A stretch of DNA of 64,000 nucleotides from Psammoneis japonica. Its lineage: Eukaryota. The notes beneath the pieces are model-generated. The model saw nothing but the letters and a program-made list of their open reading frames with translations. It ran no database searches and was not told the origin of the DNA. The DNA lies in contig QPGO01000145.1 of NCBI GenBank assembly GCA_008632985.1, positions 1 to 64,000 on the forward strand. The letters run 5' to 3'. How positions within the stretch are numbered: the stretch's first letter is position 1; the number at the start of each line of letters is the position of its first letter. Positions 1 through 64,000 of this stretch are shown here, one piece after another. A program made the position numbers and the translations under genes.

Positions 1-3000
1 GGCATTGCTACATGTTAGAGGATGGCGGTGAGATTGACAACGTCTTTAGCCGTAACTTGGGTGCTCTTACGAAAGAGGTGGAGAAACTAATTAGCAGGGA
101 AGAAACAGATAAGCAACCGAGCACCTTTTGGATGACAAACCCTCAGAATGAATGGGTCGGAAATGTTGCGGCAGGGTCACAGGTCAATGGGTTTTGGTTC
201 GAACTGCTAAGCAAGGTCCGGGGTCCAACTGCAATGATGCCACTCTCGGCTGGAATGATTCCAAGACAGATGCCACTTCGACGTTTCGATGACAATGCGG
301 CTCACAGCAATGGGCGCCACGGCTTTAGGACGTATCCCGTAAGTTGTGTTCTTTAACTGGACGCAAAGTGTTGCATGCTTTTTGTACTCACGATGCTTAT
401 TTCGTTTCGTACATCTAGAATGGCTACGTTCCTAACAAGATGGCCGAGTTCACCAAATTGAAATCATACAAGAACAATCACGATGGAGTTTTTATGCACA
501 ATAGCTACAACCTTGCAATCGTTGAGGGTCTCATGGCTGATAACCGGCGACAGATCGACTGTGATAGAGCTGACAATGTCGAATTGCGGGAAACCACAAT
601 AATTGGTGTCAGCGATGAATACAAGAGCGTCATTGAACGCCAATCCGACGCTCCGTATCACGACGAGATGGTGGTTGGCGTCGAGCTGCACGGGTTCGCG
701 CTTCACGATGAAAATGACGGTGCCTTCATCAACAACGTCAAATTCTCTGGGTTTCAGTACACCGGAAAGGTCCCGACCTCCCTTATTCATGTCGATGACG
801 AGGTAAAAGTCGGACCGTTCGACTACTGGAGCACAATCAAGAACGTCACAATCAAGAACGATGTCACGGCACCACTTTTTGACTTTTCTACCGCATTGAG
901 AAACGGGGTCACAGACATTTATCTGACTGATTTAGACAGCTCCATGAGGCCTCCAGGGAGTACAGCAAGCGGAACATCAACCGTTGTGAGCATGTCGCCA
1001 ACAATGACGAAATTCCTTGACATGAGCAAGTGCGAATTGATGATAAGGGGGTCCTGTATGTACTGCTCTGAAACGTGCTTAAGATCCATCATCTATCGCG
1101 TGAGTCAGGTAGGGACGAAGTTTACGACCTGTCGCATCTCTGAAGTAGGCAATCCAGGAAAATTCATTGATGTCAAGTCAAGCTTTCACCTTGAGGTGAT
1201 GGGAGAGGATGAAGAAGAGATGCCAAACGAGCTCGAAAACACCCACTACGAGAAGAGTCGGTATTTCTCAGCGGCCCTTCCTCCAGGCAACTATGAGGCC
1301 ACGTTTCTGGACAGGCGTGGGAATCCAATGTGGCCTACATATGTTGAAAAAACAATGGAGAAGGCCAATTGTGAAAATTCCATGCAAGTAAACGCAGTCA
1401 AGGAATTCGTTCCAGAAGCACGTGAACTCACCTGCCAACAACTGATCCGAAATGGTGATTTCGAAATGACGACCAAAGGGTATCCTCACTGGCTTCACAG
1501 CCACACCAAATTAGGGCTTGTCGCTCGAGAGGGAAGGAAAAAGACAAACGCAATAGCAACTATGCTTGTTGATTCCGCGGAAGCGTCGATTGGACAATAT
1601 ATTGATACCCGATGTCTTGAACGCGGCCGTCAGTATGAGATTCAGGCGTGGATAAAACTCGAGAAGAATGGCAGAACAGAATTTTGCGAAGGCCTCAATT
1701 GTCCAAATGCAAGAATCCGAATAAACAAGCCCATGGATGATGCCGGACTTGAGTACGATGATGATGTTTTCATCATCACCAATACCTTTGTTGGTCCTCG
1801 TCTTGAAAATAGCTGGAATCAACTTCAAGGAGTATTCACCGTGACTAAAGAGATGGCTGAGGCATCAAGAGCATTCTTTTACGTGCATCGGGGCGTGAGA
1901 GATATGAAAATGCTTCTCGATGATGTCTCCATAACAATGCTTCCGGAGAAATGTGACGAGCTTGTACGCAATGGCGATTTTTCCACTGGAAACACTACCA
2001 GCTGGCAGAAGCGAGCGATGCGTCGGTCAAAGCCCAGGCTCGACATTATTAGCTACAACCGCAACCCTGCTCTTGTAATGAGGGATCGAGAGTCCACTAT
2101 GGACGGTCCAATGCAGCACCTCAAAACGGGCTGCATGAAGCAAGGAGAAAGGTACCTCGCCACGGCAAAGATTCGACTTTTGAATCGTGATGCACGTAGC
2201 TCACAGGTCATCTGTGACGCAAGTCATTCAAGAGGGCCAAAGCAATGCCCCCGCCTTCGGCTGCGTTCGTTTGGAGATCTAGATCTACCAACCGAAAGAT
2301 ATCAAGACCACTTCCAGGATGCTGTGGCCTTCGCCGACCATGGTGTTTCATCGGATGGGTTTCAGACTGTCACGGGAATTTTTACGGCAACAGAGCTTGA
2401 TGCGCTTGGTGAGCAGAGCCTTTTATTTTTCTACGACTCAGATCGATCGAAGGATTATGCGATTGATGATGTCTCAATCAAGCACCTGCCGCAGAACTGC
2501 AAGAATCTCATAATGAATGGAGATGCAGAATATGCCGATACTCCAAGATTCTGGCGACATTACCAATGGAACGACGGCGAGAAAATTGATGTTGTGAAAT
2601 TGGATCGGGAGAATCATCACGCACTGAAAGTGTCAAATCGCGAAAAGAATTATGACGGTATCCACCAATACGTTGATGCACGCTGCCTTGAGCGCGATTC
2701 GACGTGGACTCTTTCAGCCAAGATGAAACTGATAAACAGAAAAACAGGAAGAGGCGAGAAATGTAACGTTAGCAACCCGCGAGCTCCAAATCGATGCCCA
2801 GCGATTCAGATTACCGGATGGATAGGCGGCGACAAGGAGTTTGACGAGCGGCTGTACATGTCGAACAGACCAGATTGGGAACCAGAAGAGCTCAATACAT
2901 ACGAGGCGAAGATCCAGCTCTCGGGTGATTTCGCTTCATTAGCTGCATGTGACATGGTATCCATCGGCTTCCGCTCTTACCATCTGGACTGGGACCTCAT

Positions 3001-3031
3001 TTTGGATGACGTCTACGTCATACCAAGTTGA
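1..3031 (+). CDS. G8/CEMIP/PKHD1-like beta-helix protein with about 3 C-terminal CBM4_9-like domains (5' part outside the window; intron 339-418)
   Basis: HCYMLEDGGEIDNVF..NLG, STFWMTNP.N...GNVAAGS..GFWFEL motifs; repeated L(I/V)RNGDF(E/S) ... DDV modules; GTAAGT..TAG intron joins ORF 12-356 to ORF 440-3031 in frame (RTYP|NGY). Confidence 0.8.
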
Positions 3032-3263
3032 ATCTTAGCTACTTCATATTTCAAAGTACAAGGTACGGCCTCTAGTGGCTACTAACTAGGGCCTAGAGAG
3101 AGGCGATCTGCGATGGCCTCTTGCGGTCGCGGCGTCGCGGCATTGCTCATTGCAGATTGCAGTCGTGAGCAAGATGCTGGTCGGAATTTGCATCATATAT
3201 TACATACATACAAATAAAATGAATGATATGAAGCACATCTGCCTAAATGTTTTAACAATATGG

Positions 3264-6200
3264 TTAGATTAGGGGTGTTGAACGAACATCGTCCACAAGC
3301 AAGTCCCAACCGAGGTTGAAAGAACGAAATCCAATGGATACTCTATCGCAACTAGCAAGAGCTGATGACACGGTAAAATGAGTTTGGTAGCCGTTCAATT
3401 GCTCTGGCTTCCAGTCTGGGCGATTGGACATGAACAGTTTCTGGTCAAATTTTCGCACTCCTTTGCTCCAGCCGGCAATGCGCAACGGTGGGCAGCCTCT
3501 GTCGACGTGTGTGTCAGATGGGTTACACATCGCGCCCGTTCCATTGTTGTTCCAAATCAGCTGTATGCTTGCCGACACTTTCCATCGCGAGCCACTCGTC
3601 AAACATCGGTGATCCACAAGTTGATGAATTCCGTCGCTGCTGTAAGTGCGGTTCGAAACTTTGAGAAGAGAGTTTTCTCCCTCATTCATCTTCAGAAGTT
3701 CTATGTTAGCCCCACCCCTGTTTATCCAGTGTCTCCAGAGCCTGGGGGTGTCGTCATACTCTCCGTCACCATTCACGATGAGGTCGCTACAATCCTTTCC
3801 GATGGGAACGATGGACACGTTTGCAATCACAAGATCCTTCGATTTTCGCACTCGATCAAATGACAGCACGCTTCTTCCAATCTCATCAGCGTGCGTGGCG
3901 CTGAACACGCCAGACATTGTGCGCCATCCGTCAGGCGTTAGTCCGTGATCTGTAAAAGCAACGCCCCATCCATCATGCCCTACCGACGTCTCGTCGGACT
4001 CATTTCCCAGTTTGAGATACGACGTAACTCGCATTCGTGGGCACGCCACGGTACCTGAAGACGTCGTTACATCACAGTAATACGGCATGCCATCCAGGTT
4101 CTCGAGCTTGAACTTTGATGATGCTAGATATCTGTCTCCTTGAGTAAAACACCCATTTCGAATCTGCTGGATCGGGGTGTCTGATGAAGACATGCGACTC
4201 GACATTTTGAGTGCATACGTGCCGGTTTCATTGTAAATGGCGAGATCTGTCGAATCGCTGGACTTCTCCCAAAACGTTGAATTCCCATTCGAGAAGTTAC
4301 CGTTGAGAACTAAGTCTTCGCAACTGCGATGTACCTTAGACACAGACACGTTGTCTAATGCCATAGTCGCGCCCGTCATTCTTCTCTCCACAAAGAACCA
4401 TGCACTGGATGCGTTTGCTATTCTATCGTCCACCGTCAGCATACCGTGAAGCAGCATCCACCCGTCTGCCCTACTGGGTACGACAAAGGTATCTGCAATA
4501 TCAACTGACAACTCATCAAACTTGAGTCCAGTCTTTCCACGAGGTGTCCGAATTCTCACCCTAGCCTTTGGACAGGTGTCACTGTGACATTGCACAGGTT
4601 GGCCATTGAGATAAAGCTTTACCCAAGCTCTGACCTCATACTGGTTGCCTATCTGTAGACATCTTGTGTCAAGGAACTGTCCTATGGAACCTCGCGGCGA
4701 TGTGTGAATGGTTTCAACAATAGCATTGGATCCGTCTATTCCCGAACCAACCAAAAGACTTAAAGAAGAGTCGCGATGAAGCCAGTAGGGGTAGCTGTCG
4801 CCTGACTTTTCGATATCACCATTTAGAATGAGATTTTCACACGTAGACTCTGTCGCAGGAGGCATGCTGAGGGAGACCGCGTCAGCCTTTAATGCACCCA
4901 TGCATTGGGCATTCTCTACCGTCGCTTCGACATGGGTTGGCCACACCTCCGAACCAAACTTATCATGAAATGAAGACACATACTTGCCAGGAGGGAGTGC
5001 TGCAGAGAAATACCGACCCTTCTGGTAGAGCGTGTTCCTCGTCTCGTCCAGCACGGTGTAATTTCCGGTTTCAACGACTTCGTAATGATATTTGCCAGTC
5101 AATGTTACAAATTTGCTTGCGTTTGTAGCATCTGAAATTCTGCAGGTAAAATCCTCGGTTTCTCCTGGATTGATGCGGTAGACAATGGACCGAAGACATG
5201 TGTTTGGACAATACATGTAGGATCTCTCGTAGACTTTGGTACATTTTTCTGCATCTATGAACTCTTTCATCACAGGTGAGTTGCTCACGACCGCCGAAGA
5301 GCCATTTACCTGGGTTCCACGAGGTCTCATTGAACTGTCCAGATCAATAAGAAAGACATCAGACATTCCAACGGCATCAGCTTTTCTGAAATCAAACCAT
5401 GAAGAAGAAACATCATCAGCGATTTTAACTTCCTCAAGTGTGGTCCAATAGTCAAACTGTCCAACCTGAAATTCATCGTCTATCTGGATCAACGCGCTTG
5501 GGTTTATCCCATCATGGAAACCAGAGAATTCTACACCTCGAATTGTAGCACCGCCTCTAGCCCCCTCACCAGTGAACCCGTGCAACTCAAGGCCAATAAC
5601 TTCATCTTGAAAAGGAGTATCTGGTTGGCTTTGAACTATGTCCCGATATTGAGCGCTGACTCCAATGACGGAAGTCCTGAGAATTTGGATGTCATCTGCA
5701 CGATCGAAATCAGCCTGTCTACGATTATCGGCGAGCACACCTCCTTCGACAATTAGATTCGTGCTTTTGTGAAAGAAAACACCTTCGTTTCGATTCTTGA
5801 AAGACTTTGTACCATTGAAGATTGCAGCTTCGTTAGGCTTGTATCCAGATGGATATGTTCGCAAACCATGCCTTCTGCAACTGTGTATTCGGTTGTCCTG
5901 GAAACGTTTCAACGGAAGCTTTCTTGGATTCATGCCGAACGAGAGTGGCATCTCGGCAGTCTTGTTGTGAAGTAGATGAGATGCAAAGCAAAAGGAAGAT
6001 GAAGCGTGAGCACAACGCAATACCAGTTTCAACGATGCGCATTGTAAAGTTCCAACAAGACTTACGGGACCGCGCACCTCCGTACGAAGCTCAAACCAGA
6101 ATCCATTTTCAGCCGACCCAGCAGCAACATTGGCCAGCCATTCATTGCTCGGGTTTGTACACCAAAATGTGCTAGGTTCATCGTCTGTTTCCGACTGGCC

Positions 6201-8688
6201 AAGGGGCACTTCGACCGGCTTTGTCAGGGCACCCAAGTTACCGCGAAACACGTTGTCAATCTCACCCCCGTCCTCTACAATGTAGCAATGTCCAGAAGTA
6301 TTGTAGGCTACATTCTCGCTTACCGTCAAGTTGTAAGTACCATGAACGACTACGCAACGTTGATTAGACTCACGAATGGCATTCTTGGAAACAATAGCAC
6401 CCCGAACATTACCACACATGTGAAAATGAATCGGCTGCGGGAAAGATCAAGGAGTACAGAGAAATGGTGAGATTCAGGGACACCGACAAGATCAAAACGG
6501 AATCAAGTGTATTGAACAAACGTACGTATCGGCCAAGATTCCCCTGCTGTCCAAAATTGAGAAACTCCACGCCCTCCAAGTACTGGTGAACATGTGGAGT
6601 GTGCATCACAATAAAGTGCGCGCCAACAAGGTCATTGCTGTTGTCGTTTTCTCCTCGAAAGACAATGTTACGGCTCAGCAGCGCCACCTCCGTCGCAAAG
6701 TCCGCACTCTGCCGACGAGTCGTCGGTGGAATAATTGGCTTGTCCAAGTCCAATCGTGTGGTGCCGTCACCGAGCGGCGTTGGTGACGAGGAAAGCCTTC
6801 GAACTTGTTCGTCGTCGAAATTGAGAGTATGTGACGTGATTAAAATTTCAGCTCCCTTTCCCCAGCACTGTGACAATCCCTGGTCCTCTGGAACAATGAT
6901 GGAAGATACCGGACCTTTCAATGCTTCCAGGACAATATCATCAACGTCCATATCGACGGTGGGTGCATCCATTGTCTCGAACTGAATACGGAGATTGCGA
7001 AAGTTTCCAGAAACAAGTTCCGGATCAATGGTCATTTTGGACTCACAAGAAACCCATTCATCCCGAGTTCCCGCTGGACAGGTGGCGATGACCTGCTTTT
7101 CGACCGAACCATCTTCAAAGGTTGCCCTGACTTGCATTTCAGTCACGACAGGCACTTCTGAATGTATTCGTACCTTGGCAGATGCCTTGAACTTTGCTTT
7201 TGCAACAAGACATCCTGGTGCATCAAAGGTATACAGGACTGAATGCGAGTTTGACGAACGTCCATAGTGATGAAAGTATGAGTTCCTTCCTTGACGCTCG
7301 ACCGACAGATAGCCTCCAGAAGTTGTAATTGGATAAGGGTGAATAGGATGGGCTTCGGCATTACCATTTAGAACCAGATTTCCTCCACAGGCATTGACAG
7401 GATCAGGTACGGTTTGCTCAGGTGGAAGAGAAAAGCGAACGTTATCCACTTCAATGTCCACGCCAGCTTCAGGTCCCCGAAGACGCAACAGCTGGTAATA
7501 GTTTTTCGAGTCAAGCTCTTCGTCATCGTACACGACCGTGGCGTAAAAATCATGCCACTTTCCATAACGGGGAGCCTGTAGCTGTCGATCGTAACCCTTG
7601 CGACGTTGAATCGTACGGCTTGGGGTTTCAATCACGGAATCCAACGTGAGGCAGTGCTCATTGAATACGGCACACGTAGTCGGAGAGCCATTCACGGCGC
7701 CACTCTTGGTGAGTTTGATTCTAGCGCTAAAGAGGTAGTCCTGACCCGGAACAAGACAGTCACGAAAGTCCTTCATATCCCATGTGGGGCCTTGCTGATG
7801 AGCCAGTTTGCGTCCCGTCACTAGAAACGTGTTGCGATTCGTCACTTTGAAAAATGCCCCGTACCCTCCTGTTAAGAGGTGCTTGTTTGATCTGTTTGTA
7901 AAACCTTCATTCATGTACGGCGCACTGCCGCGACAGTGTGGGTTGATGTGGTTCGGGTCAATATGAGGTAGCCTTGTAAAATTAGTAGGAGGGTCGATAC
8001 CACCATGAATCACATCTTCGAGTAGCACCCATGTCGGGCACTCTTGGGGTAAACCACGGATATCAACCTTGCCTCCAGCCACGGCAAACGCCTTGGTTCC
8101 GACATTGCACTTGTCGGGCAATGTCTGCGTCGAGTCCTTGGTACAAGCAAATCGATTGTTATCCTCTGGCACAAACTCGGCGGTGGGAGCGTTAGTCAAT
8201 TTGATTTGAATGTTTGGATTATCCGTAACTTGATTCGTAGCCTTCATTTCCAGGTTGCCCTGTACTCGAACAAAGGGAGTCTCGACAATAACCTTGTATC
8301 CATCGGGAAAGGTCAGTGTCCCCCGAATGTCCAAACCATGCGGAAGTACCAGGGTTTCCAACGCAGTGTAATCCATCGTGACGCACACTCCACAGGGAAT
8401 CACAACCATTTCGTTTGTAGGATCAAAGGACAAGCTCGTCCACGTTGTGGAGTTGACGGAACAGGGCTCTGAATTGCAATCCAACGGCCGAAATATCCCA
8501 TGGTGATGATGAGGATGATGAGAGACGTCGGGAGTCAAGATGCGCTTGTCCGATTCAACTTTAGATTTGGGTGGAACCCCGACGCCGGTGGGTGTTCCGA
8601 GTCGACGACCACTTGACGTACTGTGGTGCTCTTGATGAGCAAATACCTCGGGCACTGCCAAGAGCAGCAACCATGGAGAGAACTTCAT
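3264..8688 (-). CDS. Secreted G8-domain/CEMIP-like protein with about 5 CBM4_9-like domains; paralog of the gene at 1-3031 (introns 6435-6525 and 5961-6065)
   Basis: Signal peptide MKFSPWLLLLAVPEVFA; EVALLSRNIVFRG; splicing restores GQQGNLGRY|PIHFHMCG; the second intron is a 105-nt in-frame GTAAGT..AG segment absent from the paralog; colinear with ORF 440-3031. Confidence 0.85.
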
Positions 8689-9169
8689 TGTTGTTTACAA
8701 CTTTCGATTTTTCAATATTTTGAGCCATATTTCGTATGGTATGCTGTATCCTTCTGCTCTCATCTTCCGTTGAAACACCCCCACGTTTTCAGCGGGTGAC
8801 AGAAACCTACCGACAACTGCATATCCAACGTCTGTTTGCATGTCATGGTCCTCGGAGTCCCGTCATGAAACACATGAGCTTGGGCATTGTAGCAAATGGA
8901 AATGAACATGACCGGAAAAGGCCGCATAATGCGTTTTCCGTTGATAGCATCATCGTGTGGGCCAAAAGTCTGTGATCCACTCTAAAACATAATATTTATG
9001 GCATTTGGTTTGTCGTGCTGTATGTCCCAACTACAGATCGCGCGCGATCGATCGAGCGATCGAGCGATCGACGGCGAGCGGCCAATGAATGAAGCAATGA
9101 GCAAGACTCCAAGACCAAGACGGAAGATCGCATCGAGCAATGCAAAAAGCAATGCTAGTGTGGCACTCT

Positions 9170-10570
9170 AGACCACAACATTGTTTGGCTTTTGCTTTTC
9201 TTAGTTGTGTCCGACAGACTCGCAAGACTTTCTTTCCCTGGCACTGCTGGCGCAGCATCTTTCTCTGTGTCAGCATCGTGAGTCAAGACCGTGATGATCC
9301 CAACATTGTGCTGTGCATCAGTGACACAAACTTTGAAACATGCCATTTGATGCTCACACGCATGGAATGCTCACACTTTTTGTTGCTCACTTTGGCAACA
9401 CACTGCAAATGACACGCTGATTTCGGGGGGGTTGTGAACAGTGGGGCCAGCAGGGGGGGGTGATTTTTTTCATTGACCACAATCCTCAGCTGCTCAAGCA
9501 CATTTTCTCAAGTTCTTGAGAGTGGGCAAGATCGAAAACATGCTGCCTCAACCACATCATGAAAACGGGGGTTTCTGGCACAGGCTTCATGAGGACACTG
9601 TGTTCCATGACTTGTTCCTTGGACAACCTTGCCTTCCGGTTGGCGCAGCCCTCTGGCACACTCACTCCCACTGAATGCCCAGAGTTGTGGTGTTTTCTGC
9701 ATCCTCAGCTTGGACTGTGGATGCAAAATGGCACATCATGCAGCAGCTCCTCTCACACAAGTGACAAGGCCTGTGTTGGTGGATGGTGTGACGAGGCCTC
9801 TGACACAGCCAGACAATGGTCACTCCAGATCAAACTTTTGCAGCACCAGACATGTGTGTTGCTCTGTGTTTGTCCAACGTCACCCACTGGGCACAATGCT
9901 GAGAGATTTCATGCTGCAGCTTGCTCATTCTGGCTGGCTTCAAACAATGCAATCTTGGAGCTTCTGGATGGACTGCTGCATGGTCAATCTAAGAGATGCT
10001 GCTGTCAACCAACCCCACATGCTGTTCTCCTTGACACATGAGTGTGTTGTCGCGGGGTGCAGCATCCCTGCTGGCAGCTCAAGGCATTGACTGATGGAAA
10101 GACATGGGAGAAACGCTTCACAAGAATCAAACAGACCCTGGAGTTTTTGATGAGACCACCCTGTGCCCCCTCATGGAAAACACTCAGATTTTTAACCTTG
10201 CTGAGTGAGAAGCACCACCTGCTGATTGTGCTGTGTGGTGTGTGGCCAACACAATGATGTCTTGAGAAAGGTCACCAACTCACATGGCAACTGCAAAGTG
10301 CTGACCAGTTTGTGGATTCTTCCAAATTTGCTGTGCAGTGGAATCTGGCATTTGCGACTGTTGGCAAGAAACTTGTCTGGAGACATTTGGTGATCTTTGG
10401 GAGATGCAAGGGGGGGGCTCAAACTCACGAGGCATCTTTCTCGCAGAGTGCCCTGTCTCTCACCAGTCTCTGGAGGAGCTCTCATGTGTCTGTTGGGCCT
10501 GCTCACAGTGCACCTGGTCAATGACTGCAGAAGTGCTCTGTGAATTTGACATGCTCTGACGACTGTGGGA
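9170..10570 (+). pseudogene. Hypermutated copy of the BTB-discoidin gene family (intact relative at 54949-56011, minus strand)
   Basis: Colinear with the reverse complement of about 54880-56110 including both flanks, e.g. caagaccg(c/t)gatgatccc, ggcaagatcgaaaacatgctgcc, ggatggtgtgacgagg; frameshifted; ATG->GTG and stop TAA->CAA (10407). Confidence 0.9.
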
Positions 10571-10990
10571 CCCCTTGAGAGGAGTCTGTCACATCAGCAG
10601 TTTACCGTACATCCGTGACTGCGCTGCCGCATCCCAGACCCTGGTGGGCGCAGAGGACCCGGAGAAACAACTTCCAAACTCCCCGCAGGCGCCGCCATCA
10701 GCCATGACGGTGCAGCACCGGCAGGCTAAACAAAAAGTGAAAACCGCAACAGAAACCGCAATGGCAAGAGTTAGCTAGAGCCTCCGTTTTCATCTGACAA
10801 CTGTTTTCACAGAACTAGCTATTGGCATTCCGATTAAGCGACAGAAGATAACGCTCGCTTGGAATACTACGAGACTCTCTTGTTTCGGATTTCGGACCGT
10901 GGTCGTATCGACAGACCTGTCTATCATAGCTATCACGTTCGGGTTCGTTTCAGTCCGTTCATCCCCTTCATTATCTGGGCGAAGGCAACA

Positions 10991-11488
10991 ATGGAACCGC
11001 AACCACCACTCCCCACCAGCGTCCATCTCATCATGGGCTTCTTGGTAGTCAGCTGCGTGAGCTGGATTGTGGGTCAGGGGGGCGCGCTGATCGACTATGA
11101 TACCGCGGCCGAATGGGGCTTGCAAGTTGACAGCCGCAAGGACGCCGATCCCGTTGTCATCGAGGTCTCTCGAGGCATCGCTGTTGCTGATGTGTATGTT
11201 CAGCTTCCTCTTTTTATCCTCGCAATCTTGGGTTTGAAGCAACGGGAATTTTACGGTGCAGTGCTGACCTGGATGGCACTGGGGATGAACTTCTATTGGA
11301 CGACAGTGGCTTGGGCTAAACTCTACTTTTTCCAACAGGCAGGCGTCAGGTGTCAACCAATTCCAATCGGCCTTAACTGCACTTTGGTCTTCATTGACTT
11401 TTTCTCATTTTGGGCGTCCTGGTATCTCTACAACAACAAAGACTTCTTATTCATTCTGCTGCAAAAGCCCAAGTTTCGGGATGAATAG
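10991..11488 (+). CDS. Small multi-pass membrane protein of unknown function
   Basis: About 4 hydrophobic segments in ORF 10859-11488; first ATG at 10991; normal TA/CG content. Confidence 0.6.
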   Translation: MEPQPPLPTSVHLIMGFLVVSCVSWIVGQGGALIDYDTAAEWGLQVDSRKDADPVVIEVSRGIAVADVYVQLPLFILAILGLKQREFYGAVLTWMALGMNFYWTTVAWAKLYFFQQAGVRCQPIPIGLNCTLVFIDFFSFWASWYLYNNKDFLFILLQKPKFRDE

Positions 11489-11719
11489 AAAGCATTACAT
11501 GGCGCAGTTGATCAGAACAACGCCCAACAATGCAGAAGACTTTATCAGAATCGTAGCAAAGTTCCAGGTGAGTCGCCTAGAATGTACCAAGCAACATGCA
11601 AATGGTAATTCTAAATTCTAGAGACACTGTAGGCTAATCACCTTTCAGACTCTAAAGCAATTCATGCATGAACCAAACACAGCGTGCCATTGCCACAAAA
11701 TGTCTTTCGTGCGCAAGAA

Positions 11720-12060
11720 GATGGAGACGCAATTGGAGCTTTGTATCATTTGAAGGTTCTGCACCAGGACACAACAACAACTGCCTTGAACTGCATGTAT
11801 GATATCCGCAGCACTTCTTTTGTGACGCCATCGATGGCAATAAGGTATGCGAGAAATATGTTAACTCCGAGGGCAGCTCCACCGCCAATAGGTGAACATG
11901 CTCCGACGTGAATCATTGTAACTTCTACTGTACTTGCATCCTCACCCCGGACCACATCGAGTACGTACGTCGCGAACCGTCATTACGGCAACGCAAAGAC
12001 TGCCGCTTCTACTCTCTTGCAGTAGTAGCCACTAGTAGAGAGCGGTGGATAACGCAATGA
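11720..12060. repeat. Dispersed repeat, lightly mutated copy (homologous to about 21175-21510)
   Basis: tggagctttgt(a/g)tcat(t/c)tgaagg, cagcacttcttttgtg and catgctccgac are shared and colinear between the two loci. Confidence 0.75.
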
Positions 12061-12775
12061 AAAATCTTACGAGCAGTTGTCTATCATATCTTGCTACGTA
12101 AGTTATTCGCTTTTCGATGCGGCTTTGCCTTCTTGCAATTATCTCACATTGTTCCCGCCGCAGCACTTTCTAACAGTCTTTCCAGTCCGAAGCTCTTTGC
12201 ATCTCTCATCAGGCTTGGCAGTCCAACACGGCCGCTTTAGTCTATCAGATTGGAAAAAGCAGCTCCAGTTTTGTTGCTCGCGTGTCGGCTCGGTGTTCAA
12301 ACAAAACATTCCTGGGATTTGAGAGAAGTATGATGCGCAAATGTCATCGTCACCTTCCCGAGTCATAACTACATCAACAAAGAGTGAGCAGTGCCGCATC
12401 ACACCTCCAGAAAGTGGTCGCGTTGATAGATGAGACGTACGCAGGGATTTTAGAGCTAGCTGTTCTGTGCGCGTGCTACCGCTATGAAGTGGCGTCGTGA
12501 TTTCTAGCTGTAGCCTCATCCTGTTCCCCAGCTGGTGGCGACGTCAATCAATGCATGCCGTCAACCTGTACGCAAGCCCAACTTCTGAAACAGACCCGAA
12601 TTGGCTGCTGCCTTCTAGCTTAAACCTTAGCTCGCTGTGTTGGTTGTGAAAGAGGCTCGCAGGTTTTCTTAACCACTCGACAGATCAATGGGTCTGACCT
12701 TGTACAACTTACATTCGTGCGACCTAGTAGATAGGTCACTCATGGATGGTCCCGGGCAACGACAATGCTGCTGGT

Positions 12776-15592
12776 TTAAGCGTCAAATAAAGTTTTTCTG
12801 TTTTCGTCGTCTTTTTCGTCGTCTTGCTGAACACCTAGCTCCGGTTCCGAGAATGTAGATTCGAATGCGTCGTACTCTGTTGCTATCTCATCGGAGAACA
12901 TCTGTAAAACCACAGGTTTGCAATGAAGCTGGAACCTGTATCCCAACCCGTTGGCTTCAAACCAGTACCTAACACTCTTGACGTTATGATTATTATCATA
13001 TAGTTTGATGCCGTTGCCTTTTTTCCAGATCATTTCTTTGCTGTCAGGGACTGTCCCGATTCGCAATTTCCTGTTGCCTGCAACAAAAAAACCCTTTTCG
13101 TCGGGAATAAGTGCCTCGTGAGGTCGCACAGCTCTGTTCTTGTTATGCATTCCGGAAATGCTGTCACTAGATCGTAGAAGGATGTTCTCGATCAACTGCC
13201 ATGCTTCAGAGAAAGATAGCACGCGTTCCATAAGAAATAATTTGAACCCCACCTCTTCGAACTGTCGATTCATGTTGTCGACGCGCCTTTCTAAGTAATG
13301 CACTCGCATTCGTTCATCTTTATCCATCCGTGAACCTTGCAATGAGTGTGCGTGTACATTTGTCTTCTTCTTCGAAATGAGAGTTTGTTGAAGCCCACCA
13401 CCACCGCCGACACCCGCTTCCTCATCGTCATCGGGAAACATTTTCTCCAGTTCTCTAATCTTGCGCCTGTTCCTTTTGTTTTCAGACGCTAGAAGCCTTA
13501 CTTCGGCTCGGAGCTCCTCGAGCTCAGAAACTTTTGCTGCATCCCCTGGAATGCTGTCACGCTGTCCAACAAGCGGTTCTGATGCTGCTTCCTTGCCATG
13601 GCAGACTAGTTCGCCAGAAATGTCAACCAGTCGTAGTTTAGAAGATTTACTTGATTGTAAATCTTCGCCGATATACTTCAAACACGAATCCTTTGCGATA
13701 ACACCAAGGCATTCCAAGACGAATGTTGCTTTTTCGTCTTCATCAGCTTTTTTCAAATGGTTGTATCTGTCGTGATCTTCTTCCCAAAGGTGAAGAACTC
13801 CGACAGCAATAGTGTGTAGGTCATCAATAACCTTGAGACCGATTGGATCCAGTTCTTCCAAGGAAATCAGGTGAACCTTTCGAAGATGGCACGACACAAC
13901 CTTCTTCAATGGCTCCAGGATTGACGTCTTTATCTTTTCAATGATCGACGTAGTGTCCTTGCCGGCACCAACTTCGAAGTCGGAAAAGTTATCCATTACG
14001 CATATTTTCTTCGCAATACATCGATAGGCCAGCATGTAGCTATCCCTGCTGTTGCCATTGAAGAAATCTTCAAATATCCAGAGAAAATTCTTTTGTTTTC
14101 TTTTCAGCGGATAGGTGCACAACGAGATGATGATTGATGCACAACCCAAGAATGGGAGGTCGCTTATTACGAGACCCTTACCGACAACGTTGAGGACAGC
14201 AGCAATTGTTCCCTGGAACTTTGAGGTCAAGGCAACCGACACTGTGCCGCTGGAAATGACTTCGGCTGCAAGATAGGTTCGTTGAAACGACTGACAAAAG
14301 GCAAAGAAGTAAGCCTGAACGTGCCTCGGCATGTCTTCAAGCTCCTCGGGAAGACCTTGTATGGATTCTAGCGATCGGTCAAAATCCTCAATCTTTGCGG
14401 TGAGTTTCTGTAATGCGTTGTACTGTTCGGGGGTGAGCTGTGCCACGTCCAAACTTCGCTTCAGTTCCATGAGTTCATTTGTAGACTCGACGCCAGCTGG
14501 GCCAACACCAGTCGACTGTAACCGAGCCTCCAAAGACACAATTTGTTTCTCTAGATCGGGCACTGAAGCCCACTGAGGCAAGCTGTAAAGAGGAACAAGG
14601 GCCTCGTATTCCGCTTCGGCGCGCGCAGCAGCTGCCATTACATCTGGATCTGTCACACCTGTGGCCGCCTCAATAAAGTCTTGTAATCTCCGCACTTCTT
14701 CATCTAGTGCAGCCCTTGTTGGGAACTTCTCAGCACGATCCATTTGAAACTGCTCTTGTCTGCTCGCTTCTTCTTGAGCTGCTGCTACTCCTACAAACAA
14801 AAGAACAATAAAAAGAACAAGGTCGCGTGAGAAACAACATTTGCAGTTTTGCACTTTACAGAATCACACCATGCAGCAATTCGGCGGTAAAACCGACAAA
14901 CGCAATAACGCACGAGTCAGTTTTGGCCGAGGCGGCGGATTTCGAGTCTTGTTCATGTTTTGTTCCACCAATGCCAGAATTTTGCTTTTCAACGCATCGG
15001 AAATGCCCGAGTTGAAGTCCAGGTTCAAGCCCGTCAAACTCCCATTGTGTTGTTGTAGCATTTGCAGCAATGCTCTTGAACCGTCGTCACCAATTTGGTT
15101 GGAAGCAAGACGGAGCCACTTCAATGTGGCATTGGTTGCAAGTGCCATTGCGAGCGCTTTTGCACCGGCGTCACCAATTTGGTTGTATCGAAGATCAAGC
15201 CCTTGCAATGTGGTGTTGGTTACAAGCGCCGTTGCGAGCACTTTTGCAGCGGCGTCGCCAATTTGGTTGCCGCTAAGACCAAGCGCCACCAATGTGGAGT
15301 TGGTTGCGAGTGCCTTCGCGAGCTTTTTTGCACCGTCATCACCAATTTGGTTGCTCATAAGATAGAGCTCTTTCAATGTCGTGTTGACTGCAAGAGCCGT
15401 CGCGAGCGCTCCTACACCGGCGTCTCCAATTCGGTTGTCGTCAAGATTGAGCTCTTTCAATGTGGTGTTGGTTGCGAGTGCCGTTGCGAGCGCTTTTGCA
15501 CCGTCGTCATCAATTTGGTTGGCGTCAAGATAGAGAATTGTCAATGTGGGATCATTTTCCCGGAGACGGCGGCAGGCTTCGTCGAGTTTCAT
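12776..15592 (-). CDS. RNI/NLRC3-type leucine-rich-repeat protein with a long coiled-coil C-terminal region (predicted intron 14791-14913)
   Basis: About six 28-aa repeats N.TL..L.L..NQIGD.GAKALA.AL; phase-1 GTGCGT..TTTGTAG intron fuses ORF 14864-15646 to ORF 12776-14854 in frame. Confidence 0.75.
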
Positions 15593-15819
15593 GCTGCTGC
15601 TGCTGCACAAGTGGGAATCACGTGAGACCCGTCCACCCACACACAACCAAAAAGAGATGCAACCAAGCTAAGAGCAGTGCACAACAACAAGAATGGATCG
15701 TTTGTGCAGTGTGGTTGCGTGTTGCGTTGAAAATGTGCACGTGAAAGCAACGCGAGTTTGAAGTTGTGTCACATGTATGTATGAATACTCTCTACTACTC
15801 TAGGGCCCTAGCTAGTCTA

Positions 15820-15994
15820 CTGTCCTCATCCAGTGCCAGAATCGGGGAGAAGACCCATTACCTATTGAACCACGTACGCACGTTGGAACGTGCTGTAATA
15901 AGGGTTGGTTGTTGTTTTTCTTCGGTCACCGGCCTGTCTCATTCTTTCAAGATCGACAAAGACAAGCCGCTGTCGTTAGTGTGGTTTAATCGCT
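15820..15994 (+). repeat. Split direct repeat A1
   Basis: ctgtcctcatccagtgccagaatcggggagaag ... gtttaatcgct, repeated at 20346-20516. Confidence 0.95.
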
Positions 15995-16099
15995 ATAAGA
16001 CTGCGACGCAGGATACCTCCGCCGTCTTTGTTCTATCGCACAAAGAATTCGACACGACACGCAGTGTGAACAACCAACCACCAAACGCCGTGAATCCTG

Positions 16100-16760
16100 G
16101 TGACGGGCAACCGCCCGGGCAACCACCGCAACCACCGCCAGCACTTCACAGATTCCCGGCAGGACCTGGACACGTGCGCCGAGGACCCAGCTGTGGAGTG
16201 CTCCCGGAATCCAACGCCAGTGGCGGACATGCAGCATCACATGCAGGTGGAGCTCACATCTTGGTTTCGGCTGCAGGAGATGGCCCACAACGCCGCGGTC
16301 CCTTTCCATGCGTGCCAAGTGGTGGGCGATGCTTCGAAGGGAAACGACTCATGGCGTCACACGCTGCCACCTGCAATCACACTGGTTTCCGGGAGCGCGC
16401 CCGCCCCAACTGCTGCGACTCCCTCGTTGGCCCAGCCCGTGGGTGGTGCCGCACAAAACCCACGCCCAGGCGCACCGGGCGACAACACGCCAGTGCGCAA
16501 CCCCCAATGCGACGAACGTTTCAATGCCGTCCGCGATCGTCCCAACGTTGGGTCGCGGGAGGTAAAGCGGCATTGCACTCAGAATGGGGTCGCACTGCCG
16601 GTCGATGCACAAGGAAACCCACGGTGCCTCCCATGCCACTTGAAAGGGCAGCGCAACTCCAACTGTGGGTGTGTGGCAGACCATCATAATGACCACGCGG
16701 AGAGCGACCAGGCAAACCTCCTCACGTGGGCAACGGAGCATTGGAAGACCAAACAGGTCT
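16100..16760 (+). pseudogene. gag-like ORF remnant of the YR retrotransposon
   Basis: Cys/His cluster CLPCHLKGQRNSNCGCVADH immediately upstream of the RT region. Confidence 0.55.
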
Positions 16761-16949
16761 TCGGCAACGGCCCGAGTTCGGGGACTCTGGGCCGAGAGCC
16801 TTTTCAGCTGCCACCGGCATCGTTGGCAGTGCCGCCACCCCCGCAGGCGGAGAGAATCACAGACAGCAACAACCGCAGCACCTCACGCACGCAGGCCATT
16901 GCACACGCTGTGCAGACTGATGAACCAGGTGAGCAGACATTACTTGACA

Positions 16950-18960
16950 CACAATTGCTGCGTCTCAGAGGACTGAGTTACTTGTTGCATCGCCGCAGCG
17001 GCAGAGGGGACTGGGGACCGTTGCACCGCACACACAAGCACCCAGCCCACAGGCTGCTGCAAAACTGCAAATGCCGCGGCGTCCCCACAACCCTCGCAGA
17101 CGCACCTTGGACACCTCAAGAGCTTGAAGCAAGTTTGGCCAGGGGGGCACACAAGTCCGCCTGTGAGCATGTTGAGTTCCTGCGGGAGGACATGGCCGAC
17201 TGCATCGACAAGGGTTTCTGGGTGGTCCTCCCACATGAGGACATGAAGGAAACCCCAGGATTGCGGCTGAGCCCCATTGGCGTGGCACCCCAGTGTGGTC
17301 GGCGACCACGACCGATCGTCGACTGCACCTTTTACGGCACCAACAACGCGACTCAGCCCAACACCCCGACGGAAGCCATGCAGTTCGGCCGCACCCTGGA
17401 CCATTTGCTGCGCCGCATTTTGCTGGCAAATCCATGCACGGCCGGGTTCACCTCATGAAAGTCGACCTTGCAGATGGCTTCCATCGGGTGCACCTTAACC
17501 CCGATGACGCCCAACAACTCGGGGTGGTTTTCCCACACCTGCCGGGCAAACCCCCTTTGGTGGCCACACCCACACGGTTGCCCATGGGATGGGCCAATTC
17601 GCCACCGTGTTTCAGTGCCGCTGCCGAGACGGTGGCCAACTTACAGCTGGTGCGCGCCGCGACAGCGCCACCACACCCATTGGAGCAATTGGCATCCAGC
17701 CGGGTGCCAACCCATGTGCCCCCACCAACCTCACCACCCGCAACAATCGCTGTGCCGATTCCGACGTCACCAGACCCACACCTCAACCCGAGCCGCCGCC
17801 GGCGCCTAGCCTGCATCGACACATGCGTCGACGACTTCATTGGCGCTGCGCAGGGGTCCGCCGCAGCCCAAAGAAACATGCATCGTGTGTTGTTGCACAC
17901 AATCGACGATGTCTTCCGCCCCACGGATTTGAATGACGTTGCTGCCCGCAAAGAGCCCGCATCAGTCAAAAAGCTCCGCAAGGGTGACGCCACATGGTCC
18001 ACACAGAAAGAGGTGTTAGGCTGGCCAATTGACACCCTGGCAATGACACTCCGACTTGCCCCTCGCCGGCGTGCACGTCTGCACGACACACTCTACAAGG
18101 ACTTCCCCCGCACACGCAAACGCGATGCCGTCCAGGATTGTCAGAAACTCCTGGGAGAACTGCGTTCCCTCGCGGCAGCCATGCCCAGCTCGCGAGGCCT
18201 GTTCTCCAAATTGCAGGAGGCCCTCCGCCACACTACACCAGATTCACGCATCCGACTTGCGGCCAACGTACATTCCATGCTGGACGATTTTCGTGATCTG
18301 CACCAGACCCTGGACTCACGTCCTGTCCGCATCCAAGAGCTCGTGCCACTGCCTCCAACTGCACACGGCTGTCACGACGCTGCCGGCCACGGGGCCGGCG
18401 GGGTGATCGTGCCAACGCCCACCGCAGTCCCCCGAGCCGCCAAGCTACGCCATTCCTCTGGCCGGCGTTGCACTCAACGTGATGCAGGCCCTGTCGCATG
18501 GCGCCTGCGATTCCCCAAGGACATCTCCAACTCACTCGCCACGTATGAGAATCCACACGGCCCCATTGCCAATGCCGACCTTGAACTAGTCGGTGGCATC
18601 GTCCATGCCTGCGCAGCTGCCGACACTTACGACATCCGCGAGCGCACCAACCTCAACCGTGCGGATGACCTTGGCACCATGCATTGGCAATGCAAGGGAT
18701 CGACCACCACAGTGAAACCGGCTTCAAAGCTCCTCCGGCTCCAAGCGTGCCATCAATGCCAACATGTCACACAGGCCTCCATGATTGTCACCCGGGCACT
18801 TGGAACCGAGCGGGTGACGACGCTTCGCACTTGCAACACTTGTCTAATGTCGCGTTCCTTTCTTGTTTGAATTCTGCTTACCCACAGAGCAAGTCTTGGC
18901 GTCTGTGGACCCCGCCACCCGAACTGCGTTCTTACGTGATCTCGGCGCTGTGCAGGAAGC
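16950..18960 (+). pseudogene. Reverse transcriptase-RNase H of the YR retrotransposon (frameshifts near 17435 and 18760)
   Basis: LRLSPIGVAPQ..RRPRPIVD, KVDLADGFHR, RLPMGWANSPP, T[C]VDDF, KEVLGW, DAAGHGAGG, NADLELVG, N..GDDAS. Confidence 0.88.
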
Positions 18961-20041
18961 AGTGCAACGCAGCGTCACCTCTTCCCGAGCCTCCGCCGCC
19001 GACACCCACTGGAACCTTTGGATCAACTTTTGCCGCCAACTGGCCATCAGTCCATTTCTCGAAGACACCAACGATCCCATCCTCTTCCTGCAAGTGTTCC
19101 TCCATCGATTCCGCACCGGTGTCATCACACCAAGAGGCAATCCCGTCCGGGCGCGCACCGCTGAGGATGCCCTGCGGTCGGTTGGGCAGACGTTCGCTGC
19201 AATGGGGTCCGCGGACCCACGTCTCACACCCCAGGGCGGCATGGATTTCCGTCTTGCCCATCAAATCCGTTTTTACAAGAAACAGGATCCGCCGCCCGAC
19301 TGCGTTAAACCAGCTCCAGTCAGCGTCCTCCTCTGGATCTTGCACGCCGCCGCCCTCAGCAACAGCGCCGGCACCAAGGCCATTGCGGATGTGATCACAA
19401 TCGCCTTTTTCTTTTTGCTTTGCCCGGGTGAATGCACAGCCATGCCATCCGACACCACTCCGTTTCACTTGGCAGATCTTCGTTTGACCTCGGGCGGAGC
19501 ACATTTGAACCCATTTGCCACCGCGGCCCCTGCCCTCTTCGCCGCCACCCTCAGCTCCCTCACTTTCGCCACCCAGAAAAGTGGCGTTTGCGGCAAAGTC
19601 ATTGCGCACAGCCTGTCAGGCCACCCAGACCTTTGCCCAACCAGGGCCCTCGTCTGCCGAGTTGTTCACTTGCGCACCTGCGGAGCGCAACCCGACACCC
19701 CCCCAGGGGTGCACTTTGAGAACAGCAGGTGGCACGCCGTTTCCCCTGCCGACATCACGTTGGCACTCCGCACCGCCATCATTGCCCCAGGTCCCAAGAA
19801 CCTGGGCTTCACACCGGCCAATGTCTCATCCCGCTGCCTTCGTGCAGCAGGCGCAACGGCACTGTTGTGTGCCCATGTCGACACCGACCCAATCCGCCTC
19901 TTAGGCCGGCGGCGCTCTGATGAGATGCTGCGCTGCTTGCGCCTGCAAGCCGAGCCTGCCATGCATGGCTTTGCACAAGCCATGCTCGCTGGGGGCAATT
20001 TCGTGCTTCACCCGAATGCTGAAGTGCCCATTGCCCCGTAA
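18863..20041 (+). pseudogene. Tyrosine recombinase of the retrotransposon; frame open but catalytic residues mutated
   Basis: IAFFFLL[C]PGE[C]T, TQKSG, LCPTRAL, LRAAGATALL, RLLGR[R]RSDEMLR[C]L, where LRPGEY and GRWRS....RY are expected. Confidence 0.9.
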
Positions 20042-20140
20042 CCATGCTCCACCAGCCCTCCAGATGGGCCCACCCGCCCAGTCCCAATGCATGTTTGGCC
20101 AGCTGCTGCACCGCCTGCACATCAGTGGGTGGCGCTGGAA

Positions 20141-20344
20141 GCCCTGCCGTCCAGCTTTGGGTGGGGAGAAAACCTTCACAGCGCCAGCAAAGCCATCTCC
20201 ACTCCAAGCACACAATGCATTCCATGAAGTTTACATCACTTTAGAAGAGAGCACGTGACCAGTGGTTTGAACCCACCGTTTCATTCCAGGAGCGCGCTCG
20301 TCCATCCCCGACACAAAGCACGCATGAGCAAAGTGGTGGCAACC
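20141..20344 (+). repeat. Split direct repeat B1
   Basis: gccctgccgtccagctttggg ... gtggcaacc, repeated at 20537-20739. Confidence 0.95.
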
Positions 20345-20345
20345 G

Positions 20346-20516
20346 CTGTCCTCATCCAGTGCCAGAATCGGGGAGAAGCCCCATCACCTGTTGAACCACG
20401 TACACACGTTGAACGTGCTGCAAGGGTTGGTTGTTGTTTTTCTTCGGTCACCGGCCTGTCTCATTCTTTCAAGATCAACAAAGACAAGCCACTGTCATCA
20501 GCGCAGTTTAATCGCT
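20346..20516 (+). repeat. Split direct repeat A2
   Basis: Copy of 15820-15994. Confidence 0.95.
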
Positions 20517-20536
20517 CCCACCTCTCCCACCCTCTG

Positions 20537-20742
20537 GCCCTGCCGTCCAGCTTTGGGCAGGGAGAAAACCTTCACAGCGCTGGCAAAGCCATCTCCACTC
20601 CAAGTGCACAATGCATTCGATGAAGTTTACATGCTTTAGAAGAGAGCGCACAACCAGTGGTTTGAACCCACCGTTTCATTCCAGGAGCGCGCTCGTCCAT
20701 CCCCGATGCGAAGCACGCATGAGCAAAGCGGTGGCAACCACT
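20537..20742 (+). repeat. Split direct repeat B2 (element right end)
   Basis: Copy of 20141-20344. Confidence 0.95.
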
Positions 20743-20849
20743 CCACTAGAGAGTAGAGAGTGGAGACTGTCTGGATGCGAGCGAGTGATGAGAACGTCAA
20801 AAAACGTCTGCACGCCAGTGCGTTTGGGGGTCTTCCCGGTTCAATTGTT

Positions 20850-21180
20850 TGTGCACTCCAAGATCATCTGACGACATGCAGAAGGAGTGTGACCAAGGCA
20901 TGCATTTGGCAAGATCCCTGGAAGACATGAAATGCAAGAGCTTTGACTCCAAGAAGCCAACCTTGCGGGTGTCCACGACAACATGGACAAGAGCTGCCAG
21001 ACCACAGAGCTTGAAAAGAAAGAACAAGAAGACATGGAGCTGGAGTGCAAGTGTAAATTTGACCTGAGAGAGTGCTGTGACAGCAAGGTGAAGCAGTTTG
21101 AAGATGACAAGGTCGCTGCATTTGCCAAGATGCCAGATGATCATTGCACCAAGCCAGTGAAACAGAGAGAGTGCAAGATG
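20850..21180 (+). mobile_element. Degenerate gag-like fragment, homologous to about 39680-39775
   Basis: aagcagtttgaa ... ca(t/c)tgcaccaagcca shared; translations KQFEDDKVAAFAKMPDDHCTKP vs KQFEKNKTATFTRILGNHCTKP. Confidence 0.5.
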
Positions 21181-21510
21181 GTCCCAAGCTGGAGCTTTGT
21201 GTCATCTGAAGGCCCTGCACAATGACACAACAACTGCCATGAACTGCGTGTGATGTGTCATCCACAGCACTTCTTTTGTGCCACCATTGATGAATGCAAG
21301 GCATGCAAGAAACAGGTGATTTCTGAGGGCAGTTCCCTGTCAATGGCCGAGCATGCTCCGACTGTTGCAGCTGCTGCACTGCTTTCATCCTTGCCTCAGA
21401 TCACATTGAGCACGTCCGTCGCAAACAGTCATGACGGCAATGCAACAACTGCCACCACTGGAGTGCGACTGGCAGAGTGACAGCCAGAGAGCAGTGGGTT
21501 GTGCGATGAA
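21175..21510. repeat. Dispersed repeat, hypermutated copy of about 11720-12060
   Basis: Colinear similarity with TA and CG sites replaced by TG/CA. Confidence 0.75.
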
Positions 21511-24228
21511 CAAGCTCAGAATGTGGGGCCCCATGTCTTTCTATGAAAGTTTGACTCGGCTGCCATTTTGCCATTTGATGCGGGTTTGCCTTTTTGCCAT
21601 GTTTTTTCACATTTTTCCTGCCACAGTGTTTCTCACAGTTCTTCAAAGATTCTCATGCATGAGGGGTTTCCCACATCTCATCAGGCTCAAGAGGACCTTG
21701 AAGTGCACCCACAATCAACATGTGCTCACACACACACAAGTTTCTGTGATTCTTGACTCACATCTGGGCATCCACAGCTTGCTCCTCATCCATGTTGCAA
21801 GGCAGCTTGTTGATCTCAGCCTCCTGAACAACCTTGTGCTTTTCCATCTGCTTGCTCCATTTCTTCTTGTGCATGAAAATGACTGCCACAACACCAATGG
21901 CGAAGGCTGCCCCCAGAACACTGATGGCCACAATGGCACCATTCAGCCATCCATTGTCCCCGCCACCCTCTTGTTCAGTTCAGTGCCCTCATCAAGCACT
22001 GCAAATGCCTTCTTGAGGGTCTCTGTGAGCTGGATTTTTCATTGTCATGGGGACCAGGAGTGCGGTGCCCTCAAAACACCCTGAAAATGCCTTGTTGAGG
22101 GTCTCTGTGCTGGACTCATCCTTTTCATGGGGGGAGGGGCAGTGTCAGCAAAGAAGATCTCAACAACAATGTCCTCATGGACATGGCCAGGATGATTTTG
22201 TTGGTCTTGTTGCTCCTGATGCAAGGAGTCATTCTCAGGTCACAAGCTTGCAACAATCTCAACCCCCTTGTGTGGTCCCTCTGAAGCCTCCCAATGTCAA
22301 TGAATCTTGTTTGCACAACCATTTCAATGCCACCCCTCAGCGCCATCAGCACTGTGGCAGCAGGTGCTCTGTTGAAAACAGCAGCCTCAAAACTGTTGCA
22401 CAGCACTTTGGCTTCATTGCCAAAGCTTTGCAAGGGGCACAACTCTGTTTCACCTGCAGAAGAGATGTCGCTGGTGAGACCTCCATTGTTGCTGCGCTGC
22501 TGTGTGCAGTGATGGGCATCTCACAGTGCAGCTGCCATCACATGCACTGCAATGCCACACTTGAGCATTTTCAATGCAAACACAAAAAGTGTGCTCTGCT
22601 GACAGCAAAATGATGCCAAAGCTGCAGCACCTTGCATGTTTGTGATCTTGTCTTTCAAAACAGGCTGCACATGCACTCAGTGGCACATGCAGTGCCCAGT
22701 TGCAGTTGCCCCATGTGTCAATTGCAGCAGAGACTTTTGCTGCCCACTGGCTGTCACCACCACATCACTTGTCAACATGGTTTGTTCATCCCTGTTTGAT
22801 TTTGGACAAGACTGGGCAGCAGCCAAGACCCAATGTCTGCACACATGCAAGCAGGATTTCTGCCATTTCCAGTGTTGTGCTGCCAGCAGCTCCAAGCACA
22901 CTCCTCCACCCCCTGTGTCTCCAGCTCTTGTTTTGGGGATGTGCTTGGGCACAGAAGATCTCTGCTGCCCCCCCCCCCCCCCCCCTCCTTGCTGTGGACA
23001 AAAGCTGCCCAGATCTGCACCCCAGCAAGATGGTGCCCACCAATGATCCCCAGCAGTGTGTCACAAACAACTTGTTTTAACAAGGGTGTGTCCCTGGGCC
23101 CAGAGTCTCTCCACTGATCTGTGAGCCCCTCTTCCGGGTGTCATTCTGCCTGCCACTCCTTGGCCAATGGTGTGTGCAGCTGCAGCTGCTGTGAATGCCA
23201 ACCCCACTCTCAAGCCCTCTTTTCTGATGGACTCTCACAGAGTGCTCAAGACCCTGGCTCTTGTCCAGAGGCTGAGGTGCTGGGACGCTTGTGTCCCTTT
23301 GTGGAAGCATGTGAGCAACTCTGCTGCAAGTCTCTTCCACACCTGAGTTGTCTTCTTTTTGACAATTCTTTTGATGGGCTCAAGCTGCTTGGTGTCAGAA
23401 GTGGAAAGTTGCCAAGAGTGTCCTCCCATGTGGACAAGTCATGAGCTGAGTCACCAGTTGACTTGCACCGCAAGAGGAGGATTGGAGCACCACAGGTCCC
23501 AAGTGAGGGGCAGATTGGCACCAGAAATGGGGCAAGATCAAAACCCCAAGTCAGCATCAGTGGAGCAAAGTCTTGCAATTTTTGGAAGAAGAAGATCAGC
23601 AAGATGCCACCACTGGCCTGCAGCTTCAGAAGCCTTCATCACTTCAACACAGTTTGACCAAAGCACAGGGGGGGGGGGAAGCTGTGGAGAGTCTGGGCAA
23701 AATGAGATGACAGACTGTGATGAGAGCAGCAAGTCTGCAAGATTTTTGCTGCAGCTCTCTTCTGGAGAAGAGAAAGGTTTTCTCAGGTGTGGCAGAGATG
23801 AAAAGTTCTTTGCATGTGCAAATGTGCGTTTGAGAGCTTGCAGGGCAGCAAAGCAAGCTGCAGATCCAGACATGTCAATGGACAAGAGAAAACAACAGCA
23901 TGGTTGATGCACCAACTGAAGTGTTCAAGAAGCAAACAGCTGCAAAAAAGCAAACAAAATTTGTGTGGAAAACACAAACCTGACTGTGGAATTTCATGAC
24001 TGAGGTGCAGTGGCATGCAAAACAAATGCAACACAGTGGCAACCTTCCAACAAGTCAACAAGGAAGTCATGATTGTGACAGTGCCGTTCAACAATGCAAA
24101 GAAAAAGCATGCTGGAGTGTCAGCCAGCAAGCAGCAATCAAAAGGAAATGTGTTGAACATGGTGGACCTTGAGCCACTCTCTTTGTGGATGGAACAAGCA
24201 CCAAGATGTTGGTGACAATGAAGTGGGG

Positions 24229-27200
24229 TGCAGCATGCGACTCAATCGTGCCACAGTTGTGGATGCGTGCTGCGAAGGACAGAACAATCACACAGAGTTG
24301 ATCGGAAGTCAAAAATCGCAAACACGATCAATGGATGATGTTGACATCTTGTGTGTCAATGCCAATCGTGTTTGGACCATCTGTTGTCACGATCATGTTC
24401 TCCAAAAGGCCTTTTGTCTGTAGAAGCAGCACAGAAGCTTTGGGCCATTGAGAACTCATTCGGAGAAACCAAAAATCAAAGAGCAAAATTTAATCTCATA
24501 ATTTTCACTTTTCGAACTTCATTCTACTTTCGTTCACACTCGTTCTTAGAGCACAGTGCACTGTGCATGCACACCACAGAAGGTAAAAGCATGGAAAATG
24601 AAAATTTCAACTAATGTGCCTTTGCAAATTCATCTATAAACAGGAACGAATCGCGTCAGTTCTGCTGGAATCGATTTCCGAGCGGAAGAAGCTCAACCCA
24701 AGCAGCACCTCAAGATGGAACGCTGTTTTTTGTCTGCCAAATGACAAGATTTGTTCCAATGCGACCCATTCCAAGCACCTCAGGATCAAGGGCTCTACAA
24801 GTGCGCCGCATTGTCCAAATGCCTGCACCAAGTCATGGTTGGAGAGAATGTCAAGTCCTGAGTCAATGTGGTCCAAGAAATGCGTCCACCATGCAAGGAG
24901 AGACTGTTGGAGAGTCTTTTGAGACCAAATCGAAGAGCCTTGAGTCCACAGAGCAAGAGGGAACCATTGAAAAGTACCTCGAGTGTCTCACAACTCATGT
25001 CCTCCGAGCAAATGCACTCCAGAATCAGAAAAATTATCTTTGAGACGATCTGAAGAAACCAGAGCAGCTTGACAGCAAGAAAGCCTCTGACAGACCCAAG
25101 AGGTCAATGATGAGCGTCCACACAACCCTCAAATCGATTCTAAGTCAAATCTAGTGGGAAACCGAGTGCTGATTTATCAGCTGTCACTCGCACCACAAGG
25201 ATGGCAGCATCAGCCTGCTGTCCAAAACATTGAACCATCGGAAATGCCCTTGATGAGCTGATTGAGGTTTGAGTGGTCTGGAGGTCGGCAAGGACGTCTG
25301 TGACAAAAAAACATGTTAAATCAGGCTCTGACAGTGCAGTTGATTCCAAAACCAAAATGGCTCCAAATTTGGTTCCAAAAATGGTCTCCCACATGGCACC
25401 AGAATAATCCAAAGTGAACAAAAGGTCCAATCTTTGAAAAAAGAATGCCCACATCACGGATTAAAGCCATTCTGAAAATGAACCAGCAAAAGAATGCTGT
25501 GGACACTGTGAACATGATCCAAAACAGTGCAGTTCAAATGGCAATCGCGTGTGGTCGCGTCGCGATGACGACAATGCCGTCCGCAAAGAAGAGTTGAATG
25601 CTGTGGTGGTCCAAGCAGTTCAAAATGACACTCAAAGCAAGTTCTTCAAACAAAGATGAAAAGCGCAAGAGCAAAAATTAAGACTCTAAAATGCTTGACA
25701 AATGAAACTGTCAATTTAGAAAAATTGACCCGATCAAGTCCGATCAAAGATTTGCACTGATCGAGGAGCATGGCGCACTGCAGGACATCTGGAAACCCAG
25801 AAAAAGCATCACAGCATGTCATGCTAGTCCTGTTGTCGCTGTCCACATGACTGCTTCTCAGAGAAAAGCAAAAACAAGCTTCTGAGTGTTCTTCTTGACA
25901 AAGAACATCGTCAGCCCATGATTTTGCGCAAAATCATGCGAAAGTTGAGAACCAAAATGTCCGCCACCAAAAACTTGGGAAGCCAAGGGTGAGCTCTTTA
26001 CGACTGACAGCAAAACCCGAGTTCAGTTCTCACTGTGCGAATTTAAGACTCAATGATGTTCAAACAGTGTGTGTCGACACACAAAATCTTCTTCAAGGTC
26101 AGATGGTGTGATCATGGGATGCGACTCAATGTCCAGTCTTGCAATCATGTTAGACTGCGCAATTGAAGAAATCAAATGGGAATGAAAAGCAATTGCCCTG
26201 TGAAGAATGTTGATGCACTCTTTGATGCAGAAATGTTCCAGCTGAATGCCGATCACATTGAAAAATGTGTTGCGGTGAATGGAGTTAACAACGAGACCAA
26301 TGGTTGTTGACTCACATTGTCACGCCATTGACTCTAATCAAGTGACAGCTGCAGCAATGCATCTGACCCAAAAGAAAACACATCATACAAACACTTTTCA
26401 TGGAGGCGAGCAAGATCAAAAATGCTCATGTCACAAGGAAAAAATCGCCTCATTTGGGGATGGTTGGGAAAAAAATCTGTGACAGATTGGCACACATTGT
26501 GTGCACCTGCTTCACATTGGCAAAAAAAGACAATCTCACAGCACCCGCATGGTTGTAATGTACAATGTACGAGGCAAGACACAAACAACGTCACATGAGA
26601 TGTGCCAAAGATTCAAAAACAAACACAAAAATGGACATTTTCATCCACATGGTGCACGAAAGCAGTGCCTTCGGAATGGCAAAATAACACCGGTGTGTCA
26701 AAAAGAAACGTCCAAATGACAATCAAAATCCAAGGGAAAGATGGTTGAAGCAACAAAGAAATCCATAAAGGAACTCATGACCATCCCAGGATTGTCAAGA
26801 CGAAATGGTCAGAAAATGTCCTTGACCATCATCAATCACTTGCGACACGTGGAAGTGCAGGCAGAGCAACATGGCACATAAAGCAAGCCAGCCAGAACTG
26901 CATGAAATCCACAAGCGAGTGAATGCCACAATTAAGAGCGCACTTTAAGCACTGGGCACAATGGCATGTACAATCAATGTCATAAAAGACGCTGCAGGAG
27001 ATTGAGTCCTTGTGTTCATGTCAACAAAGAACGTCAATGAGAACACCCAACGCAATGCCACACACACACATGTCAAGTGAGAAACAAACAATGTCACTCT
27101 CAAAAGACATTCGGAAATCGTAATGGCCCCACATGGCTCACACAAAACAACAACAGTCAGTCATTGCCAATGGTGCAATGCAGTGAATGTGCAGACATTG

Positions 27201-27636
27201 TTGACACTGTCAACATCCGTCGAACAATCCACTTGACAAATGACTCTAATGTGCAATCAGTGAGGCGAGTGCAGCACGCGACTGTTGTGTGCATGTGTGT
27301 GATTGCACATTGTTTGCACGTCAATCGTGCCACAGTCGTGGATGCGTGCAAAGGACAGAATGATCACACAGAGTTGATCGGAAGTCGAAAATTGCAAATG
27401 CGATTGACAGATGATGTTGACATCTCATGTGTCAATGCCAATTGCATTCGGACTGTCTGTTGTCACGATTGCATTCTCCGAAAGGCCTTTTGTCTGTGGA
27501 AGCAGTGCAGAAGCTTCAGGCCATTGAGAACTTGTTCGGAGAAACCAAAAATCAAAGAGCAAAATGTAATCTCACAATTTTCACTTTTCGAACTTCACTC
27601 TACTTTCGTTTGCACTCGTTCTTTGAGCACAGTGCA
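24229..27636. mobile_element. 3.4-kb insertion bounded by 330-370 bp direct repeats (LTR-like, TG...CA), nested in the copia gag
   Basis: 24229-24560 matches 27270-27636 (second copy has about 39 extra nt); GGGG on both outer sides; no recognisable internal domain. Confidence 0.65.
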
Positions 27637-28761
27637 GGGGGGTTGTCAAGTGCTGACAACTGCTCCAACACTTTGGATGTGGTGGGACAGGCAACAAAGC
27701 TGCCAGCACCCAAAGAAAGACACAATGCAAGAGGCAAAAGCTGGAGGTTTGAGAGCAAGTGCTGTCAGTGCAGAAAGGTTGGCCACCAAAAGAAATTTTG
27801 TTGGCAGCAGAACTGGAAGAGTGCAAGCAAGGTGTCTCAGCAGCACAAAGACAAGATGGCGCTGGGAGGGAGCTGATGTGGATGAATTTTTGATGATGAG
27901 CACATGCAGCTGGAGTTTCCCAAGTCAGCAAAGCTGCTGCATCATGGACCCATGTGCATGGGCCCTGGGCAGCAGATGCAGGAGCAAGTGTGGGCAGCAC
28001 CTGTTGCAAAGCATGGGAGCAAAGACAGAACATGAAGATGTCAGTGACCAACAATGAGGTGCTGATGAACAGCAGCTAAGCCAAGCCAGCTGCAAAGATG
28101 GCAGTTGATCTCCCTGGCACATTGTGTGACAAGTGTGGCAAGGAGGAAGGTGTGGTGAGAATGTGGAGCACAAAAGTCATTCCTGAGTGCTGCAAGTTTG
28201 ACCTGCTCATCATCATGAAACAACAAAAGCAAGGGTGCAAATTGACGGGCAACAACAATGCCACATGGATCACAAAATGGGGTGCAAGGTGGTGTTCAAC
28301 ATCAAGGTTGAAACCAAGGAAGGCCCCATTTCTGCCAAGCACATGAAATGGCAAAATGACCAAGTGGGCAACATTGGAACAGATGGACCCAAGACAATGT
28401 GTGACAAAGCACCAAGGCACATTCATTGTTGGGCCATGTGTCACAGTGAAGCACTTGAGTGATGGCCAAGCACTGTGGTGTGATCCCATGCACCACTTTT
28501 CTATGCAAGCACCCACTGGCAGCCCCTGCGTGTGTTTCCATGCATGCTCTTGCACTGATGATGTCGCCCTTTTCAGACGGCATTTTGCCAAGTCCCCCTT
28601 CAACCTTTTGGCCCCTTCTGCCATTGGTGCACCCTTTTATCTCCATGATGTGCAATGATTTTCAGTGGAAAATGACTGGCATTGACACCTTGTGGTTCGC
28701 ATGCTTGTTGTCTTGTTTGGCAATTTTTTGCGGATTCGGTGCAATTTCTACACAGAATCCA

Positions 28762-29156
28762 GACACGTTCCAGACGTAGGTGGGAATCCGTGTGACATTG
28801 GGCCCGTAGACTTCTACGTGCGAGCTCCGTAATAAAATTATACGGTAATTAAAATGTCAATGATCGCCAACAGAAAATGAGGCAATTTTGCGAACGCACA
28901 AACTCACCCATGATTGAAGTACATCATTTTTTACTTAGCCAGTTACATTCTTCAGACATTGAAGAATGTAACTGGCGCATTATTGTTTCTATAAATTCGT
29001 TATATAAAACGTCTGGGGCTTCGCAAAACAGCGAGTCTGGACAATTTTTTTAAATATCACACGTAGAAATCTACGTGCGAAACATACGATGGATGATAAA
29101 AATTATTGATGTCACACGTCAGTACTACGAGCTCCCACCTAGGGCTGGAACGCGTC
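28762..29156 (+). mobile_element. 395-bp MITE-like element, copy 1, TSD TCCA
   Basis: Imperfect TIR GACACGTTCCAGACGTAGGTGGGA / TCCCACCTAGGGCTGGAACGCGTC; TCCA at 28758-28761 and 29157-29160. Confidence 0.9.
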
Positions 29157-32100
29157 TCCAGTGCAAATTCCATGTGCTTTGGAAACACACACCAACTGTC
29201 ATTGCGTCTTCATTGTGATCAACTTCCTTCTGTGCCCAAAAGCCCCCAACAATTTCTTTTGCTTCTGCTGGCTGCTCAACTTCTTCACCTCATGTGGCGA
29301 AAGTGCTGTCCCTGTTGTGGTGTCCATGAGTGTTCGCATGGACAAACCATCGGCATCACCTGATGACCATCCATTTGCTGCACGGATTGGCATTTCTGTG
29401 CAAGATTCAGTGTCAGCAATTCTACGTGAGAACAACATTTCTTCCAACAACCTTCTCGTCACATCACCAAGACTTCCTGTTTCATCCTTGCAAGTCCCGA
29501 ACATCCCCTTTTCTGCTTGCTGGCCTGCCAAGATCACTGTTCCAAGCAGTGAATTGCGTGCTTTTGTTCTGGTCCACACAAATGTGAAATTCAGTCAGTC
29601 TTTGTTGAAAACAAGATTCTCCCTCAGAAGCAAAGATTTTCTCCTAGAGTTTGCGCTGACTTTGAATTCTCTGCTTGACGATTGTTCTTCGCTGTGGCAG
29701 CTGAGGTGCATTGAATCCTCTTTGAAAGAAAGCAATGATCTCACTCTGGTGCAATTTCTCCTTGACCCTTTGTCTCTGGTGCACATTGCTGCAAAGTGGC
29801 ACGTTGACCGACTGATCGCACGATCTTCTGCCACACCCCTCACAGGGTGTGCTGGAAGTGTTTGGTTTTTTTGTGATCCCACGCACCAATCTGAAATTTG
29901 GCACCATTTTCAAGAGCAAGAGCAGCCCAGTGGAGCCCACTTGTGAACAATGGCACAAGCAAAAGAAGCAAGGGACAATTGTTTTTTTTTAAGTCCACAT
30001 GTGGATGCAATGCTGATGGTGAGAGTCAGAAGCTGGAGAAATGGTCTGACAGTGAGGGTTTGAAAATTGGAAAATGAGGGTCAATTGTGAGCACACAGCA
30101 CACCATGATGCACCAAGCATGACAAAGTTATTTGGCCGAGCTTGCTGTCACAACTCTGGCAAACTGTGGGGCATGCCATGATGCAAACAGCATGTTGTCT
30201 GAACACAAGCACTGCCAAGTGTTCCTTGAGGATTTTAAAGGCCATCAAGCTCTTGATGGGTTGACAACAGCAAAACCTGAATGGGAAGACAGCAGCACAC
30301 AACACATGAGTGTGTCTTTGGTGAAAATCCAAAATTTGCAAAACACTGGCCTTCGCACCTGGGGAGAGGCTGGGACAGTTGACAGCAAGAAAAAGCACAT
30401 CTCCTGAGGCAGTGGATCACAAGGAGCAGCCTGCATGACAGCGTGGTGCTGCTGGACAAATCATGAATGATGGTTGTTGTCATGAAATGTCACATCCTCA
30501 GTGAAACATCATTTGCAATGATCACAATGTGATTTGGCCACAGCACATGTGTTGTTTGATGGCTGTGATCATTGACAAGAATGAGCAACCCATGCCAGAC
30601 ATCAGCTGCTCCCCAGAAGTTGAAGCAAGAGAGAGCAATGACAAAGATGCCCCCCAACTGTGTGTCAGATGCTGCTGCAAAAGCAATGCAGGCAATCAGA
30701 ACCTTGAAGTTGATGAGGGAGAGAGTGCCAGCACTCTGACAACTGCAGGGTCTGGATGTGCAGCAGGGCCATCTTCACATCTGGATGATTGTGAGAGACC
30801 AGAGTGCTGTTGGGAGTGGATCAGCATGAGATTGAACTGACACCAACAGCAGCAAGATTCTGTTGGCAGGTGTGAGAGTGGAGCAAGTGACCATTGTTCA
30901 CAGCTGCTGCTCCATGTGCTGCCCATGTTGAAGAAGTGGAGCTCATGTGGTTGGCACTTGGTGGCAGATTTGAGCACATGAGCAAATTCTTGAAAGTGAT
31001 GAATTGTTTCAAGGTGGTGGCAATGCCTGACAAGCAAGCCACACCAGAAGGGCACAGAAGACAAAGAGCATCACAAGATGCCTGCACTGCATTTGAGCCA
31101 GTGCCACAAGAGGAAGTGTGTGAGAAGCAAGACCCAAAGGTGCTGTGACACTGACCTGAGCCCTGAAAAAAGAAGCCAAGTGGAGATTTCCATGCAAGGA
31201 TCAGCACGTGAGAATGCAAGCAAGTTGACAGCAAGCATGGTGACAAAGACAACAAGGCTGTGCCAGCAGCAAATGACAATCACAGTGAGAACAACATTGG
31301 TGCTTGTTGTGGCTGTGTTGCTGAGGAGGCCTTGCAATGTGGATTGAAACAAGAAGCTGTTCAGCACTGGAGAAAGATGGTGCAAGCACTCAAGTTCATG
31401 CCCATGCTTGGAGAAAGGCAAATCTGTGCCCCCATGCTTCCTGTGGGTGGGTCACAAGATCATGATGTGGCTCACACATGGGTGGAAAATTGCCTTGTGC
31501 AGTCAAGCAAAAAAGTGATGAGGAAGTTGTGCAGAGTCAAGGAACAATGTGTCCAAACTGTTTGACTGTGACAACTCTCAAGAGAGCTCAAGGAACATGT
31601 TGAATGCAAAGTTGATGCACAGCAGTGTGTGCAAGGCTCACTCAGCCAGCTGTGCAATGCAAAGCTTTGAAGATGAGTTTGGCTTGGACACTGTGGGACA
31701 TGAGCCACCACCACACACACAGCCACACCAGCAGCAGAGGTGGGCCTGCAGCACTCAAGAAAGGGGATGAGAACAACATGCTGCCAAAGAAAGAGCTGAG
31801 GGGCAGTGCCAGTCTGGCATTGAAAAGCTGCTGCAGATGATGCAATGGACACCACAGCACAAGTTCCTGAAAGCAGCATGCAAGGCATCAAGTCATGTGC
31901 GCGCAACAGGTCCAAGGTGCTTCACTTTGCAATGCTGTGTTGCAGCAGAGAATTGTGGGCTGCTCATGAAACCTTGTGGCACATGGGATGGCCATGGACC
32001 TGTTTTTGAGTTTGAAGTGGAAGGCAAGAGCGCGACAGCAAGCGCGCCAAGGAAGAGACATGACACACAGCATCAATTGTTGGTGTTGGCATTTTTCAAG

Positions 32101-32611
32101 GAACACCTGCCAGCATGCAAAGGAGTGAGATGGCGCCCATTGCTGCGCAATTGGCAACCAAAGCAAAATTTTTCTCTGCTGCTCAGCAGCATGCTCAGGA
32201 TGTGCTGTTTTCAACGAGGGCACTCAGCCACACTGGGGCTTGAAAGGTGAAGCCACTGGCAGCAATGGCAGAGGCTGACAATGAAGGAGCAAAGGGCTCA
32301 GCAAACAATTGGTTGCTTGGAGAGCACACAAGGCACACCAAAGTGAAGCAATGTTTTTCGCACAAATCAAGGGACAGCGGCATTTTGTTGATCACATCTG
32401 GGCTGGCGGGGCAATCGCACGACACATTTGATGTGTTTGCCAAGAACCCCCAGCTGGGTCCTCATTGTTTGTGAAGCACCCTGAAGCTTTCTCATGGGCA
32501 ACAACAAGTGCATGCAACCCAAAGCTCATGAAAGGAGAGTGTTGGAAGTGGTCAGCCATGAGTCCCGTGTGGACACACACAGTGTGCTGAGTCACCACCA
32601 GCTGAGCTGCG

Positions 32612-33006
32612 GACGCGTTCCAGCCCTAGGTGGGAGCTCGTAGCACTGACGTGTGACACAAATAATTTTTATCATCCATGGTATGTTTCGCACGTACATT
32701 TCTACGTGTGATATTTTAAAAAAATTGTCCAGACTCGCTTTTTGCGAAGCCCCAGACGTTTTATATAACAAATTTATAGAAACAATAATGCGCCAGTTAC
32801 ATTCTTGAATGTCTGAAGAATGTAACTGGCTAAGTAAAAAATGATGTACTTCAATCATGGGCGAGTTTGTGCGTTCGCAAAATTGCCTCATTTTCTGTTG
32901 GCGATCATTGACATTTTAATTACCGTATAATTTTACTACGGAGCTCGCACGTAGAATTCTACGGGCCCAATGTCACACGGATTCCCACCTACGTCTGGAA
33001 CGTGTC
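32612..33006 (-). mobile_element. 395-bp MITE-like element, copy 2 (inverted), TSD TGCG
   Basis: Near-identical reverse complement of 28762-29156; TGCG at 32608-32611 and 33007-33010. Confidence 0.9.
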
Positions 33007-33794
33007 TGCGGAGCTGCAGAGGAGGGTCCTCAGAGAGAGCCAAAGGTCCAAAGTTGGGGCCAGAGCAGCCAGCAAGAGGAGAGTCTGACAACACTTTGGG
33101 AATGAGAAGAACACCAAGAAACCACCATCCTTTTTCAGAGTGGCTGTCTGCCCCCCCCCCCTGTTTTGCCTGTGCCATGATTTTTCCAGTTGTTAGTGTG
33201 GGTTGACACAAGCAACGATGCACGTTTTTGTGGCTGGACTTTCCAAGAATGGCCAGGAACATCTTCTTTGTTTTCAGTCATGCAATGCTTCCTTGCCAAT
33301 TTTGGATTCCGCACAGCTAAAATCGTGTCGTGGTAGCGTGCATAGCATCGTGCGTGCGTTCATGCAACTTCACTTCGTCTGTCATGCGTCGTTGGATCCT
33401 CCACACATCGCGAGCTCGATAGCTCGCGCTCGCAGCGAAAGTGACGTGGTCCTCTCCGTCAGTTCCAAAAAGTGAGTTGGTAGGTGGGCGTTTGCAACTT
33501 GTGTGTGTGAGTTGGTGTTTCGTGGCGGGCATAAGATCTTTGATAACATGTTTATCAAGATGGATACTTTGGTTGAGATGGTTGCACTCGCAACAATTAG
33601 GAAAGCGCAGTCCTCACTTAACGAGCCTGCTGTCAATGTTCTTGACACCAACGCATCTTCTCAAAAATCGTGATGAGTCAATAAAAAAATGTGAGAAGCG
33701 CCAATGGTTAACATCAATCCATGTCAACAAAATTCATCTCATACTTTTCGAAAACGCTATTCGATTTGCATCCACCATCACCGTCTTCACTACA

Positions 33795-34508
33795 ATGTCA
33801 CGTGTTTCACACGCTTCTGCACTCACACTTCAATGCTGGGCTCGATCCACGTTGGCACAACAAGACGCTCAACACATTCGTCTCCAAAACGAAATTGATG
33901 CCGCCGTATCAGCGGCGGCTGAATTGCTCTTGTCGAGCAAGCACTTTTCACTCGATATCAAGCGCATTCGAGTCGAAGTCAAGGTCAACCATGCCATTCG
34001 CAGCACTGCTACAAGACCAACTACACCACCACAAGCTCCATCATCCAAGACTAACGCTACATCCTCTCGAGTCACTCAAGCTGCAGCCACTACGTTACAA
34101 TCATGGGCACGAAGAATGCAGGCACAACGCACTCTCATGAAATTGCAAAAAGAACATCATGCGATTGCTGTGGCACGAATGGAAGCGAACAAGCGAAAGC
34201 TACAGACAACTCGACGCAAAAGAAGCAACAAGACCTTCCACGTCAAGGTGGTTCTTCCCGAGACACCCTCTTTCCTCTACAGACTGCTCGTTTTGTTTAC
34301 ATTTTGCGCCTTTTTGAGCACCAATGTAATGTCATCAAGCCAAATACCATCATCATCACCACTCTACGACTGTCTTGTCCGAACTTACAACCAAAGCTCA
34401 CCATCATTGGTTCAAGATAAGTCTCCACCTTCGCCCAAGCGTATACATCGAATCAAGAGAAAAATAAAGCTGCCACGACGATCCAACAAAAAAGTAACAA
34501 TTAGATGA
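33795..34508 (+). CDS. Putative IQ-motif (calmodulin-binding) protein
   Basis: Two IQ-like motifs SALTLQCWARSTLAQ and AATTLQSWARRMQAQ; start chosen at MSRVS within ORF 33441-34508. Confidence 0.5.
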   Translation: MSRVSHASALTLQCWARSTLAQQDAQHIRLQNEIDAAVSAAAELLLSSKHFSLDIKRIRVEVKVNHAIRSTATRPTTPPQAPSSKTNATSSRVTQAAATTLQSWARRMQAQRTLMKLQKEHHAIAVARMEANKRKLQTTRRKRSNKTFHVKVVLPETPSFLYRLLVLFTFCAFLSTNVMSSSQIPSSSPLYDCLVRTYNQSSPSLVQDKSPPSPKRIHRIKRKIKLPRRSNKKVTIR

Positions 34509-34529
34509 TACACCATTTTAGAGAACTTC

Positions 34530-34875
34530 TGTGTTGTTTTGAATATAATACTGTACAACTTATGAGAGACTACCGAACTCGCTTTTCCCAAAAAGTAATC
34601 CTTCTAGGAACAAGCCGCGTCAACAGCGAATAATCTAGCTGCTAAGAAACTAAACTCTCTCTCTATGCTTTTTTTCATATGCTCGGTGTGAATGAATTCA
34701 ATATGCCCCTGTACAACTCTGAGAGACTAACTGCAGAACTTGCTTTATTCCCAACAAGCCCTACTTCAATGTGTTCAAGCCGCGTCAATAGCGAGTAATC
34801 CAACAGCCGCGAGACGCAACGAACATAACAATAAGAGGAAGAAACTAAACTCTCTTACGTTGTTTTGAATATGCT
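34530..34875. repeat. Imperfect tandem duplication (unit about 160 bp) between convergent genes
   Basis: tgtacaact..tgagagacta, caagccgcgtcaa(c/t)agcga and aagaaactaaactctct each occur twice. Confidence 0.6.
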
Positions 34876-34947
34876 AACTACTATACAGCTTTGAGACTAA
34901 TGAATGAATACAACTTCGTCCTTGCCCCATCATCATCCTCTTTCTCT

Positions 34948-36366
34948 TTACTTGGCCTTGGCAAATCCAATTGTCTTGTCGACATAATTAAAGACAGTAT
35001 AATACTGCCGCATAAAGACATCCCCCAAAATCCACTGCGGTCCAGGGGCGGGAAAGTCCATGCCCATAAAGGCAAAGAGACACGTGTTTTGCGCTTGAAT
35101 GACGGCATCCTTTCCGGGAATGGTGTATTCGTTGCCATCAATGGTAAACACAATATCCGGCATGGACTCCACCTTGGCACAATCAATCGTGTACTCGCCC
35201 AAAATATTGGGTTTGGCACCAACGGCAGCCGCCAATTTGGACACTTCGGACTTGGGGCCCGTCATGAGACTTGTTCCGGAATCGACAATGGCGGTAATGG
35301 TCTCGTCGCCATGATCCTTTTCGTAGGCGCCCGCCTTGACTCCATCGAGCGCAATCTCCCAATACGTGGCGGCATACAACTTGACAAATTGCAAATCACC
35401 TTCAAACTTGGAAGCATCGTACCCCCCAAACGTCAATTCTCCCGGAGCCTCGTTTCCGAGATAAAACGAAAAGACGGGTTGATCCACCACATTTTGTTTA
35501 ATGGCATTCTCAAAGACGGTCGGTGTCTGATCCACCGAAATGGCGGTAAAGCCCAATCCCAAAATACCATCAAATTTGCCCAGCGCATACGCCATGCCCA
35601 AACCACCCGCATCCGCCACTTCGGCAAAACGTTGATGTTGTACCACCAAATCGTCTGCCAAACCAATGCTATCGGACGAAAAGAATCCACTCACACTGCC
35701 ACTCCCATACATGATTTCAAAGTCCGCACCATCCGATTCATACGTCGAACTCCCATCGTGGTCGTACTTGTGTTTACGTCCAAAAATGGGATTGCCACAA
35801 TGGGTACAACCCACCTTGGGGACCCACAAATTGGAACTTCCGGTATCAAAAATGACTTGAAAGTCTTGTGAGGGTGATCCAATCGAGACGGTACCGTAAT
35901 ACTGAGCATTGGCATAATCCTTGATGATTTCATTTTCGGGTCCACGCAACAACTTGCGGCGAGCCGGAATCGAAATGGTTTTGTCTTGAGCTAAAAGTGC
36001 GTTGCGTTCGCGTTCCAAGTGTTGCACAATCATTTCTTCATCGGAACGTTTTTCGAGAGGAATGGTAAAAGTCTTGGCAGCCGCCGCATAATGACCACAA
36101 AAGGCAGCTACGAGTGCAAGAGCTAGTGAATGAATTGAAAAACAAACAAGAAAAATGAGAGAGAGACACGAAAATCATATCATTCGTCATTAGTCGTAGA
36201 ATCTCTACGGAGAAAATATCCATACACAGACTCAACGGATATGCGGTGTCACAGGTGTTTTGATTTTGATTGCAAACACAATTCACTGTCATTCATGTTA
36301 CAACGCTAGCTCATAAAACAACAAACAAACAACACTACTTGACTGATCAGTACCTTGAAACTTCAT
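34948..36366 (-). CDS. Cathepsin D-like aspartic protease (A1 family); 13-nt first exon, intron 36123-36353
   Basis: NAQYYG, FDTGSSNLWVP, IVDSGTS, WILGDVF; splicing gives signal peptide MKFQALALVAAFCGHYAAA. Confidence 0.93.
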
Positions 36367-36749
36367 GGTGAGAGGAGAGTCAGCGATAAGAAGAGGGCTT
36401 TCTCGGAAAAGGAAAAGTGTGAGTAATGAGTAAAAAGAAACACGCAGCGAAAGCTCGTTTCGGTACGATTCAATTTTTTGCTACGTGGAACAATACGAGA
36501 ATACTCGTAGAATTGGATGGTGTGTCTGTATATCTTTTGGTAGAACGTTTCCGTTCCAAATCAATCATATCTTGTGTTGTGATGGCTGCGTGTCAAATCC
36601 CGAACGTCGATCCATCATTGAAATGCCTTTGTGAATGAATAAATTGAATATAAAAAAATGATCAATTCCCGTGCTCGCTTCGCACGTCGCCTTTTTATTT
36701 CCCACAACCTACCGTTCGCTGTGCTCTCCATGAAGTACCATCATCCACC

Positions 36750-37745
36750 ATGACGACGACATCAAATTCCACAACAACAACGGTTTCTTCGTTGCATCCC
36801 ATGCCGGATGAAACGACATTTGAATTTTGGACCGATCTCATTTTAGGAGTATTATTCTTGACGATTTTTCTCCTTTCTGCGCAACGCATGTTGCATTCAC
36901 GTCAATTGGGTAGTGGTGGTGCAGCAGAAACCACCGTGGTGACGGCGTTTTATTCACTCATTTGTGTCACATCCTTTTTAAGGGCCGTGTGGTTTCTCAT
37001 TCCCAATTCGGTATGGCAACCGACGTACGTACCGGATGCCGCCATGGCGTTTTTTTCAAGAGATTGGATGGGCCGGTTCGTATCCAATCTCGTGGTGAGC
37101 GCGGGATCGTTGAGTTTGTTTTCCATTTTTATTTTGATTCTCGTGTATTGGGCCGATATTTTGAAAAAATACTTTTATCCCGGTGCACGTCGATCACGGC
37201 CCATGGTGACCTTTTTGACACTCGTGGGGTTATTGGTGGCGGTCGTGGTGGCCAATGCCGCGTGCTTTTTACTCGGACTCTACAGCACGGAAGGTATGAT
37301 TTTGGTCAATGCCATCTTGTTGGCCATGGTGTCCATGGTGTGTGTGGCACAAATTACAGTGTTTTCGCATCGATTTCGGACCGTCCTCAAAACACTCGGT
37401 GCCATTAATCAAGTTTCGACGGAATCTCAAGTCAAACGCATTGTTTGGATTACCGTGACGGGCAATTTGTTTTTTCTTGCCCGGGCCGCACTCGAAACGG
37501 CATTTTCCATTTTGTTATTGATGAGTTGGCATACAACGGGTTCCGTCAATCGTCAATTTACGCACGCTCAATGGGATGCCTACATTTGGGTCAAGCACGG
37601 GACCGAAGTGGCCATTTTGGCATTAATGTTGTATATTTTACAATCACGATTTGCCTCACAACAACAACGAGAAGGATATCAACCCGTGCCGGATGCTGCT
37701 GCTGCAGATAAACAACCAGAACAACAAGAAAATGTGGTTGTGTAA
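36750..37745 (+). CDS. THH1/TOM1/TOM3-like (DUF1084-like) 7-TM membrane protein
   Basis: About 7 hydrophobic helices; LRAVWF and FSIFILILVYWADI motifs. Confidence 0.65.
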   Translation: MTTTSNSTTTTVSSLHPMPDETTFEFWTDLILGVLFLTIFLLSAQRMLHSRQLGSGGAAETTVVTAFYSLICVTSFLRAVWFLIPNSVWQPTYVPDAAMAFFSRDWMGRFVSNLVVSAGSLSLFSIFILILVYWADILKKYFYPGARRSRPMVTFLTLVGLLVAVVVANAACFLLGLYSTEGMILVNAILLAMVSMVCVAQITVFSHRFRTVLKTLGAINQVSTESQVKRIVWITVTGNLFFLARAALETAFSILLLMSWHTTGSVNRQFTHAQWDAYIWVKHGTEVAILALMLYILQSRFASQQQREGYQPVPDAAAADKQPEQQENVVV

Positions 37746-38069
37746 GAGTACAAAAACGAGTGCAAAGATTAATGTGTAATGTAGTAGTGTGTAACTATTG
37801 AACGTGTGTACATGCAAGAAGAAAATGTGGTTGTGTAAAGAAAGAGTATTATACAAATAATAATGTGTAGTGTGGAACTATTGAAACTGTGCATATGCTG
37901 GGGAGTTGGTTGTGAAGAACATCTATAATAACTAGAGTGCAACATTGTTTGTAAAAGGAATTGCTACTGTCCACATTGGAACTTGTGTCTCTCTATAAAA
38001 GAGAGAAAGACGCACAGTGGATGATGAGAGGGAAACACGCAGCCCAACTACTAGAGAGAAAATCACACA

Positions 38070-41000
38070 CACATGTCAGAAATCCAAGCATCAAAAAACA
38101 AACACAAAACAATGACACACGCACCTCACGGCGTGGTTGCCTGTGGATGGGGTCATCATGGAACCCATCTAGAGCATGCCTCTGGTGGGCCCAGCTGGCG
38201 GCCAGATGCACCTGCATTTAAAAAGAATGTGGGTTGTTTGCAGTCTGCTGATGCTGCTGGTGATCAGCACATTGTTGACAGAGAGGGACCATCTCTCCAG
38301 CAGCAGCAGCCTGGTGTGGGTTTTGAAGACAGAGGTGGCATTTTGTTCACAGAGCAGCACAGGAGAGATCTTTTCTCCACACACACACACACACATGCAC
38401 ACAACCCAGCACACCCAAGGAAAGAGCTGGGGAGGAGGGGGTCAAGGGGTCAGAGAGAGGCGCGTGGGTTTTTGGGAGTGGCCAGCAGCATGGCACTGGA
38501 GACTGGTGGCAGAGAAATCCCGTGCTGCACATTTGCACAGAAGCACTCTTGAGACAGATCTTGGTTGCTGCCCAGACTTGCTTGTGTCCACAAGCAAATG
38601 GGAATAAAATGACCATCTTGATGTGTGTGTCAGCAGTGTGTGGTGATGACTGGTGGTAGAAAAGTCACCCACAAGTGGCGCACGTCATGGGGCAATTGCA
38701 TTTGGGTTCTGCAGGTTGTGCTGATGCTAAATTCACAATGTGGTGCAGAAGCAGCACCAGGTGGCAGCTGGTGTGATGCTGGAACATCTGGATCACAGGA
38801 AACACATGAAACTCAGACGTGCTGAAGAAAAGGTGCTTTGGCTCCTGATGCGACACATTTGGCAATTCTTTGTGAGTGAGATTTTGCCATCACCAATCTC
38901 TCTCACCTTTTGCTTCATCTCACTCTTTGGGTTGAACCATTTGGTTGGCACAATTCATCTGTCTGTGCCACCAGATGCCTGCCATGCTGCAAGTTTAAAG
39001 TTTGCATTGATGACTTGCTTCTGGGCAACCCACAGCCATTGCAAGCAACCAAGGCAAGTGCATCAAGCCAAGCAGCACAGAAAGCTTAACAGGATTCCCC
39101 CTTTTGGTGATGCACTGACTTGCCAATGCAACATTCACTCAAAAGAGTTGCTTGCCCTGCACCAAGTGCTTGCAGACACTGACCTTCACAATGCAGCCAA
39201 CCAACACTGGAATTCTGCACAATGAGTGGGAGAGGAGGAGGCAGAACAAGTGGTGCAAAGGCTGAGGTTGTGGTCACGGCAGAGGTCACAAGAGTCACAC
39301 AAGTCCTCTTGCAACAAGAAGAAGACTGACCCAAAGAAGAGCTTTTAGCCTGAGATGAAAAAGTTCCATCCTTCATCACTGAGCAGCAATGCTTGCAAAG
39401 CAACACATGAAGAGGTCAAGGAGAAGATCATCCATTGCATGCAGAAAGAACACATGCAAGGCATGCGTTTGGTCTGATCTCCACCAAAGACATGCAAAAC
39501 ACAAAGACTTTGGTTCTGAGAGACCTGCCTTGAATGTGTCCACAACAACAGAGCCAGCCAACACAGCAACAACAGCAGCAGACAATTGTCAGGCCAAGCG
39601 GCTGTCAGAGAAGCAGTGAAAGGACAAAGAGCTGGAATGCCAGCACACAAAACAGAATCACATGAATGCCATGACAAGACAAAGCAGTTTGAAAAGAACA
39701 AGACTGCCACATTCACCAGGATCTTGGGTAACCACTGCACCAAGCCAATGAGTGAAGCAGAGGGTGCAAGGCAAGCCCCCAACAGGCACCCAAAAATGTC
39801 AGAGATGATCCAATCAAGTCATTGAAGCTGATCCAATTCCTTGTGCTCAACTCAATGAGAGGTTGATGCCAAGTTCCTGAAAAACATGCCAGACATGAGG
39901 CAACAAGAGAACAAGTCAATGAATGGTTGCCTGTCAAGATTCAAAAATCAGTGAGATGCCACAAGCAAAGGTCTGGGAGAGACAGAATGCTGGACAGATT
40001 TGTCTCCAATGCCAAGGAACTCAAGGAAGGTGCTGCAGCGGTCCAGAACATGTTGAAAGAGATGGCATTTGAGAAATGGACAACTTCTCTGTTTGTGGAG
40101 AGAACAGTGATGATCATTGCCATCAAATCTTAAAAAAGAGCTTCATGAGAGACTGCAGCCTGGGCAAGGACACCCATCTGAAGACCCTGGATGAGGCAAT
40201 GGATGTGCAAACAACAAGAATGGTGACAGAGCAACTGTGAGAATGAAAGGTCTGACAATCTAAAGGACCAGATCCATGTGGCCACCCACAAGGGCTGCCA
40301 GAGCAATGCAGCAGTTTGTTGCTGCTGTTGCAATGAACTGGGTCACAAGCCCCCCAGACTGCTGCAAGCATCAAAATGACACTAAGCACAACAACTGGTC
40401 CAAGAATGCCAGAAAGAAGCTGCCGGACATCAGGAAGTTGTCACATGTGCACTGCAGACACAATCACAAATTGGTGCATTGGCAATTCCCTGTGCTGCTC
40501 CTCTCACACATTTCCATGCCTTCTGCATGCAAGAAATGTGTGGTTCAATGTGCCATGCACAGTGGCAGCTGCTGAGCATGACAGTGTTGGGTTTTTCAAC
40601 CAGCAGGAGCTGTGGCATGGGTGTGTTGGCATTCTTGCTAACTCTTGAGAAACATGTGCCACATTTCCTTGAAAAGGAACACAATGTGCTGTGGCATGCT
40701 GACCCCAAAAGGGACCTTGGTGGCATCAGAAAAGAACTGGCAACAGGCTCCACTTGTGCTCTCCTGATGCCATGGGCCCATGCGCAGGCTGAGGTGATGG
40801 GAGTGCAGTGGGTGGTGCCCCTTGCTGAGCCTGGGCATGTGCTTGAGGTGGTGGCACAGTGGCAGGCTGTTTCACATGTTGCTGCTGTTGTTGCTGCTGC
40901 TGGGGTTGAAACGGTGGTTGACCAGTGGCTGACCCTGTGCAAGCAGCAGGAAGGGCTCCTCCTAAATCAGCCATGGTGGTTGAGGATGAGCGGAGGGGGT

Positions 41001-41250
41001 CACGCCTGGGCAGGCCCCGTCGTGATCCTTTGAGCTGTCTGTTTGTTGTCGAGCACATTGAGCATGGTCCGCTGTCCTTCAATGAACAGACTCGAGCAGA
41101 TCAACAGCCCTGTCGTCATCTTCCCCGTTCTGCTGCTAGCACTCTCCACGCACAGCGAGTCCATGCGTCGACCGTTGCGCGCGTCCTTTGAACACCCCGG
41201 TCGATCGGTGCAGACTTTCATCTCAGTGATCGGAGTGCGCACGCAGCTTG
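38070..41250. mobile_element. TA/CG-depleted degenerate repeat block, including a gag-like remnant (about 39400-40430, +)
   Basis: Almost no TA or CG; homology to 21080-21180; dense Tyr-free spurious ORFs. Confidence 0.55.
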
Positions 41251-41410
41251 CTTGGCGGAGGCACCATGATGTCCATCGCGGGAACGATGTTATTCACGCT
41301 TATTGACGAATTCCTGTTGATCAGAGCGTTGAGACCACCGCAGGGTTCCAAATCTGATCGAAAGAAAACGAAGAGTATCGCTTCTGGTGCTCTGACGATC
41401 GCCCAATAAT

Positions 41411-43068
41411 ATGGGAGATACTTCGCCGACCATGATTGCAGCTTTTTACAGCTACTTTGCGCAAGAGAGCAACAACGGAAAAGTCCTATCTCTGGATCTG
41501 TCGCAACGAAGTGATTTGGGAATCCGAAAAGAAGGAGGGGAGCAAATAATTCTCACGGATGATGAGGTCGCCGAGCGTACAGACTGGAACAATCGAAAGT
41601 TACAAATCGCGCAGCATTACAGAGTTGCCACGCCCCGGATTCCTAGTGAGCTGTCGCAGGAGGAGTTTTTGTTGCTCCGTGTTGCAGCACCATGTCTCAA
41701 AGCAAACTCTAGACTTGTATCAGTCCGCAGTCCGACTACTGACTATCGCGCGAGTCGTCACTATCCACCGAGTGTCCAAGTCTGGCGCGAATTTGAGCAG
41801 TCTGTCAGGAACTTCCGTGCTGACAATACAGTGCAAAGCGTCACAGCATTCTCAATCTTGCAGGTTGAAGGAAGTCTCAGTGACGTTGCAGCTTGTGTCG
41901 ATGAGGGTAGCGAGCAGCAGTATTTGGCTGCCAAAGTCTTGGACCCCCTTCAGTACGCTGGGCTCATGGGCGAGGTCAGCATAGGTTCAAGAAATTGCCA
42001 GGGCGAACCGGACTTCTCACTAAGGGGACCGGAAAACGAAGCAATTGTTTTGGGCGAGTCCAAGGCGACGCATAACTTGCCCCTGCCAATGACAGCGCAG
42101 GAATTGGCGACGCACTACAATGAAGCCAGAGCAGCTGTTGATGGACTGACCGAACCAAGATCAGACCGTCACCAACGCCCCCCTGGATGGTCTCATGTGG
42201 GACATACCATTTCACAGATTCTTGGGTACATGGTCCTTAATCATTGTCGTTATGGGGTTCTCACTAGTGGATCGAGAACTTATTTCATTCACATGCAGAG
42301 GGGTAATACCATTGATGAAGAAAATGTGAAGATCAGTGATGCGTGGTACATTGGGCAAGAGAACTATCTCCGTGCATGGGCCTTTTTCTACGCAAGTGCT
42401 TGCGATGAAAACCAGCAGGATCTCAACAAGGATGCGCTTTCTGAGGCCTGGCTTGAAGGCACGCCAGATAATGCCAAGAAGAGACATCCTTCTCCATCTG
42501 AAAGGGGTCGTCTAAACGAAATTTCGGGATATTTCGTCGTGGCTCATATTGGGGTGGCGGAAGAAAGCGGGCTAGTTCAAATTCGCTTTCTCGTGGCAAA
42601 GGAAACATACCCACGGTAGCTCTCAGTGATTTCAAAGTCGGTCAGCCAATTGGATATGGTCGTCGTGGAACCACATTCAGTGGGACGTGGAAAAACGGAG
42701 AAGTAGTAGCACTGAAACTCTTTGACACTCACAAGAACAACGGAAGGGAAGCTTTTGAGCGAGAGATTAAGGCCTACGAACATTTGACAGAAGCATGGGG
42801 CCGACTTGTTCCAACTCCAAAATTCCATGCTGAGGCTTTTGGCGTTATCTACTTTGGGATGCAAATGGCTGAGCAACCTTCTCAGTGTGCTAGTTTTGAC
42901 GATTGGAATGAAGTCAGGTGCGAGCTGGAAGAGAAGTACGGTTTTCGTCATTTGGATTTGGAAGGAGATGAACGCGGACCCAATTTTCGAAATCATATGA
43001 TGCTTCGCGACAAATCCGGAAAGATGCGGCCAATTGTGATTGACTTAGAGGAGTACGAATTGCTTTGA
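41411..43068 (+). CDS. Crinkler-like PD-(D/E)xK nuclease plus protein-kinase-like fusion (one -1 frameshift near 42502-42616)
   Basis: GEPDF...VLGESK, SQILGYM...CRYGVLTS..RTYF; the -1 frame gives IGYGRRGTTF, VVALKLFD, FEREIKAY, RHLDL, VIDLE. Confidence 0.7.
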
Positions 43069-43129
43069 TTTGTCTAAATTAGACTTTGAGAACAGTCAAT
43101 TCTAGTGCTCTGCTGTTGCCAAACCATGC

Positions 43130-44900
43130 GCCGTGGTTTCGACGAATTCACAACGATGGCGAGTCTTGTGCGCTTTCACTGGCATTTGCCCCCGTGGGTT
43201 GGAAGCGGCCAGTGGCATCTTCGTCCGCGCTAAAGGGTTCTTTGGGACCAAAAGAACTTGGCCAGCGCACTGGCGGTGCTGCCAGCTGTGGGGCCAAAGC
43301 AGCATTGAAGAACAGTCAATGCTGAGAGTCCACAATTGCTGTAACTTGCATTTCATGACAGTGGAAAGCATGGTTCCCAGGATTCATTTTCACATTGCTC
43401 TTGCACACTGCGGACTGCTAAGAAAGCCACCAAAGATGCAACAGGCCCACCTTGTTGGTGGATCTCTGTCTTCTTTGTCAGCCTCTTCTGCAAGCAGGCA
43501 GATTCAATGGCACAGTCTTCTTGGTGTCTGTGGCATCCACAGAAAAAATTCTGAGCCCTCATCTTCTAATCAATGTGAACTTTTTGCTGGTGGTGCTCCT
43601 CCCCAGTTCGCAACCTTGGTGCTCTTGCCTGAGTCAAGGAAGGCTGCTTCTGGCAGCATTTTCTCTGCTGGGTGTGACTGCCTCCTCTTCTCACTTGTTG
43701 TTGTGCTTGCTGATTTCTTTCATGTCATCACCCAGTGGGTCAGACTCTCTTCACTGATGTCTTTGTGTTTGAAGTCAAGGAAGCCTGCTCTTGAACACCC
43801 CCATCAGATGCTGTCCCGTGTTGGCCAGGCCAGTGCCCACACTTGCATTTGACTCCTGCTGTGTCACTTCATTGGCAGTTCTCTCCAAGGACAAAAGTCT
43901 TCCAGGCAGTGGTGCTCCAGTGTCATTTGGATCCAGGCAATCTCATTTTTCAGGTGGTGCAGCACTGGGCAGCTGCCCAGGAGATGCTGGCACTCCATTC
44001 ATTTGTGCCCCACTGTGAACAACCTTGGCAGTGATGTTGGAACAGGCATCAAAAAGCCAGAACAACTGGCTGCACCACCCCTTGCAATCATGGGCGCCAT
44101 GGAATGAACCTTGGCAGGATGAGGGGATGTGCCCAATGCCAACCCCATGGAGCAGCACTGCAGGACTGCAGACAGATGAAGAGGGTTCTTGACACAGCAA
44201 CTTTTTCTTCCACACTCTTGACTGCAGTCTGATGATGCTGTTTCTTTGATGGACAAGAGTGGTGGCATCCCTGCTCCATGCCTTTGAAGAACTGCTGGAA
44301 GAGGTCAAATGACAACCCATGGCACAGCAGGTGTGTGGAGAGAAGTGTTGTTGTTGGTGTTTGTTTTTGTGGTTGCCAAATGAAACCAAGATGATGCCAA
44401 AGATGAAAAATTGTGAATGAAATTTTGTTGAATGGGACATGAACCAAATTGACAGACAAAACACAGGTTGAAATTTTTGTTGACACTGGAAAATGGCAAC
44501 ACACTGTGGGGAAAAAAAGAGGCGGTGGTGCCAAAAAACAAAAACAGTGTGTCACCTAAAAAGAGAGCTTGTGTGTGATGGCAGCATGTGCAGCACATCC
44601 ATGCAGAGAATGCATTTTGGGAGCATGACTGCTGGAAGAATGAGAGAGATTGTGTCTGCGCTGTGAATGGTGGTTTTCCCAGAAACCCGACTGATTTCGA
44701 GCATCAATTCTTCGAGATGCACTGGTGGGGTGTTTGCGTTCAAGAATGGGTGGGTGCCACATGTCCCAGGATTGCAAAGCTTGCGTTGCTCCATTTTTTG
44801 TGCAAGAGATCGCCACATGACACTGGAAATCAACTGAACATCGGCTTCGTAGTCTAAAAATGTGAACAACGCGCAGTCGGTGGATCTTGTTGTTACCAGC
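43130..44900. repeat. TA/CG-depleted degenerate block, origin unresolved
   Basis: Same composition as the other hypermutated blocks; no motif recognised. Confidence 0.5.
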
Positions 44901-45462
44901 TTCAACGATCGCGAAAGCACAGCAGAAAATCGTTTTTTGTCATTTCCCGAAGCTCCTCTCTAGCTAGTAGAAGAGACAAATTATGTATGACCAAAAATTT
45001 CCGTTGTGACCACATAAATGTCTTGTTTTTCGTTCAAAGTACTAACTTTTTTTGGTACACTAGAATATAGATTCTCAAAATAGTCATTTGTCGAACCTAG
45101 AAATGACTATTTCAGGTCATTTCGGGGATGTTCCTCTGTCCCGAAATCATGGGCACTTATGGCCGTCGAATCATGAATCATACTGTATCCAGTATTGTAG
45201 CAATGCAATGGCGAAAAAGCAACAAAGATATCCGTATGGCGTGCCTTCTGCACAAGGCACAATGGAGGAGGTTTGTTGGGTAGATCTTGACTGCGTCTTT
45301 TTGTATGAGTGCTGATACAGCATTTGTCCTGGGCTTATTTGATGATGAGAACTTGTGTAACGTTTGGTTTGCGAACACTCGTGTCAACAAACATCATGCG
45401 TTCTCATATCTCAGCACGAGAGAGCAGAGAAGCATAAAGATTGACAAAACAACAACAGCAAG

Positions 45463-47349
45463 ATGGGAAACCAACTTTTCATTCAATTAGCAATTCTCCT
45501 ACTACTTCTGCAATCAAAATGGCGGTCGTCAGAAGCCTTCTCGATTAGCCCTTCACCGTCTCTTATTGCCAATGCGAGAAACAAAAAGAGAGCCATCCTT
45601 GCGATTGATGGAGGTGGGTTGCGTGGCATTGTGAGTGCAACGGTTCTCAAACGCGTCGAGCAGTCGATTCAGACCCAAACGGGAGATGCCGGGCAACTCT
45701 TGGGCGAATCCTTTGACGCGATTGCAGGAACGTCCACCGGTAGCATTCTCGCGAGTTATTTTTGTACCTACAATAAGGATGGAGTCTTGCAAAAGGATGG
45801 GACGCATTGCCGAGGCGAGGGCGTGCCTGACTATCTGGACGGAACGGCGGATTCTGCAGTGAAGTTTTATGAAGAAAATGCTGACGAAATATTCGGCCAC
45901 CCGTGTGGAGCAAGTTCAGAGAATTTCTTTTCCAACCTCTGGAGAATGGGTCGACGGGCAGTAACTGGGCGTGCCAAGCATTCTACCAGCGAGACCTATG
46001 GGTTGGACCATGTCCTCAAGACCACAATGGGAAACTTAACCATGAAAGAATTGGCTCAAGGACTACGAGCTGGTTGGACGGGACGACGTCTCCCGACACT
46101 CCTGATGATGGCGTTTGACATGACCTTTCAACGTCCTATCGCGTTTGTAGCCGATAGTCTGCAGGAAAGAGTGTATTGCTTTCGATTGGAACAGATGGCG
46201 CCTCCTTTTACACCGTCCTTTATCAAACCTTTTGCGTCCCGGACAGGACGGCTTGGTAGTGGTCGTTTGAATCGCATTATGAATCACTGGCGTGACCTGT
46301 TCCAGGCGTCTGGTTCGGCGTACTACAACGAGACTACCCACGACGGATTTGAGTTTGGCCCAATAACGTTTCTCGGGGACTCGATGATTGAGAGAGATGA
46401 TTTCGTCGAAGACTGGATATCTTTGCAGTATAAAGCGTTGGAGTCGGTTGCCGACAAGGACGAGGCGGCCAAGGAGTTAATTGTATACGGAAAGACGAAC
46501 ACCAGTAATCTTACAGTCTGGGAAGCTGCGCGTGCCTCAGCCAGTGCTCCGACCTATCTGCCGCCTCTACATGTCAAGAAGTTCTACACGAGACACTATT
46601 TTGCGGAAAAGTTCGACAAGGAGTTCAAGAATTTGACAGATGATGCATACTTTTGTGATGGGGGGATTGTTGCCAACAATCCCGGCGAACAGGCGCTTCT
46701 TTATTTGATGGCACGTGATCAGACGATCCCGATTCCGTCAGGGGTTATAGACGACTACAAATATCAAAGCGCGCCAACTTCCCCGCTCCAAAATCCCACG
46801 CAAACGCATGAACCCAATCCTATTGACAACGTTGCTGTTCTTTCGATAGGCAGTGGCGTTTCTGTAGGCGGTAAGGTCGATCTTCCAAAAGACTGGGATG
46901 ATACAAAGAGCGGTAGCGAGTATTCTTGGATACGCCAGAATTCAGAGAAACAGAACATTGTAGATTTCCTTATGGAGAACTCACAAATGATTGCCCACGC
47001 TAACCTTTGCATGCTCTACGCTTTGGCGGGGTGCGATGATGCCTATCTGCGGATCCAGTACCGCGCGAGAGACCATGAGAATGTCCCTCGTCGTTTCTCC
47101 CAGACGCTGCGAAGGTTAGACGAGCCAGATCCGATGTATTTGAAGACTTATAAAGAGATTGGCGAATATCTGGCCAAAGTATACGAAGGGCATATAGACC
47201 AATTTGTCTTTTGGCATGTGCTCACCGGCGAAGAACGAGAGAAGTTCAAGGTCGACGACCCAGACAACGCGAAAAGGGTGCAGGACGGGCTTCCAATCAT
47301 CTTTAGGCACGAGACGAAGACCCCTGTCCAGAATCCAGCTACGGCGTGA
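45463..47349 (+). CDS. Patatin-like phospholipase, probably plastid-targeted or secreted
   Basis: IDGGGLRG, GTSTG, ARASASAPTYLPP, DGGIVANNP; signal peptide ending SEA-F. Confidence 0.92.
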   Translation: MGNQLFIQLAILLLLLQSKWRSSEAFSISPSPSLIANARNKKRAILAIDGGGLRGIVSATVLKRVEQSIQTQTGDAGQLLGESFDAIAGTSTGSILASYFCTYNKDGVLQKDGTHCRGEGVPDYLDGTADSAVKFYEENADEIFGHPCGASSENFFSNLWRMGRRAVTGRAKHSTSETYGLDHVLKTTMGNLTMKELAQGLRAGWTGRRLPTLLMMAFDMTFQRPIAFVADSLQERVYCFRLEQMAPPFTPSFIKPFASRTGRLGSGRLNRIMNHWRDLFQASGSAYYNETTHDGFEFGPITFLGDSMIERDDFVEDWISLQYKALESVADKDEAAKELIVYGKTNTSNLTVWEAARASASAPTYLPPLHVKKFYTRHYFAEKFDKEFKNLTDDAYFCDGGIVANNPGEQALLYLMARDQTIPIPSGVIDDYKYQSAPTSPLQNPTQTHEPNPIDNVAVLSIGSGVSVGGKVDLPKDWDDTKSGSEYSWIRQNSEKQNIVDFLMENSQMIAHANLCMLYALAGCDDAYLRIQYRARDHENVPRRFSQTLRRLDEPDPMYLKTYKEIGEYLAKVYEGHIDQFVFWHVLTGEEREKFKVDDPDNAKRVQDGLPIIFRHETKTPVQNPATA

Positions 47350-47529
47350 GTTATTCCGGTACAGGTACGGCTTAAGAGCACTGTATTTCACGATTCGAAT
47401 AGTTCGTCAAAATGTATGTTAATTTGCGATAAACAGTTGTAAGACACCAGCAATACGTAGGATGCATCATTCTGAACAACAAACGTTAGAAAAAAACCAT
47501 TTTGCATCGACCTTTCATTTAAACTTTTC

Positions 47530-49210
47530 CATCAGTGGCTCTGCTGACAGTTGATGAAGACAACAAAAACTCTGCAGTGTGGAGTGCATGCATCAGCTGG
47601 GGTGCATGGCTGATGACAACTGTCACCCAGGTGGTTGGGCAACAGCTGACCACTGCATCATTGTGTTGAGAGACAGCACAGCAAATCAGTGCCCAAATGA
47701 GTGAGGGCATTTATGGGGTGCTGCTGATTGTGCTGCTCTGATGCATGGCTGCACAACACCCAGATTGCAGCAGCCCTTTCTGCATGCTGGTGCACAACAG
47801 ACATCTGGATGGAGCACAAATGTGGGTGGCTGGTGTGTTGATGACTGCAACATGGTTGGAAAACCAACCAAAATTGTGAGGTGTCACAAAGCACATGAGA
47901 TTAAAACACAGCCATTCACAATGCAAATCAAGTTCCAGCCACAACCAGAGAAGGCCATGGGAGTCAAGAGGAGAGGTCGCGGGCTCAATTGTCAATGAGA
48001 AGCCAGCAGGCTGACATGTGACAGTTGGTCATGGCTGAGTTGCAAGCTGCAGACAATTTTTTTGAGTCAAACTCAGCACCCCAAACCTCATTTCCTTCAC
48101 ACTCTTTAATCTCTGTTGTGTGAGGCATGGTGTGCAGAATTGCTCTTTAGAAAACACTGCTTGGACCAAATTCCAGATGATGAGGAGGAAAGTGGCCCTG
48201 AAAAAGATGTGCCTTCTCTTTGGTTTTCTGCTGATGGCACGACAAGGCGCACCTGATGACAGTCCATCATGGTGCACAAAGTGAGTTGAAAAGTCAGCAG
48301 GGCTGTTCAATCTTTGCTTGAAGCCACTGACAAGCTCAAAGATTTTGAAGTTTAAAGCCTCTGTTGCTTGTTTCCCAGGCCAGAGCTGAAGCTGACACAA
48401 CAAGCTGTCAGATCCACAATGTGCACCATTTTGTTTTGTGCTCTTCCCAACACTCTGGATGCAAGTGTTGAGCCAAGAAAGACCAGCAGAGGTGGCCCTG
48501 GGCCACTGCATGGTGGTGGCATTGATCTGAGGTGCTGGGTTGGCAGCTTGAGTCAGGAGGACATTCTTCACAGCACAGACAAAAGGTCATTTGGTCAAGT
48601 CTCTGTGCAGGGTGCAAAAAAACTTGGTGTCAGCTCTTTGTCAAATCATCAGCCACCACCAGAAAGTTGGTGTTTGCACCAGATGACACTGCAAACCCAG
48701 GTTCCTAAAGACAGCATGCCTTTGTGATGCATGTTCTTTGGCAGACACACATGCAAAAAGATCTGCACATTGTTGAAAAGCTCACAACATGCCAGAAGCC
48801 CCAGACACACTTTGCTCCAGTTGGAGGCAGCACATGATGAGGGAGCAGTGTGGCAGAGCAGTGTTTTGCACTGCGGTCCTCTTTTGGCTCTGTTTTGGCA
48901 AGTGTGTGTTCTTCAAAACAAGCAACTGGCATTGCAAGCCACACAAAAAGCTGCATTTGTTGTGTGGCATTCTTGATGCTGGACTCAGACACCTGCCTTG
49001 CACGCTGCCTGATCAAAAAAAGAGGAGACTCCTCCTGGTGGCTGTGACACTCAAAAAGTTTCTTTTGGGTCTTCTTTTTTCTTTCCCTTTTGCTCTCACC
49101 CTCACTTCTTCTTCTTCTTCAGCAGCACGGAATGTTTGCCACAACAACACAACATCATTGTGGCATGAATCACATCATCTTGTTTGATTGTTGTCACAAT
49201 TGTGCTTTTT
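47530..49210. repeat. TA/CG-depleted degenerate block, probably transposon relics
   Basis: Near absence of TA/CG with sharp edges. Confidence 0.5.
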
Positions 49211-49608
49211 GTGATCTAGCAAGTCTCGACATCGGCTTTTTTGCCGTTATTTTCGTTTTTTGACTTAAGTTTTTGAAATAATAAACAATGTGTCCGTTGA
49301 AAACGGCCGGCCGTTGCAACCGTCATTGGTACAAAGCACGTGGAATTTTACAATGTCGACGTCATCCGATTCATCATTGGTGTTCGCTAATCATAAATAT
49401 ATTTATGTGCATATAATTTCAAATTCGCCACGTAGTCCCACACGTACAATTGTACTCCACCGTAGAATTCTACGTCGAATTCAGTAATACGTGGTGTATT
49501 TGAATCGCTCGTACACAAATTTGATACTGAATCTACGTGGGAACAAAAATACAGCGTCGTCGTTGACACAACACATACACAGTAAAAAAAATTAACAAGA
49601 CCACCACC

Positions 49609-51727
49609 ATGACGGCTCATGCTGCGGATGACCATGGCGCTGCCGCATGGCTATCCTCCTCTTCCGAATCGTCTTCTTCCAGTGATACAGAAACAGAAAC
49701 GTCACCCGAAAAGATCATGCCACCACCCGTTGCAACAACAGAATCATCCTCTTCTACTTCTTCGTCTCCCTGGAATAACACAGCTACTTCTTCGTCTGCT
49801 CCTCGCGGATTGCGCGTCTTGTTTTTATCCAGCGACACGGGTGGAGGTCATCGTGCGTCGGCCGAATCGTTGGCGAATCAATTTTTACGCTTGTATCCCG
49901 GTTCGGAATATCTCTTGTTGGACATCATGACGGACCACGCCCCGGCTCCCTACAATGGTCTCAAGAGTTGGTACAAGCATCTCAGTGCACATCCGACGCA
50001 ATGGAATATCGTCTATAAAGTGAGCAATACGACCGCGTATTCTCGTATGCAAGATGTTCATCTCAAGCTCGTATCGGAACGAGCCGTTCGAAAACGCTTG
50101 TTGGAATTACAACCCGATGTGGTGGTGAGCGTTCATCCGTTAATGAATGCCTTGCCCGTACTGAGTTGTCGCAAGATTTCCTGCAAAACGGGAAAACATT
50201 TACCCATGTTTACCGTTGTGACGGATTTGGGCAGTGCCCATTCGAGTTGGTTTGATGTTGGTGTCGAAAAGCTGTTTGTCGCCAGTGATGCCATTCGACA
50301 ATTGGCAAAAACATCTCGCGCAAAGTGCCTGATTCGAAATTGGTACAAAGTGGATTACCCATTCGACACGATTTTGCCGTCCAATCGAGTTGTTGGGTGA
50401 ACGGTGTAGTGAACAGGGACGACAGTATCAAGCACAAATCCGAAAAAAATTGAAATTGGACTTGGAGAAAAAAACGGTACTCGTCATGGGTGGTGGAGAA
50501 GGATGTGGATTGTTGAGTGACATTGTCAATGCACTCTATGTGGAATTTACCCACAAGGGATTGGATGCACAAATTTTAGTGGTTTGTGGACGCAATCAAA
50601 CCTTGAAGGAAGAATTGGATACCCGTGATTGGAATTTGGTCTTGTCGGAATCATCTTCCAAAATGGTGGAGAGCAATCGTTGTGTCTCACTCCAAGATTA
50701 TGGTTGCTTGACGGTACCGACTGCCTCGTCATTGTCGTCATCGGGTTGTATTCAAGGTGGACGTGTTACGAATCGATTGCGTAAAATACTCAGTGCCAGT
50801 TCCCTTGCCGTGGACAATCCCTTGGCCATGGTGGGGACAGTGGCGGATATCAACATGTGCGGTGGTGACGATGAGGATGAAATGCCAACTACCACCATGG
50901 CGACCACCAACGAAGAAGTAGTGTTGGACAATACGAATTTGGATGTCACGACATCCAATTCACTCGTGTTGCCTCACGTTCAAGTGATTGGTTTGGGGTT
51001 TGTCGACAACATGGCAGAATACATGGTGGCGTCGGACGTACTCGTGTCCAAGGCGGGTCCGGGTACCATTGCCGAAGCTGCCTCGCTGTCGTTGCCCGTC
51101 TTGTTGACATCGTTTTTACCAGGACAAGAAGAGGGCAATGTCGATTTTGTTGTGAATGGCAACTTTGGTGCATACCATTCCGATAAGGATCCATCCGGAA
51201 TTGCACAACACGTGGTGGAATGGTTATTGGACGAAGACCAACTCGGCAACTTGTCACAAGCCGCCAAGCGAGCGGGTAAACCGCATGCCGCGGAAGAAAT
51301 TGTCAAGATAATTGGTGAATCAACGTTGCGATGGAGAGATATGGATGAACAACGGGCGATGAGTAGCGGTTTGACGCCACAAAAACAACCAAAACGACGT
51401 GTCAATCATGATGTGGAGCGAGAAGAAAATGTGGAGGGAGTGGAGCAACAAGTGACAAGTAGCGATGAAGAAGAAGATGACGTGATTCTTGAAGGACAAG
51501 TGGAGGAACAAGTATCGAGCGAAGAAGAAGAAGATGACGTTATTCTTGAGGGACAAGTGGAGGAACAAGTATCGAGCGACGAGGAACAACAAGACGTTCA
51601 AGAAGGGGAATCGGAACCACCTGAAGAAGAAGCTAGTCACGAAAAAGAGCAACTCGAAGAAGCTAGTCAAGGCGGAGAGGATCAGCAAGAAGAAGCTGTG
51701 ATTGACGAAAAGCGACAAGATTTGTAA
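49609..51727 (+). CDS. MGD: Monogalactosyldiacylglycerol synthase (GT28 family); two apparent -1 indels near 50320 and 50387
   Basis: LSSDTGGGHRASA, PDVVVSVHPLM, TVVTDLG, GLPIR (in the intermediate frame), VLVMGGGEG, VVCGRN, SKAGPGTIAEA, PGQEEGN. Confidence 0.92.
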
Positions 51728-52102
51728 TCTTGTTGCAGGTGTAAAAAAAAAGTATTGCTACGCAACAGAAAGATCCATAATGGGAAACAGGCCATGTTTC
51801 ATTGTATAAGAAGTATCTATTTAAGTTGATATCAAATGCGTGCTACTACTCTTTTTCTCTAGTCGATCGGTAAATATTGTGTTAATACAGCATTCGAAAA
51901 GCCACTACTAGAGAACGTATTATTTTCTTCTCTAGAGAGAAATGCGGATTTCTTTACAAGTTTACCTACCTTGCCTAGGCAGTATGATTTGAAATCGTTG
52001 ATGCCGATTGCATTCGGCTCACTCTCTATTACAATTATCAATATTTTGTACAGGTAACCGCCAGTCATGGCGCCGTAGCCATATCATTATTATTAGAAGT
52101 AT

Positions 52103-53533
52103 TTACTCATCGATTGCCCCATTGGTCGATTTCCAAGTCACTCCGTTCTTGGCCTTGTCCTTGGCGGGTTCGTATTCCGTTGGGAATTCACGCATGGTTG
52201 TCTTACCCACCATAATGTCTACGGTTTTCACAAGTCGCGTCCAAACGCTTTCTTGCACATACGGCACCCCGTGTTTTTCACAAATAGCCTTGAGTTGTGG
52301 CGCTCCGCGTTGGTATTGAAGCATGGACAAATCGGGCCACACGTGGTGTTCGATTTGGTAATTGAGCCATCCGTGGGAAAAATCAACCATGTCCGTGCCG
52401 GCGGCGTAATTGGTAGAGCCAATAATCTGACGAACGTAAAAGGCACCCGACTTGGGTTTCACCTCGTCGTCAAAGGTGTAAATGTCTTCTCCGGCATGAT
52501 TCGTAACAATGGTGATGAAGGAGTGAATGTTGGTGACGAGTTCGGCCAAGACGAGATTGGCAACGGCGTGTCCAAAGAGTGCCGGTCCAACTCCGGGAAC
52601 CGCAAGCAATGGAGCGGGGAGAAGAACAAAGCGGCTCAAGAGAAATGGACCAAGAACGGTTGCAAAGAACTCTGTAGGCTTGACAAGTTCGCTGATTGCC
52701 TTTTCTTCTTCATTTTTGGGAAAGAGCATGGTTCCGATGGTAACAGAACCGAGCGGATCGATATTTGCAGGTAGTTCACCGTGTTCCTTCTTGTACTTGG
52801 ACACTTGGAGTTCTTTGAAGGTGTTGGGGGCGTAGTAGAACCATTTCCAGATGGGAATCAGTGATGCAACCACGCCGTATTTCAGTGGCATGGGAATATT
52901 CATGTCACGGAGGAACTGAAGGTTTCGCTGCACAAGATCAGGATCTTCTAGTTCACCCAAGTGGTAGTGATGAAGTCTGTTATGCTCAATGTTCCAGGCT
53001 TCGGGCATCATCCAATCACACCAGTCTTGAACACGCTTGACTACATTACCAAGCGCAAAGCCTCGGCTGTTGTATTTGCCGGCATCGACTCGATTGTATC
53101 CTCCGTGGCACGTGTGGTGAGCAATCATGGTCCAACTGGCGTAGGTCCACGTTGACAGGGCCGCAACGGTGAGAGGGTTTGGTGCAAGCCACATGGTGGC
53201 AATTCCCAACAGAGCGGCCTTGTTTCGCCAGTCAAGAATCTTGTTGAGATGTTCGACGTCGTCTTCGCCTTGCTCGAGTATCAGCTGCTTTCCCAAAGCA
53301 GTGACGTCCTTGCCGAATTCTTCATAGTCCAGATTCGCAACCCATGCAGATTCTCTCGAGAGCTTTGGTTGCGCGCTTTTTGTGGATACTTTGTCCTTGG
53401 CGACAACATCCGGCATGGGAATGGCAATCGCCTTGGGCGCAGATGCTCTTGATCGAGCATTTCCAGCGCTAGGATTGAACGCTATTGTACATTGCAGAGT
53501 CAACAAAGCGGCAGCTACGAAACGAAACATCAT
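52103..53533 (-). CDS. Membrane fatty-acid desaturase, probably plastid-targeted
   Basis: His boxes HHTCH, HNRLHH, QIEHH; signal MMFRFVAAALLTLQCTIA-F. Confidence 0.88.
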   Translation of the reverse strand: MMFRFVAAALLTLQCTIAFNPSAGNARSRASAPKAIAIPMPDVVAKDKVSTKSAQPKLSRESAWVANLDYEEFGKDVTALGKQLILEQGEDDVEHLNKILDWRNKAALLGIATMWLAPNPLTVAALSTWTYASWTMIAHHTCHGGYNRVDAGKYNSRGFALGNVVKRVQDWCDWMMPEAWNIEHNRLHHYHLGELEDPDLVQRNLQFLRDMNIPMPLKYGVVASLIPIWKWFYYAPNTFKELQVSKYKKEHGELPANIDPLGSVTIGTMLFPKNEEEKAISELVKPTEFFATVLGPFLLSRFVLLPAPLLAVPGVGPALFGHAVANLVLAELVTNIHSFITIVTNHAGEDIYTFDDEVKPKSGAFYVRQIIGSTNYAAGTDMVDFSHGWLNYQIEHHVWPDLSMLQYQRGAPQLKAICEKHGVPYVQESVWTRLVKTVDIMVGKTTMREFPTEYEPAKDKAKNGVTWKSTNGAIDE

Positions 53534-53945
53534 GCTTTTTGTTCTTTCAAAGCCATGAATTGTGTGCCACGCATCACTGGACGTCTTTTGCAGAAAAGAA
53601 AAACAAACGAGGTGGCGAAATTCAAAACGAAAATCGTCATCGGCATGTGGGTGACGACACATCATTCGTGAGTAACCCGGTTGTAATGTATACATCAACG
53701 TTTATAATTCATATGTATTCAATCCCGAGTAGTTCGTGGTTTTAACGTCTTTTATTCAGCATGCCAACGATCGACGGGCGGACGCGCGGGAAACTGCGCG
53801 ATTCCTCGCGCGATGAACAAGAGCGACCAACGAACGATGACCAACCACCAACTTGCCCCTGCTTTTCCGTCCACATGCAAGACCTATATCTTAACTCTTA
53901 AAACACACCACAGAAGACGAAGATAGAGAGAATACTTAAATTACA

Positions 53946-54407
53946 ATGGTAGGCCAAGAGAGTTTATTGGCGGGAGATGTTGTCAAAATGTGTGGAAAAG
54001 AGAGGGACGTCACAAAAGGCCGAAATGTTTCTGGTCGTTCTTGGAAGGTCCGACCACAAAAACGTGCATCGTCTCTGGTGTCAACCCGTGCCAACAACCG
54101 CAAAAAATCATGGCAAGCAAAACAAGAAGAACGTAATCAACGAAAATTAATGTTGGAACAAGAAAAAGAACTCAAGGAGGAAAAACGACAGGCAGCTATT
54201 ATGAAAAAAGAGCGACGACTCGAAAACGAAAAACGACGTGCCGAGAACGAATTCAAGACGGCTCAGAAATCGGCACAACAACTCAATCTCGAGAAGGTGG
54301 GTGTGACCATGAAGGCCATGAGTAAGAAGCAACTGAGACAAATAAAGAAGACAAGAATGAACACCAAGACGGGTGTTGTGGAGTATGTTCCAGCTTATTC
54401 GAAATGA
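53946..54407 (+). CDS. Cgr1/CCDC86-like ribosome biogenesis protein
   Basis: GRNVSGRSWK motif, basic coiled coil, MSKKQLRQIKK. Confidence 0.75.
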   Translation: MVGQESLLAGDVVKMCGKERDVTKGRNVSGRSWKVRPQKRASSLVSTRANNRKKSWQAKQEERNQRKLMLEQEKELKEEKRQAAIMKKERRLENEKRRAENEFKTAQKSAQQLNLEKVGVTMKAMSKKQLRQIKKTRMNTKTGVVEYVPAYSK

Positions 54408-54948
54408 ATGCGGGAGCTGCCATGGCCGGGATGAATGGGCCGAGTGTGCAATTACCTACACCTACTCTACATATTACACCGTGATTATCTTACTTAGAAA
54501 GCGAATCAATGGGTATTACAAAACGTGGTTGAGTTGGGTATTCTTGAGTAAGAATGAGAAACTTAGAGTGAATTGCTTCGAAATGCTCGTACTACTCATG
54601 GTGTCTTGGGTGGAAACAACCTTCTCTGAAGCAAACATTCCCAATTCACGCATACTGTATTGTTTATAAATATCCCGATTCTTCCATCAGAGTCGATAAC
54701 AAAGATAACCGTTACAGTAGTACGTACTGTAGAGCATCAATCCGTGGATAAGAGAGCGTCCCTATAGAATGAGCTTACGTTGGATGGCAAGTCTCACCGT
54801 TGCGTATCCAACAGACTTTGAGACTGTATGATAGCGAAGAAGGTCAAAGCCGAACCCTCGATACAAACTATAGCAGACACTCAAGCAGTTCCAAAGTCAA
54901 TCAGAGAATGTTATATATACTACAGTACTTCTACAGTTGCTAGCTACC

Positions 54949-56011
54949 TTACATCTCCCGAAGATTGCCAAAGATCTCCAGACCAGTGCCGTGCCAACAG
55001 TCGTAATGGCCGTCTTCGTCCTGTAAACAGCGAATTCGGAAGAATCCATAAAACGTGTCACCACTTTGCACTTGCCACGTGTATCGGTTGTATTTCTCAA
55101 GGTACTCAGTCACATACTCAGATCTTTCAGACTCAGTTAAATCATATTTTTCAATTTTTTCCAAGACTTCTTCCCGGGTATTCTGGTCGAGCCCTCTGTG
55201 GTCCATTTGATTCTCGCGAAGTGTTTCCCACGCCTTTCCATCGGTCGATGCCTCGAACTGCCAGGGACATCGCATCCCATAACAGCATTCATGTCGAAGG
55301 GAATAGTGTGTGGGATTGACAGCAGCTCCTCTTAGATCGACCACAGCAGTCCATCCAGAAGCTCCACGATAATCACAATGTGTGAAGCCATGTTGAGCAA
55401 GCTGCAGGGGCATGGTTTTTTAGTGTGCTCAGTGGGCGATATTGAACAAACATGGAGCGAACCATGTCTGGTGAAGCAATACTTCGACATTCTCTAGCGT
55501 CAACATCGTCTGTGTCAGAGACCTCGTCACACCATCCGCCGACGTGGACCTTGTTGCTCATATGGGGGTTGCTGTACCCTTTGCGTCCGTAGTCCGTGCC
55601 GAGCATGTAGAACACACCACGACTCTGGGGATTCGGTGGACATGAGTGCACTGGCGGTTCACACCGGGTGGCAAGGTCATCCAAGGCATAGAACATAGCT
55701 TCATCGTGAAGCCTGCGCCAGAAACCTCTGTTTTCATGGTACGGTTGCGGCAGCATGTTTTCGATCTTGCCAGTTCTCAAGAACTCGAGAACGTACTTGA
55801 ACAACTCAGGATCGCGGTCGATGAAATAAATCGTTCGTCCCCACTGGTCTTGTCCATAGACGCCCCCCGGAGTCATGTCGTTCGTTGTGTTTCCAAACCG
55901 TGCTGAAAAGTACGAGCCTTCCACGCTTGTAAGCGTCGTGCGGTAAGTAACAAAGGTCGTGTCGCTGACGCACAACACAATGATGGGATCATCGCGGTCT
56001 TGACGACTCAT
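54949..56011 (-). CDS. KCTD-type BTB/POZ plus discoidin (F5/8C)-like protein; apparent frameshift near 55415
   Basis: FVTYRTTLT....SYFSARF, YFIDRDPELFKYVLEFLRTG, EAMFYAL; C-terminal PTHYSLRH, WQFEASTDGKAW, LEIFG. Confidence 0.82.
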
Positions 56012-56462
56012 GATGACAGAAACTTGTCAGTGGAAAGTCTTGCAAATCTGTCAGACACAACTGAGTAAAGCAAAAGTGAATCACAGCGATTGCGATCTCT
56101 AGTAGAGGCTACTCTAGAAGCCATTGCGTCGCTGTTGTGTAGCCATTGCTGGTTTCCGGTTGCGCCCATGCGCAGTGAATGGCTGGTACAGCACGACATA
56201 CCAAATGCCATAAACTTAAATATTTGACATAGCCAACGCATACAATTATATATATTTCTAACGTTTTTCCCATTATCCAGAAGCAAGAAAAAAGTAATAT
56301 CAATTAAGTCACATTCGTATATTAGGAATTCGAATCCTGCAACGGTTTCGGTGGGTTGCAACGGCAAGCAACCATTATTTTGAATTTCAAATTCCTTCGC
56401 AGTCAACCAACGAACGCAATTCCACAATTCGAACACCTCCTTGTCGCCACTTTTTCCTGACT

Positions 56463-58443
56463 ATGGCACATCAGAAGCTCACCATGAGACTCGTTCTTTA
56501 TTCCCTCTTTGGTGCTGCAATGGCCTCCGCAGAACCTTCGACGTCATTTCATGTTTCAGGAGAGCTGACACATTTGCGAACTCGGTCTTTGGGCCAAAAC
56601 CAAGGAGGCATTATGAATGAAAAGATGAGTGCGCTTTATGCAGGCAAAGAAGGGCGAATGAGAGGGAGCGTGAGCACAGCGTCTTTGCTCACCAAGGAAG
56701 GTATGTGAGAAAGAGTTTCAGCCCGTTGTTCTTATCTAGCTTGTATGAGTCTGAAGACATCTTCCCGTTTATCCTGTACGACTACATACGATACAAAAGA
56801 TTCTCCGTGCACAACAAAAGATCGCATGACGATAAGTGATCATAACTGTAAGTTTTATTCCGTGTTTTGTTTCTCCGATAAGAGAAGATCTTTCAATGTG
56901 TTCTCACGTCCATTTTTTCTTTCAATACTTACAAACCGAAACTCCCCACGATCAATTAGCGACAAGGTATAATATTGATATCCAGCACAATGGTGATAAG
57001 GCTGCCGGTCAAGCTGTGGTTGATGCGGTAAGGCGTTGGGAGGAAATAATTGTAGGAGATCTTCCTTCATTTGATTTTGGCAAGTCGATTCCTCCTGGAT
57101 GTTGTGAACCACCAGGAATTGTGGATGACATGGTGCTTTGCTCTAGAACTCAGCACAGAGACGGTCCACTTGGAATCCTAGGTACAGGTGGACCGCTGAT
57201 GCTACGACCACGTACCTTGCAGGGTGGGCCTGGGGAGGGGCTGCCTGCTTCTTCCCAACTCATTATAGATGAAGATGACCTTGAATTAATGACCGATCTC
57301 AACCTTCTCAATGTTGTGGCGCTTCACGAAATAGGTACGTGACTTGAAATGGGAACTGGAACGGTTTGCAATTTTTTTATATACTTATCATTACCTTGCG
57401 TGAATAATGATACCATAGGACATGGTAAGTGAATTGAGAGAGACTACTGAAATGGGTTTCTGTCTACTGTATGTGCCACTTTAACTGTTGATTTGGTTGA
57501 ATTTTCCTTGTAAGCTCTCGGAGTCGGTAAGTGAATAGAATGAAGTCGACCAAAACATAGGTTCACCGCTTTTGCGCTCGACACACATCAAAGTTGTATC
57601 TGTCATAACCTCGTTATTTCATCGTTCACTATAGGAGTTCTGTGGAATGAAATTAACTTTAACTTGACGGGGGCAAAACGCGTTGGACCCTATCAACCCG
57701 GTGCAGCAGCATGTCGCGAATATGAACGAATTACAGGTTGTAAAGGTTGTCCTCCAGTTCAATCTAGAGGAGCGCACTGGAGCCAACCTAATCTCCTCAC
57801 TGAGCTCATGACACCATACCTAAATTCACCTACGCCACCACTAACGGCAATCACGATTGGCACTTTGGAAGATATGAACTACAAAGTCGATTATAGCAAG
57901 GCTGATACGATTGAAGCGTATGTTTGTGACGAGACATATGAGCCGACGCCTTCTCCTATACCAACTCCAGCGCTGCAGTGGGGAATTACGTCCGATGTTC
58001 CCTCTGAAAAACCCAGCCAGTCGCCAACAGTATCTACTCCAAGCGATGTTCCTTCCATGGCTCCAAGCGAAGTACCATCTGGAATGCCGACTCGACTTCT
58101 ACCCGACCCTAGTGACCCTTCGGCTGCTCCCTCTAGTACACCAAGTCACGAAGCCTTTACACCTGAGTCTCTGGAGATTTTGAATCGGAAGTCATCACCT
58201 GAGATGTCCAGTGAAGATTTCGGGTCTCGGTGGCAAAATCGGCGGCTAAGCGAAGAAGGACGGATCAGAGTCCTCGAAGCAGGAAAGCGAGCACTGGATG
58301 AAAACAGCTCAAAGCACTCGGCCGAGATATCGGAGAATGGCCATCCGTCAAACGGCATATTCGTCGGGCACCTTGCTACTTGCGTTTTTTATGTCGAGGA
58401 AGGGGCGCTCTATGTTGTCACGGTGACTGCAGACGACGTCTAG
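56463..58443 (+). CDS. Secreted leishmanolysin-like (M8) zinc metalloprotease with microexons 57419-57424 and 57515-57526
   Basis: Signal peptide; RWEEIIVGDLP, DGPLGILG.GGP, spliced HEIGHALG, HW....TELMTP, ITIGTLEDMNYKVDYSKAD; Pro/Ser stalk. Predicted exons 56463-56700, 56960-57334, 57419-57424, 57515-57526, 57635-58443. Confidence 0.85.
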
Positions 58444-58722
58444 AGTCTACTGTGGAGAGCGAGGTATTGTGCTCTCGAGTAGCTTTTGTTTTTTTGGCTT
58501 CCCGCAATATCAAGATGGGCGCCAAGGGATTTTTCACCAGATGAAGATGTATCAATACACACCACTTGACACAGCAATTCCATGATCATCGTCATTCAAC
58601 GAGAAGCTCAAATAATATTTTCTCCCTTGACAATGCGCATAGTTTTTGATTAGATTTCCTTTAATTCGTATTTTACGGCTGAGCGTGCTTCTGTTGTATC
58701 TGGCCAGGCTTTTAGTAGAAAG

Positions 58723-58784
58723 AAGCTTTACCGCACAGAGTGCTTGGGTTTTCAAGCTTTACCGCACAGAGTGCTTGGGTTTTC
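58723..58784. repeat. Exact 31-bp tandem duplication
   Basis: aagctttaccgcacagagtgcttgggttttc twice. Confidence 0.9.
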
Positions 58785-58789
58785 CATCA

Positions 58790-59970
58790 GACTGTCGGCA
58801 TTGTGAAGCTGGACAAATAATGGCAATGTCCTCAGTGAGGTAAAACAAGCCATTCATGTGATGTGAGTCCACTGGAGCGCAACCAGCACAGTGACTGCCA
58901 AGATGCAAGGAGAAATTTTTGACACAGGTTTATGATGACTGACTGATTGCATCTCCTGAAGATCACCAATAATCTCAAGTCATTCCATGCCAGAAGTCAT
59001 GATCACAGCTTTCCAATGAGCAATGAATTTGAAAGAAATGACAAAACTCACAAAACTGGTCTGTGCTTTGTGATGTTACCAAGTAAATTGGTTGTGTTTT
59101 TCCAAGCACTCAGTCACACACTCAGGCCCCCTTTGTGTTCAGGAAGTGTTTTCATGCTCATTGTTTGCTCCAGTTGATGCCTTGATGAAACAGCAACAGC
59201 TGGGCGCCAGTGAAAACACTCACGCCAAAGAGAGCTGTGCAAAAGATGCAATGCAGCCTCTCAAAGCTTGTTGATCACAGCAGTCCAAGCACCAACATCA
59301 TCTTCAGCACATTGTGCAAGGCCAGAATGAGCAGGGGGTCAATGCTGTGCTCTGAAAGTTTGCTTGGCAGATGATGCTGACGAACATGGAGAGAACACAA
59401 TGACAGGACCTTGCTCCTGCTGCACACAATGTGAGGGTTGTGGTTGATTTCCTGTTTGTGATCATCTGTGTCCAAGTGTGCAAAACACACCACCATTCTT
59501 CAGAATGATTTAGTGGATGTGAGTGCTCTGTGCACTGGTGGGCTGTGGTCCAACCGGGCAGCCAGATGTCACGTTCAGCAAGGGCGGCAGCAATGATCGA
59601 TGATGAACAGCTGTGCAGCACATCCAAAGTTTCTGTGTGAGATGCAGTCAAGCAGTTAAACCAAAGAGTGAGCCAGCCAACAAGTGTGTAAGACAGGGGC
59701 TCGCTCAAAATTCTCTCCACAACAAAAAGCAGCAGCAGAGCCGCAGTGGCCCCGCACAACAACAATGACACAGCACCACCAGCAGCAGGCACTCTCGCTC
59801 AGCAGCATGAGAAACTGCAGCATCAGCACTTTTGGAGCAGTGGACACCTTTGTTTTCTGGGTTTGAAAAAATACTTGAGTTTGGACCAGAGGTTTTGAGG
59901 GCTTGGTGTGCTCTTGCCGCTTTGCCGTGTGTTTGATGATTTTGCGGCAATGCCGGCCAGCCGTCAGGAG
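58790..59970. repeat. TA/CG-depleted degenerate block
   Basis: Same composition as the other hypermutated blocks. Confidence 0.5.
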
Positions 59971-60108
59971 CAGCATGTTCGGACCTACGGACAGGACGTT
60001 GACATCAGTTCCCGCCAAAAAAGAAAAATGATGTCACCGACGAACGCGATGCAAAGCGAAAAACAGTGAAGAAAGAGAAAGAGACGTTGAAAAGCTAACA
60101 TAGAAACC

Positions 60109-61209
60109 ATGTCGGATAAACAGCTGACCTTGAAGACTCTCACCAAGGAGCAGCGCCGTAAGCTCCAGAGCTTTTCCAGATCTGACGAAATTTCGGCGAC
60201 GATTGGAGTTGTCAACATGCTGGTCACGACCATGATTGCAGTCCGCTTTCCTGCGTACTATTGGATGTGGCATATAGCTAGAACGCTTTTCTATATTCCT
60301 ACGCGCTACGTTCGGTTCAAGAAACAACGGTGGCAGCTCTATCTTTTAGATTGGTGTTATGTGGTGACGTACATGTCCACAATCTGCAGTATTCTAGCGT
60401 TTGTGCGAGTGGCAACGGGATTTGAAACCTTTTTAGTGGAACACAACACGGCCTTGATCCATGCAGGTTTTGCCATGTCAGTTGGACCTCTGGCGTGGAG
60501 TATATGGGTGTTTCGAAACTCGATTGTCTTTCACGATGTGGATTTTTCAACCTCAGTCTTCATCCATCTCAGTCCGTTTGTGTTATTTTGGTGTCTTCGA
60601 TGGGGATCTGGCGTTCCTAGTGTTATCGACAATACATGGCCAGACATGTTTCAAATATGCCCGTCGGGGACCTTTGACCAAGTTGATGAATGCTTTGAGA
60701 GCTTGTCTGGAATTCTTTGGTGTTCAGCTTGTGGATCATCGCCTTGGTCCTTCATACTCCCGCCTGCTATTCTCTATCTCTGCGTCTGGGCAATCCCATA
60801 TTATTCAATTGTTCTCATCGCGTGGCGGGATTGGTGCGAGAGGACGGACCACGAGACTCTCTACTCTTATTCTGTGCAAGCAAACGAGGGCCTCATTAAC
60901 ATGTTTGCCAAACGCGTCAAATGGCTCGTTGGAGAGAAGAACGCCGGGCCATTTGGATACATGGTGCTCCATTTCGTTTCCGTGATTGTGTTTAGTGCAA
61001 CGGGATACATATTTTGGCATTCGTTTGCCTTGCATACACTGTGGATGGTGTTTGTTCTGGTCAAGGCCATTGACAATGGCAGTTCATACATGTTTCGTGT
61101 GTTTGCATATCGCTATGCCGACAATTGCCTCAACAAGCACAAAACAAACTCGAGTGTGCTATCTAAACTTTCTACAGAGAGCAGTGAACTTAATCTAACT
61201 ATGCTATGA
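60109..61209 (+). CDS. Glycerophosphocholine acyltransferase (GPCAT/GPC1, DUF2838 family)
   Basis: YLLDWCY, GPLAWSI.VFRNSIVFHD....SVFIHLSP, NGSSY motifs; multiple TM helices. Confidence 0.8.
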   Translation: MSDKQLTLKTLTKEQRRKLQSFSRSDEISATIGVVNMLVTTMIAVRFPAYYWMWHIARTLFYIPTRYVRFKKQRWQLYLLDWCYVVTYMSTICSILAFVRVATGFETFLVEHNTALIHAGFAMSVGPLAWSIWVFRNSIVFHDVDFSTSVFIHLSPFVLFWCLRWGSGVPSVIDNTWPDMFQICPSGTFDQVDECFESLSGILWCSACGSSPWSFILPPAILYLCVWAIPYYSIVLIAWRDWCERTDHETLYSYSVQANEGLINMFAKRVKWLVGEKNAGPFGYMVLHFVSVIVFSATGYIFWHSFALHTLWMVFVLVKAIDNGSSYMFRVFAYRYADNCLNKHKTNSSVLSKLSTESSELNLTML

Positions 61210-61232
61210 AATAATTCCACACTATTTTTGAG

Positions 61233-64000
61233 TTAAGGATCTAGTGTGATTCTTCTTCGCGATGATCTCCTTGACCTCTCGCTGCTGCGACGGCTCAACA
61301 AGTTTTCGTTCTCGACACGTCGAATATACGACTCCAGGATGAATCTCCCCTTTTCAATCCACTCTTGCCTATTCTTGAGAGCGTAACCAAGATATTCCTC
61401 GCCAGCTGTGCCAAACACTCCACATTCTTCAGGCGCTTCGCCAAGGAATAATGTAAAAGTCAAAAAAGCCGAGCTCATTTTCGTACCAATCCACCCTTGG
61501 ATCGACATTAGTCATGCCAGCAGCAAAGGCGGCGATTCGTTCGTAAAAGAACTTTTCATTCCACTTGATATAAACCATCCATGTTGCATTGTATGCGCAA
61601 CGTCGGACGCCAGCATGATTTGTTCTAAAACAGCAGTGGCCCTAAAACTGACGTCCACATTGCAAGCTCTTCGGCAGATTTGTTTCGCCATTTCCTTTCC
61701 CATTCCGGCATGTTGCAAAAAGCTTCGTTCCACCGTTTCTTCTCCTTTTCCATGCGCTTCTTGTCTGCAATGTCGGTGGCAATAATCATATGAATAAGCA
61801 ATTGTTTGAAGCGCTGTCTATCGGCATTGTTCCCAAAGATGCATTTACGAAGAGTGGGAAAGTCCGGTTCCATTAACAACTCCCACGCCACGTGGATCGA
61901 GTTTTGCTCAGCGACACTGATATTGTGAAACTTGGCAGCAAAATCTGGTTTCACCTTGATTAACTCGGCGTTTGTAATGCCAAAATGGTCGACATCATGA
62001 ACAAGAGCCGCAAAGACGACGGCAAACTGCGCGAGGGGGTCCGAGCTGATACCAAACGTCTTGAAAAAGAGATCGATTTGCGCCTCCTCGTCTTCTTTGG
62101 TCTTGGCCGGTCCGTGAGTCTTCCTAGCTGTACAAATACGCTTCATCAGCTTGCTGGCCGACAACGTCACATGACTTGCATGATCAAAGTTATGGAAAGG
62201 TACATTTCTGTACATGGACGCAACACAAGCCACGTAAAACGTAAGCTCTTCTGAAGCAGCCTCTGGTATAGACATGATCCGCCCCGTGGTTTCCATTGGA
62301 TCTGTCATTCTCGTTCTGTAGCTTTCAAAAGAAACTTCGTCTGTCATTTCGTCTACAACCAGAAAGTTTGAGTCAGTTTCGTCGGAGGCGCTAAACGACC
62401 CGGCCGACGGCATGGTCGAACGATGAGTTTCATCGGAGGAGGAGGATTCCTCCAAATCTGAAACTCGCTGCTCGCCACTCGTTCCATAAAACTGACGATG
62501 AACCATGACTTTGAGAAGCAGATCCTCCAGAACCGCAGAGTTCCATCTAATTAAGCGATCCAGATCCTGTTGATTCGATGAAAATGCGCGCGTGGAGTTG
62601 CCTCTTGGTGGCACAGCTGGTTTGTCGACAACGTCCTTCTCTTCTACCGGCCCCGGTCGAGATTGTGCGAGTGGCCGTCGTTCATTTGGACTCGAATCAA
62701 GGCCATAGCGCGAGCTCATATTTGTGCGGATCCAGTAGGCTTTGCAGGCGGCAACAAAAACAGTTCAAATTAGTCACAGAAAACGACTTTTAACGCAGAA
62801 AGACACGGCAACAACTCACTTTGAATCTCCCCCTTCCCCTTTGCAATAACAATATCTGGACGCTTTATTAACCAATGCTCTTTTCCCGCTTCTCTCAACA
62901 ATGCGGCAGTATCTGGTGAAACCTGGATCATATTTGTCTTTCCTTGTGACTCCATTCGACTGGCGGTGTTCATTGTGTCCCCAAAAAGCTGAAATCGACT
63001 CTTCTCTCCCCTGAGAACTCCACCCGTAACAGCGCCGCTATGCATGCCAATGCGCAACCCCAATGCCGCAGTACCAGGCCCCAGAGTAAGTTCCAGCTCC
63101 TTCGTTAGTTCCACAAACTTGACAAGGCACCGTTGAGCAAATCGAGCCATGATGACCGCGTGGTCCTTTTGAGGATCAGGCAAGCCAGTCGCAGCCACAT
63201 AGCAGTCACCAATGGTTTCAATCTTGAACACACCATACTTCTTGGCTTCAAGATCAAACTCTCGATAAATGTTTTCCAGCAGAACAAATACCTGTGAAGG
63301 TTCTCGTTCGGAACTCCATGCTGTGAATCCCGCAATATCCGCAAACAGAATCGTGGTTGCTGTAAACATGTCGGCGATAGGATCACTCTGGCTCGGTGAA
63401 ACCGAACTTGACATGCTGCTGGAGCGGTTTTCTGCCGACGCTAATGGACTGACGCCGGGAGACGAAGTCGGCCGTTTCAAGTATCTCTTGAGACGACCAG
63501 CGCTCTCGCGACCACTGGGCGAGGACGGTGAAATGCTCGTTGGATCCGCTTCTGATATCAGACGCTCCCGAACGTTGCGTGGGAAGAGTTGTTCGACAAT
63601 CCTATTGTTCTGGTAGGCCACTTTCAGTGCCTCTGCCTGTCGACTCTGTACGATGCAGCTGTAAAACATAAATGTAGATGCAACCAAAAAGAAGACGAGT
63701 GCCACGATTGCAGCATAAATCGCAGGTTGATTCGATGTGTATTGTGACTTGAGGAACGAGCTGGGATAGATGCGGATTGTGTATGTTGTTGCAGTGTCGT
63801 TTCTGAGGCCATCCGTGGGCGAGTCCCCTGGTGATATCTGACGGCTGCTATCAACCAGTCCATCGTTTGGGACGGTAGGAATGTCGTAGGTATAAGTCAC
63901 TTCCTTGTTATCAAATTTGTCATCATGAAGATCAACAGGTCCAAGAAAGACTGCGCGATTGCCATTCAGTTCAAAGGTAAACTTCAAACCACTACCGCTA
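61233..64000 (-). CDS. Receptor-type class III nucleotidyl cyclase fused to a class I phosphodiesterase (5' end outside the window; intron 62740-62819; indels near the 3' end)
   Basis: TM helix, TILFADIAGFTAWSS, KIETIGDCYVA, RFQLFGDTMNTASRMES, KGKGEIQ|TYW; PDE motifs FHNFDHASHV, HDVDH, IATDI, ASDVAHTMQH. Confidence 0.9.

Follow-up and report, generated by a model that had tools for sequence, protein, structure and literature searches.

Probable TpA-directed hypermutation alongside CpG decay in discrete segments of a diatom-like genome

Two context-specific chromosomal transition processes, TpA hypermutation and CpG decay, have probably acted on discrete segments of this ochrophyte genome. Within the window, the whole 64-kb (64,000-nucleotide) stretch of DNA that was analysed, the affected segments would comprise two elements, one a DIRS-like retroelement and the other bounded by terminal repeats, together with decayed BTB gene copies and putative old inserts. 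In the first process, A:T→G:C hypermutation directed at TpA would convert TA into TG or CA, which is the signature of Bigelowiella natans, and in the second, ordinary CpG decay, most likely through deamination of 5-methylcytosine (5mC), would convert CG into TG or CA. Because both processes end in TG/CA, old segments are left almost without TA or CG. The TA process may be enzyme-driven and directed against silenced or foreign DNA; its likeliest chemistry would be that a TadA/ADAT-like deaminase acts on DNA and deaminates adenine standing in T-A-Y, and its possible role the irreversible inactivation of mobile DNA. A TA-directed process is rare, having been reported once before, in an unrelated alga, and the present case would add CpG co-decay, a T-A-Y flank preference, saturation, and an ochrophyte host to that of B. 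natans.

Segmentation of the window yields eight sharply bounded segments totaling 15.2 kb, in which 121 CG are observed against ∼866 expected from normal-region frequencies (binomial p 1e-230) and 41 TA against ∼584 (p 1e-194), with near-equal numbers of TG (1786) and CA (1768). Observed/expected (o/e) ratios in depleted 1-kb windows are 0.00–0.10 for CG and TA and 1.8–2.3 for TG/CA, and 1-kb windows of the adjoining genes have a CG o/e of 0.8–1.3 and a TA o/e of 0.35–0.77. As a fraction of dinucleotides, CG falls from 0.057 in normal to 0.008 in depleted DNA and TA from 0.0384 to 0.0027, TG+CA rises from 0.149 to 0.234, a gain that equals the CG+TA loss, and the share of pyrimidine–purine (YR) steps is 0.245 in depleted versus 0.244 in normal DNA. 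The transition at block edges occurs within 100–200 bp; for example, in successive 100-nt bins, CG+TA among YR steps change from 13/30 through 4/22 to 0/30 at the left edge of the block at 47581–49104 and from 1/28 through 10/21 to 15/30 at its right edge. The strong loss of CG and TA in the original prediction, the sharp bounds with normal neighboring genes, and the absence of tyrosine from the open reading frame (ORF) at 27077–28057 (0 Tyr in 327 codons) are all borne out, but the region at 16–33.3 kb, described there as lacking both dinucleotides, is not one uniform block. TA is lost and CG kept at 15.8–20.7 kb (CG o/e 0.8–0.97), loss is only partial in the terminal-repeat element at 24242–27636 (CG o/e 0.5–0.66 and TA o/e 0.13–0.20), and 28760–29161 and 32607–33008 are MITE copies of normal composition.

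The fully depleted blocks lie at 9320–10472 (15 CG, 2 TA, 141 TG, and 124 CA), 20946–24271, 27617–28616 (6 CG, 2 TA, 119 TG, and 125 CA), 29291–32477 (34 CG, 5 TA, 382 TG, and 373 CA), 38162–40956 (flanked by two normal ORFs), 43373–44698 (upstream of a patatin-like gene), 47581–49104 (between patatin-like and MGDG-synthase genes), and 58883–59776. Partial homology to 11718–12182 and to 38.4–39.8 kb is present in the block at 20946–24271, and the block at 38162–40956 has two stretches in common with it. For 29291–32477, neither a paralogue within the window nor terminal repeats were found. Searches of most depleted blocks found no Pfam match, homologue, paralogue, or terminal repeat, and with no recognizable protein either, these blocks are only putatively mobile or foreign in origin. 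Codon periodicity in the blocks is slight, and several of those without a detectable paralogue have single-copy read depth.

The direction of change can be read against copies of normal composition. The BTB_2 gene region at 54947–56083 on the minus strand (Pfam BTB_2 match at 55376–56026, minus strand, E 1.3e-10) serves as the unmutated standard for two depleted copies. One of these, the decayed copy that forms the block at 9320–10472 (homologous over 9182–10411), is 68.6% identical to it over 1249 columns. The 65 CG of the normal copy correspond to 26 CA and 23 TG in the depleted copy, with 6 kept, and its 34 TA correspond to 14 TG and 9 CA, with 1 kept, and TG and CA were kept at 79% and 73%, respectively. 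Counted per strand from normal to depleted, with the normal paralogue assumed to be the ancestor, A→G changes affect 44 of 121 sites at TA versus 69 of 648 elsewhere (Fisher p 4e-11), as had been expected of a process acting at TA above other contexts, and C→T changes affect 67 of 184 sites at CG versus 45 of 543 elsewhere (p 1e-17). The other depleted copy of the BTB_2 region, in which decay has gone further, occupies the block at 58883–59776, in which 58947–59396 is homologous to 54949–55462. Similarly, a stretch of normal composition without a long ORF at 11718–12182 is the reference copy for the depleted 21175–21644, where its 24 CG are represented by 10 TG and 8 CA, with 6 kept, and its 16 TA by 7 TG and 8 CA, with 1 kept. 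The alignments contain the anticipated differences between copy pairs, that is CG or TA against TG/CA together with reciprocal TG/CA, and as judged from the aligned copies, the changes are transitions that affect only TA and CG (TA→TG/CA and CG→TG/CA).

In the DIRS-like retroelement at 15820–20742 on the plus strand, TA is lost and CG kept, and the TA process is therefore independent of CpG decay; together with the equal outcomes of TA→TG and TA→CA, this agrees with the proposal of a second activity besides 5mC decay. The element encodes a reverse transcriptase (RT) and a predicted tyrosine recombinase and carries split direct repeats on the plus strand (A1, 15820–15994; B1, 20141–20347; A2, 20346–20516; B2, 20537–20742) in the order A1 ... 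B1-A2-B2, a layout that we take to typify Ngaro/PAT-like elements. Identity is 91% for both A1/A2 (10 transitions and 1 transversion) and B1/B2 (15 transitions and 1 transversion). The interior (15995–20140) has a TA o/e of 0.167, compared with a median of 0.63 and a lowest value of 0.30 among 80 relatives, a CG o/e of 0.86 versus a median of 0.85, and a GC content of 0.61 versus a median of 0.53, and 38 TA of the closest relative (L001) correspond to 14 TG, 9 CA, and 3 TA in the window copy. In the 5′ repeat A1, 13 TA are kept in 200 nt. The CG state differs by target, being kept in this interior and lost in the older blocks, and in our reading the latter loss reflects a process that runs separately and more slowly.

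The RVT_1 match of the DIRS-like element in the window is weak (E 0.0028), and 238 RT homologues were found at E ≤ 1e-5 (best 9e-180), many with PF00078. The AlphaFold model of its third ORF (pLDDT 84) matches Cre recombinase in Foldseek (E 1e-6, probability 1.0), and Phage_integrase gives a weak match in 8 of 30 family members (best E 0.0057); the modeled fold thus identifies this ORF as a tyrosine recombinase, in place of a DDE integrase. The window copy has H at an RT column where 116 of 118 homologues have Y, C at the YVDD-box column where 15 of 16 nearest homologues have Y, and C at both recombinase columns that are Y in 57 homologues; the codons at these lost tyrosines are all CAY or TGY. 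By this comparison, the catalytic tyrosines of the element are destroyed, with the nucleophile column a putative assignment; we take recombinase residue 363 to be the nucleophile from its near-invariance and its position.

The high-copy, partly depleted terminal-repeat element at 24242–27636 on the plus strand has 319-nt direct repeats (24242–24560 and 27321–27636) and a read depth of 3000–18000 versus ∼55. Between its repeats, 36 transitions and 2 transversions are counted, among them 13 reciprocal TG/CA dinucleotides, and because repeats that were identical at integration now differ at those sites, the sequences indicate that the changes arose in place, after integration, and site by site. 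The equality of TG and CA outcomes means that both strands were hit. The order of TG/CA outcomes is no more clustered in the blocks (runs-test z −2.9 to +1.0) than in control genes (−3.1 to +1.8), and in old copies, the changes accompany ordinary transversions and indels and scale with element age. The flanking bases also matter, as 27 of the 41 TA surviving in the blocks are Y-TA-R (15–22% expected, p ≤ 2e-9) and 0 of 41 are R-TA-Y, compared with 32% in the normal-region baseline; R-TA-Y has been eliminated, and Y-TA-R partly survives. As to which of the two strands is edited, mixed flanks show a trend only, with 17 TG and 8 CA at Y-TA-Y and 2 TG and 5 CA at R-TA-R (Fisher p 0.09).

Among known systems, fungal RIP converts CpA into TpA, which enriches TA, and mutates all copies of a duplication. 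The present case resembles RIP in its irreversible context-specific transitions in chromosomal mobile or duplicated DNA and in its sharply bounded blocks of skewed dinucleotides with inactivated genes, but TA falls here (0.0384 to 0.0027) and CA/TG are gained, the reversed direction that had been predicted. In addition, the normal paralogues at 54947–56083 and 11718–12182 have escaped mutation, as has a MITE of very high copy number, and the repeat targeting of the original prediction is not supported. In animals, ADAR and APOBEC enzymes edit retroelements and viruses at the stage of RNA or single-stranded cDNA, prior to integration and with strand asymmetry; deamination-type transitions against mobile or viral nucleic acids are common to both cases, whereas the changes here are post-integration and affect both strands equally. 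Deamination of 5mC leads to CpG decay in the methylated repeats of vertebrates and plants. As in such decay, CG→TG and CG→CA occur here in equal numbers, but TA→TG/CA is beyond its reach, and the DIRS-like element lost TA without losing CG. Diatom transposons are described as CG-methylated (PMC9998398).

The earlier remark that no described eukaryotic pathway with this spectrum was known is superseded by a preprint on B. natans, whose mutation-accumulation lines showed integrated viral DNA hypermutated from TpA to TpG/CpA (Mettrop et al., April 2026, bioRxiv 10.64898/2026.01.13.699255). According to the available text of the preprint, two viral inserts received 231 of the 302 new mutations, every GC-biased new mutation was at TpA, the genome holds 124 TpA-poor, CpA+TpG-rich clusters, the de novo rate was ∼1000-fold above background in some lines only, the main target was single-copy, and the lines were Illumina-sequenced (Mettrop et al., 2026). 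Its authors favor an ADAT2-like deaminase, from sequence and predicted structure only, and its discussion mentions that ADAR-type enzymes favor a 5′ U (Mettrop et al., 2026). As far as described there, both cases have A→G / T→C exclusively at TpA with mirror symmetry on the two strands, discrete segments with adjoining DNA at the normal rate, and a long-term, TpA-poor, CpA+TpG-rich footprint enriched in reverse-transcriptase/transposase domains and unannotated sequence. The host is a diatom-like ochrophyte here and a rhizarian there, the targets are a DIRS-like element, a terminal-repeat element, and BTB copies rather than giant-virus/virophage inserts, and TA o/e is near 0 (saturated) versus 0.45 in the B. 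natans viral region. CpG decay runs alongside here, whereas the term CpG is absent from the available text, and the flank preference (R-TA-Y lost and Y-TA-R spared) has no counterpart in the main text of the preprint; de novo rates come from B. natans, whereas the process here is known from its sequence footprint.

A sequencing or assembly artefact, in which the platform or polisher miscalled modified DNA (5mC or a modified A or T) as TG/CA, is very improbable, even if a strand-dependent miscall resolved at random would also yield ∼50:50 TG/CA. Contigs of 31-mers from the deep, accurate reads of run X1, possibly the assembly's own read set and with no platform on record, match the blocks with 0–1 differences, and their depth of 54–112 versus 52–62 for genes is not the halved depth that strand-dependent reading needs. 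For example, one contig covers 27607–28549 of the block at 27617–28616 with 0 differences at depth 64, and another covers 29811–32640 across the block at 29291–32477 with 1 difference at depth 70; in the block at 38162–40956, read depth is 255–351 from 38.5 kb onward. Among the read-versus-assembly differences listed inside blocks, 4 of 9 are at remaining CG/TA sites, at most an indirect hint of mutation arising de novo. The sequence changes in the blocks are real DNA sequence, they scale with element age, old copies carry transversions and indels beside them, and the TA part arises de novo in the Illumina-sequenced B. natans lines (Mettrop et al., 2026). Selection or native composition, under which functional or foreign sequences naturally avoid TA and CG, is hardly credible; CpG and UpA are avoided by many RNA viruses and some elements (PMC3829696), but paralogues and outgroups show that ancestral TA and CG were normal, the blocks have little codon periodicity and no homologues found, and the catalytic residues of the DIRS-like element are destroyed. 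There is also little chance that element RNA or cDNA was edited before integration (ADAR-like A→I or APOBEC-like C→U) and then copied in. The 5′ U preference of ADAR-type enzymes (Mettrop et al., 2026) and the presence of retroelements among the targets would suit such editing, but the terminal repeats differ at those very sites (36 transitions versus 2 transversions and 13 reciprocal TG/CA), TG and CA outcomes are equal with both strands hit, and a gene copy that is no retroelement (BTB) is affected.

It is possible, although rather unlikely, that the TpA mutation is real and stems from a base modification that miscodes at replication, placed at palindromic TpA on silenced DNA, instead of from adenine deamination. 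The candidates are TET/JBP-type thymine oxidation to 5hmU/5fU or N6-methyladenine, which would replace T by C or A by G one site at a time. 5hmU is linked to TpA in other protists. Site-to-site independence and strand symmetry fit a symmetrically modified dinucleotide and not processive deamination of a single strand, and CG, the other depleted step, is likewise a palindromic 5-methylpyrimidine site; however, the T-A-Y/R-T-A flank effect fits either chemistry, and the B. natans authors prefer an ADAT2-like deaminase on sequence and predicted structure only (Mettrop et al., 2026). A trigger by duplication as in RIP, with sequences mutated for being repeated, is highly unlikely. Paralogues of certain depleted blocks do occur in the window, and two elements with partial depletion are multi-copy, but the direction is reversed, with TA destroyed rather than made, the paralogues at 54947–56083 and 11718–12182 are unmutated, a MITE family at a depth of ∼38900–48000 keeps its TA and CG, and the main target in B. 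natans is single-copy (Mettrop et al., 2026).

The two copies of this MITE, each of normal composition, lie at 28760–29161 (plus strand, ∼400 bp, carrying its own terminal inverted repeats of ∼25 nt) and, inverted, at 32607–33008 (minus strand). They are 96.5% identical and have 28 TA and 22 CG in common, with TA kept at 28 of 29 sites and a transition to transversion ratio of 6:6. The unmutated state of these copies and the TA retained in A1 of the DIRS-like element suggest that the TpA-directed process was episodic or old, or that it selects its targets on a scale below that of a chromatin domain. Read depth is ∼38900 for the first copy and ∼48000 for the second, or ∼700–870 times single copy, and both unmutated copies sit inside the depleted region.

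Dinucleotide composition changes abruptly along the window, where 1-kb sliding windows over the depleted stretches give observed/expected (o/e) ratios of 0.00–0.10 for CG and TA and 1.8–2.3 for TG and CA, compared with 0.8–1.3 for CG and 0.35–0.77 for TA in the adjoining genes. Segmentation delimits eight fully depleted blocks (9320–10472, 20946–24271, 27617–28616, 29291–32477, 38162–40956, 43373–44698, 47581–49104, and 58883–59776), which sum to 15.2 kb and contain 121 CG, 41 TA, 1786 TG, and 1768 CA, against an expectation of ∼866 CG and ∼584 TA at normal-region dinucleotide frequencies (binomial p 1e-230 and 1e-194, respectively); the original prediction of stretches nearly lacking CG and TA and rich in TG/CA among normal genes is thereby confirmed. 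The share of pyrimidine-purine (YR) steps among all dinucleotides is unchanged (0.245 in blocks and 0.244 in normal DNA), and CG+TA is down by 0.085 while TG+CA is up by 0.085, as predicted for pure transitions within YR steps. At the block edges, CG+TA falls from ∼45–55% of YR steps to 0–10% across one or two 100-nt bins. The stretch at 16–33.3 kb does contain depleted blocks but is not the single block first proposed; it is a mosaic of these blocks, a TA-poor and CG-normal retroelement (15.8–20.7 kb), a partly depleted terminal-repeat element (24.2–27.6 kb), and two MITE copies of normal composition. All of these observations come from a single 64-kb window, and several of the counts are small. 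The CG surviving across all blocks is enriched in the GCGC context (15.7% vs. 5.1%), and 500 nt at the right of block 29291–32477 (31900–32400) carry clustered CG in GC-rich contexts (GCGC, CCGC), still without TA.

A sequencing artefact as the source of the depletion is contradicted by the public read run X1, whose contigs over depleted DNA (20741–22983, 27607–28549, and 29811–32640) show 0–1 differences and whose word depth is undiminished (54–112 on depleted blocks vs. 52–62 on normal genes at 33.2–38.5 kb), with 95% of the sampled 31-mers from 29300–32470 present. X1, the platform of which is not on record and which may be the assembly's own data, reproduces the TG/CA-rich sequence at normal depth and excludes a consensus or base-calling artefact, an exclusion that does not extend to a peculiarity of the isolate. 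If a modification were read in two ways on the two strands, depth would fall by half, which the block depth argues against. Among the read-versus-assembly differences listed inside blocks, four of nine are CG→CA or TA→TG at the few remaining CG or TA sites, which hints that the change is still continuing. A second run from the same sample (X2) is deep over some genes with almost no cover on the blocks and is uninformative on expression either way. Editing before integration, in which the elements would have entered the chromosome already altered, is contradicted by repeats that were identical at integration and now differ at CG/TA sites. The direct terminal repeats at 24242–24560 and 27321–27636 differ by 36 transitions and 2 transversions, and the split repeats of the DIRS-like element (15820–20742, + strand) differ by 10 transitions and 1 transversion (A1, 15820–15994; A2, 20346–20516) and by 15 transitions and 1 transversion (B1, 20141–20347; B2, 20537–20742). 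In the terminal repeats, 13 dinucleotides are TG in one and CA in the other, so that each repeat was mutated independently there, and eight of the nine A1/A2 changes involving CG or TA have CG/TA in A1 and TG/CA in A2, which adjoins fully depleted DNA. Since repeats identical at integration now differ almost only by transitions, their comparison indicates that the changes arose in the chromosome, post-integration. The two MITE copies (28760–29161, + strand; 32607–33008, − strand) differ by 6 transitions and 6 transversions and have 28 TA and 22 CG in common.

The retroelement at 15820–20742 contains three ORFs, the second of which has 238 homologues at E ≤ 1e-5 (best 9e-180), many with a reverse-transcriptase (RT) domain. 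The third has 3027 relatives and a Cre recombinase-like predicted fold (pLDDT 84; Foldseek E 1e-6, probability 1.0), found by fold search where a sequence profile search of solved structures gave nothing useful. The RT, the recombinase fold, and the A1...B1-A2-B2 repeats identify it as a DIRS-type element. The TA o/e (0.167) and TG/CA (1.50) of its interior (15995–20140) fall beyond the values spanned by 80 metagenomic relatives fetched with search patterns favoring intact copies (TA range 0.30–0.87, median 0.63; TG/CA maximum 1.47), and its CG o/e of 0.86 compares with their median of 0.85. A TA-poor element with CG at the family median indicates that TA→TG/CA change is independent of CpG decay and faster, and the TA process is thus separated cleanly from CpG methylation decay. 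Where the closest relative (63% protein identity) has 38 TA, the window has 14 TG, 9 CA, 5 TT, and 3 TA, and 5 TA are left in the window ORF compared with 21–42 in ten relatives. Judging from the protein alignments, the TA process appears to have killed catalytic residues of the element. For example, an RT column with Tyr in 116 of 118 homologues has His in the window, and Cys replaces the YVDD-box Tyr that 15 of the 16 nearest homologues share. Similarly, Cys occupies the two recombinase columns in which 57 homologues have Tyr, one of them the column of the near-invariant C-terminal Tyr, and 4 of 15 conserved Arg are now Cys or His. The codons of the replaced residues are CAY/TGY, and the Tyr content of the three ORFs is 0.43%, vs. 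3.1% for the normal window genes. The metagenomic relatives of the recombinase include the loci L006 and L075; L006 has a TA o/e of 0.38, CG of 0.48, and the highest TG/CA among the 80 relatives (1.47), and it may represent partial hypermutation of a copy in a different organism. Directly upstream of the element, at 14867–15667 (− strand), five tandem 84-nt units (repeats 15076–15614) correspond to 28-residue LRR_6 repeats (Pfam E 1e-39).

The direction of change can be read from pairs of normal and depleted copies, in which ancestors are approximated by paralogues or outgroups. The region 9182–10411 is a decayed copy (68.6% identity) of the normal-composition BTB_2 gene region at 54947–56083 (− strand). 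Opposite 65 CG of the normal copy, the depleted copy has 26 CA, 23 TG, and 6 CG, and opposite 34 TA it has 14 TG, 9 CA, and 1 TA, while TG is retained at 79% and CA at 73%. Similarly, comparison of 11718–12182 (normal) with 21175–21644 (depleted) gives 10 TG, 8 CA, and 6 kept for 24 CG, and 7 TG, 8 CA, and 1 kept for 16 TA. With the normal copy as an approximate ancestor, the pooled per-strand rate of A→G is 44/121 at TA vs. 69/648 in other contexts (Fisher p 4e-11), as the hypermutation claim entails, and that of C→T is 67/184 at CG vs. 45/543 elsewhere (Fisher p 1e-17); because a single hit destroys the dinucleotide, these rates have a ceiling of ∼0.5.

TG and CA outcomes in the blocks are equal in number, and a runs test for their order gives z values of −2.9 to +1.0 in blocks and −3.1 to +1.8 in control genes, with clustering no greater in blocks and no strand-coordinated patches of the kind that mark processive single-strand deamination. 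The hits are therefore strand-symmetric and essentially site-independent, without long strand-coordinated tracts. Among the 41 surviving TA, 27 are Y-TA-R (TTAA 12, CTAA/TTAG 13, CTAG 2), against an expectation of 15% at normal-region frequencies, or of 22% on the assumption that they are new TA formed from TG/CA (p ≤ 2e-9), and none is R-TA-Y (ATAT, ATAC/GTAT, GTAC), a class that makes up 32% of the baseline from normal regions. Among polarised pairs, Y-TA-Y became TG in 17 cases and CA in 8, and R-TA-R became TG in 2 and CA in 5 (Fisher p 0.09). These 41 survivors and the direction test point to a preference for A→G at T-A-Y (equivalently, T→C at purine-T-A), which leaves a smaller field of candidate enzymes. 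TadA/ADAT deaminases naturally act on the anticodon loop of tRNAs at the U33-A34 step, where C is the next base in bacteria, and this fits the same motif.

Affected sequences comprise the DIRS-like element, two copies of the BTB_2 gene, the high-copy and half-way depleted terminal-repeat element at 24.2–27.6 kb (for which no clear target-site duplication was found), and blocks with old mutual homology (20.9–21.2 with 39.4–39.8 kb; 22.7–22.9 with 38.4–38.7 kb). For the other affected blocks, no relative, protein family, reading-frame periodicity, or terminal repeat was detected. Spared sequences comprise the normal BTB gene region, the 11.7–12.2 kb homologue, DIRS repeat A1 (13 TA in 200 nt), and the two inverted MITE copies, which are ∼400 bp long and 96.5% identical with ∼25-nt terminal inverted repeats, and which remain rich in TA and CG and unmutated though sited within depleted DNA. 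MITE read depth is ∼38900–48000 vs. ∼55 for single-copy sequence (∼700–870x), indicating hundreds of copies. The inverted 400-nt arms around 29.2–32.6 kb were also considered as terminal inverted repeats flanking the depleted interior of a transposon, a reading rejected because each arm is a complete, very high-copy MITE with its own short inverted ends. Repetition is neither necessary nor sufficient for depletion, which contradicts a RIP-like sensing of duplications, and the process cannot be called repeat-targeted, as originally proposed, when normal copies and a very high-copy MITE are spared and some blocks have no detectable relative. The 11.7–12.2 kb homologue is normal yet lacks a long ORF, so mere absence of coding constraint does not explain the depletion. 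Native composition or selection is likewise contradicted; the reads, repeat pairs, order of outcomes, YR balance, and DIRS relatives together count against all of these rivals. Targeting seems to depend on the element or on its state, or else to be episodic.

The original prediction knew of no eukaryotic pathway with this spectrum, a view overtaken by TpA→TpG/CpA hypermutation reported in a preprint on Bigelowiella natans (Mettrop et al., bioRxiv 10.64898/2026.01.13.699255). In 15 mutation-accumulation lines, an integrated giant-virus region and a virophage region together accounted for 231 of the 302 new single-nucleotide mutations; the GC-biased mutations were all TpA→TpG/CpA, at ∼6e-7 per site per generation and in some lines only. 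In the B. natans genome, 124 clusters of windows poor in TpA and rich in CpA+TpG show enrichment for reverse transcriptase and DDE domains and for unannotated genes. An ADAT2-like protein was put forward as the deaminase, and the main text nowhere uses the words CpG, diatom, trinucleotide, or flanking (bioRxiv 10.64898/2026.01.13.699255). For this signature, a non-exhaustive literature search returned only this preprint, with no match from diatoms or any other stramenopiles; TpA-directed hypermutation has been reported until now in one species. The TA half of the signature and the B. natans process are one phenomenon, the difference being that a saturated fossil record is found here, in a different major lineage, with targets that extend beyond viral inserts to retrotransposons and gene copies. 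That a plastid-bearing stramenopile, only distantly related to B. natans, carries a saturated footprint suggests that the process is widespread in marine protists and not peculiar to a single alga. For the CG half, the simplest account is ordinary decay of methyl-cytosine in that silenced DNA, and the TA steps, here and in B. natans, could have changed through deamination of adenine or through a modified T or A that miscodes. Adenine editing of DNA as a genome defence common to distant SAR lineages (Rhizaria and ochrophytes) and carried out by a TadA/ADAT-like deaminase is a tentative and rather doubtful proposal. Such a deaminase would retain a tRNA-loop taste for U-A-pyrimidine, would be directed at newly silenced mobile or foreign DNA, and would turn T-A-Y into T-G-Y on either strand until TA is gone, independently of cytosine methylation. 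If so, the enzyme would be a naturally occurring adenine base editor of double-stranded DNA, a counterpart of the engineered adenine base editors and a mirror image of fungal RIP.

Hypermutation of this kind also affects annotation. Both strands of the blocks contain 769 TGA, 47 TAA, and 21 TAG, and the shortage of TAA/TAG stops leads to long spurious ORFs that are rich in Cys/His and without Tyr. No Pfam family was found inside any fully depleted block among 27 + 133 ORFs (at least 90 residues in blocks), a sequence search with the depleted ORF 21410–22081 gave no match, and an Atlas look-up of ORF 29143–29943 gave low recognition (1039; best score 0.79); given the scarcity of TAA/TAG, both ORFs are probably by-products. 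A transition-proof purine 3-periodicity scan for old reading frames was mostly flat in blocks, and a search at the ends of isolated blocks yielded no terminal repeats. Block copies diverge fast and are thus missed by repeat finders and homology searches, and exact purine/pyrimidine-space matching, transition-tolerant local alignment, and tblastx (noisy) gave no further paralogues.

The genes of the window are uninterrupted eukaryotic ORFs, including an aspartyl protease, MGDG synthase, patatin, and a cyclase followed by a phosphodiesterase. A fatty-acid desaturase has at most 73% identity to any database entry, and the organism-named entries among its 120 listed matches are diatoms and raphidophytes. 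The source is an alga of the ochrophytes, plausibly one of the diatoms, and is distinct from Bigelowiella. A large inverted duplication at 3–6290 (57% identity across 6.4 kb) holds a divergent pair of genes with CBM_4_9, CEMIP beta-helix, and G8 domains. At 12776–14863 (− strand), an ORF of 695 residues and normal composition, with many coiled-coil-like acidic stretches and no Pfam family, adjoins the normal homologue of a depleted block. A 100-nt inverted repeat (33162–33262 and 54025–54124, 82% identity) lies in normal-composition DNA beside two different genes. At 61625–63999 (− strand), an ORF with a guanylate/adenylate cyclase domain is directly followed on the same strand by a 3'5'-cyclic nucleotide phosphodiesterase ORF, and the two are probably one bifunctional gene running past the window end.

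Follow-up and report, generated by a model that had tools for sequence, protein, structure and literature searches.

Near-complete loss of TpA and CpG to TpG/CpA in a probable dead paralog of a diatom BTB_2-domain gene and in other blocks of a 64-kb window

Ascomycete RIP, of the type described in Neurospora, is confined to C:G to T:A changes, for the most part at CpA, and creates TpA and AT-rich DNA. CpG loss is common in methylated repeats, and at the RNA level a UA context is a known preference of A-to-I enzymes. To our knowledge, locus-specific hypermutation as a genome defence has been established only in fungi, and only in the form of C-to-T change. In basidiomycetes, transposons carry a CpG-directed, RIP-like hypermutation, TCG to TTG (PMC3318451). 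Dinoflagellate DNA carries 5hmU in place of T, with a preference for TA and TC, and the repeat elements marked by 5hmU overlap with those marked by 5mC (PMC11572971). Additionally, stramenopile-specific deaminases have been predicted, some of them possibly DNA-mutagenizing (PMC3239186), and a relationship to fungal RID is described for diatom DNMT4, whose function is not known (PMC9998398). The accessible parts of the last three sources do not describe a signature in which both TA and CG change to TG or CA, and a literature search, with most subscription journals and supplements outside its range, returned no report of such hypermutation in diatoms or elsewhere.

The DNA considered here, referred to as the window, is a stretch of 64 kb analysed over its whole length. 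Its long ORFs are eukaryotic and nearly without introns, and their products include an aspartyl protease, a patatin, a fatty-acid desaturase and MGDG-synthase-like glycosyltransferases, together with G8/CEMIP/CBM_4_9 proteins and a guanylate cyclase with phosphodiesterase. Among the best 120 relatives listed for the aspartyl protease, high-ranking entries with an organism name are pennate diatoms at about 70-76% identity (the matches listed include Craspedostauros, Nitzschia, Cylindrotheca, Fistulifera and Seminavis), and the desaturase is nearest to a protein-atlas cluster in which Bacillariophyta is the commonest phylum.

The reference state for the locus under study is provided by a BTB_2-domain gene without introns at 54949-56011 on the reverse strand, the N-terminal part of which matches Pfam BTB_2 (PF02214; E=1.2e-10, 42 bits against a cutoff of 21.4); the Pfam search assigned no family to its C-terminal 146 aa. 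As assembled in the window, the gene is frameshifted, with an ORF of 212 aa at 55373-56011 and the remaining 146-aa part in another frame. One base at 55407, situated in a C run on the gene strand, is absent from both read contigs (X1 and X2), and once it is removed an uninterrupted ORF of 353 codons extends from 56011 to a stop at 54949-54951. A first search of the N-terminal part against longer proteins gave no match, and an exhaustive library search then returned 366 proteins matching at E<=1e-3, many of them about 360 aa long. Since the ORF reaches 353 codons without the extra base and the homologs are about 360 aa long, the gene is intact in the reads and the frameshift is an assembly error or an allele; its designation as intact in the preliminary description thus holds for the reads, but not for the window as assembled. 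Furthermore, additional read contigs over 55523-55916 carry 6-13 differences from the window, which indicates that the BTB family is multi-copy.

A relative of this gene, comprising 5' leader, coding region and 3' flank, lies at 9160-10603 on the forward strand. BLASTN pairs 9182-10411 (+) with 54947-56083 (-) at 68.6% identity over 1249 columns (E about 1e-159), and a global alignment of copy and gene contains 947 matches, 213 transitions, 90 transversions and 292 gap columns. TA is retained at 3 of 46 sites, the others having become TG (18), CA (13), TT (6), AA (2) or something else (4), and CG at 8 of 69, with CA (29), TG (24), CT (5), AG (2) and one other outcome in its place. The remaining 14 dinucleotides are retained at 683 of 1084 sites (range 44-77%), among them TG at 82/109 and CA at 63/89; Fisher tests against these other dinucleotides give p=3.9e-15 for TA and p=1.1e-17 for CG. 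Outside YpR dinucleotides, the 671 columns contain 70 transitions and 85 transversions, and this lack of a transition excess indicates that the process is strictly bound to TA and CG and that the two BTB loci are otherwise old paralogs. The copy has many indels, its stop codon has changed from TAA to CAA, and it is recognisable as a BTB relative only via tblastn (29-60% identity, in three frames). All eight substitutions quoted in the preliminary description, including the one at the stop codon and that in the 3' flank, are seen in the global alignment. Its account of the spectrum, in which TA and CG alike turn into TG or CA at nearly every site, agrees with the counts above, and its caution that the loci are paralogs and not necessarily donor and copy is borne out by the transversions and gap columns.

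The direction of these changes was assessed with outgroup proteins, the best 40 of 150 listed among the 366 matches at E<=1e-3, aligned to the N-terminal part of the intact gene and compared at 80 gap-free codons that differ in amino acid between gene and copy. At TA-type codons (n=13) the outgroups agree with the intact gene in 9 cases and with the copy in 3, with one tie; at CG-type codons (n=26) the corresponding figures are 23, 2 and 1. Individual positions are consistent with these totals: Tyr34 is Tyr in 35 of the 40 outgroups and His in the copy, Tyr146 is Tyr in 36 and Cys in the copy, and Arg66 is Arg in 37 and His in the copy. Because the outgroups mostly agree with the intact gene, TA and CG are the ancestral state and TG/CA the derived one. 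The polarity first proposed was therefore right, an ancestral TG/CA not being what the 40 outgroup proteins display, and the reverse course, a RIP-like change of CA/TG to TA in the intact gene, is ruled out by the same comparison.

The affected domain was originally placed at 9170-10570; it is present there, with actual limits at about 9160 and about 10603, slightly past the end first given. In a density scan it appears as a composition block at 9301-10600 with 2 TA and 16 CG in 1300 bp, and the edges of the depleted domain are sharp to within 50-100 bp. Upstream of it, a 23-nt motif at 9000-9022 (+), whose own one CG and one TA are unchanged, recurs upstream of the intact BTB locus at 56187-56209 (-). 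The motif has two matches in the window and none in 100 shuffles, and it lies about 100-160 bp upstream of the contiguous BTB homology, outside the mutated domain. Its occurrence at both loci points to duplication of the BTB locus at the DNA level and lends some weight to the earlier deduction of a DNA-level duplicate from the inclusion of both flanks, but flanks of UTR length would by themselves also fit a retrocopy. Altogether, the region 9160-10603 is probably a dead DNA-level paralog of a multi-copy diatom BTB_2-domain gene that was struck by locus-restricted chromosomal hypermutation. The copy may have been mutated before it moved to its present site, and the evidence for action in situ comes from other elements of the window.

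Traces of the process extend over at least 16 kb of the window. The density scan delimits eight TA/CG-free, TG/CA-rich blocks that amount to 16.3 kb of the 64 kb, with a GC content of 0.46-0.51 and edges sharp to 50-100 bp; over several kilobases, TA O/E in the mutated blocks is 0.00-0.1, CG O/E about 0.05 and TG+CA about 2, against a TA O/E of about 0.5 and a CG O/E of about 1.0 in the genes. Blocks of this type lie at 20851-24300 (3 TA, 30 CG and 799 TG+CA in 3450 bp), 27601-28600 (3 TA and 7 CG in 1000 bp), 29451-32600 (4 TA and 30 CG in 3150 bp), 38151-41000 (14 TA and 16 CG in 2850 bp), 43301-44650 (4 TA and 5 CG in 1350 bp) and, with sharp edges, 47501-49200 (7 TA and 8 CG in 1700 bp). 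A further block on the reverse strand, 58851-59550 (5 TA and 4 CG in 700 bp), is again BTB-related: it contains a very diverged BTB-derived fragment at 58947-59396, with 59-65% identity to the intact gene by BLASTN. Together with the copy at 9160-10603, this fragment upholds the proposal that copies of host genes are targeted. A third BTB copy, at 54% identity too diverged for judging independent hits, gave 13 concordant and 4 discordant outcomes, a split sensitive to the alignment. In total, 151 of 1273 windows of 400 bp are TA/CG-free in the 64-kb window, and no such 400-bp window occurs in 54 metagenome loci carrying relatives of the aspartyl protease (116.6 kb, nearly all of them gene-only contigs of about 1.4 kb).

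A second pair of intact and mutated sequences displays the same spectrum as the BTB pair. Its mutated member, at 21175-21644 (+) within the block 20851-24300, is 69% identical to an unmutated partner that lies at 11718-12182 (+) and has no Pfam match; TA is retained at 1 of 33 sites and CG at 6 of 37, and 19 of the 33 TA sites have become TG or CA, an A:T to G:C change. Pfam searches of 86 ORFs (stop to stop, 100 aa or longer) from the blocks and their surroundings found no family at E<=0.001; relaxing the threshold to E<=0.1 for 81 ORFs yielded only sub-threshold matches at chance level, with nothing credible within the blocks. A weak RVT_1 match in 17239-18867 (E=0.0028, 17.8 bits) falls below the cutoff of 29.6. 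Judging from LTR and repeat structure, the mutated blocks are presumably transposons. Given that they have no detectable protein similarity at E<=0.001, standard annotation of repeats and genes will pass over them; a simple scan of TA+CG density detects them.

Timing and rate can be approached through repeats that were alike when they arose. A partly mutated, LTR-flanked element at 24242-27636 (+) has LTRs at 24242-24560 and 27321-27636 that are 87% identical, and a 2.8-kb interior that is partly depleted (TA O/E 0.17, CG O/E 0.57). Its LTRs differ by CA versus TG at 13 dinucleotides and, at 9 single sites, by TA or CG in one against TG or CA in the other, and background differences outside YpR number 3 in 166 columns (1.8% divergence); 22 of 25 difference events are thus at YpR sites (p=5.6e-5). 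A CA-versus-TG difference needs two adjacent transitions and the background is low, so each such site can reasonably be read only as an ancestral CG or TA that was struck independently, and with opposite outcomes, in the two LTRs. Divergence of this kind, with little background change, shows that the hypermutation took place in situ, on the chromosome once the element had inserted, and at a rate far above background. On the assumption that concordant and discordant hits are equally numerous, each LTR copy was struck at about 66% of its original TA/CG sites, against a background of about 0.9% per copy, which amounts to tens of times the background rate or more. The repeat pair 20141-20347/20537-20742 has a comparable profile, with 5 CA/TG and 5 single CG differences against 2 at 110 background sites.

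The strand on which each site was hit is random. Along the BTB copy, 79 sites with TG (41) or CA (38) outcomes occur in random order (runs test z=-0.78), a set of 34 sites (TG 18, CA 16) gives z=0.02, and there is consequently no sign of one processive event on a single strand. The conversion of CpG and TpA, the two self-complementary pyrimidine-purine (YpR) dinucleotides, to TpG/CpA is one that operates at the DNA level and within restricted loci, site by site and on a random strand, and that is near-saturating and spares other contexts.

Two base-directed activities confined to silenced units could account for the pattern: in the CG half, (methyl)cytosine would be deaminated at CpG, passively or by an enzyme; in the TA half, a TpA-directed activity would either deaminate adenine to inosine or modify thymine so that it mispairs with G, a chemistry that is conjectural. 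A bolder reading, somewhat less likely than not, is that this pennate diatom has an undescribed genome-defence hypermutator working on chromosomal DNA. By deamination or by another route it would convert both A at TpA and C at CpG, in transposons that are silenced and in gene copies that are redundant; no RIP-like system would have been known before it outside fungi, and no natural pathway of A:T-to-G:C DNA hypermutation.

In its CG half the signature agrees with the CpG hypermutation of basidiomycetes or with methyl-CpG decay; its TA half is without a known counterpart, and there is a substantial chance that its chemistry is categorically new. Methyl-CpG decay in silenced transposons of animals and plants likewise turns CpG into TpG/CpA, on both strands and in silenced units only; unlike in that process, TpA is lost here as completely as CpG and is accelerated equally. 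The likeness to the basidiomycete system (PMC3318451) extends to the CG half only, with CG converted to TG/CA at 53 of 69 sites and TCG the most depleted context (0.035 against 0.112 for GCG); that system differs from the diatom process in being fungal and, as far as the accessible part of the report goes, in having no TpA component. Dinoflagellate marking with 5hmU and 5mC supplies a precedent within the SAR lineage for a TA-preferring modification of thymine in repeats, although the accessible part of that report describes no mutational consequence, unlike what is seen in the diatom blocks (PMC11572971).

If real, a hypermutator of this kind would extend hypermutation defence to a major algal lineage, and its TA-to-TG/CA half would point to new enzymology, either a DNA adenine deaminase or a mutagenic, TpA-specific modification of thymine; such TpA enzymology would be of interest for epigenetics and for base-editing tools. 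The BTB pair moreover shows that redundant copies of host genes are destroyed, and not transposons alone, which bears on gene-family evolution in such genomes.

The alternative that survives best, unlikely yet deserving serious attention, is a true RIP analogue in which duplicates would be recognised by homology or pairing at some stage of the life cycle (e.g., premeiotic) and altered by a DNMT4/RID-like enzyme with a partner, the combination of CG and TA changes being a lineage signature. The outline is indeed that of ascomycete RIP: transitions with a dinucleotide preference are made in DNA, in situ and to near saturation, in discrete units (repeats and gene duplicates) with sharp edges, and coding capacity is destroyed. 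Both BTB-derived mutated domains, lying between normal genes, coincide with the duplicated unit, as a RIP analogue would have it, both LTRs of 24242-27636 are struck to a similar extent, and diatom DNMT4 groups with fungal RID in the accessible part of PMC9998398. However, the process fails the defining features of RIP where they were tested. Unlike the rule of C:G-to-T:A change only, 31 of the 46 TA sites of the BTB pair have become TG or CA, an A:T-to-G:C type of change that makes up half of the total and is not explained by an enzyme of the cytosine-methyltransferase type; unlike the TpA- and AT-rich product of RIP, the blocks have had TpA erased (TA O/E 0.00-0.1) at a GC content of 0.46-0.51; and CA, the principal target of RIP, is retained at 63 of 89 sites. 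Also unlike in RIP, the TG/CA outcomes form no strand-coherent runs, and similar repeats may escape.

The clearest instance of sparing is a 402-bp MITE-like element with its own terminal inverted repeats at 28760-29161 (+), which is unmutated, as is its inverted second copy at 32607-33008 (-). The two are 96.5% identical, stand 3.4 kb apart on either side of the block 29451-32600, embedded in mutated DNA, and each retain 29-30 TA and 24 CG; they differ at 3 YpR sites and at 9 of 197 background sites. Despite the similar paralog contigs over 55523-55916, the intact BTB gene has likewise escaped, and both of these cases argue against a simple pairing trigger. In a GC-rich (61%) element at 15820-20516 (+), 175-bp direct repeats are 91% identical, and 8 of 9 single differences have TA or CG in the 5' repeat and TG or CA in the 3' repeat (binomial p=0.039), so that these LTRs are unequally struck, 8 to 1, again contrary to a RIP analogue. 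The 5' repeat adjoins a gene and the 3' repeat adjoins the block 20851-24300, and the bias towards the latter speaks for a positional effect. Conversely, the coincidence of the mutated domain with the duplicated unit in both BTB copies favours homology- or RNA-guided targeting over a purely positional effect of chromatin. The proposal of the preliminary description that chromatin state and not pairing selects the loci is thus supported by the spared gene, the spared MITE pair and the unequal repeats, but is at odds with domains that match the duplicated unit and end sharply; targeting by chromatin state rather than pairing is possible.

Very improbable, compared with a dedicated hypermutator, is an ordinary slow decay of old neutral DNA, in which methyl-CpG deamination and relaxed selection would suffice and no dedicated TA process would exist. 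Such decay would accommodate the age of the BTB copy (155 differences at 671 non-YpR columns), the CpG loss that methylated repeats commonly undergo, and the genome-wide under-representation of TA (O/E about 0.5). It would not accommodate a loss of TA that is as complete as that of CG and directed to TG/CA, or the lack of a transition excess outside YpR contexts. Old non-coding DNA beside genes retains TA and CG, as do the MITEs, and the slow-decay explanation is strongly disfavoured by the LTR pair of 24242-27636, which is young by its 1.8% background divergence and has already accumulated 22 YpR difference events.

Editing at the RNA level, in which ADAR-/ADAT-like A-to-I and C-to-U changes would precede reverse transcription and insertion of the edited copies, has next to no credibility. 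A domain of roughly transcript size, running from leader to 3' flank, a gene without introns and the UA context preferred by A-to-I enzymes are features that such editing would share. It is contradicted for the LTR element, whose repeats, identical at insertion, were struck independently afterwards; unlike in A-to-I hyperediting followed by retrocopying, the LTRs diverged at YpR after insertion and the runs tests are random. The strand-symmetric changes in the BTB copy (TG 41, CA 38, in random order), the strictly dinucleotide-bound and near-saturating specificity, and the lack of a visible poly(A) tail at the 3' end of that copy are likewise contrary to it.

Misreading of modified CG and TA bases in silenced DNA, as an artefact of base calling or assembly, was considered because two single-base indels against the read contigs in 6 kb (at 55407 and 56286), errors typical of long-read assemblies, suggest an assembly of that kind, but it is exceedingly improbable as the source of the mutated state, given that the X1 read contig over 58755-59974, at a depth of 64 like its neighbours, has a single difference from the mutated block, that the 90 transversions and 292 gap columns of the BTB copy are not expected from miscalling, and that LTR copies carry CA and TG at the same site. 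All read contigs derive from one sample, the source of the three DNA runs listed for 54000-60000, and they provide a check on the base calling and assembly of the block at 58.8-59.5 kb, not on another individual.

The few target dinucleotides left in the mutated blocks are themselves biased in context. Residual TA is concentrated in YTAA: TTAA (12) and CTAA (11) together supply 23 of 42 occurrences, whereas the figure for normal DNA is 88 of 1322. The CG that is left stands most often behind G or ahead of C and least often behind T, with block/normal ratios by 5' base of 0.035 for T, 0.039 for C, 0.058 for A and 0.112 for G.

The TA and CG sites that persist within the mutated blocks, eight sharply bounded, TG/CA-rich stretches amounting to 16.3 kb, are biased in sequence context. 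YTAA accounts for 23 of their 42 residual TA (12 in TTAA and 11 in CTAA), compared with 88 of 1322 TA in normal DNA, and CTAA is retained 11 times against 3 for its complement, TTAG. Among residual CG, GCGC and GCGG are favoured. These preferences may constitute a context fingerprint of the mutator behind the hypermutation that turns TA and CG into TG/CA.

A GC-rich element (61%) at 15820-20516, bounded by 175-bp direct repeats at both ends, has an interior in which observed/expected ratios are 0.17 for TA, approximately 1.5 for TG/CA and 0.85 for CG. Two readings fit: TA conversion may be able to proceed independently of CG conversion, or the element may have had such a composition from the start. 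Its ORF at 17239-18867 gives a weak, sub-threshold Pfam match to RVT_1 (E=0.0028).

A CG-rich simple repeat of GATCGAGC-like units occupies 9023-9140, between the 23-nt upstream motif shared with the intact BTB gene and the mutated BTB copy, its dead paralog. As CG is not depleted in this repeat, its expansion may postdate the episode of mutation. A 402-bp MITE-like element is present as two mutually inverted copies (28760-29161 and 32607-33008), each bearing terminal inverted repeats of its own. Both copies lie as insertions within mutated DNA, yet they are themselves unmutated and have a high content of TA and CG.

Comparison with contigs derived from the reads of two sequencing runs of one sample revealed single-base indels: the base at window position 55407 is absent from these contigs, and an additional G is present in them behind position 56286. 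Other frameshifts in the same assembly may likewise be errors. Two pairs of neighbouring same-strand ORFs lie at 49609-51727 and 61625-63669, one comprising an MGDG_synth N-terminal part followed by Glyco_tran_28_C, and the other a guanylate cyclase followed by PDEase_I; each pair is probably a single gene whose reading frame is interrupted, either by an indel in the assembly or by a short intron.

The divergent genes at 440-3031 (+) and 3264-6419 (-) both carry CBM_4_9 domains and have the appearance of an ancient paralogous pair in inverted orientation, and self-comparison of the window yielded a long but weak (57%) inverted match over 3-6290. The same self-comparison also returned a 100-bp inverted repeat with 82% identity between 54025-54124 and 33162-33262.

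Follow-up and report, generated by a model that had tools for sequence, protein, structure and literature searches.

We find that 44% of a 64-kb window from the pennate diatom Psammoneis japonica (the window is the whole stretch of DNA analysed, 64,000 nucleotides) consists of sharply bounded domains in which TA and CG dinucleotides have been replaced by CA and TG. Aspartyl protease homologues likewise put the host among the pennate diatoms. The changes run in this direction on both strands, affect retroelement and other DNA alike, stop at sharp borders, and strike TA before CG. Our preferred reading, to which we give a probability of about 0.78, is that a retrotransposon in the window is a dead Ngaro copy lying in a silenced domain, and that two context-specific transition processes acted on both of its strands after insertion. 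A preliminary description of this DNA had tied the process to the element itself. The process belongs instead to genomic domains, one of which holds a duplicated host gene.

The element, at approximately 15820 to 20742, is a retrotransposon of the Ngaro tyrosine-recombinase type, and this copy is dead. Ngaro elements, members of the DIRS order, are described as having gag, RT/RNase H, and tyrosine recombinase frames and repeats arranged as A-pol-B-A-B, without a methyltransferase (PMC3783388). In the window, the repeats A1, B1, A2 and B2 follow the A-pol-B-A-B order with 91-93% identity, and there is a separate tyrosine recombinase frame. The parts of the element are as follows.

15820 to 15994, plus strand: A1, the 5' copy of the split direct repeat (171 bases aligned to A2, 12 differences).
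16094 to 17434, plus strand: first part of gag-pol, with a gag-like region and the RT N-terminus, ending ...ANP and carrying IVDC (TGC at 17324).
17432 to 17437, plus strand: frameshift within pol, the two frames converging at profile position 284.
17431 to 18870, plus strand: rest of RT and RNase H (profile E 1.7e-166), with DGFHR (CAT at 17482) and CVDD (TGC at 17824).
18848 to 20041, plus strand: tyrosine recombinase frame, with Cys for Arg at 19421, Cys for Tyr at 19433, His for Tyr at 19712, and Cys for the nucleophile Tyr at 19934.
20141 to 20347, plus strand: B1 repeat (206 bases aligned to B2, 17 differences, 5 of them TG-versus-CA double sites).
20346 to 20516, plus strand: A2 repeat, aligned to A1.
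20537 to 20742, plus strand: B2 repeat and 3' end of the element, aligned to B1.

The first part of gag-pol corresponds to positions 102-284 of a profile made from 40 RT homologues (E 5.7e-61). Its frame stops at amino acid 447 (nucleotide 17434) and the second frame resumes at nucleotide 17431. The RT/RNase H part has matches in 3354 library proteins (E <= 1e-3), and its profile match extends to nucleotide ~18780. The recombinase frame begins at 18848, leaving no space for a Dam-like methyltransferase domain, and Pfam detected no Dam domain in pol. The recombinase frame (397 amino acids) has 456 homologues at E <= 1e-3 among the 8000 candidates scored. It matches no recombinase family in Pfam, nor do its intact homologues, and a profile search of PDB sequences with the recombinase gave 0 hits. 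The Pfam Phage_integrase model does not reach the recombinase of this family, which has diverged too far. A predicted model of an intact homologue, P0001 (pLDDT 85), matches Cre (Foldseek E 1.8e-6, TM 0.56-0.69), and at the level of this predicted fold the family assignment is settled. The element shares its frames, its repeats, and the lack of a methyltransferase domain with Ngaro elements, and differs in being a degenerate copy. Judged by its sequence, with Cys at 19934, 19421 and 17824 and the frameshift in pol, it is an Ngaro member by descent that is predicted to be inactive. Look-ups by exact sequence for other copies of the family gave no match.

The preliminary description held that conserved tyrosines of this element had become cysteine or histidine (TAC to TGC or CAC) and that their loss disabled it. 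Every codon and motif that it quoted is present, namely TGC at 17824 (CVDD), CAT at 17482 (DGFHR), TGC at 17324 (IVDC), TGC at 19934 (RCL), and LCPGEC at 19418 (CTT-TGC-CCG-GGT-GAA-TGC). The recombinase frame, read from stop to stop at 18848-20041, does have a single Tyr in 397 amino acids; the homologues aligned to it average 7.6 (range 2-11, n=45). Alignments of 40-45 homologues give Tyr as the ancestral residue, as the direction of change requires. Tyr occupies the nucleophile column (19934) in 44/45 recombinase homologues and column 19433 in 43/45. Among RT homologues, Tyr is found in 38/40 at the DGFYR column and 27/37 at the IVDY column, and the 40 at the YxDD column divide into 24 with Tyr and 16 with Phe. 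We looked for relatives with Cys or His at these sites, and at the two most conserved recombinase Tyr columns there were none in 81 segments from 80 environmental loci.

Tyrosine loss is not the only damage. The RT/RNase H and recombinase regions together have 10 conserved Tyr columns, a small sample, in which the element has 1 Tyr and 6 Cys or His (4 Cys and 2 His); the remaining 3 are F, K or T, which the TA process does not explain. At conserved CGN-type Arg positions, 12 of 48 read Cys or His (6 of each), including the invariant Arg of LLRPGEY. Thus, of the two cysteines in LCPGEC that had been attributed to Tyr loss, the final one is TA damage, but the first lies in an Arg column (Arg in 45/45 homologues) and reflects CGC to TGC, a CG event. 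The nucleophile is indeed gone, but a frameshift disables pol as well, and CG loss has taken away a catalytic-motif Arg.

Loss of TA in the element is ahead of loss of CG. TA has an observed/expected ratio (o/e) of 0.16 in the element, whereas 80 environmental relatives range upward from 0.30 around a median of 0.62; CG has an o/e of 0.84, near the relatives' median of 0.87. Positions 16035-20745 contain 29 TA, where base composition would give 184 and the relatives' median TA o/e would give 114 (Poisson P ~2e-21). The same interval contains 351 CG, within expectation. The element had been described as still rich in CG with long open frames; the CG count agrees with this, but the Arg codons reveal CG decay that had been undercounted, and pol is broken by the frameshift. 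Among codons, 6 Tyr are mutated and 1 is kept, versus 12 mutated and 36 kept for CGN Arg (Fisher p = 0.0035). When the window is divided into 500-base windows (n=128), 31 are poor in TA and CG alike, 16 are low in TA only, none is low in CG only, and 81 are low in neither, which indicates that TA loss leads. The claim that TA change outpaces CG change in the element therefore stands on codons, o/e and windows, but a CG loss of ~25% is not minor. The 5' end of the element has been spared: its first 250 bases retain 22 TA. A1 keeps TA at 4/4 sites at which it differs from A2 as TA versus CA or TG, and both TA and CG are retained in A1 where A2 reads CA or TG.

The element is one part of a larger pattern. 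In saturated domains, TA o/e is 0.00-0.05 and CG o/e is 0.00-0.1, and genes in the window have a TA o/e of ~0.5. Losses of TA and CG share their domains and borders (Spearman 0.69 over the 128 windows). This signature is found in 69 of 255 windows here and in 0 of 1314 windows from the environmental relatives, which serve as a control set for the signature and not as further cases. Pfam found no families for 6 ORFs in the depleted domains. We considered whether TA loss is spreading into the neighboring LRR gene, which has a TA o/e of 0.21, and rejected this. The low TA of that gene is compositional, as its repeat units show 367 differences, of which 291 fall outside the TA/CG class.

The window also contains pairs of related sequences from which the direction of change and the strands affected can be read.

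20745 to 24300, no strand assigned: older saturated hypermutated domain adjoining the element (TA and CG o/e ~0-0.2; CA+TG ~1.7-2.2).
9292 to 10411, plus strand: hypermutated paralogue of a BTB-domain host gene (2/37 TA and 6/67 CG kept; sharp boundary in 9160-9290).
54947 to 56076, minus strand: intact BTB_2-domain gene (BTB_2 E 1.3e-10), the unmutated partner of 9292-10411.
21190 to 21453, plus strand: hypermutated copy of the normal segment 11734-12004 (1/23 TA and 5/24 CG kept).
24242 to 24560, plus strand: left copy of an LTR-like direct repeat (partner 27321-27636).
27321 to 27636, plus strand: right copy of the LTR-like direct repeat (partner 24242-24560).

The BTB paralogue aligns collinearly with its parent gene, and the domain border within 9160-9290 falls inside the duplicated segment. 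Apart from the TA sites that it keeps, 14 have become TG and 10 have become CA; at its CG sites, 27 are now CA and 24 are TG. The two pairs, each of a normal and a mutated paralogue, fix the direction of change. Pooling both pairs, TA became TG at 21 sites and CA at 18. The per-base frequency of A>G was 0.42 at TpA, compared to 0.15 at ApA (a marginal excess), 0.09 at CpA, and 0.09 at GpA. That of C>T was 0.38 at CpG and 0.05-0.12 elsewhere. Repeat pairs agree. Interchanges of TA or CG with CA or TG make up 26/29 differences in A1/A2 and B1/B2 together, a comparison to be read with the caveat that Ngaro split repeats were possibly non-identical already at insertion. They make up 35/38 differences in the LTR-like pair (13 of them TG-versus-CA doubles), and 3/12 in a control inverted repeat of normal composition. 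At 19 sites in the two repeat sets together, one copy has TG where the other has CA. Because both strands and a duplicated host gene are affected, the process acts on DNA after insertion.

By themselves, the repeat pairs do not settle the order of TA and CG loss. At single-hit sites, 6 TA were lost from one copy and 6 kept in both, compared to 17 and 24 for CG, so that per-copy loss is similar. A clock in which the excess TG/CA doubles were all counted as TA gave 67-90% TA loss and 25-28% CG loss, but was not decisive and was dropped, since the 19 double sites cannot be assigned with certainty to TA or CG and the single-hit sites give similar rates. Window composition gives apparent TA:CG rate ratios from ~1 to 8 across domains, an estimate blurred by starting composition.

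We propose that, after insertion, the DNA of the element entered a silenced domain and there became a substrate for two processes. The fast process would convert TpA to TpG or CpA on both strands, turning Tyr codons (TAY) into Cys (TGY) or His (CAY) and erasing TAA and TAG. The slow process would convert CpG to TpG or CpA, also on both strands, turning Arg codons (CGY) into Cys or His just as the fast process does with Tyr. Between them, the two processes and the frameshift would have cost the element its nucleophile in the recombinase (Tyr), the LLRPGEY Arg and Tyr, and the conserved RT tyrosines. We suspect that chromatin state, and not copy number, selects the targets. The most abundant repeat in the window, with very high copy number, is unmutated, and this counts against our explanation on the choice of targets.

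The CG part is probably deamination of 5-methylcytosine in CpG-methylated repeat domains. Diatom repeats are reported to be CpG-methylated in blocks that adjoin unmethylated gene regions (PMC5124317), and the CG to TG or CA changes here are likewise limited to repeat blocks adjoining genes with normal CG. The substitution pattern expected from such decay is seen in the paralogue pairs, and the support for methylation comes from other diatoms. Methylcytosine decay leaves the TA loss unexplained, however, and a CG o/e of 0.00-0.1 is extreme for it.

For the TA part, the closest known system is that of Bigelowiella natans. Hypermutation directed at TpA in resident foreign DNA is known so far from a single report, a 2026 preprint on this organism (Mettrop et al., bioRxiv 10.64898/2026.01.13.699255). 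According to the main text of the preprint, TpA changes arise almost alone in mutation-accumulation lines, 230/231 mutations in two viral insertions are A>G or T>C, all at TpA, and the TpA-depleted coding sequences include reverse-transcriptase and transposase genes. In both organisms TpA becomes TpG or CpA on both strands in bounded foreign or silent regions, with a gain of CpA and TpG. The diatom pairs have A:T>G:C at TpA on both strands (0.42 versus 0.09-0.15; TG 21, CA 18), and the changes are confined to bounded regions, with genes keeping their TA o/e of ~0.5. However, GC>AT is also raised, and CG is lost (o/e ~0) in the same domains; the diatom case is thus a variant, or two overlaid processes. 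CpG goes unmentioned in the preprint's main text. There are other differences. B. natans is a chlorarachniophyte (rhizarian) and P. japonica a stramenopile; new mutations, at a much elevated rate, were observed in B. natans, whereas the diatom case is known from its footprint; and in the diatom a duplicated host gene is targeted and TA o/e falls to 0.00-0.05, compared to 0.45 in the B. natans viral region. A full-text search of openly readable papers found no report of a TpA signature in diatoms. We tentatively favor enzymatic TpA editing of the B. natans kind as the source of the TA loss, most likely by adenine deamination with a preference for a 5' T, although we would not put this at even odds.

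A rather unlikely alternative is that one system, either a dual-specificity deaminase or a single targeting complex, makes TG and CA from both TA and CG, and that the two losses are not separate. The shared domains and borders and their rank correlation speak for this, both losses are strand-symmetric, both dinucleotides fall near zero (extreme for passive CpG decay), and ADAT2 enzymes are reported to deaminate A and C in DNA (cited in 10.64898/2026.01.13.699255, main text). Two environmental homologues argue for separate processes: P0003 has Cys or His at 3/4 Tyr columns and changes at 0/21 Arg, and P0104 has 0/4 Tyr and 9/21 Arg changed. In addition, the B. natans lines gain TpA changes almost alone, the apparent TA:CG rate ratio varies by domain, and CpG methylation of diatom repeats would already account for the CG part. 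The earlier claim that the two processes are mechanistically separate is therefore plausible on these comparisons, but unproven.

It is about equally improbable that the TA changes come from the thymine, that is, that an oxidized or otherwise modified T in TpA (5-hydroxymethyl- or 5-formyluracil) pairs with G to give T>C. Oxidized thymines do mispair with G, and sequence cannot separate A>G from T>C on the opposite strand. We know of no candidate enzyme or modified base in this diatom, which counts against the thymine route, as does the 5'-neighbor order T > A > C, G (0.42, 0.15, 0.09, 0.09). This order is weak, but it resembles the 5'-neighbor preference of adenosine deaminases.

We consider it very unlikely that an ADAR-like A-to-I enzyme edited the retrotransposon transcript before reverse transcription. 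In animals, ADAR and APOBEC enzymes act on RNA or single-stranded cDNA and are strand-biased. Like the diatom changes, their edits are transitions that come in clusters and cripple retroelements, the class to which the element belongs. The 5'-neighbor order, with T first, fits the 5' T/U preference of ADAR. The diatom process, however, acted after integration, on both strands (of the changed Tyr in the element, 4 read Cys and 2 His; TG 21 and CA 18 in the paralogues) and on DNA that is not retroelement, including the collinear duplicated host gene. Furthermore, the element's own repeat copies differ at TA and CG sites, and its first 250 bases were spared.

Two further explanations can hardly be credited. 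One is that native composition or selection makes this family TA-poor, with Cys and His normal at these positions; TA is under-represented genome-wide (o/e ~0.52 in genes) and the LRR gene is low in TA for ordinary reasons, but 80/80 relatives have a TA o/e >= 0.30, the two recombinase positions are Tyr in nearly all homologues and Cys or His in 0/81 locus segments, and the paralogue pairs display the direction directly. The other is an artefact of a long-read assembly, in which modified bases, 5mC in CG and some other modification in TA, would have been misread in sequencing or base-calling. Modified bases do cause systematic long-read errors, and the library type of the runs is not on record. 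However, exact-word contigs from run X1 (depth 52-70; short accurate reads, as inferred from word depth) reproduce four depleted stretches with 0-1 differences, and X1 contigs at single-copy depth match 20745-24300 equally well. These come from one sample, with three DNA runs as contigs. In addition, identically flanked sites differ between repeat copies as TG versus CA, and P0003, from another source, has the same Tyr to Cys or His pattern.

The pattern also differs from fungal repeat-induced point mutation (RIP), which changes C to T mainly at CpA, creates TpA and stop codons, and affects all repeat copies. Both are defense-like in making dinucleotide-specific transitions, inactivating transposons, and leaving a compositional scar. 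The diatom domains, in contrast, lose TpA (o/e 0-0.2), have CpA and TpG at ~2, and lose TAA and TAG. Moreover, saturation in the BTB paralogue goes with an intact parent gene, and the repeat with the highest copy number is unmutated. We speculate, and regard it as doubtful, that diatoms carry an enzymatic, chromatin-targeted editor of TpA in double-stranded DNA (an adenine deaminase or a thymine-acting equivalent), that it is the Bigelowiella defense, old and widespread in SAR, and that together with CpG methylation it erases self-complementary pyrimidine-purine steps from silenced DNA. If so, it would be the mirror image of fungal RIP, with stops vanishing and Tyr and Arg converging on Cys and His.

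That a diatom carries this footprint at saturation, with transposons and a duplicated host gene both hit, suggests that such a genome defense is widespread among algae rather than peculiar to one species. Should the agent be a deaminase that works on TpA in duplex DNA, its activity would be new among enzymes and relevant to base editing. The window can be viewed as a natural time series, from untouched repeats to the element (~3/4 of TA, by composition, and ~1/4 of CG gone) to the saturated domains. From this series one can read how fast the two processes run relative to each other, and how proteins are killed by the conversion of Tyr and Arg to Cys and His.

The preliminary description also held that the TA process removes TAA and TAG stops. 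Both codons are depleted, with a combined density of 0.2-0.9 per kb in mutated domains versus ~7.5 in genes, but TAA to TGA leaves a stop in place. With TAA and TAG lost, the mutated domains acquire long spurious open frames, which may pollute gene annotation.

The Ngaro-type retrotransposon represents a single stage in a process that has shaped all of the window. CA+TG reaches an observed/expected ratio (o/e) of at least 1.4 in 56 of 128 windows of 500 bases (44%). Genes have a TA o/e of about 0.5 and a CG o/e of about 1.0, and relative to this baseline 31 of the 500-base windows are low in both dinucleotides; a further 16 are low in TA alone, none in CG alone, and the other 81 have neither deficit. 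One of the 16, an LRR gene, was rejected as a case of TA loss because its low TA is compositional. The combination of TA o/e < 0.15 and CA+TG > 1.5 occurs in 69 of 255 500-base windows here, and in 0 of 1314 from 80 environmental loci related to the element.

Depleted stretches and the BTB-domain pair
9500-10500, 21000-24000, 27500-28500, 29500-32500: sharply bounded, TA and CG o/e 0.00-0.1, CA+TG about 2
38000-41000, 43500-44500, 47500-49000, 59000-59500: further stretches of the same composition
54947-56076: intact BTB-domain gene (BTB_2, E 1.3e-10)
9292-10411: mutated copy of this gene, saturated with TA/CG to CA/TG changes

The depleted DNA is also present in contigs built from sequencing reads. 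Those from run X1 (word depth 52-70) differ from 20741-22983, 22968-24303, 27607-28549 and 29811-32640 by 0, 1, 0 and 1 letters, and their depth over these four stretches equals that of the flanking genes. We infer from exact words at this depth that the X1 reads, whose library type is not on record, are accurate.

Two paralogue pairs within the window give the direction of change without an outside reference. The BTB copy keeps only 2 of 37 TA (14 became TG and 10 CA) and 6 of 67 CG (27 became CA and 24 TG), and the copy at 21190-21453 of segment 11734-12004 keeps 1 of 23 TA and 5 of 24 CG. Both dinucleotides, TpA and CpG, change by transition, in near-equal numbers on the two strands. Counted per base, A>G reaches 0.42 in TpA, as against 0.15 in ApA and 0.09 in CpA and GpA, and C>T reaches 0.38 in CpG versus 0.05-0.12 in other contexts. 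The slight excess at ApA hints, with marginal support, at a secondary 5'-A preference. The borders of change are sharp and do not coincide with repeat ends. The BTB duplication includes about 300 unmutated bases (8981-9290) beyond the mutated part, and from 9292 onward almost every TA and CG has changed; at 8981-9156, 4 of 4 CG and 4 of 10 TA are kept, and just one of the six TA differences is of the TG/CA kind.

The element itself is a 4.9 kb block with a GC content of 0.60, versus 0.43-0.52 in its surroundings.

Parts of the element
15820-15994: A1 repeat, 5' of the coding region
16094-17458: frame 1, gag-like region and start of reverse transcriptase (RT)
17239-18870: frame 2, remaining RT and RNase H
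18848-20041: frame 3, recombinase
20141-20347: B1 repeat, 3' of the coding region
20346-20516: A2 repeat, after B1
20537-20742: B2 repeat, after A2 and last in order

This order, A1-coding-B1-A2-B2, is that of Ngaro elements, defined as A-pol-B-A-B without a methyltransferase domain (as described in PMC3783388). An RT profile of 40 homologues matches frame 1 to nucleotide 17434 and frame 2 from 17431, at the same profile position; pol is therefore a single gene, interrupted by a frameshift near 17432-17437. Scoring of 8000 candidates against the recombinase frame gave 456 homologues at E <= 1e-3, of which the best is 66% identical, and the family has no recognised match by sequence in Pfam or the PDB. 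The structure model of an intact homologue, P0001 (mean pLDDT 85), matches Cre in Foldseek (E 1.8e-6, TM 0.56-0.69).

The preliminary description held that Tyr to Cys/His conversion had disabled the element, and every codon it quoted is present in the sequence. We took as conserved those columns in which at least 60% of homologues agree, and the homologues fix the ancestral residues at mutated columns. The element has Tyr at one of 10 conserved Tyr columns, Cys or His at six, and Phe, Lys or Thr at three. The nucleophile of the recombinase (Tyr in 44/45 homologues) is TGC at 19934, the Tyr of the LLRPGEY motif (43/45) is TGC at 19433, the DGFYR Tyr (38/40) is CAT at 17482, and the YxDD position (24 Tyr and 16 Phe among 40) is TGC at 17824. 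The recombinase frame is down to 1 Tyr, where homologues average 7.6. At the two most conserved Tyr columns, Cys and His are absent from all 81 recombinase segments taken from the 80 environmental loci, so this check for active relatives with Cys or His does not refute the preliminary description.

Decay of CGY Arg codons likewise yields Cys and His. There are 52 conserved Arg columns; Arg persists at 37, with a CGN codon at 36 of these, and Cys or His stands at 12. One of the 12 is the Arg of LLRPGEY, invariant in 45/45 homologues and TGC here at 19421, which makes the first Cys of LCPGEC the product of a CG change. The nucleophile Tyr is indeed gone, but CG decay and the pol frameshift share the blame for the dead recombinase. 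CpG decay is partial, as had been claimed, with about a quarter of conserved Arg sites gone; the Cys and His that it produced had been overlooked.

The claim that TA loss runs ahead of CG loss is borne out by both codons and composition. Six Tyr codons are mutated and one kept, versus 12 and 36 CGN Arg codons (Fisher p = 0.0035). In the 80 relatives, taken from metagenome contigs as a composition reference, TA o/e has a median of 0.62 and a minimum of 0.30, and CG o/e a median of 0.87. The element (16035-20745) has a TA o/e of 0.16, with 29 TA where the family median predicts 114 (P about 2e-21), and a CG o/e of 0.84. It has therefore lost roughly three quarters of its TA by composition and 6 of 7 informative Tyr codons, and about a quarter of its CG by Arg count. 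Its first 250 bases retain 22 TA, a pattern like the border in the BTB copy. With the corrections for CG decay and the frameshift, the original observation is confirmed and its interpretation supported.

The repeat pairs prove that hits are recurrent and site-specific after duplication. In A1/A2 and B1/B2, 26 of 29 differences are interchanges among TA, CG, CA and TG. At six sites one copy has TG and the other CA, a state that takes two independent hits on one ancestral dinucleotide. With only three differences in 377 bases outside this class, ordinary divergence marks the insertion as young. We rejected reading the double sites as TA and using the pairs to compare TA with CG loss, because doubles are not assignable and single-hit sites give similar rates. 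The direct repeats 24242-24560 and 27321-27636 have 35 of 38 differences in class, 13 of them doubles; in the control, a compositionally normal inverted repeat (28760-29156 and 32612-33008), the count is 3 of 12. The direct repeats, 88% identical, bound an LTR-like element (24242-27636; copy depth 1,800-16,000) with partial depletion (TA o/e 0.05-0.3, CG 0.4-0.8). In several contigs the two repeats are joined and ~3.1 kb is skipped, as would be the case if the genome had solo-repeat forms at other places.

Copy number alone does not decide which DNA is targeted, since one paralogue of two is spared and the most abundant repeat in the window, the control inverted repeat (summed depth 12,000-46,000 versus about 55 single-copy), is unmutated. 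Its arms, 97% identical over 401 bases, flank a saturated single-copy depleted domain (29500-32500), and may be recent insertions not yet mutated, or protected ends. The retrotransposon has a depth of 230-460, roughly 4-8 similar copies, from which the window copy differs by 281 transitions and 44 transversions. Among 40 places listed, 18 are CG sites, with the window copy the mutated one at 15, and five are TA sites, with the window copy mutated at four.

The TA and CG processes are probably separate. A single system behind both losses is unlikely, even though they share domains and borders in the window and both reach zero. Among 120 environmental recombinase homologues, five have Cys or His in at least one Tyr column. 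P0003 has Cys or His at 3 of 4 Tyr columns, with 0 of 21 Arg changed, and the homologue P0104 shows the reverse (0 of 4 Tyr and 9 of 21 Arg changed); hence TA-only and CG-only decay both exist in nature. In addition, Bigelowiella natans lines have TpA changes almost alone (Mettrop et al., bioRxiv 10.64898/2026.01.13.699255).

The neighbour order T > A > C, G fits adenosine deaminases: the tRNA enzymes act on A after U, and ADAR has a preference for U on the 5' side. We suspect that TA loss matches the process seen directly in B. natans, where A>G and T>C made up 230 of the 231 new mutations in two integrated viral regions. These 230 all lie at TpA, with a rate of about 6e-7 per site per generation, and the authors suggest an ADAT2-like DNA adenine deaminase (bioRxiv 10.64898/2026.01.13.699255). 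TA loss through a modified thymine seems to us less likely. The depleted domains may be silenced, CpG-methylated chromatin, as suggested by diatom methylation, described as mainly CpG and in repeat blocks beside unmethylated gene regions (PMC5124317); CG loss in such domains would be 5-methylcytosine deamination. Because the changes affect both strands, strike DNA that was never a retroelement, go on after duplication and have sharp borders away from repeat ends, RNA-intermediate editing, native composition and selection are excluded as main causes.

Among papers searched in full text, the signature turned up only in the B. natans preprint, whose main text mentions neither CpG nor diatoms. As a second lineage with the TpA signature, the diatom shows in addition that it can be coupled with loss of CG, reach saturation, hit a duplicated host gene and be followed through a series of stages.

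The TA process was also said to remove stops rather than create them. TAA and TAG are indeed removed (0.5 and 0.2 per kb on both strands in 21000-24000, versus 7.5 and 7.6 in genes), but TAA may turn into TGA, still a stop (25 per kb versus 22 in genes). Almost no TAA or TAG remains in 21000-24000, 29700-32400 and 38000-41000. This removal accounts for the abundance of open frames, 150-340 codons long and without a family match, on either strand of depleted domains; they are a likely source of false gene models.

The intron-poor genes of the window include an MGDG synthase, a desaturase, a cyclase beside a phosphodiesterase, and an aspartyl protease with 62-76% identity to proteins named from Craspedostauros, Fistulifera, Nitzschia, Seminavis and others; the host is thus a pennate diatom. 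At 15187-15365 a contig from run X2 skips 177 bases within 84-base tandem LRR repeats, with 9 other letters, consistent with a variant or paralogue two repeat units shorter. Fused cyclase-phosphodiesterase genes are a type known from diatoms, and the following frames may form one such gene.

61628-63999 (-): guanylate/adenylate cyclase domain frame, with a cyclic-nucleotide phosphodiesterase frame immediately after it, in the same direction
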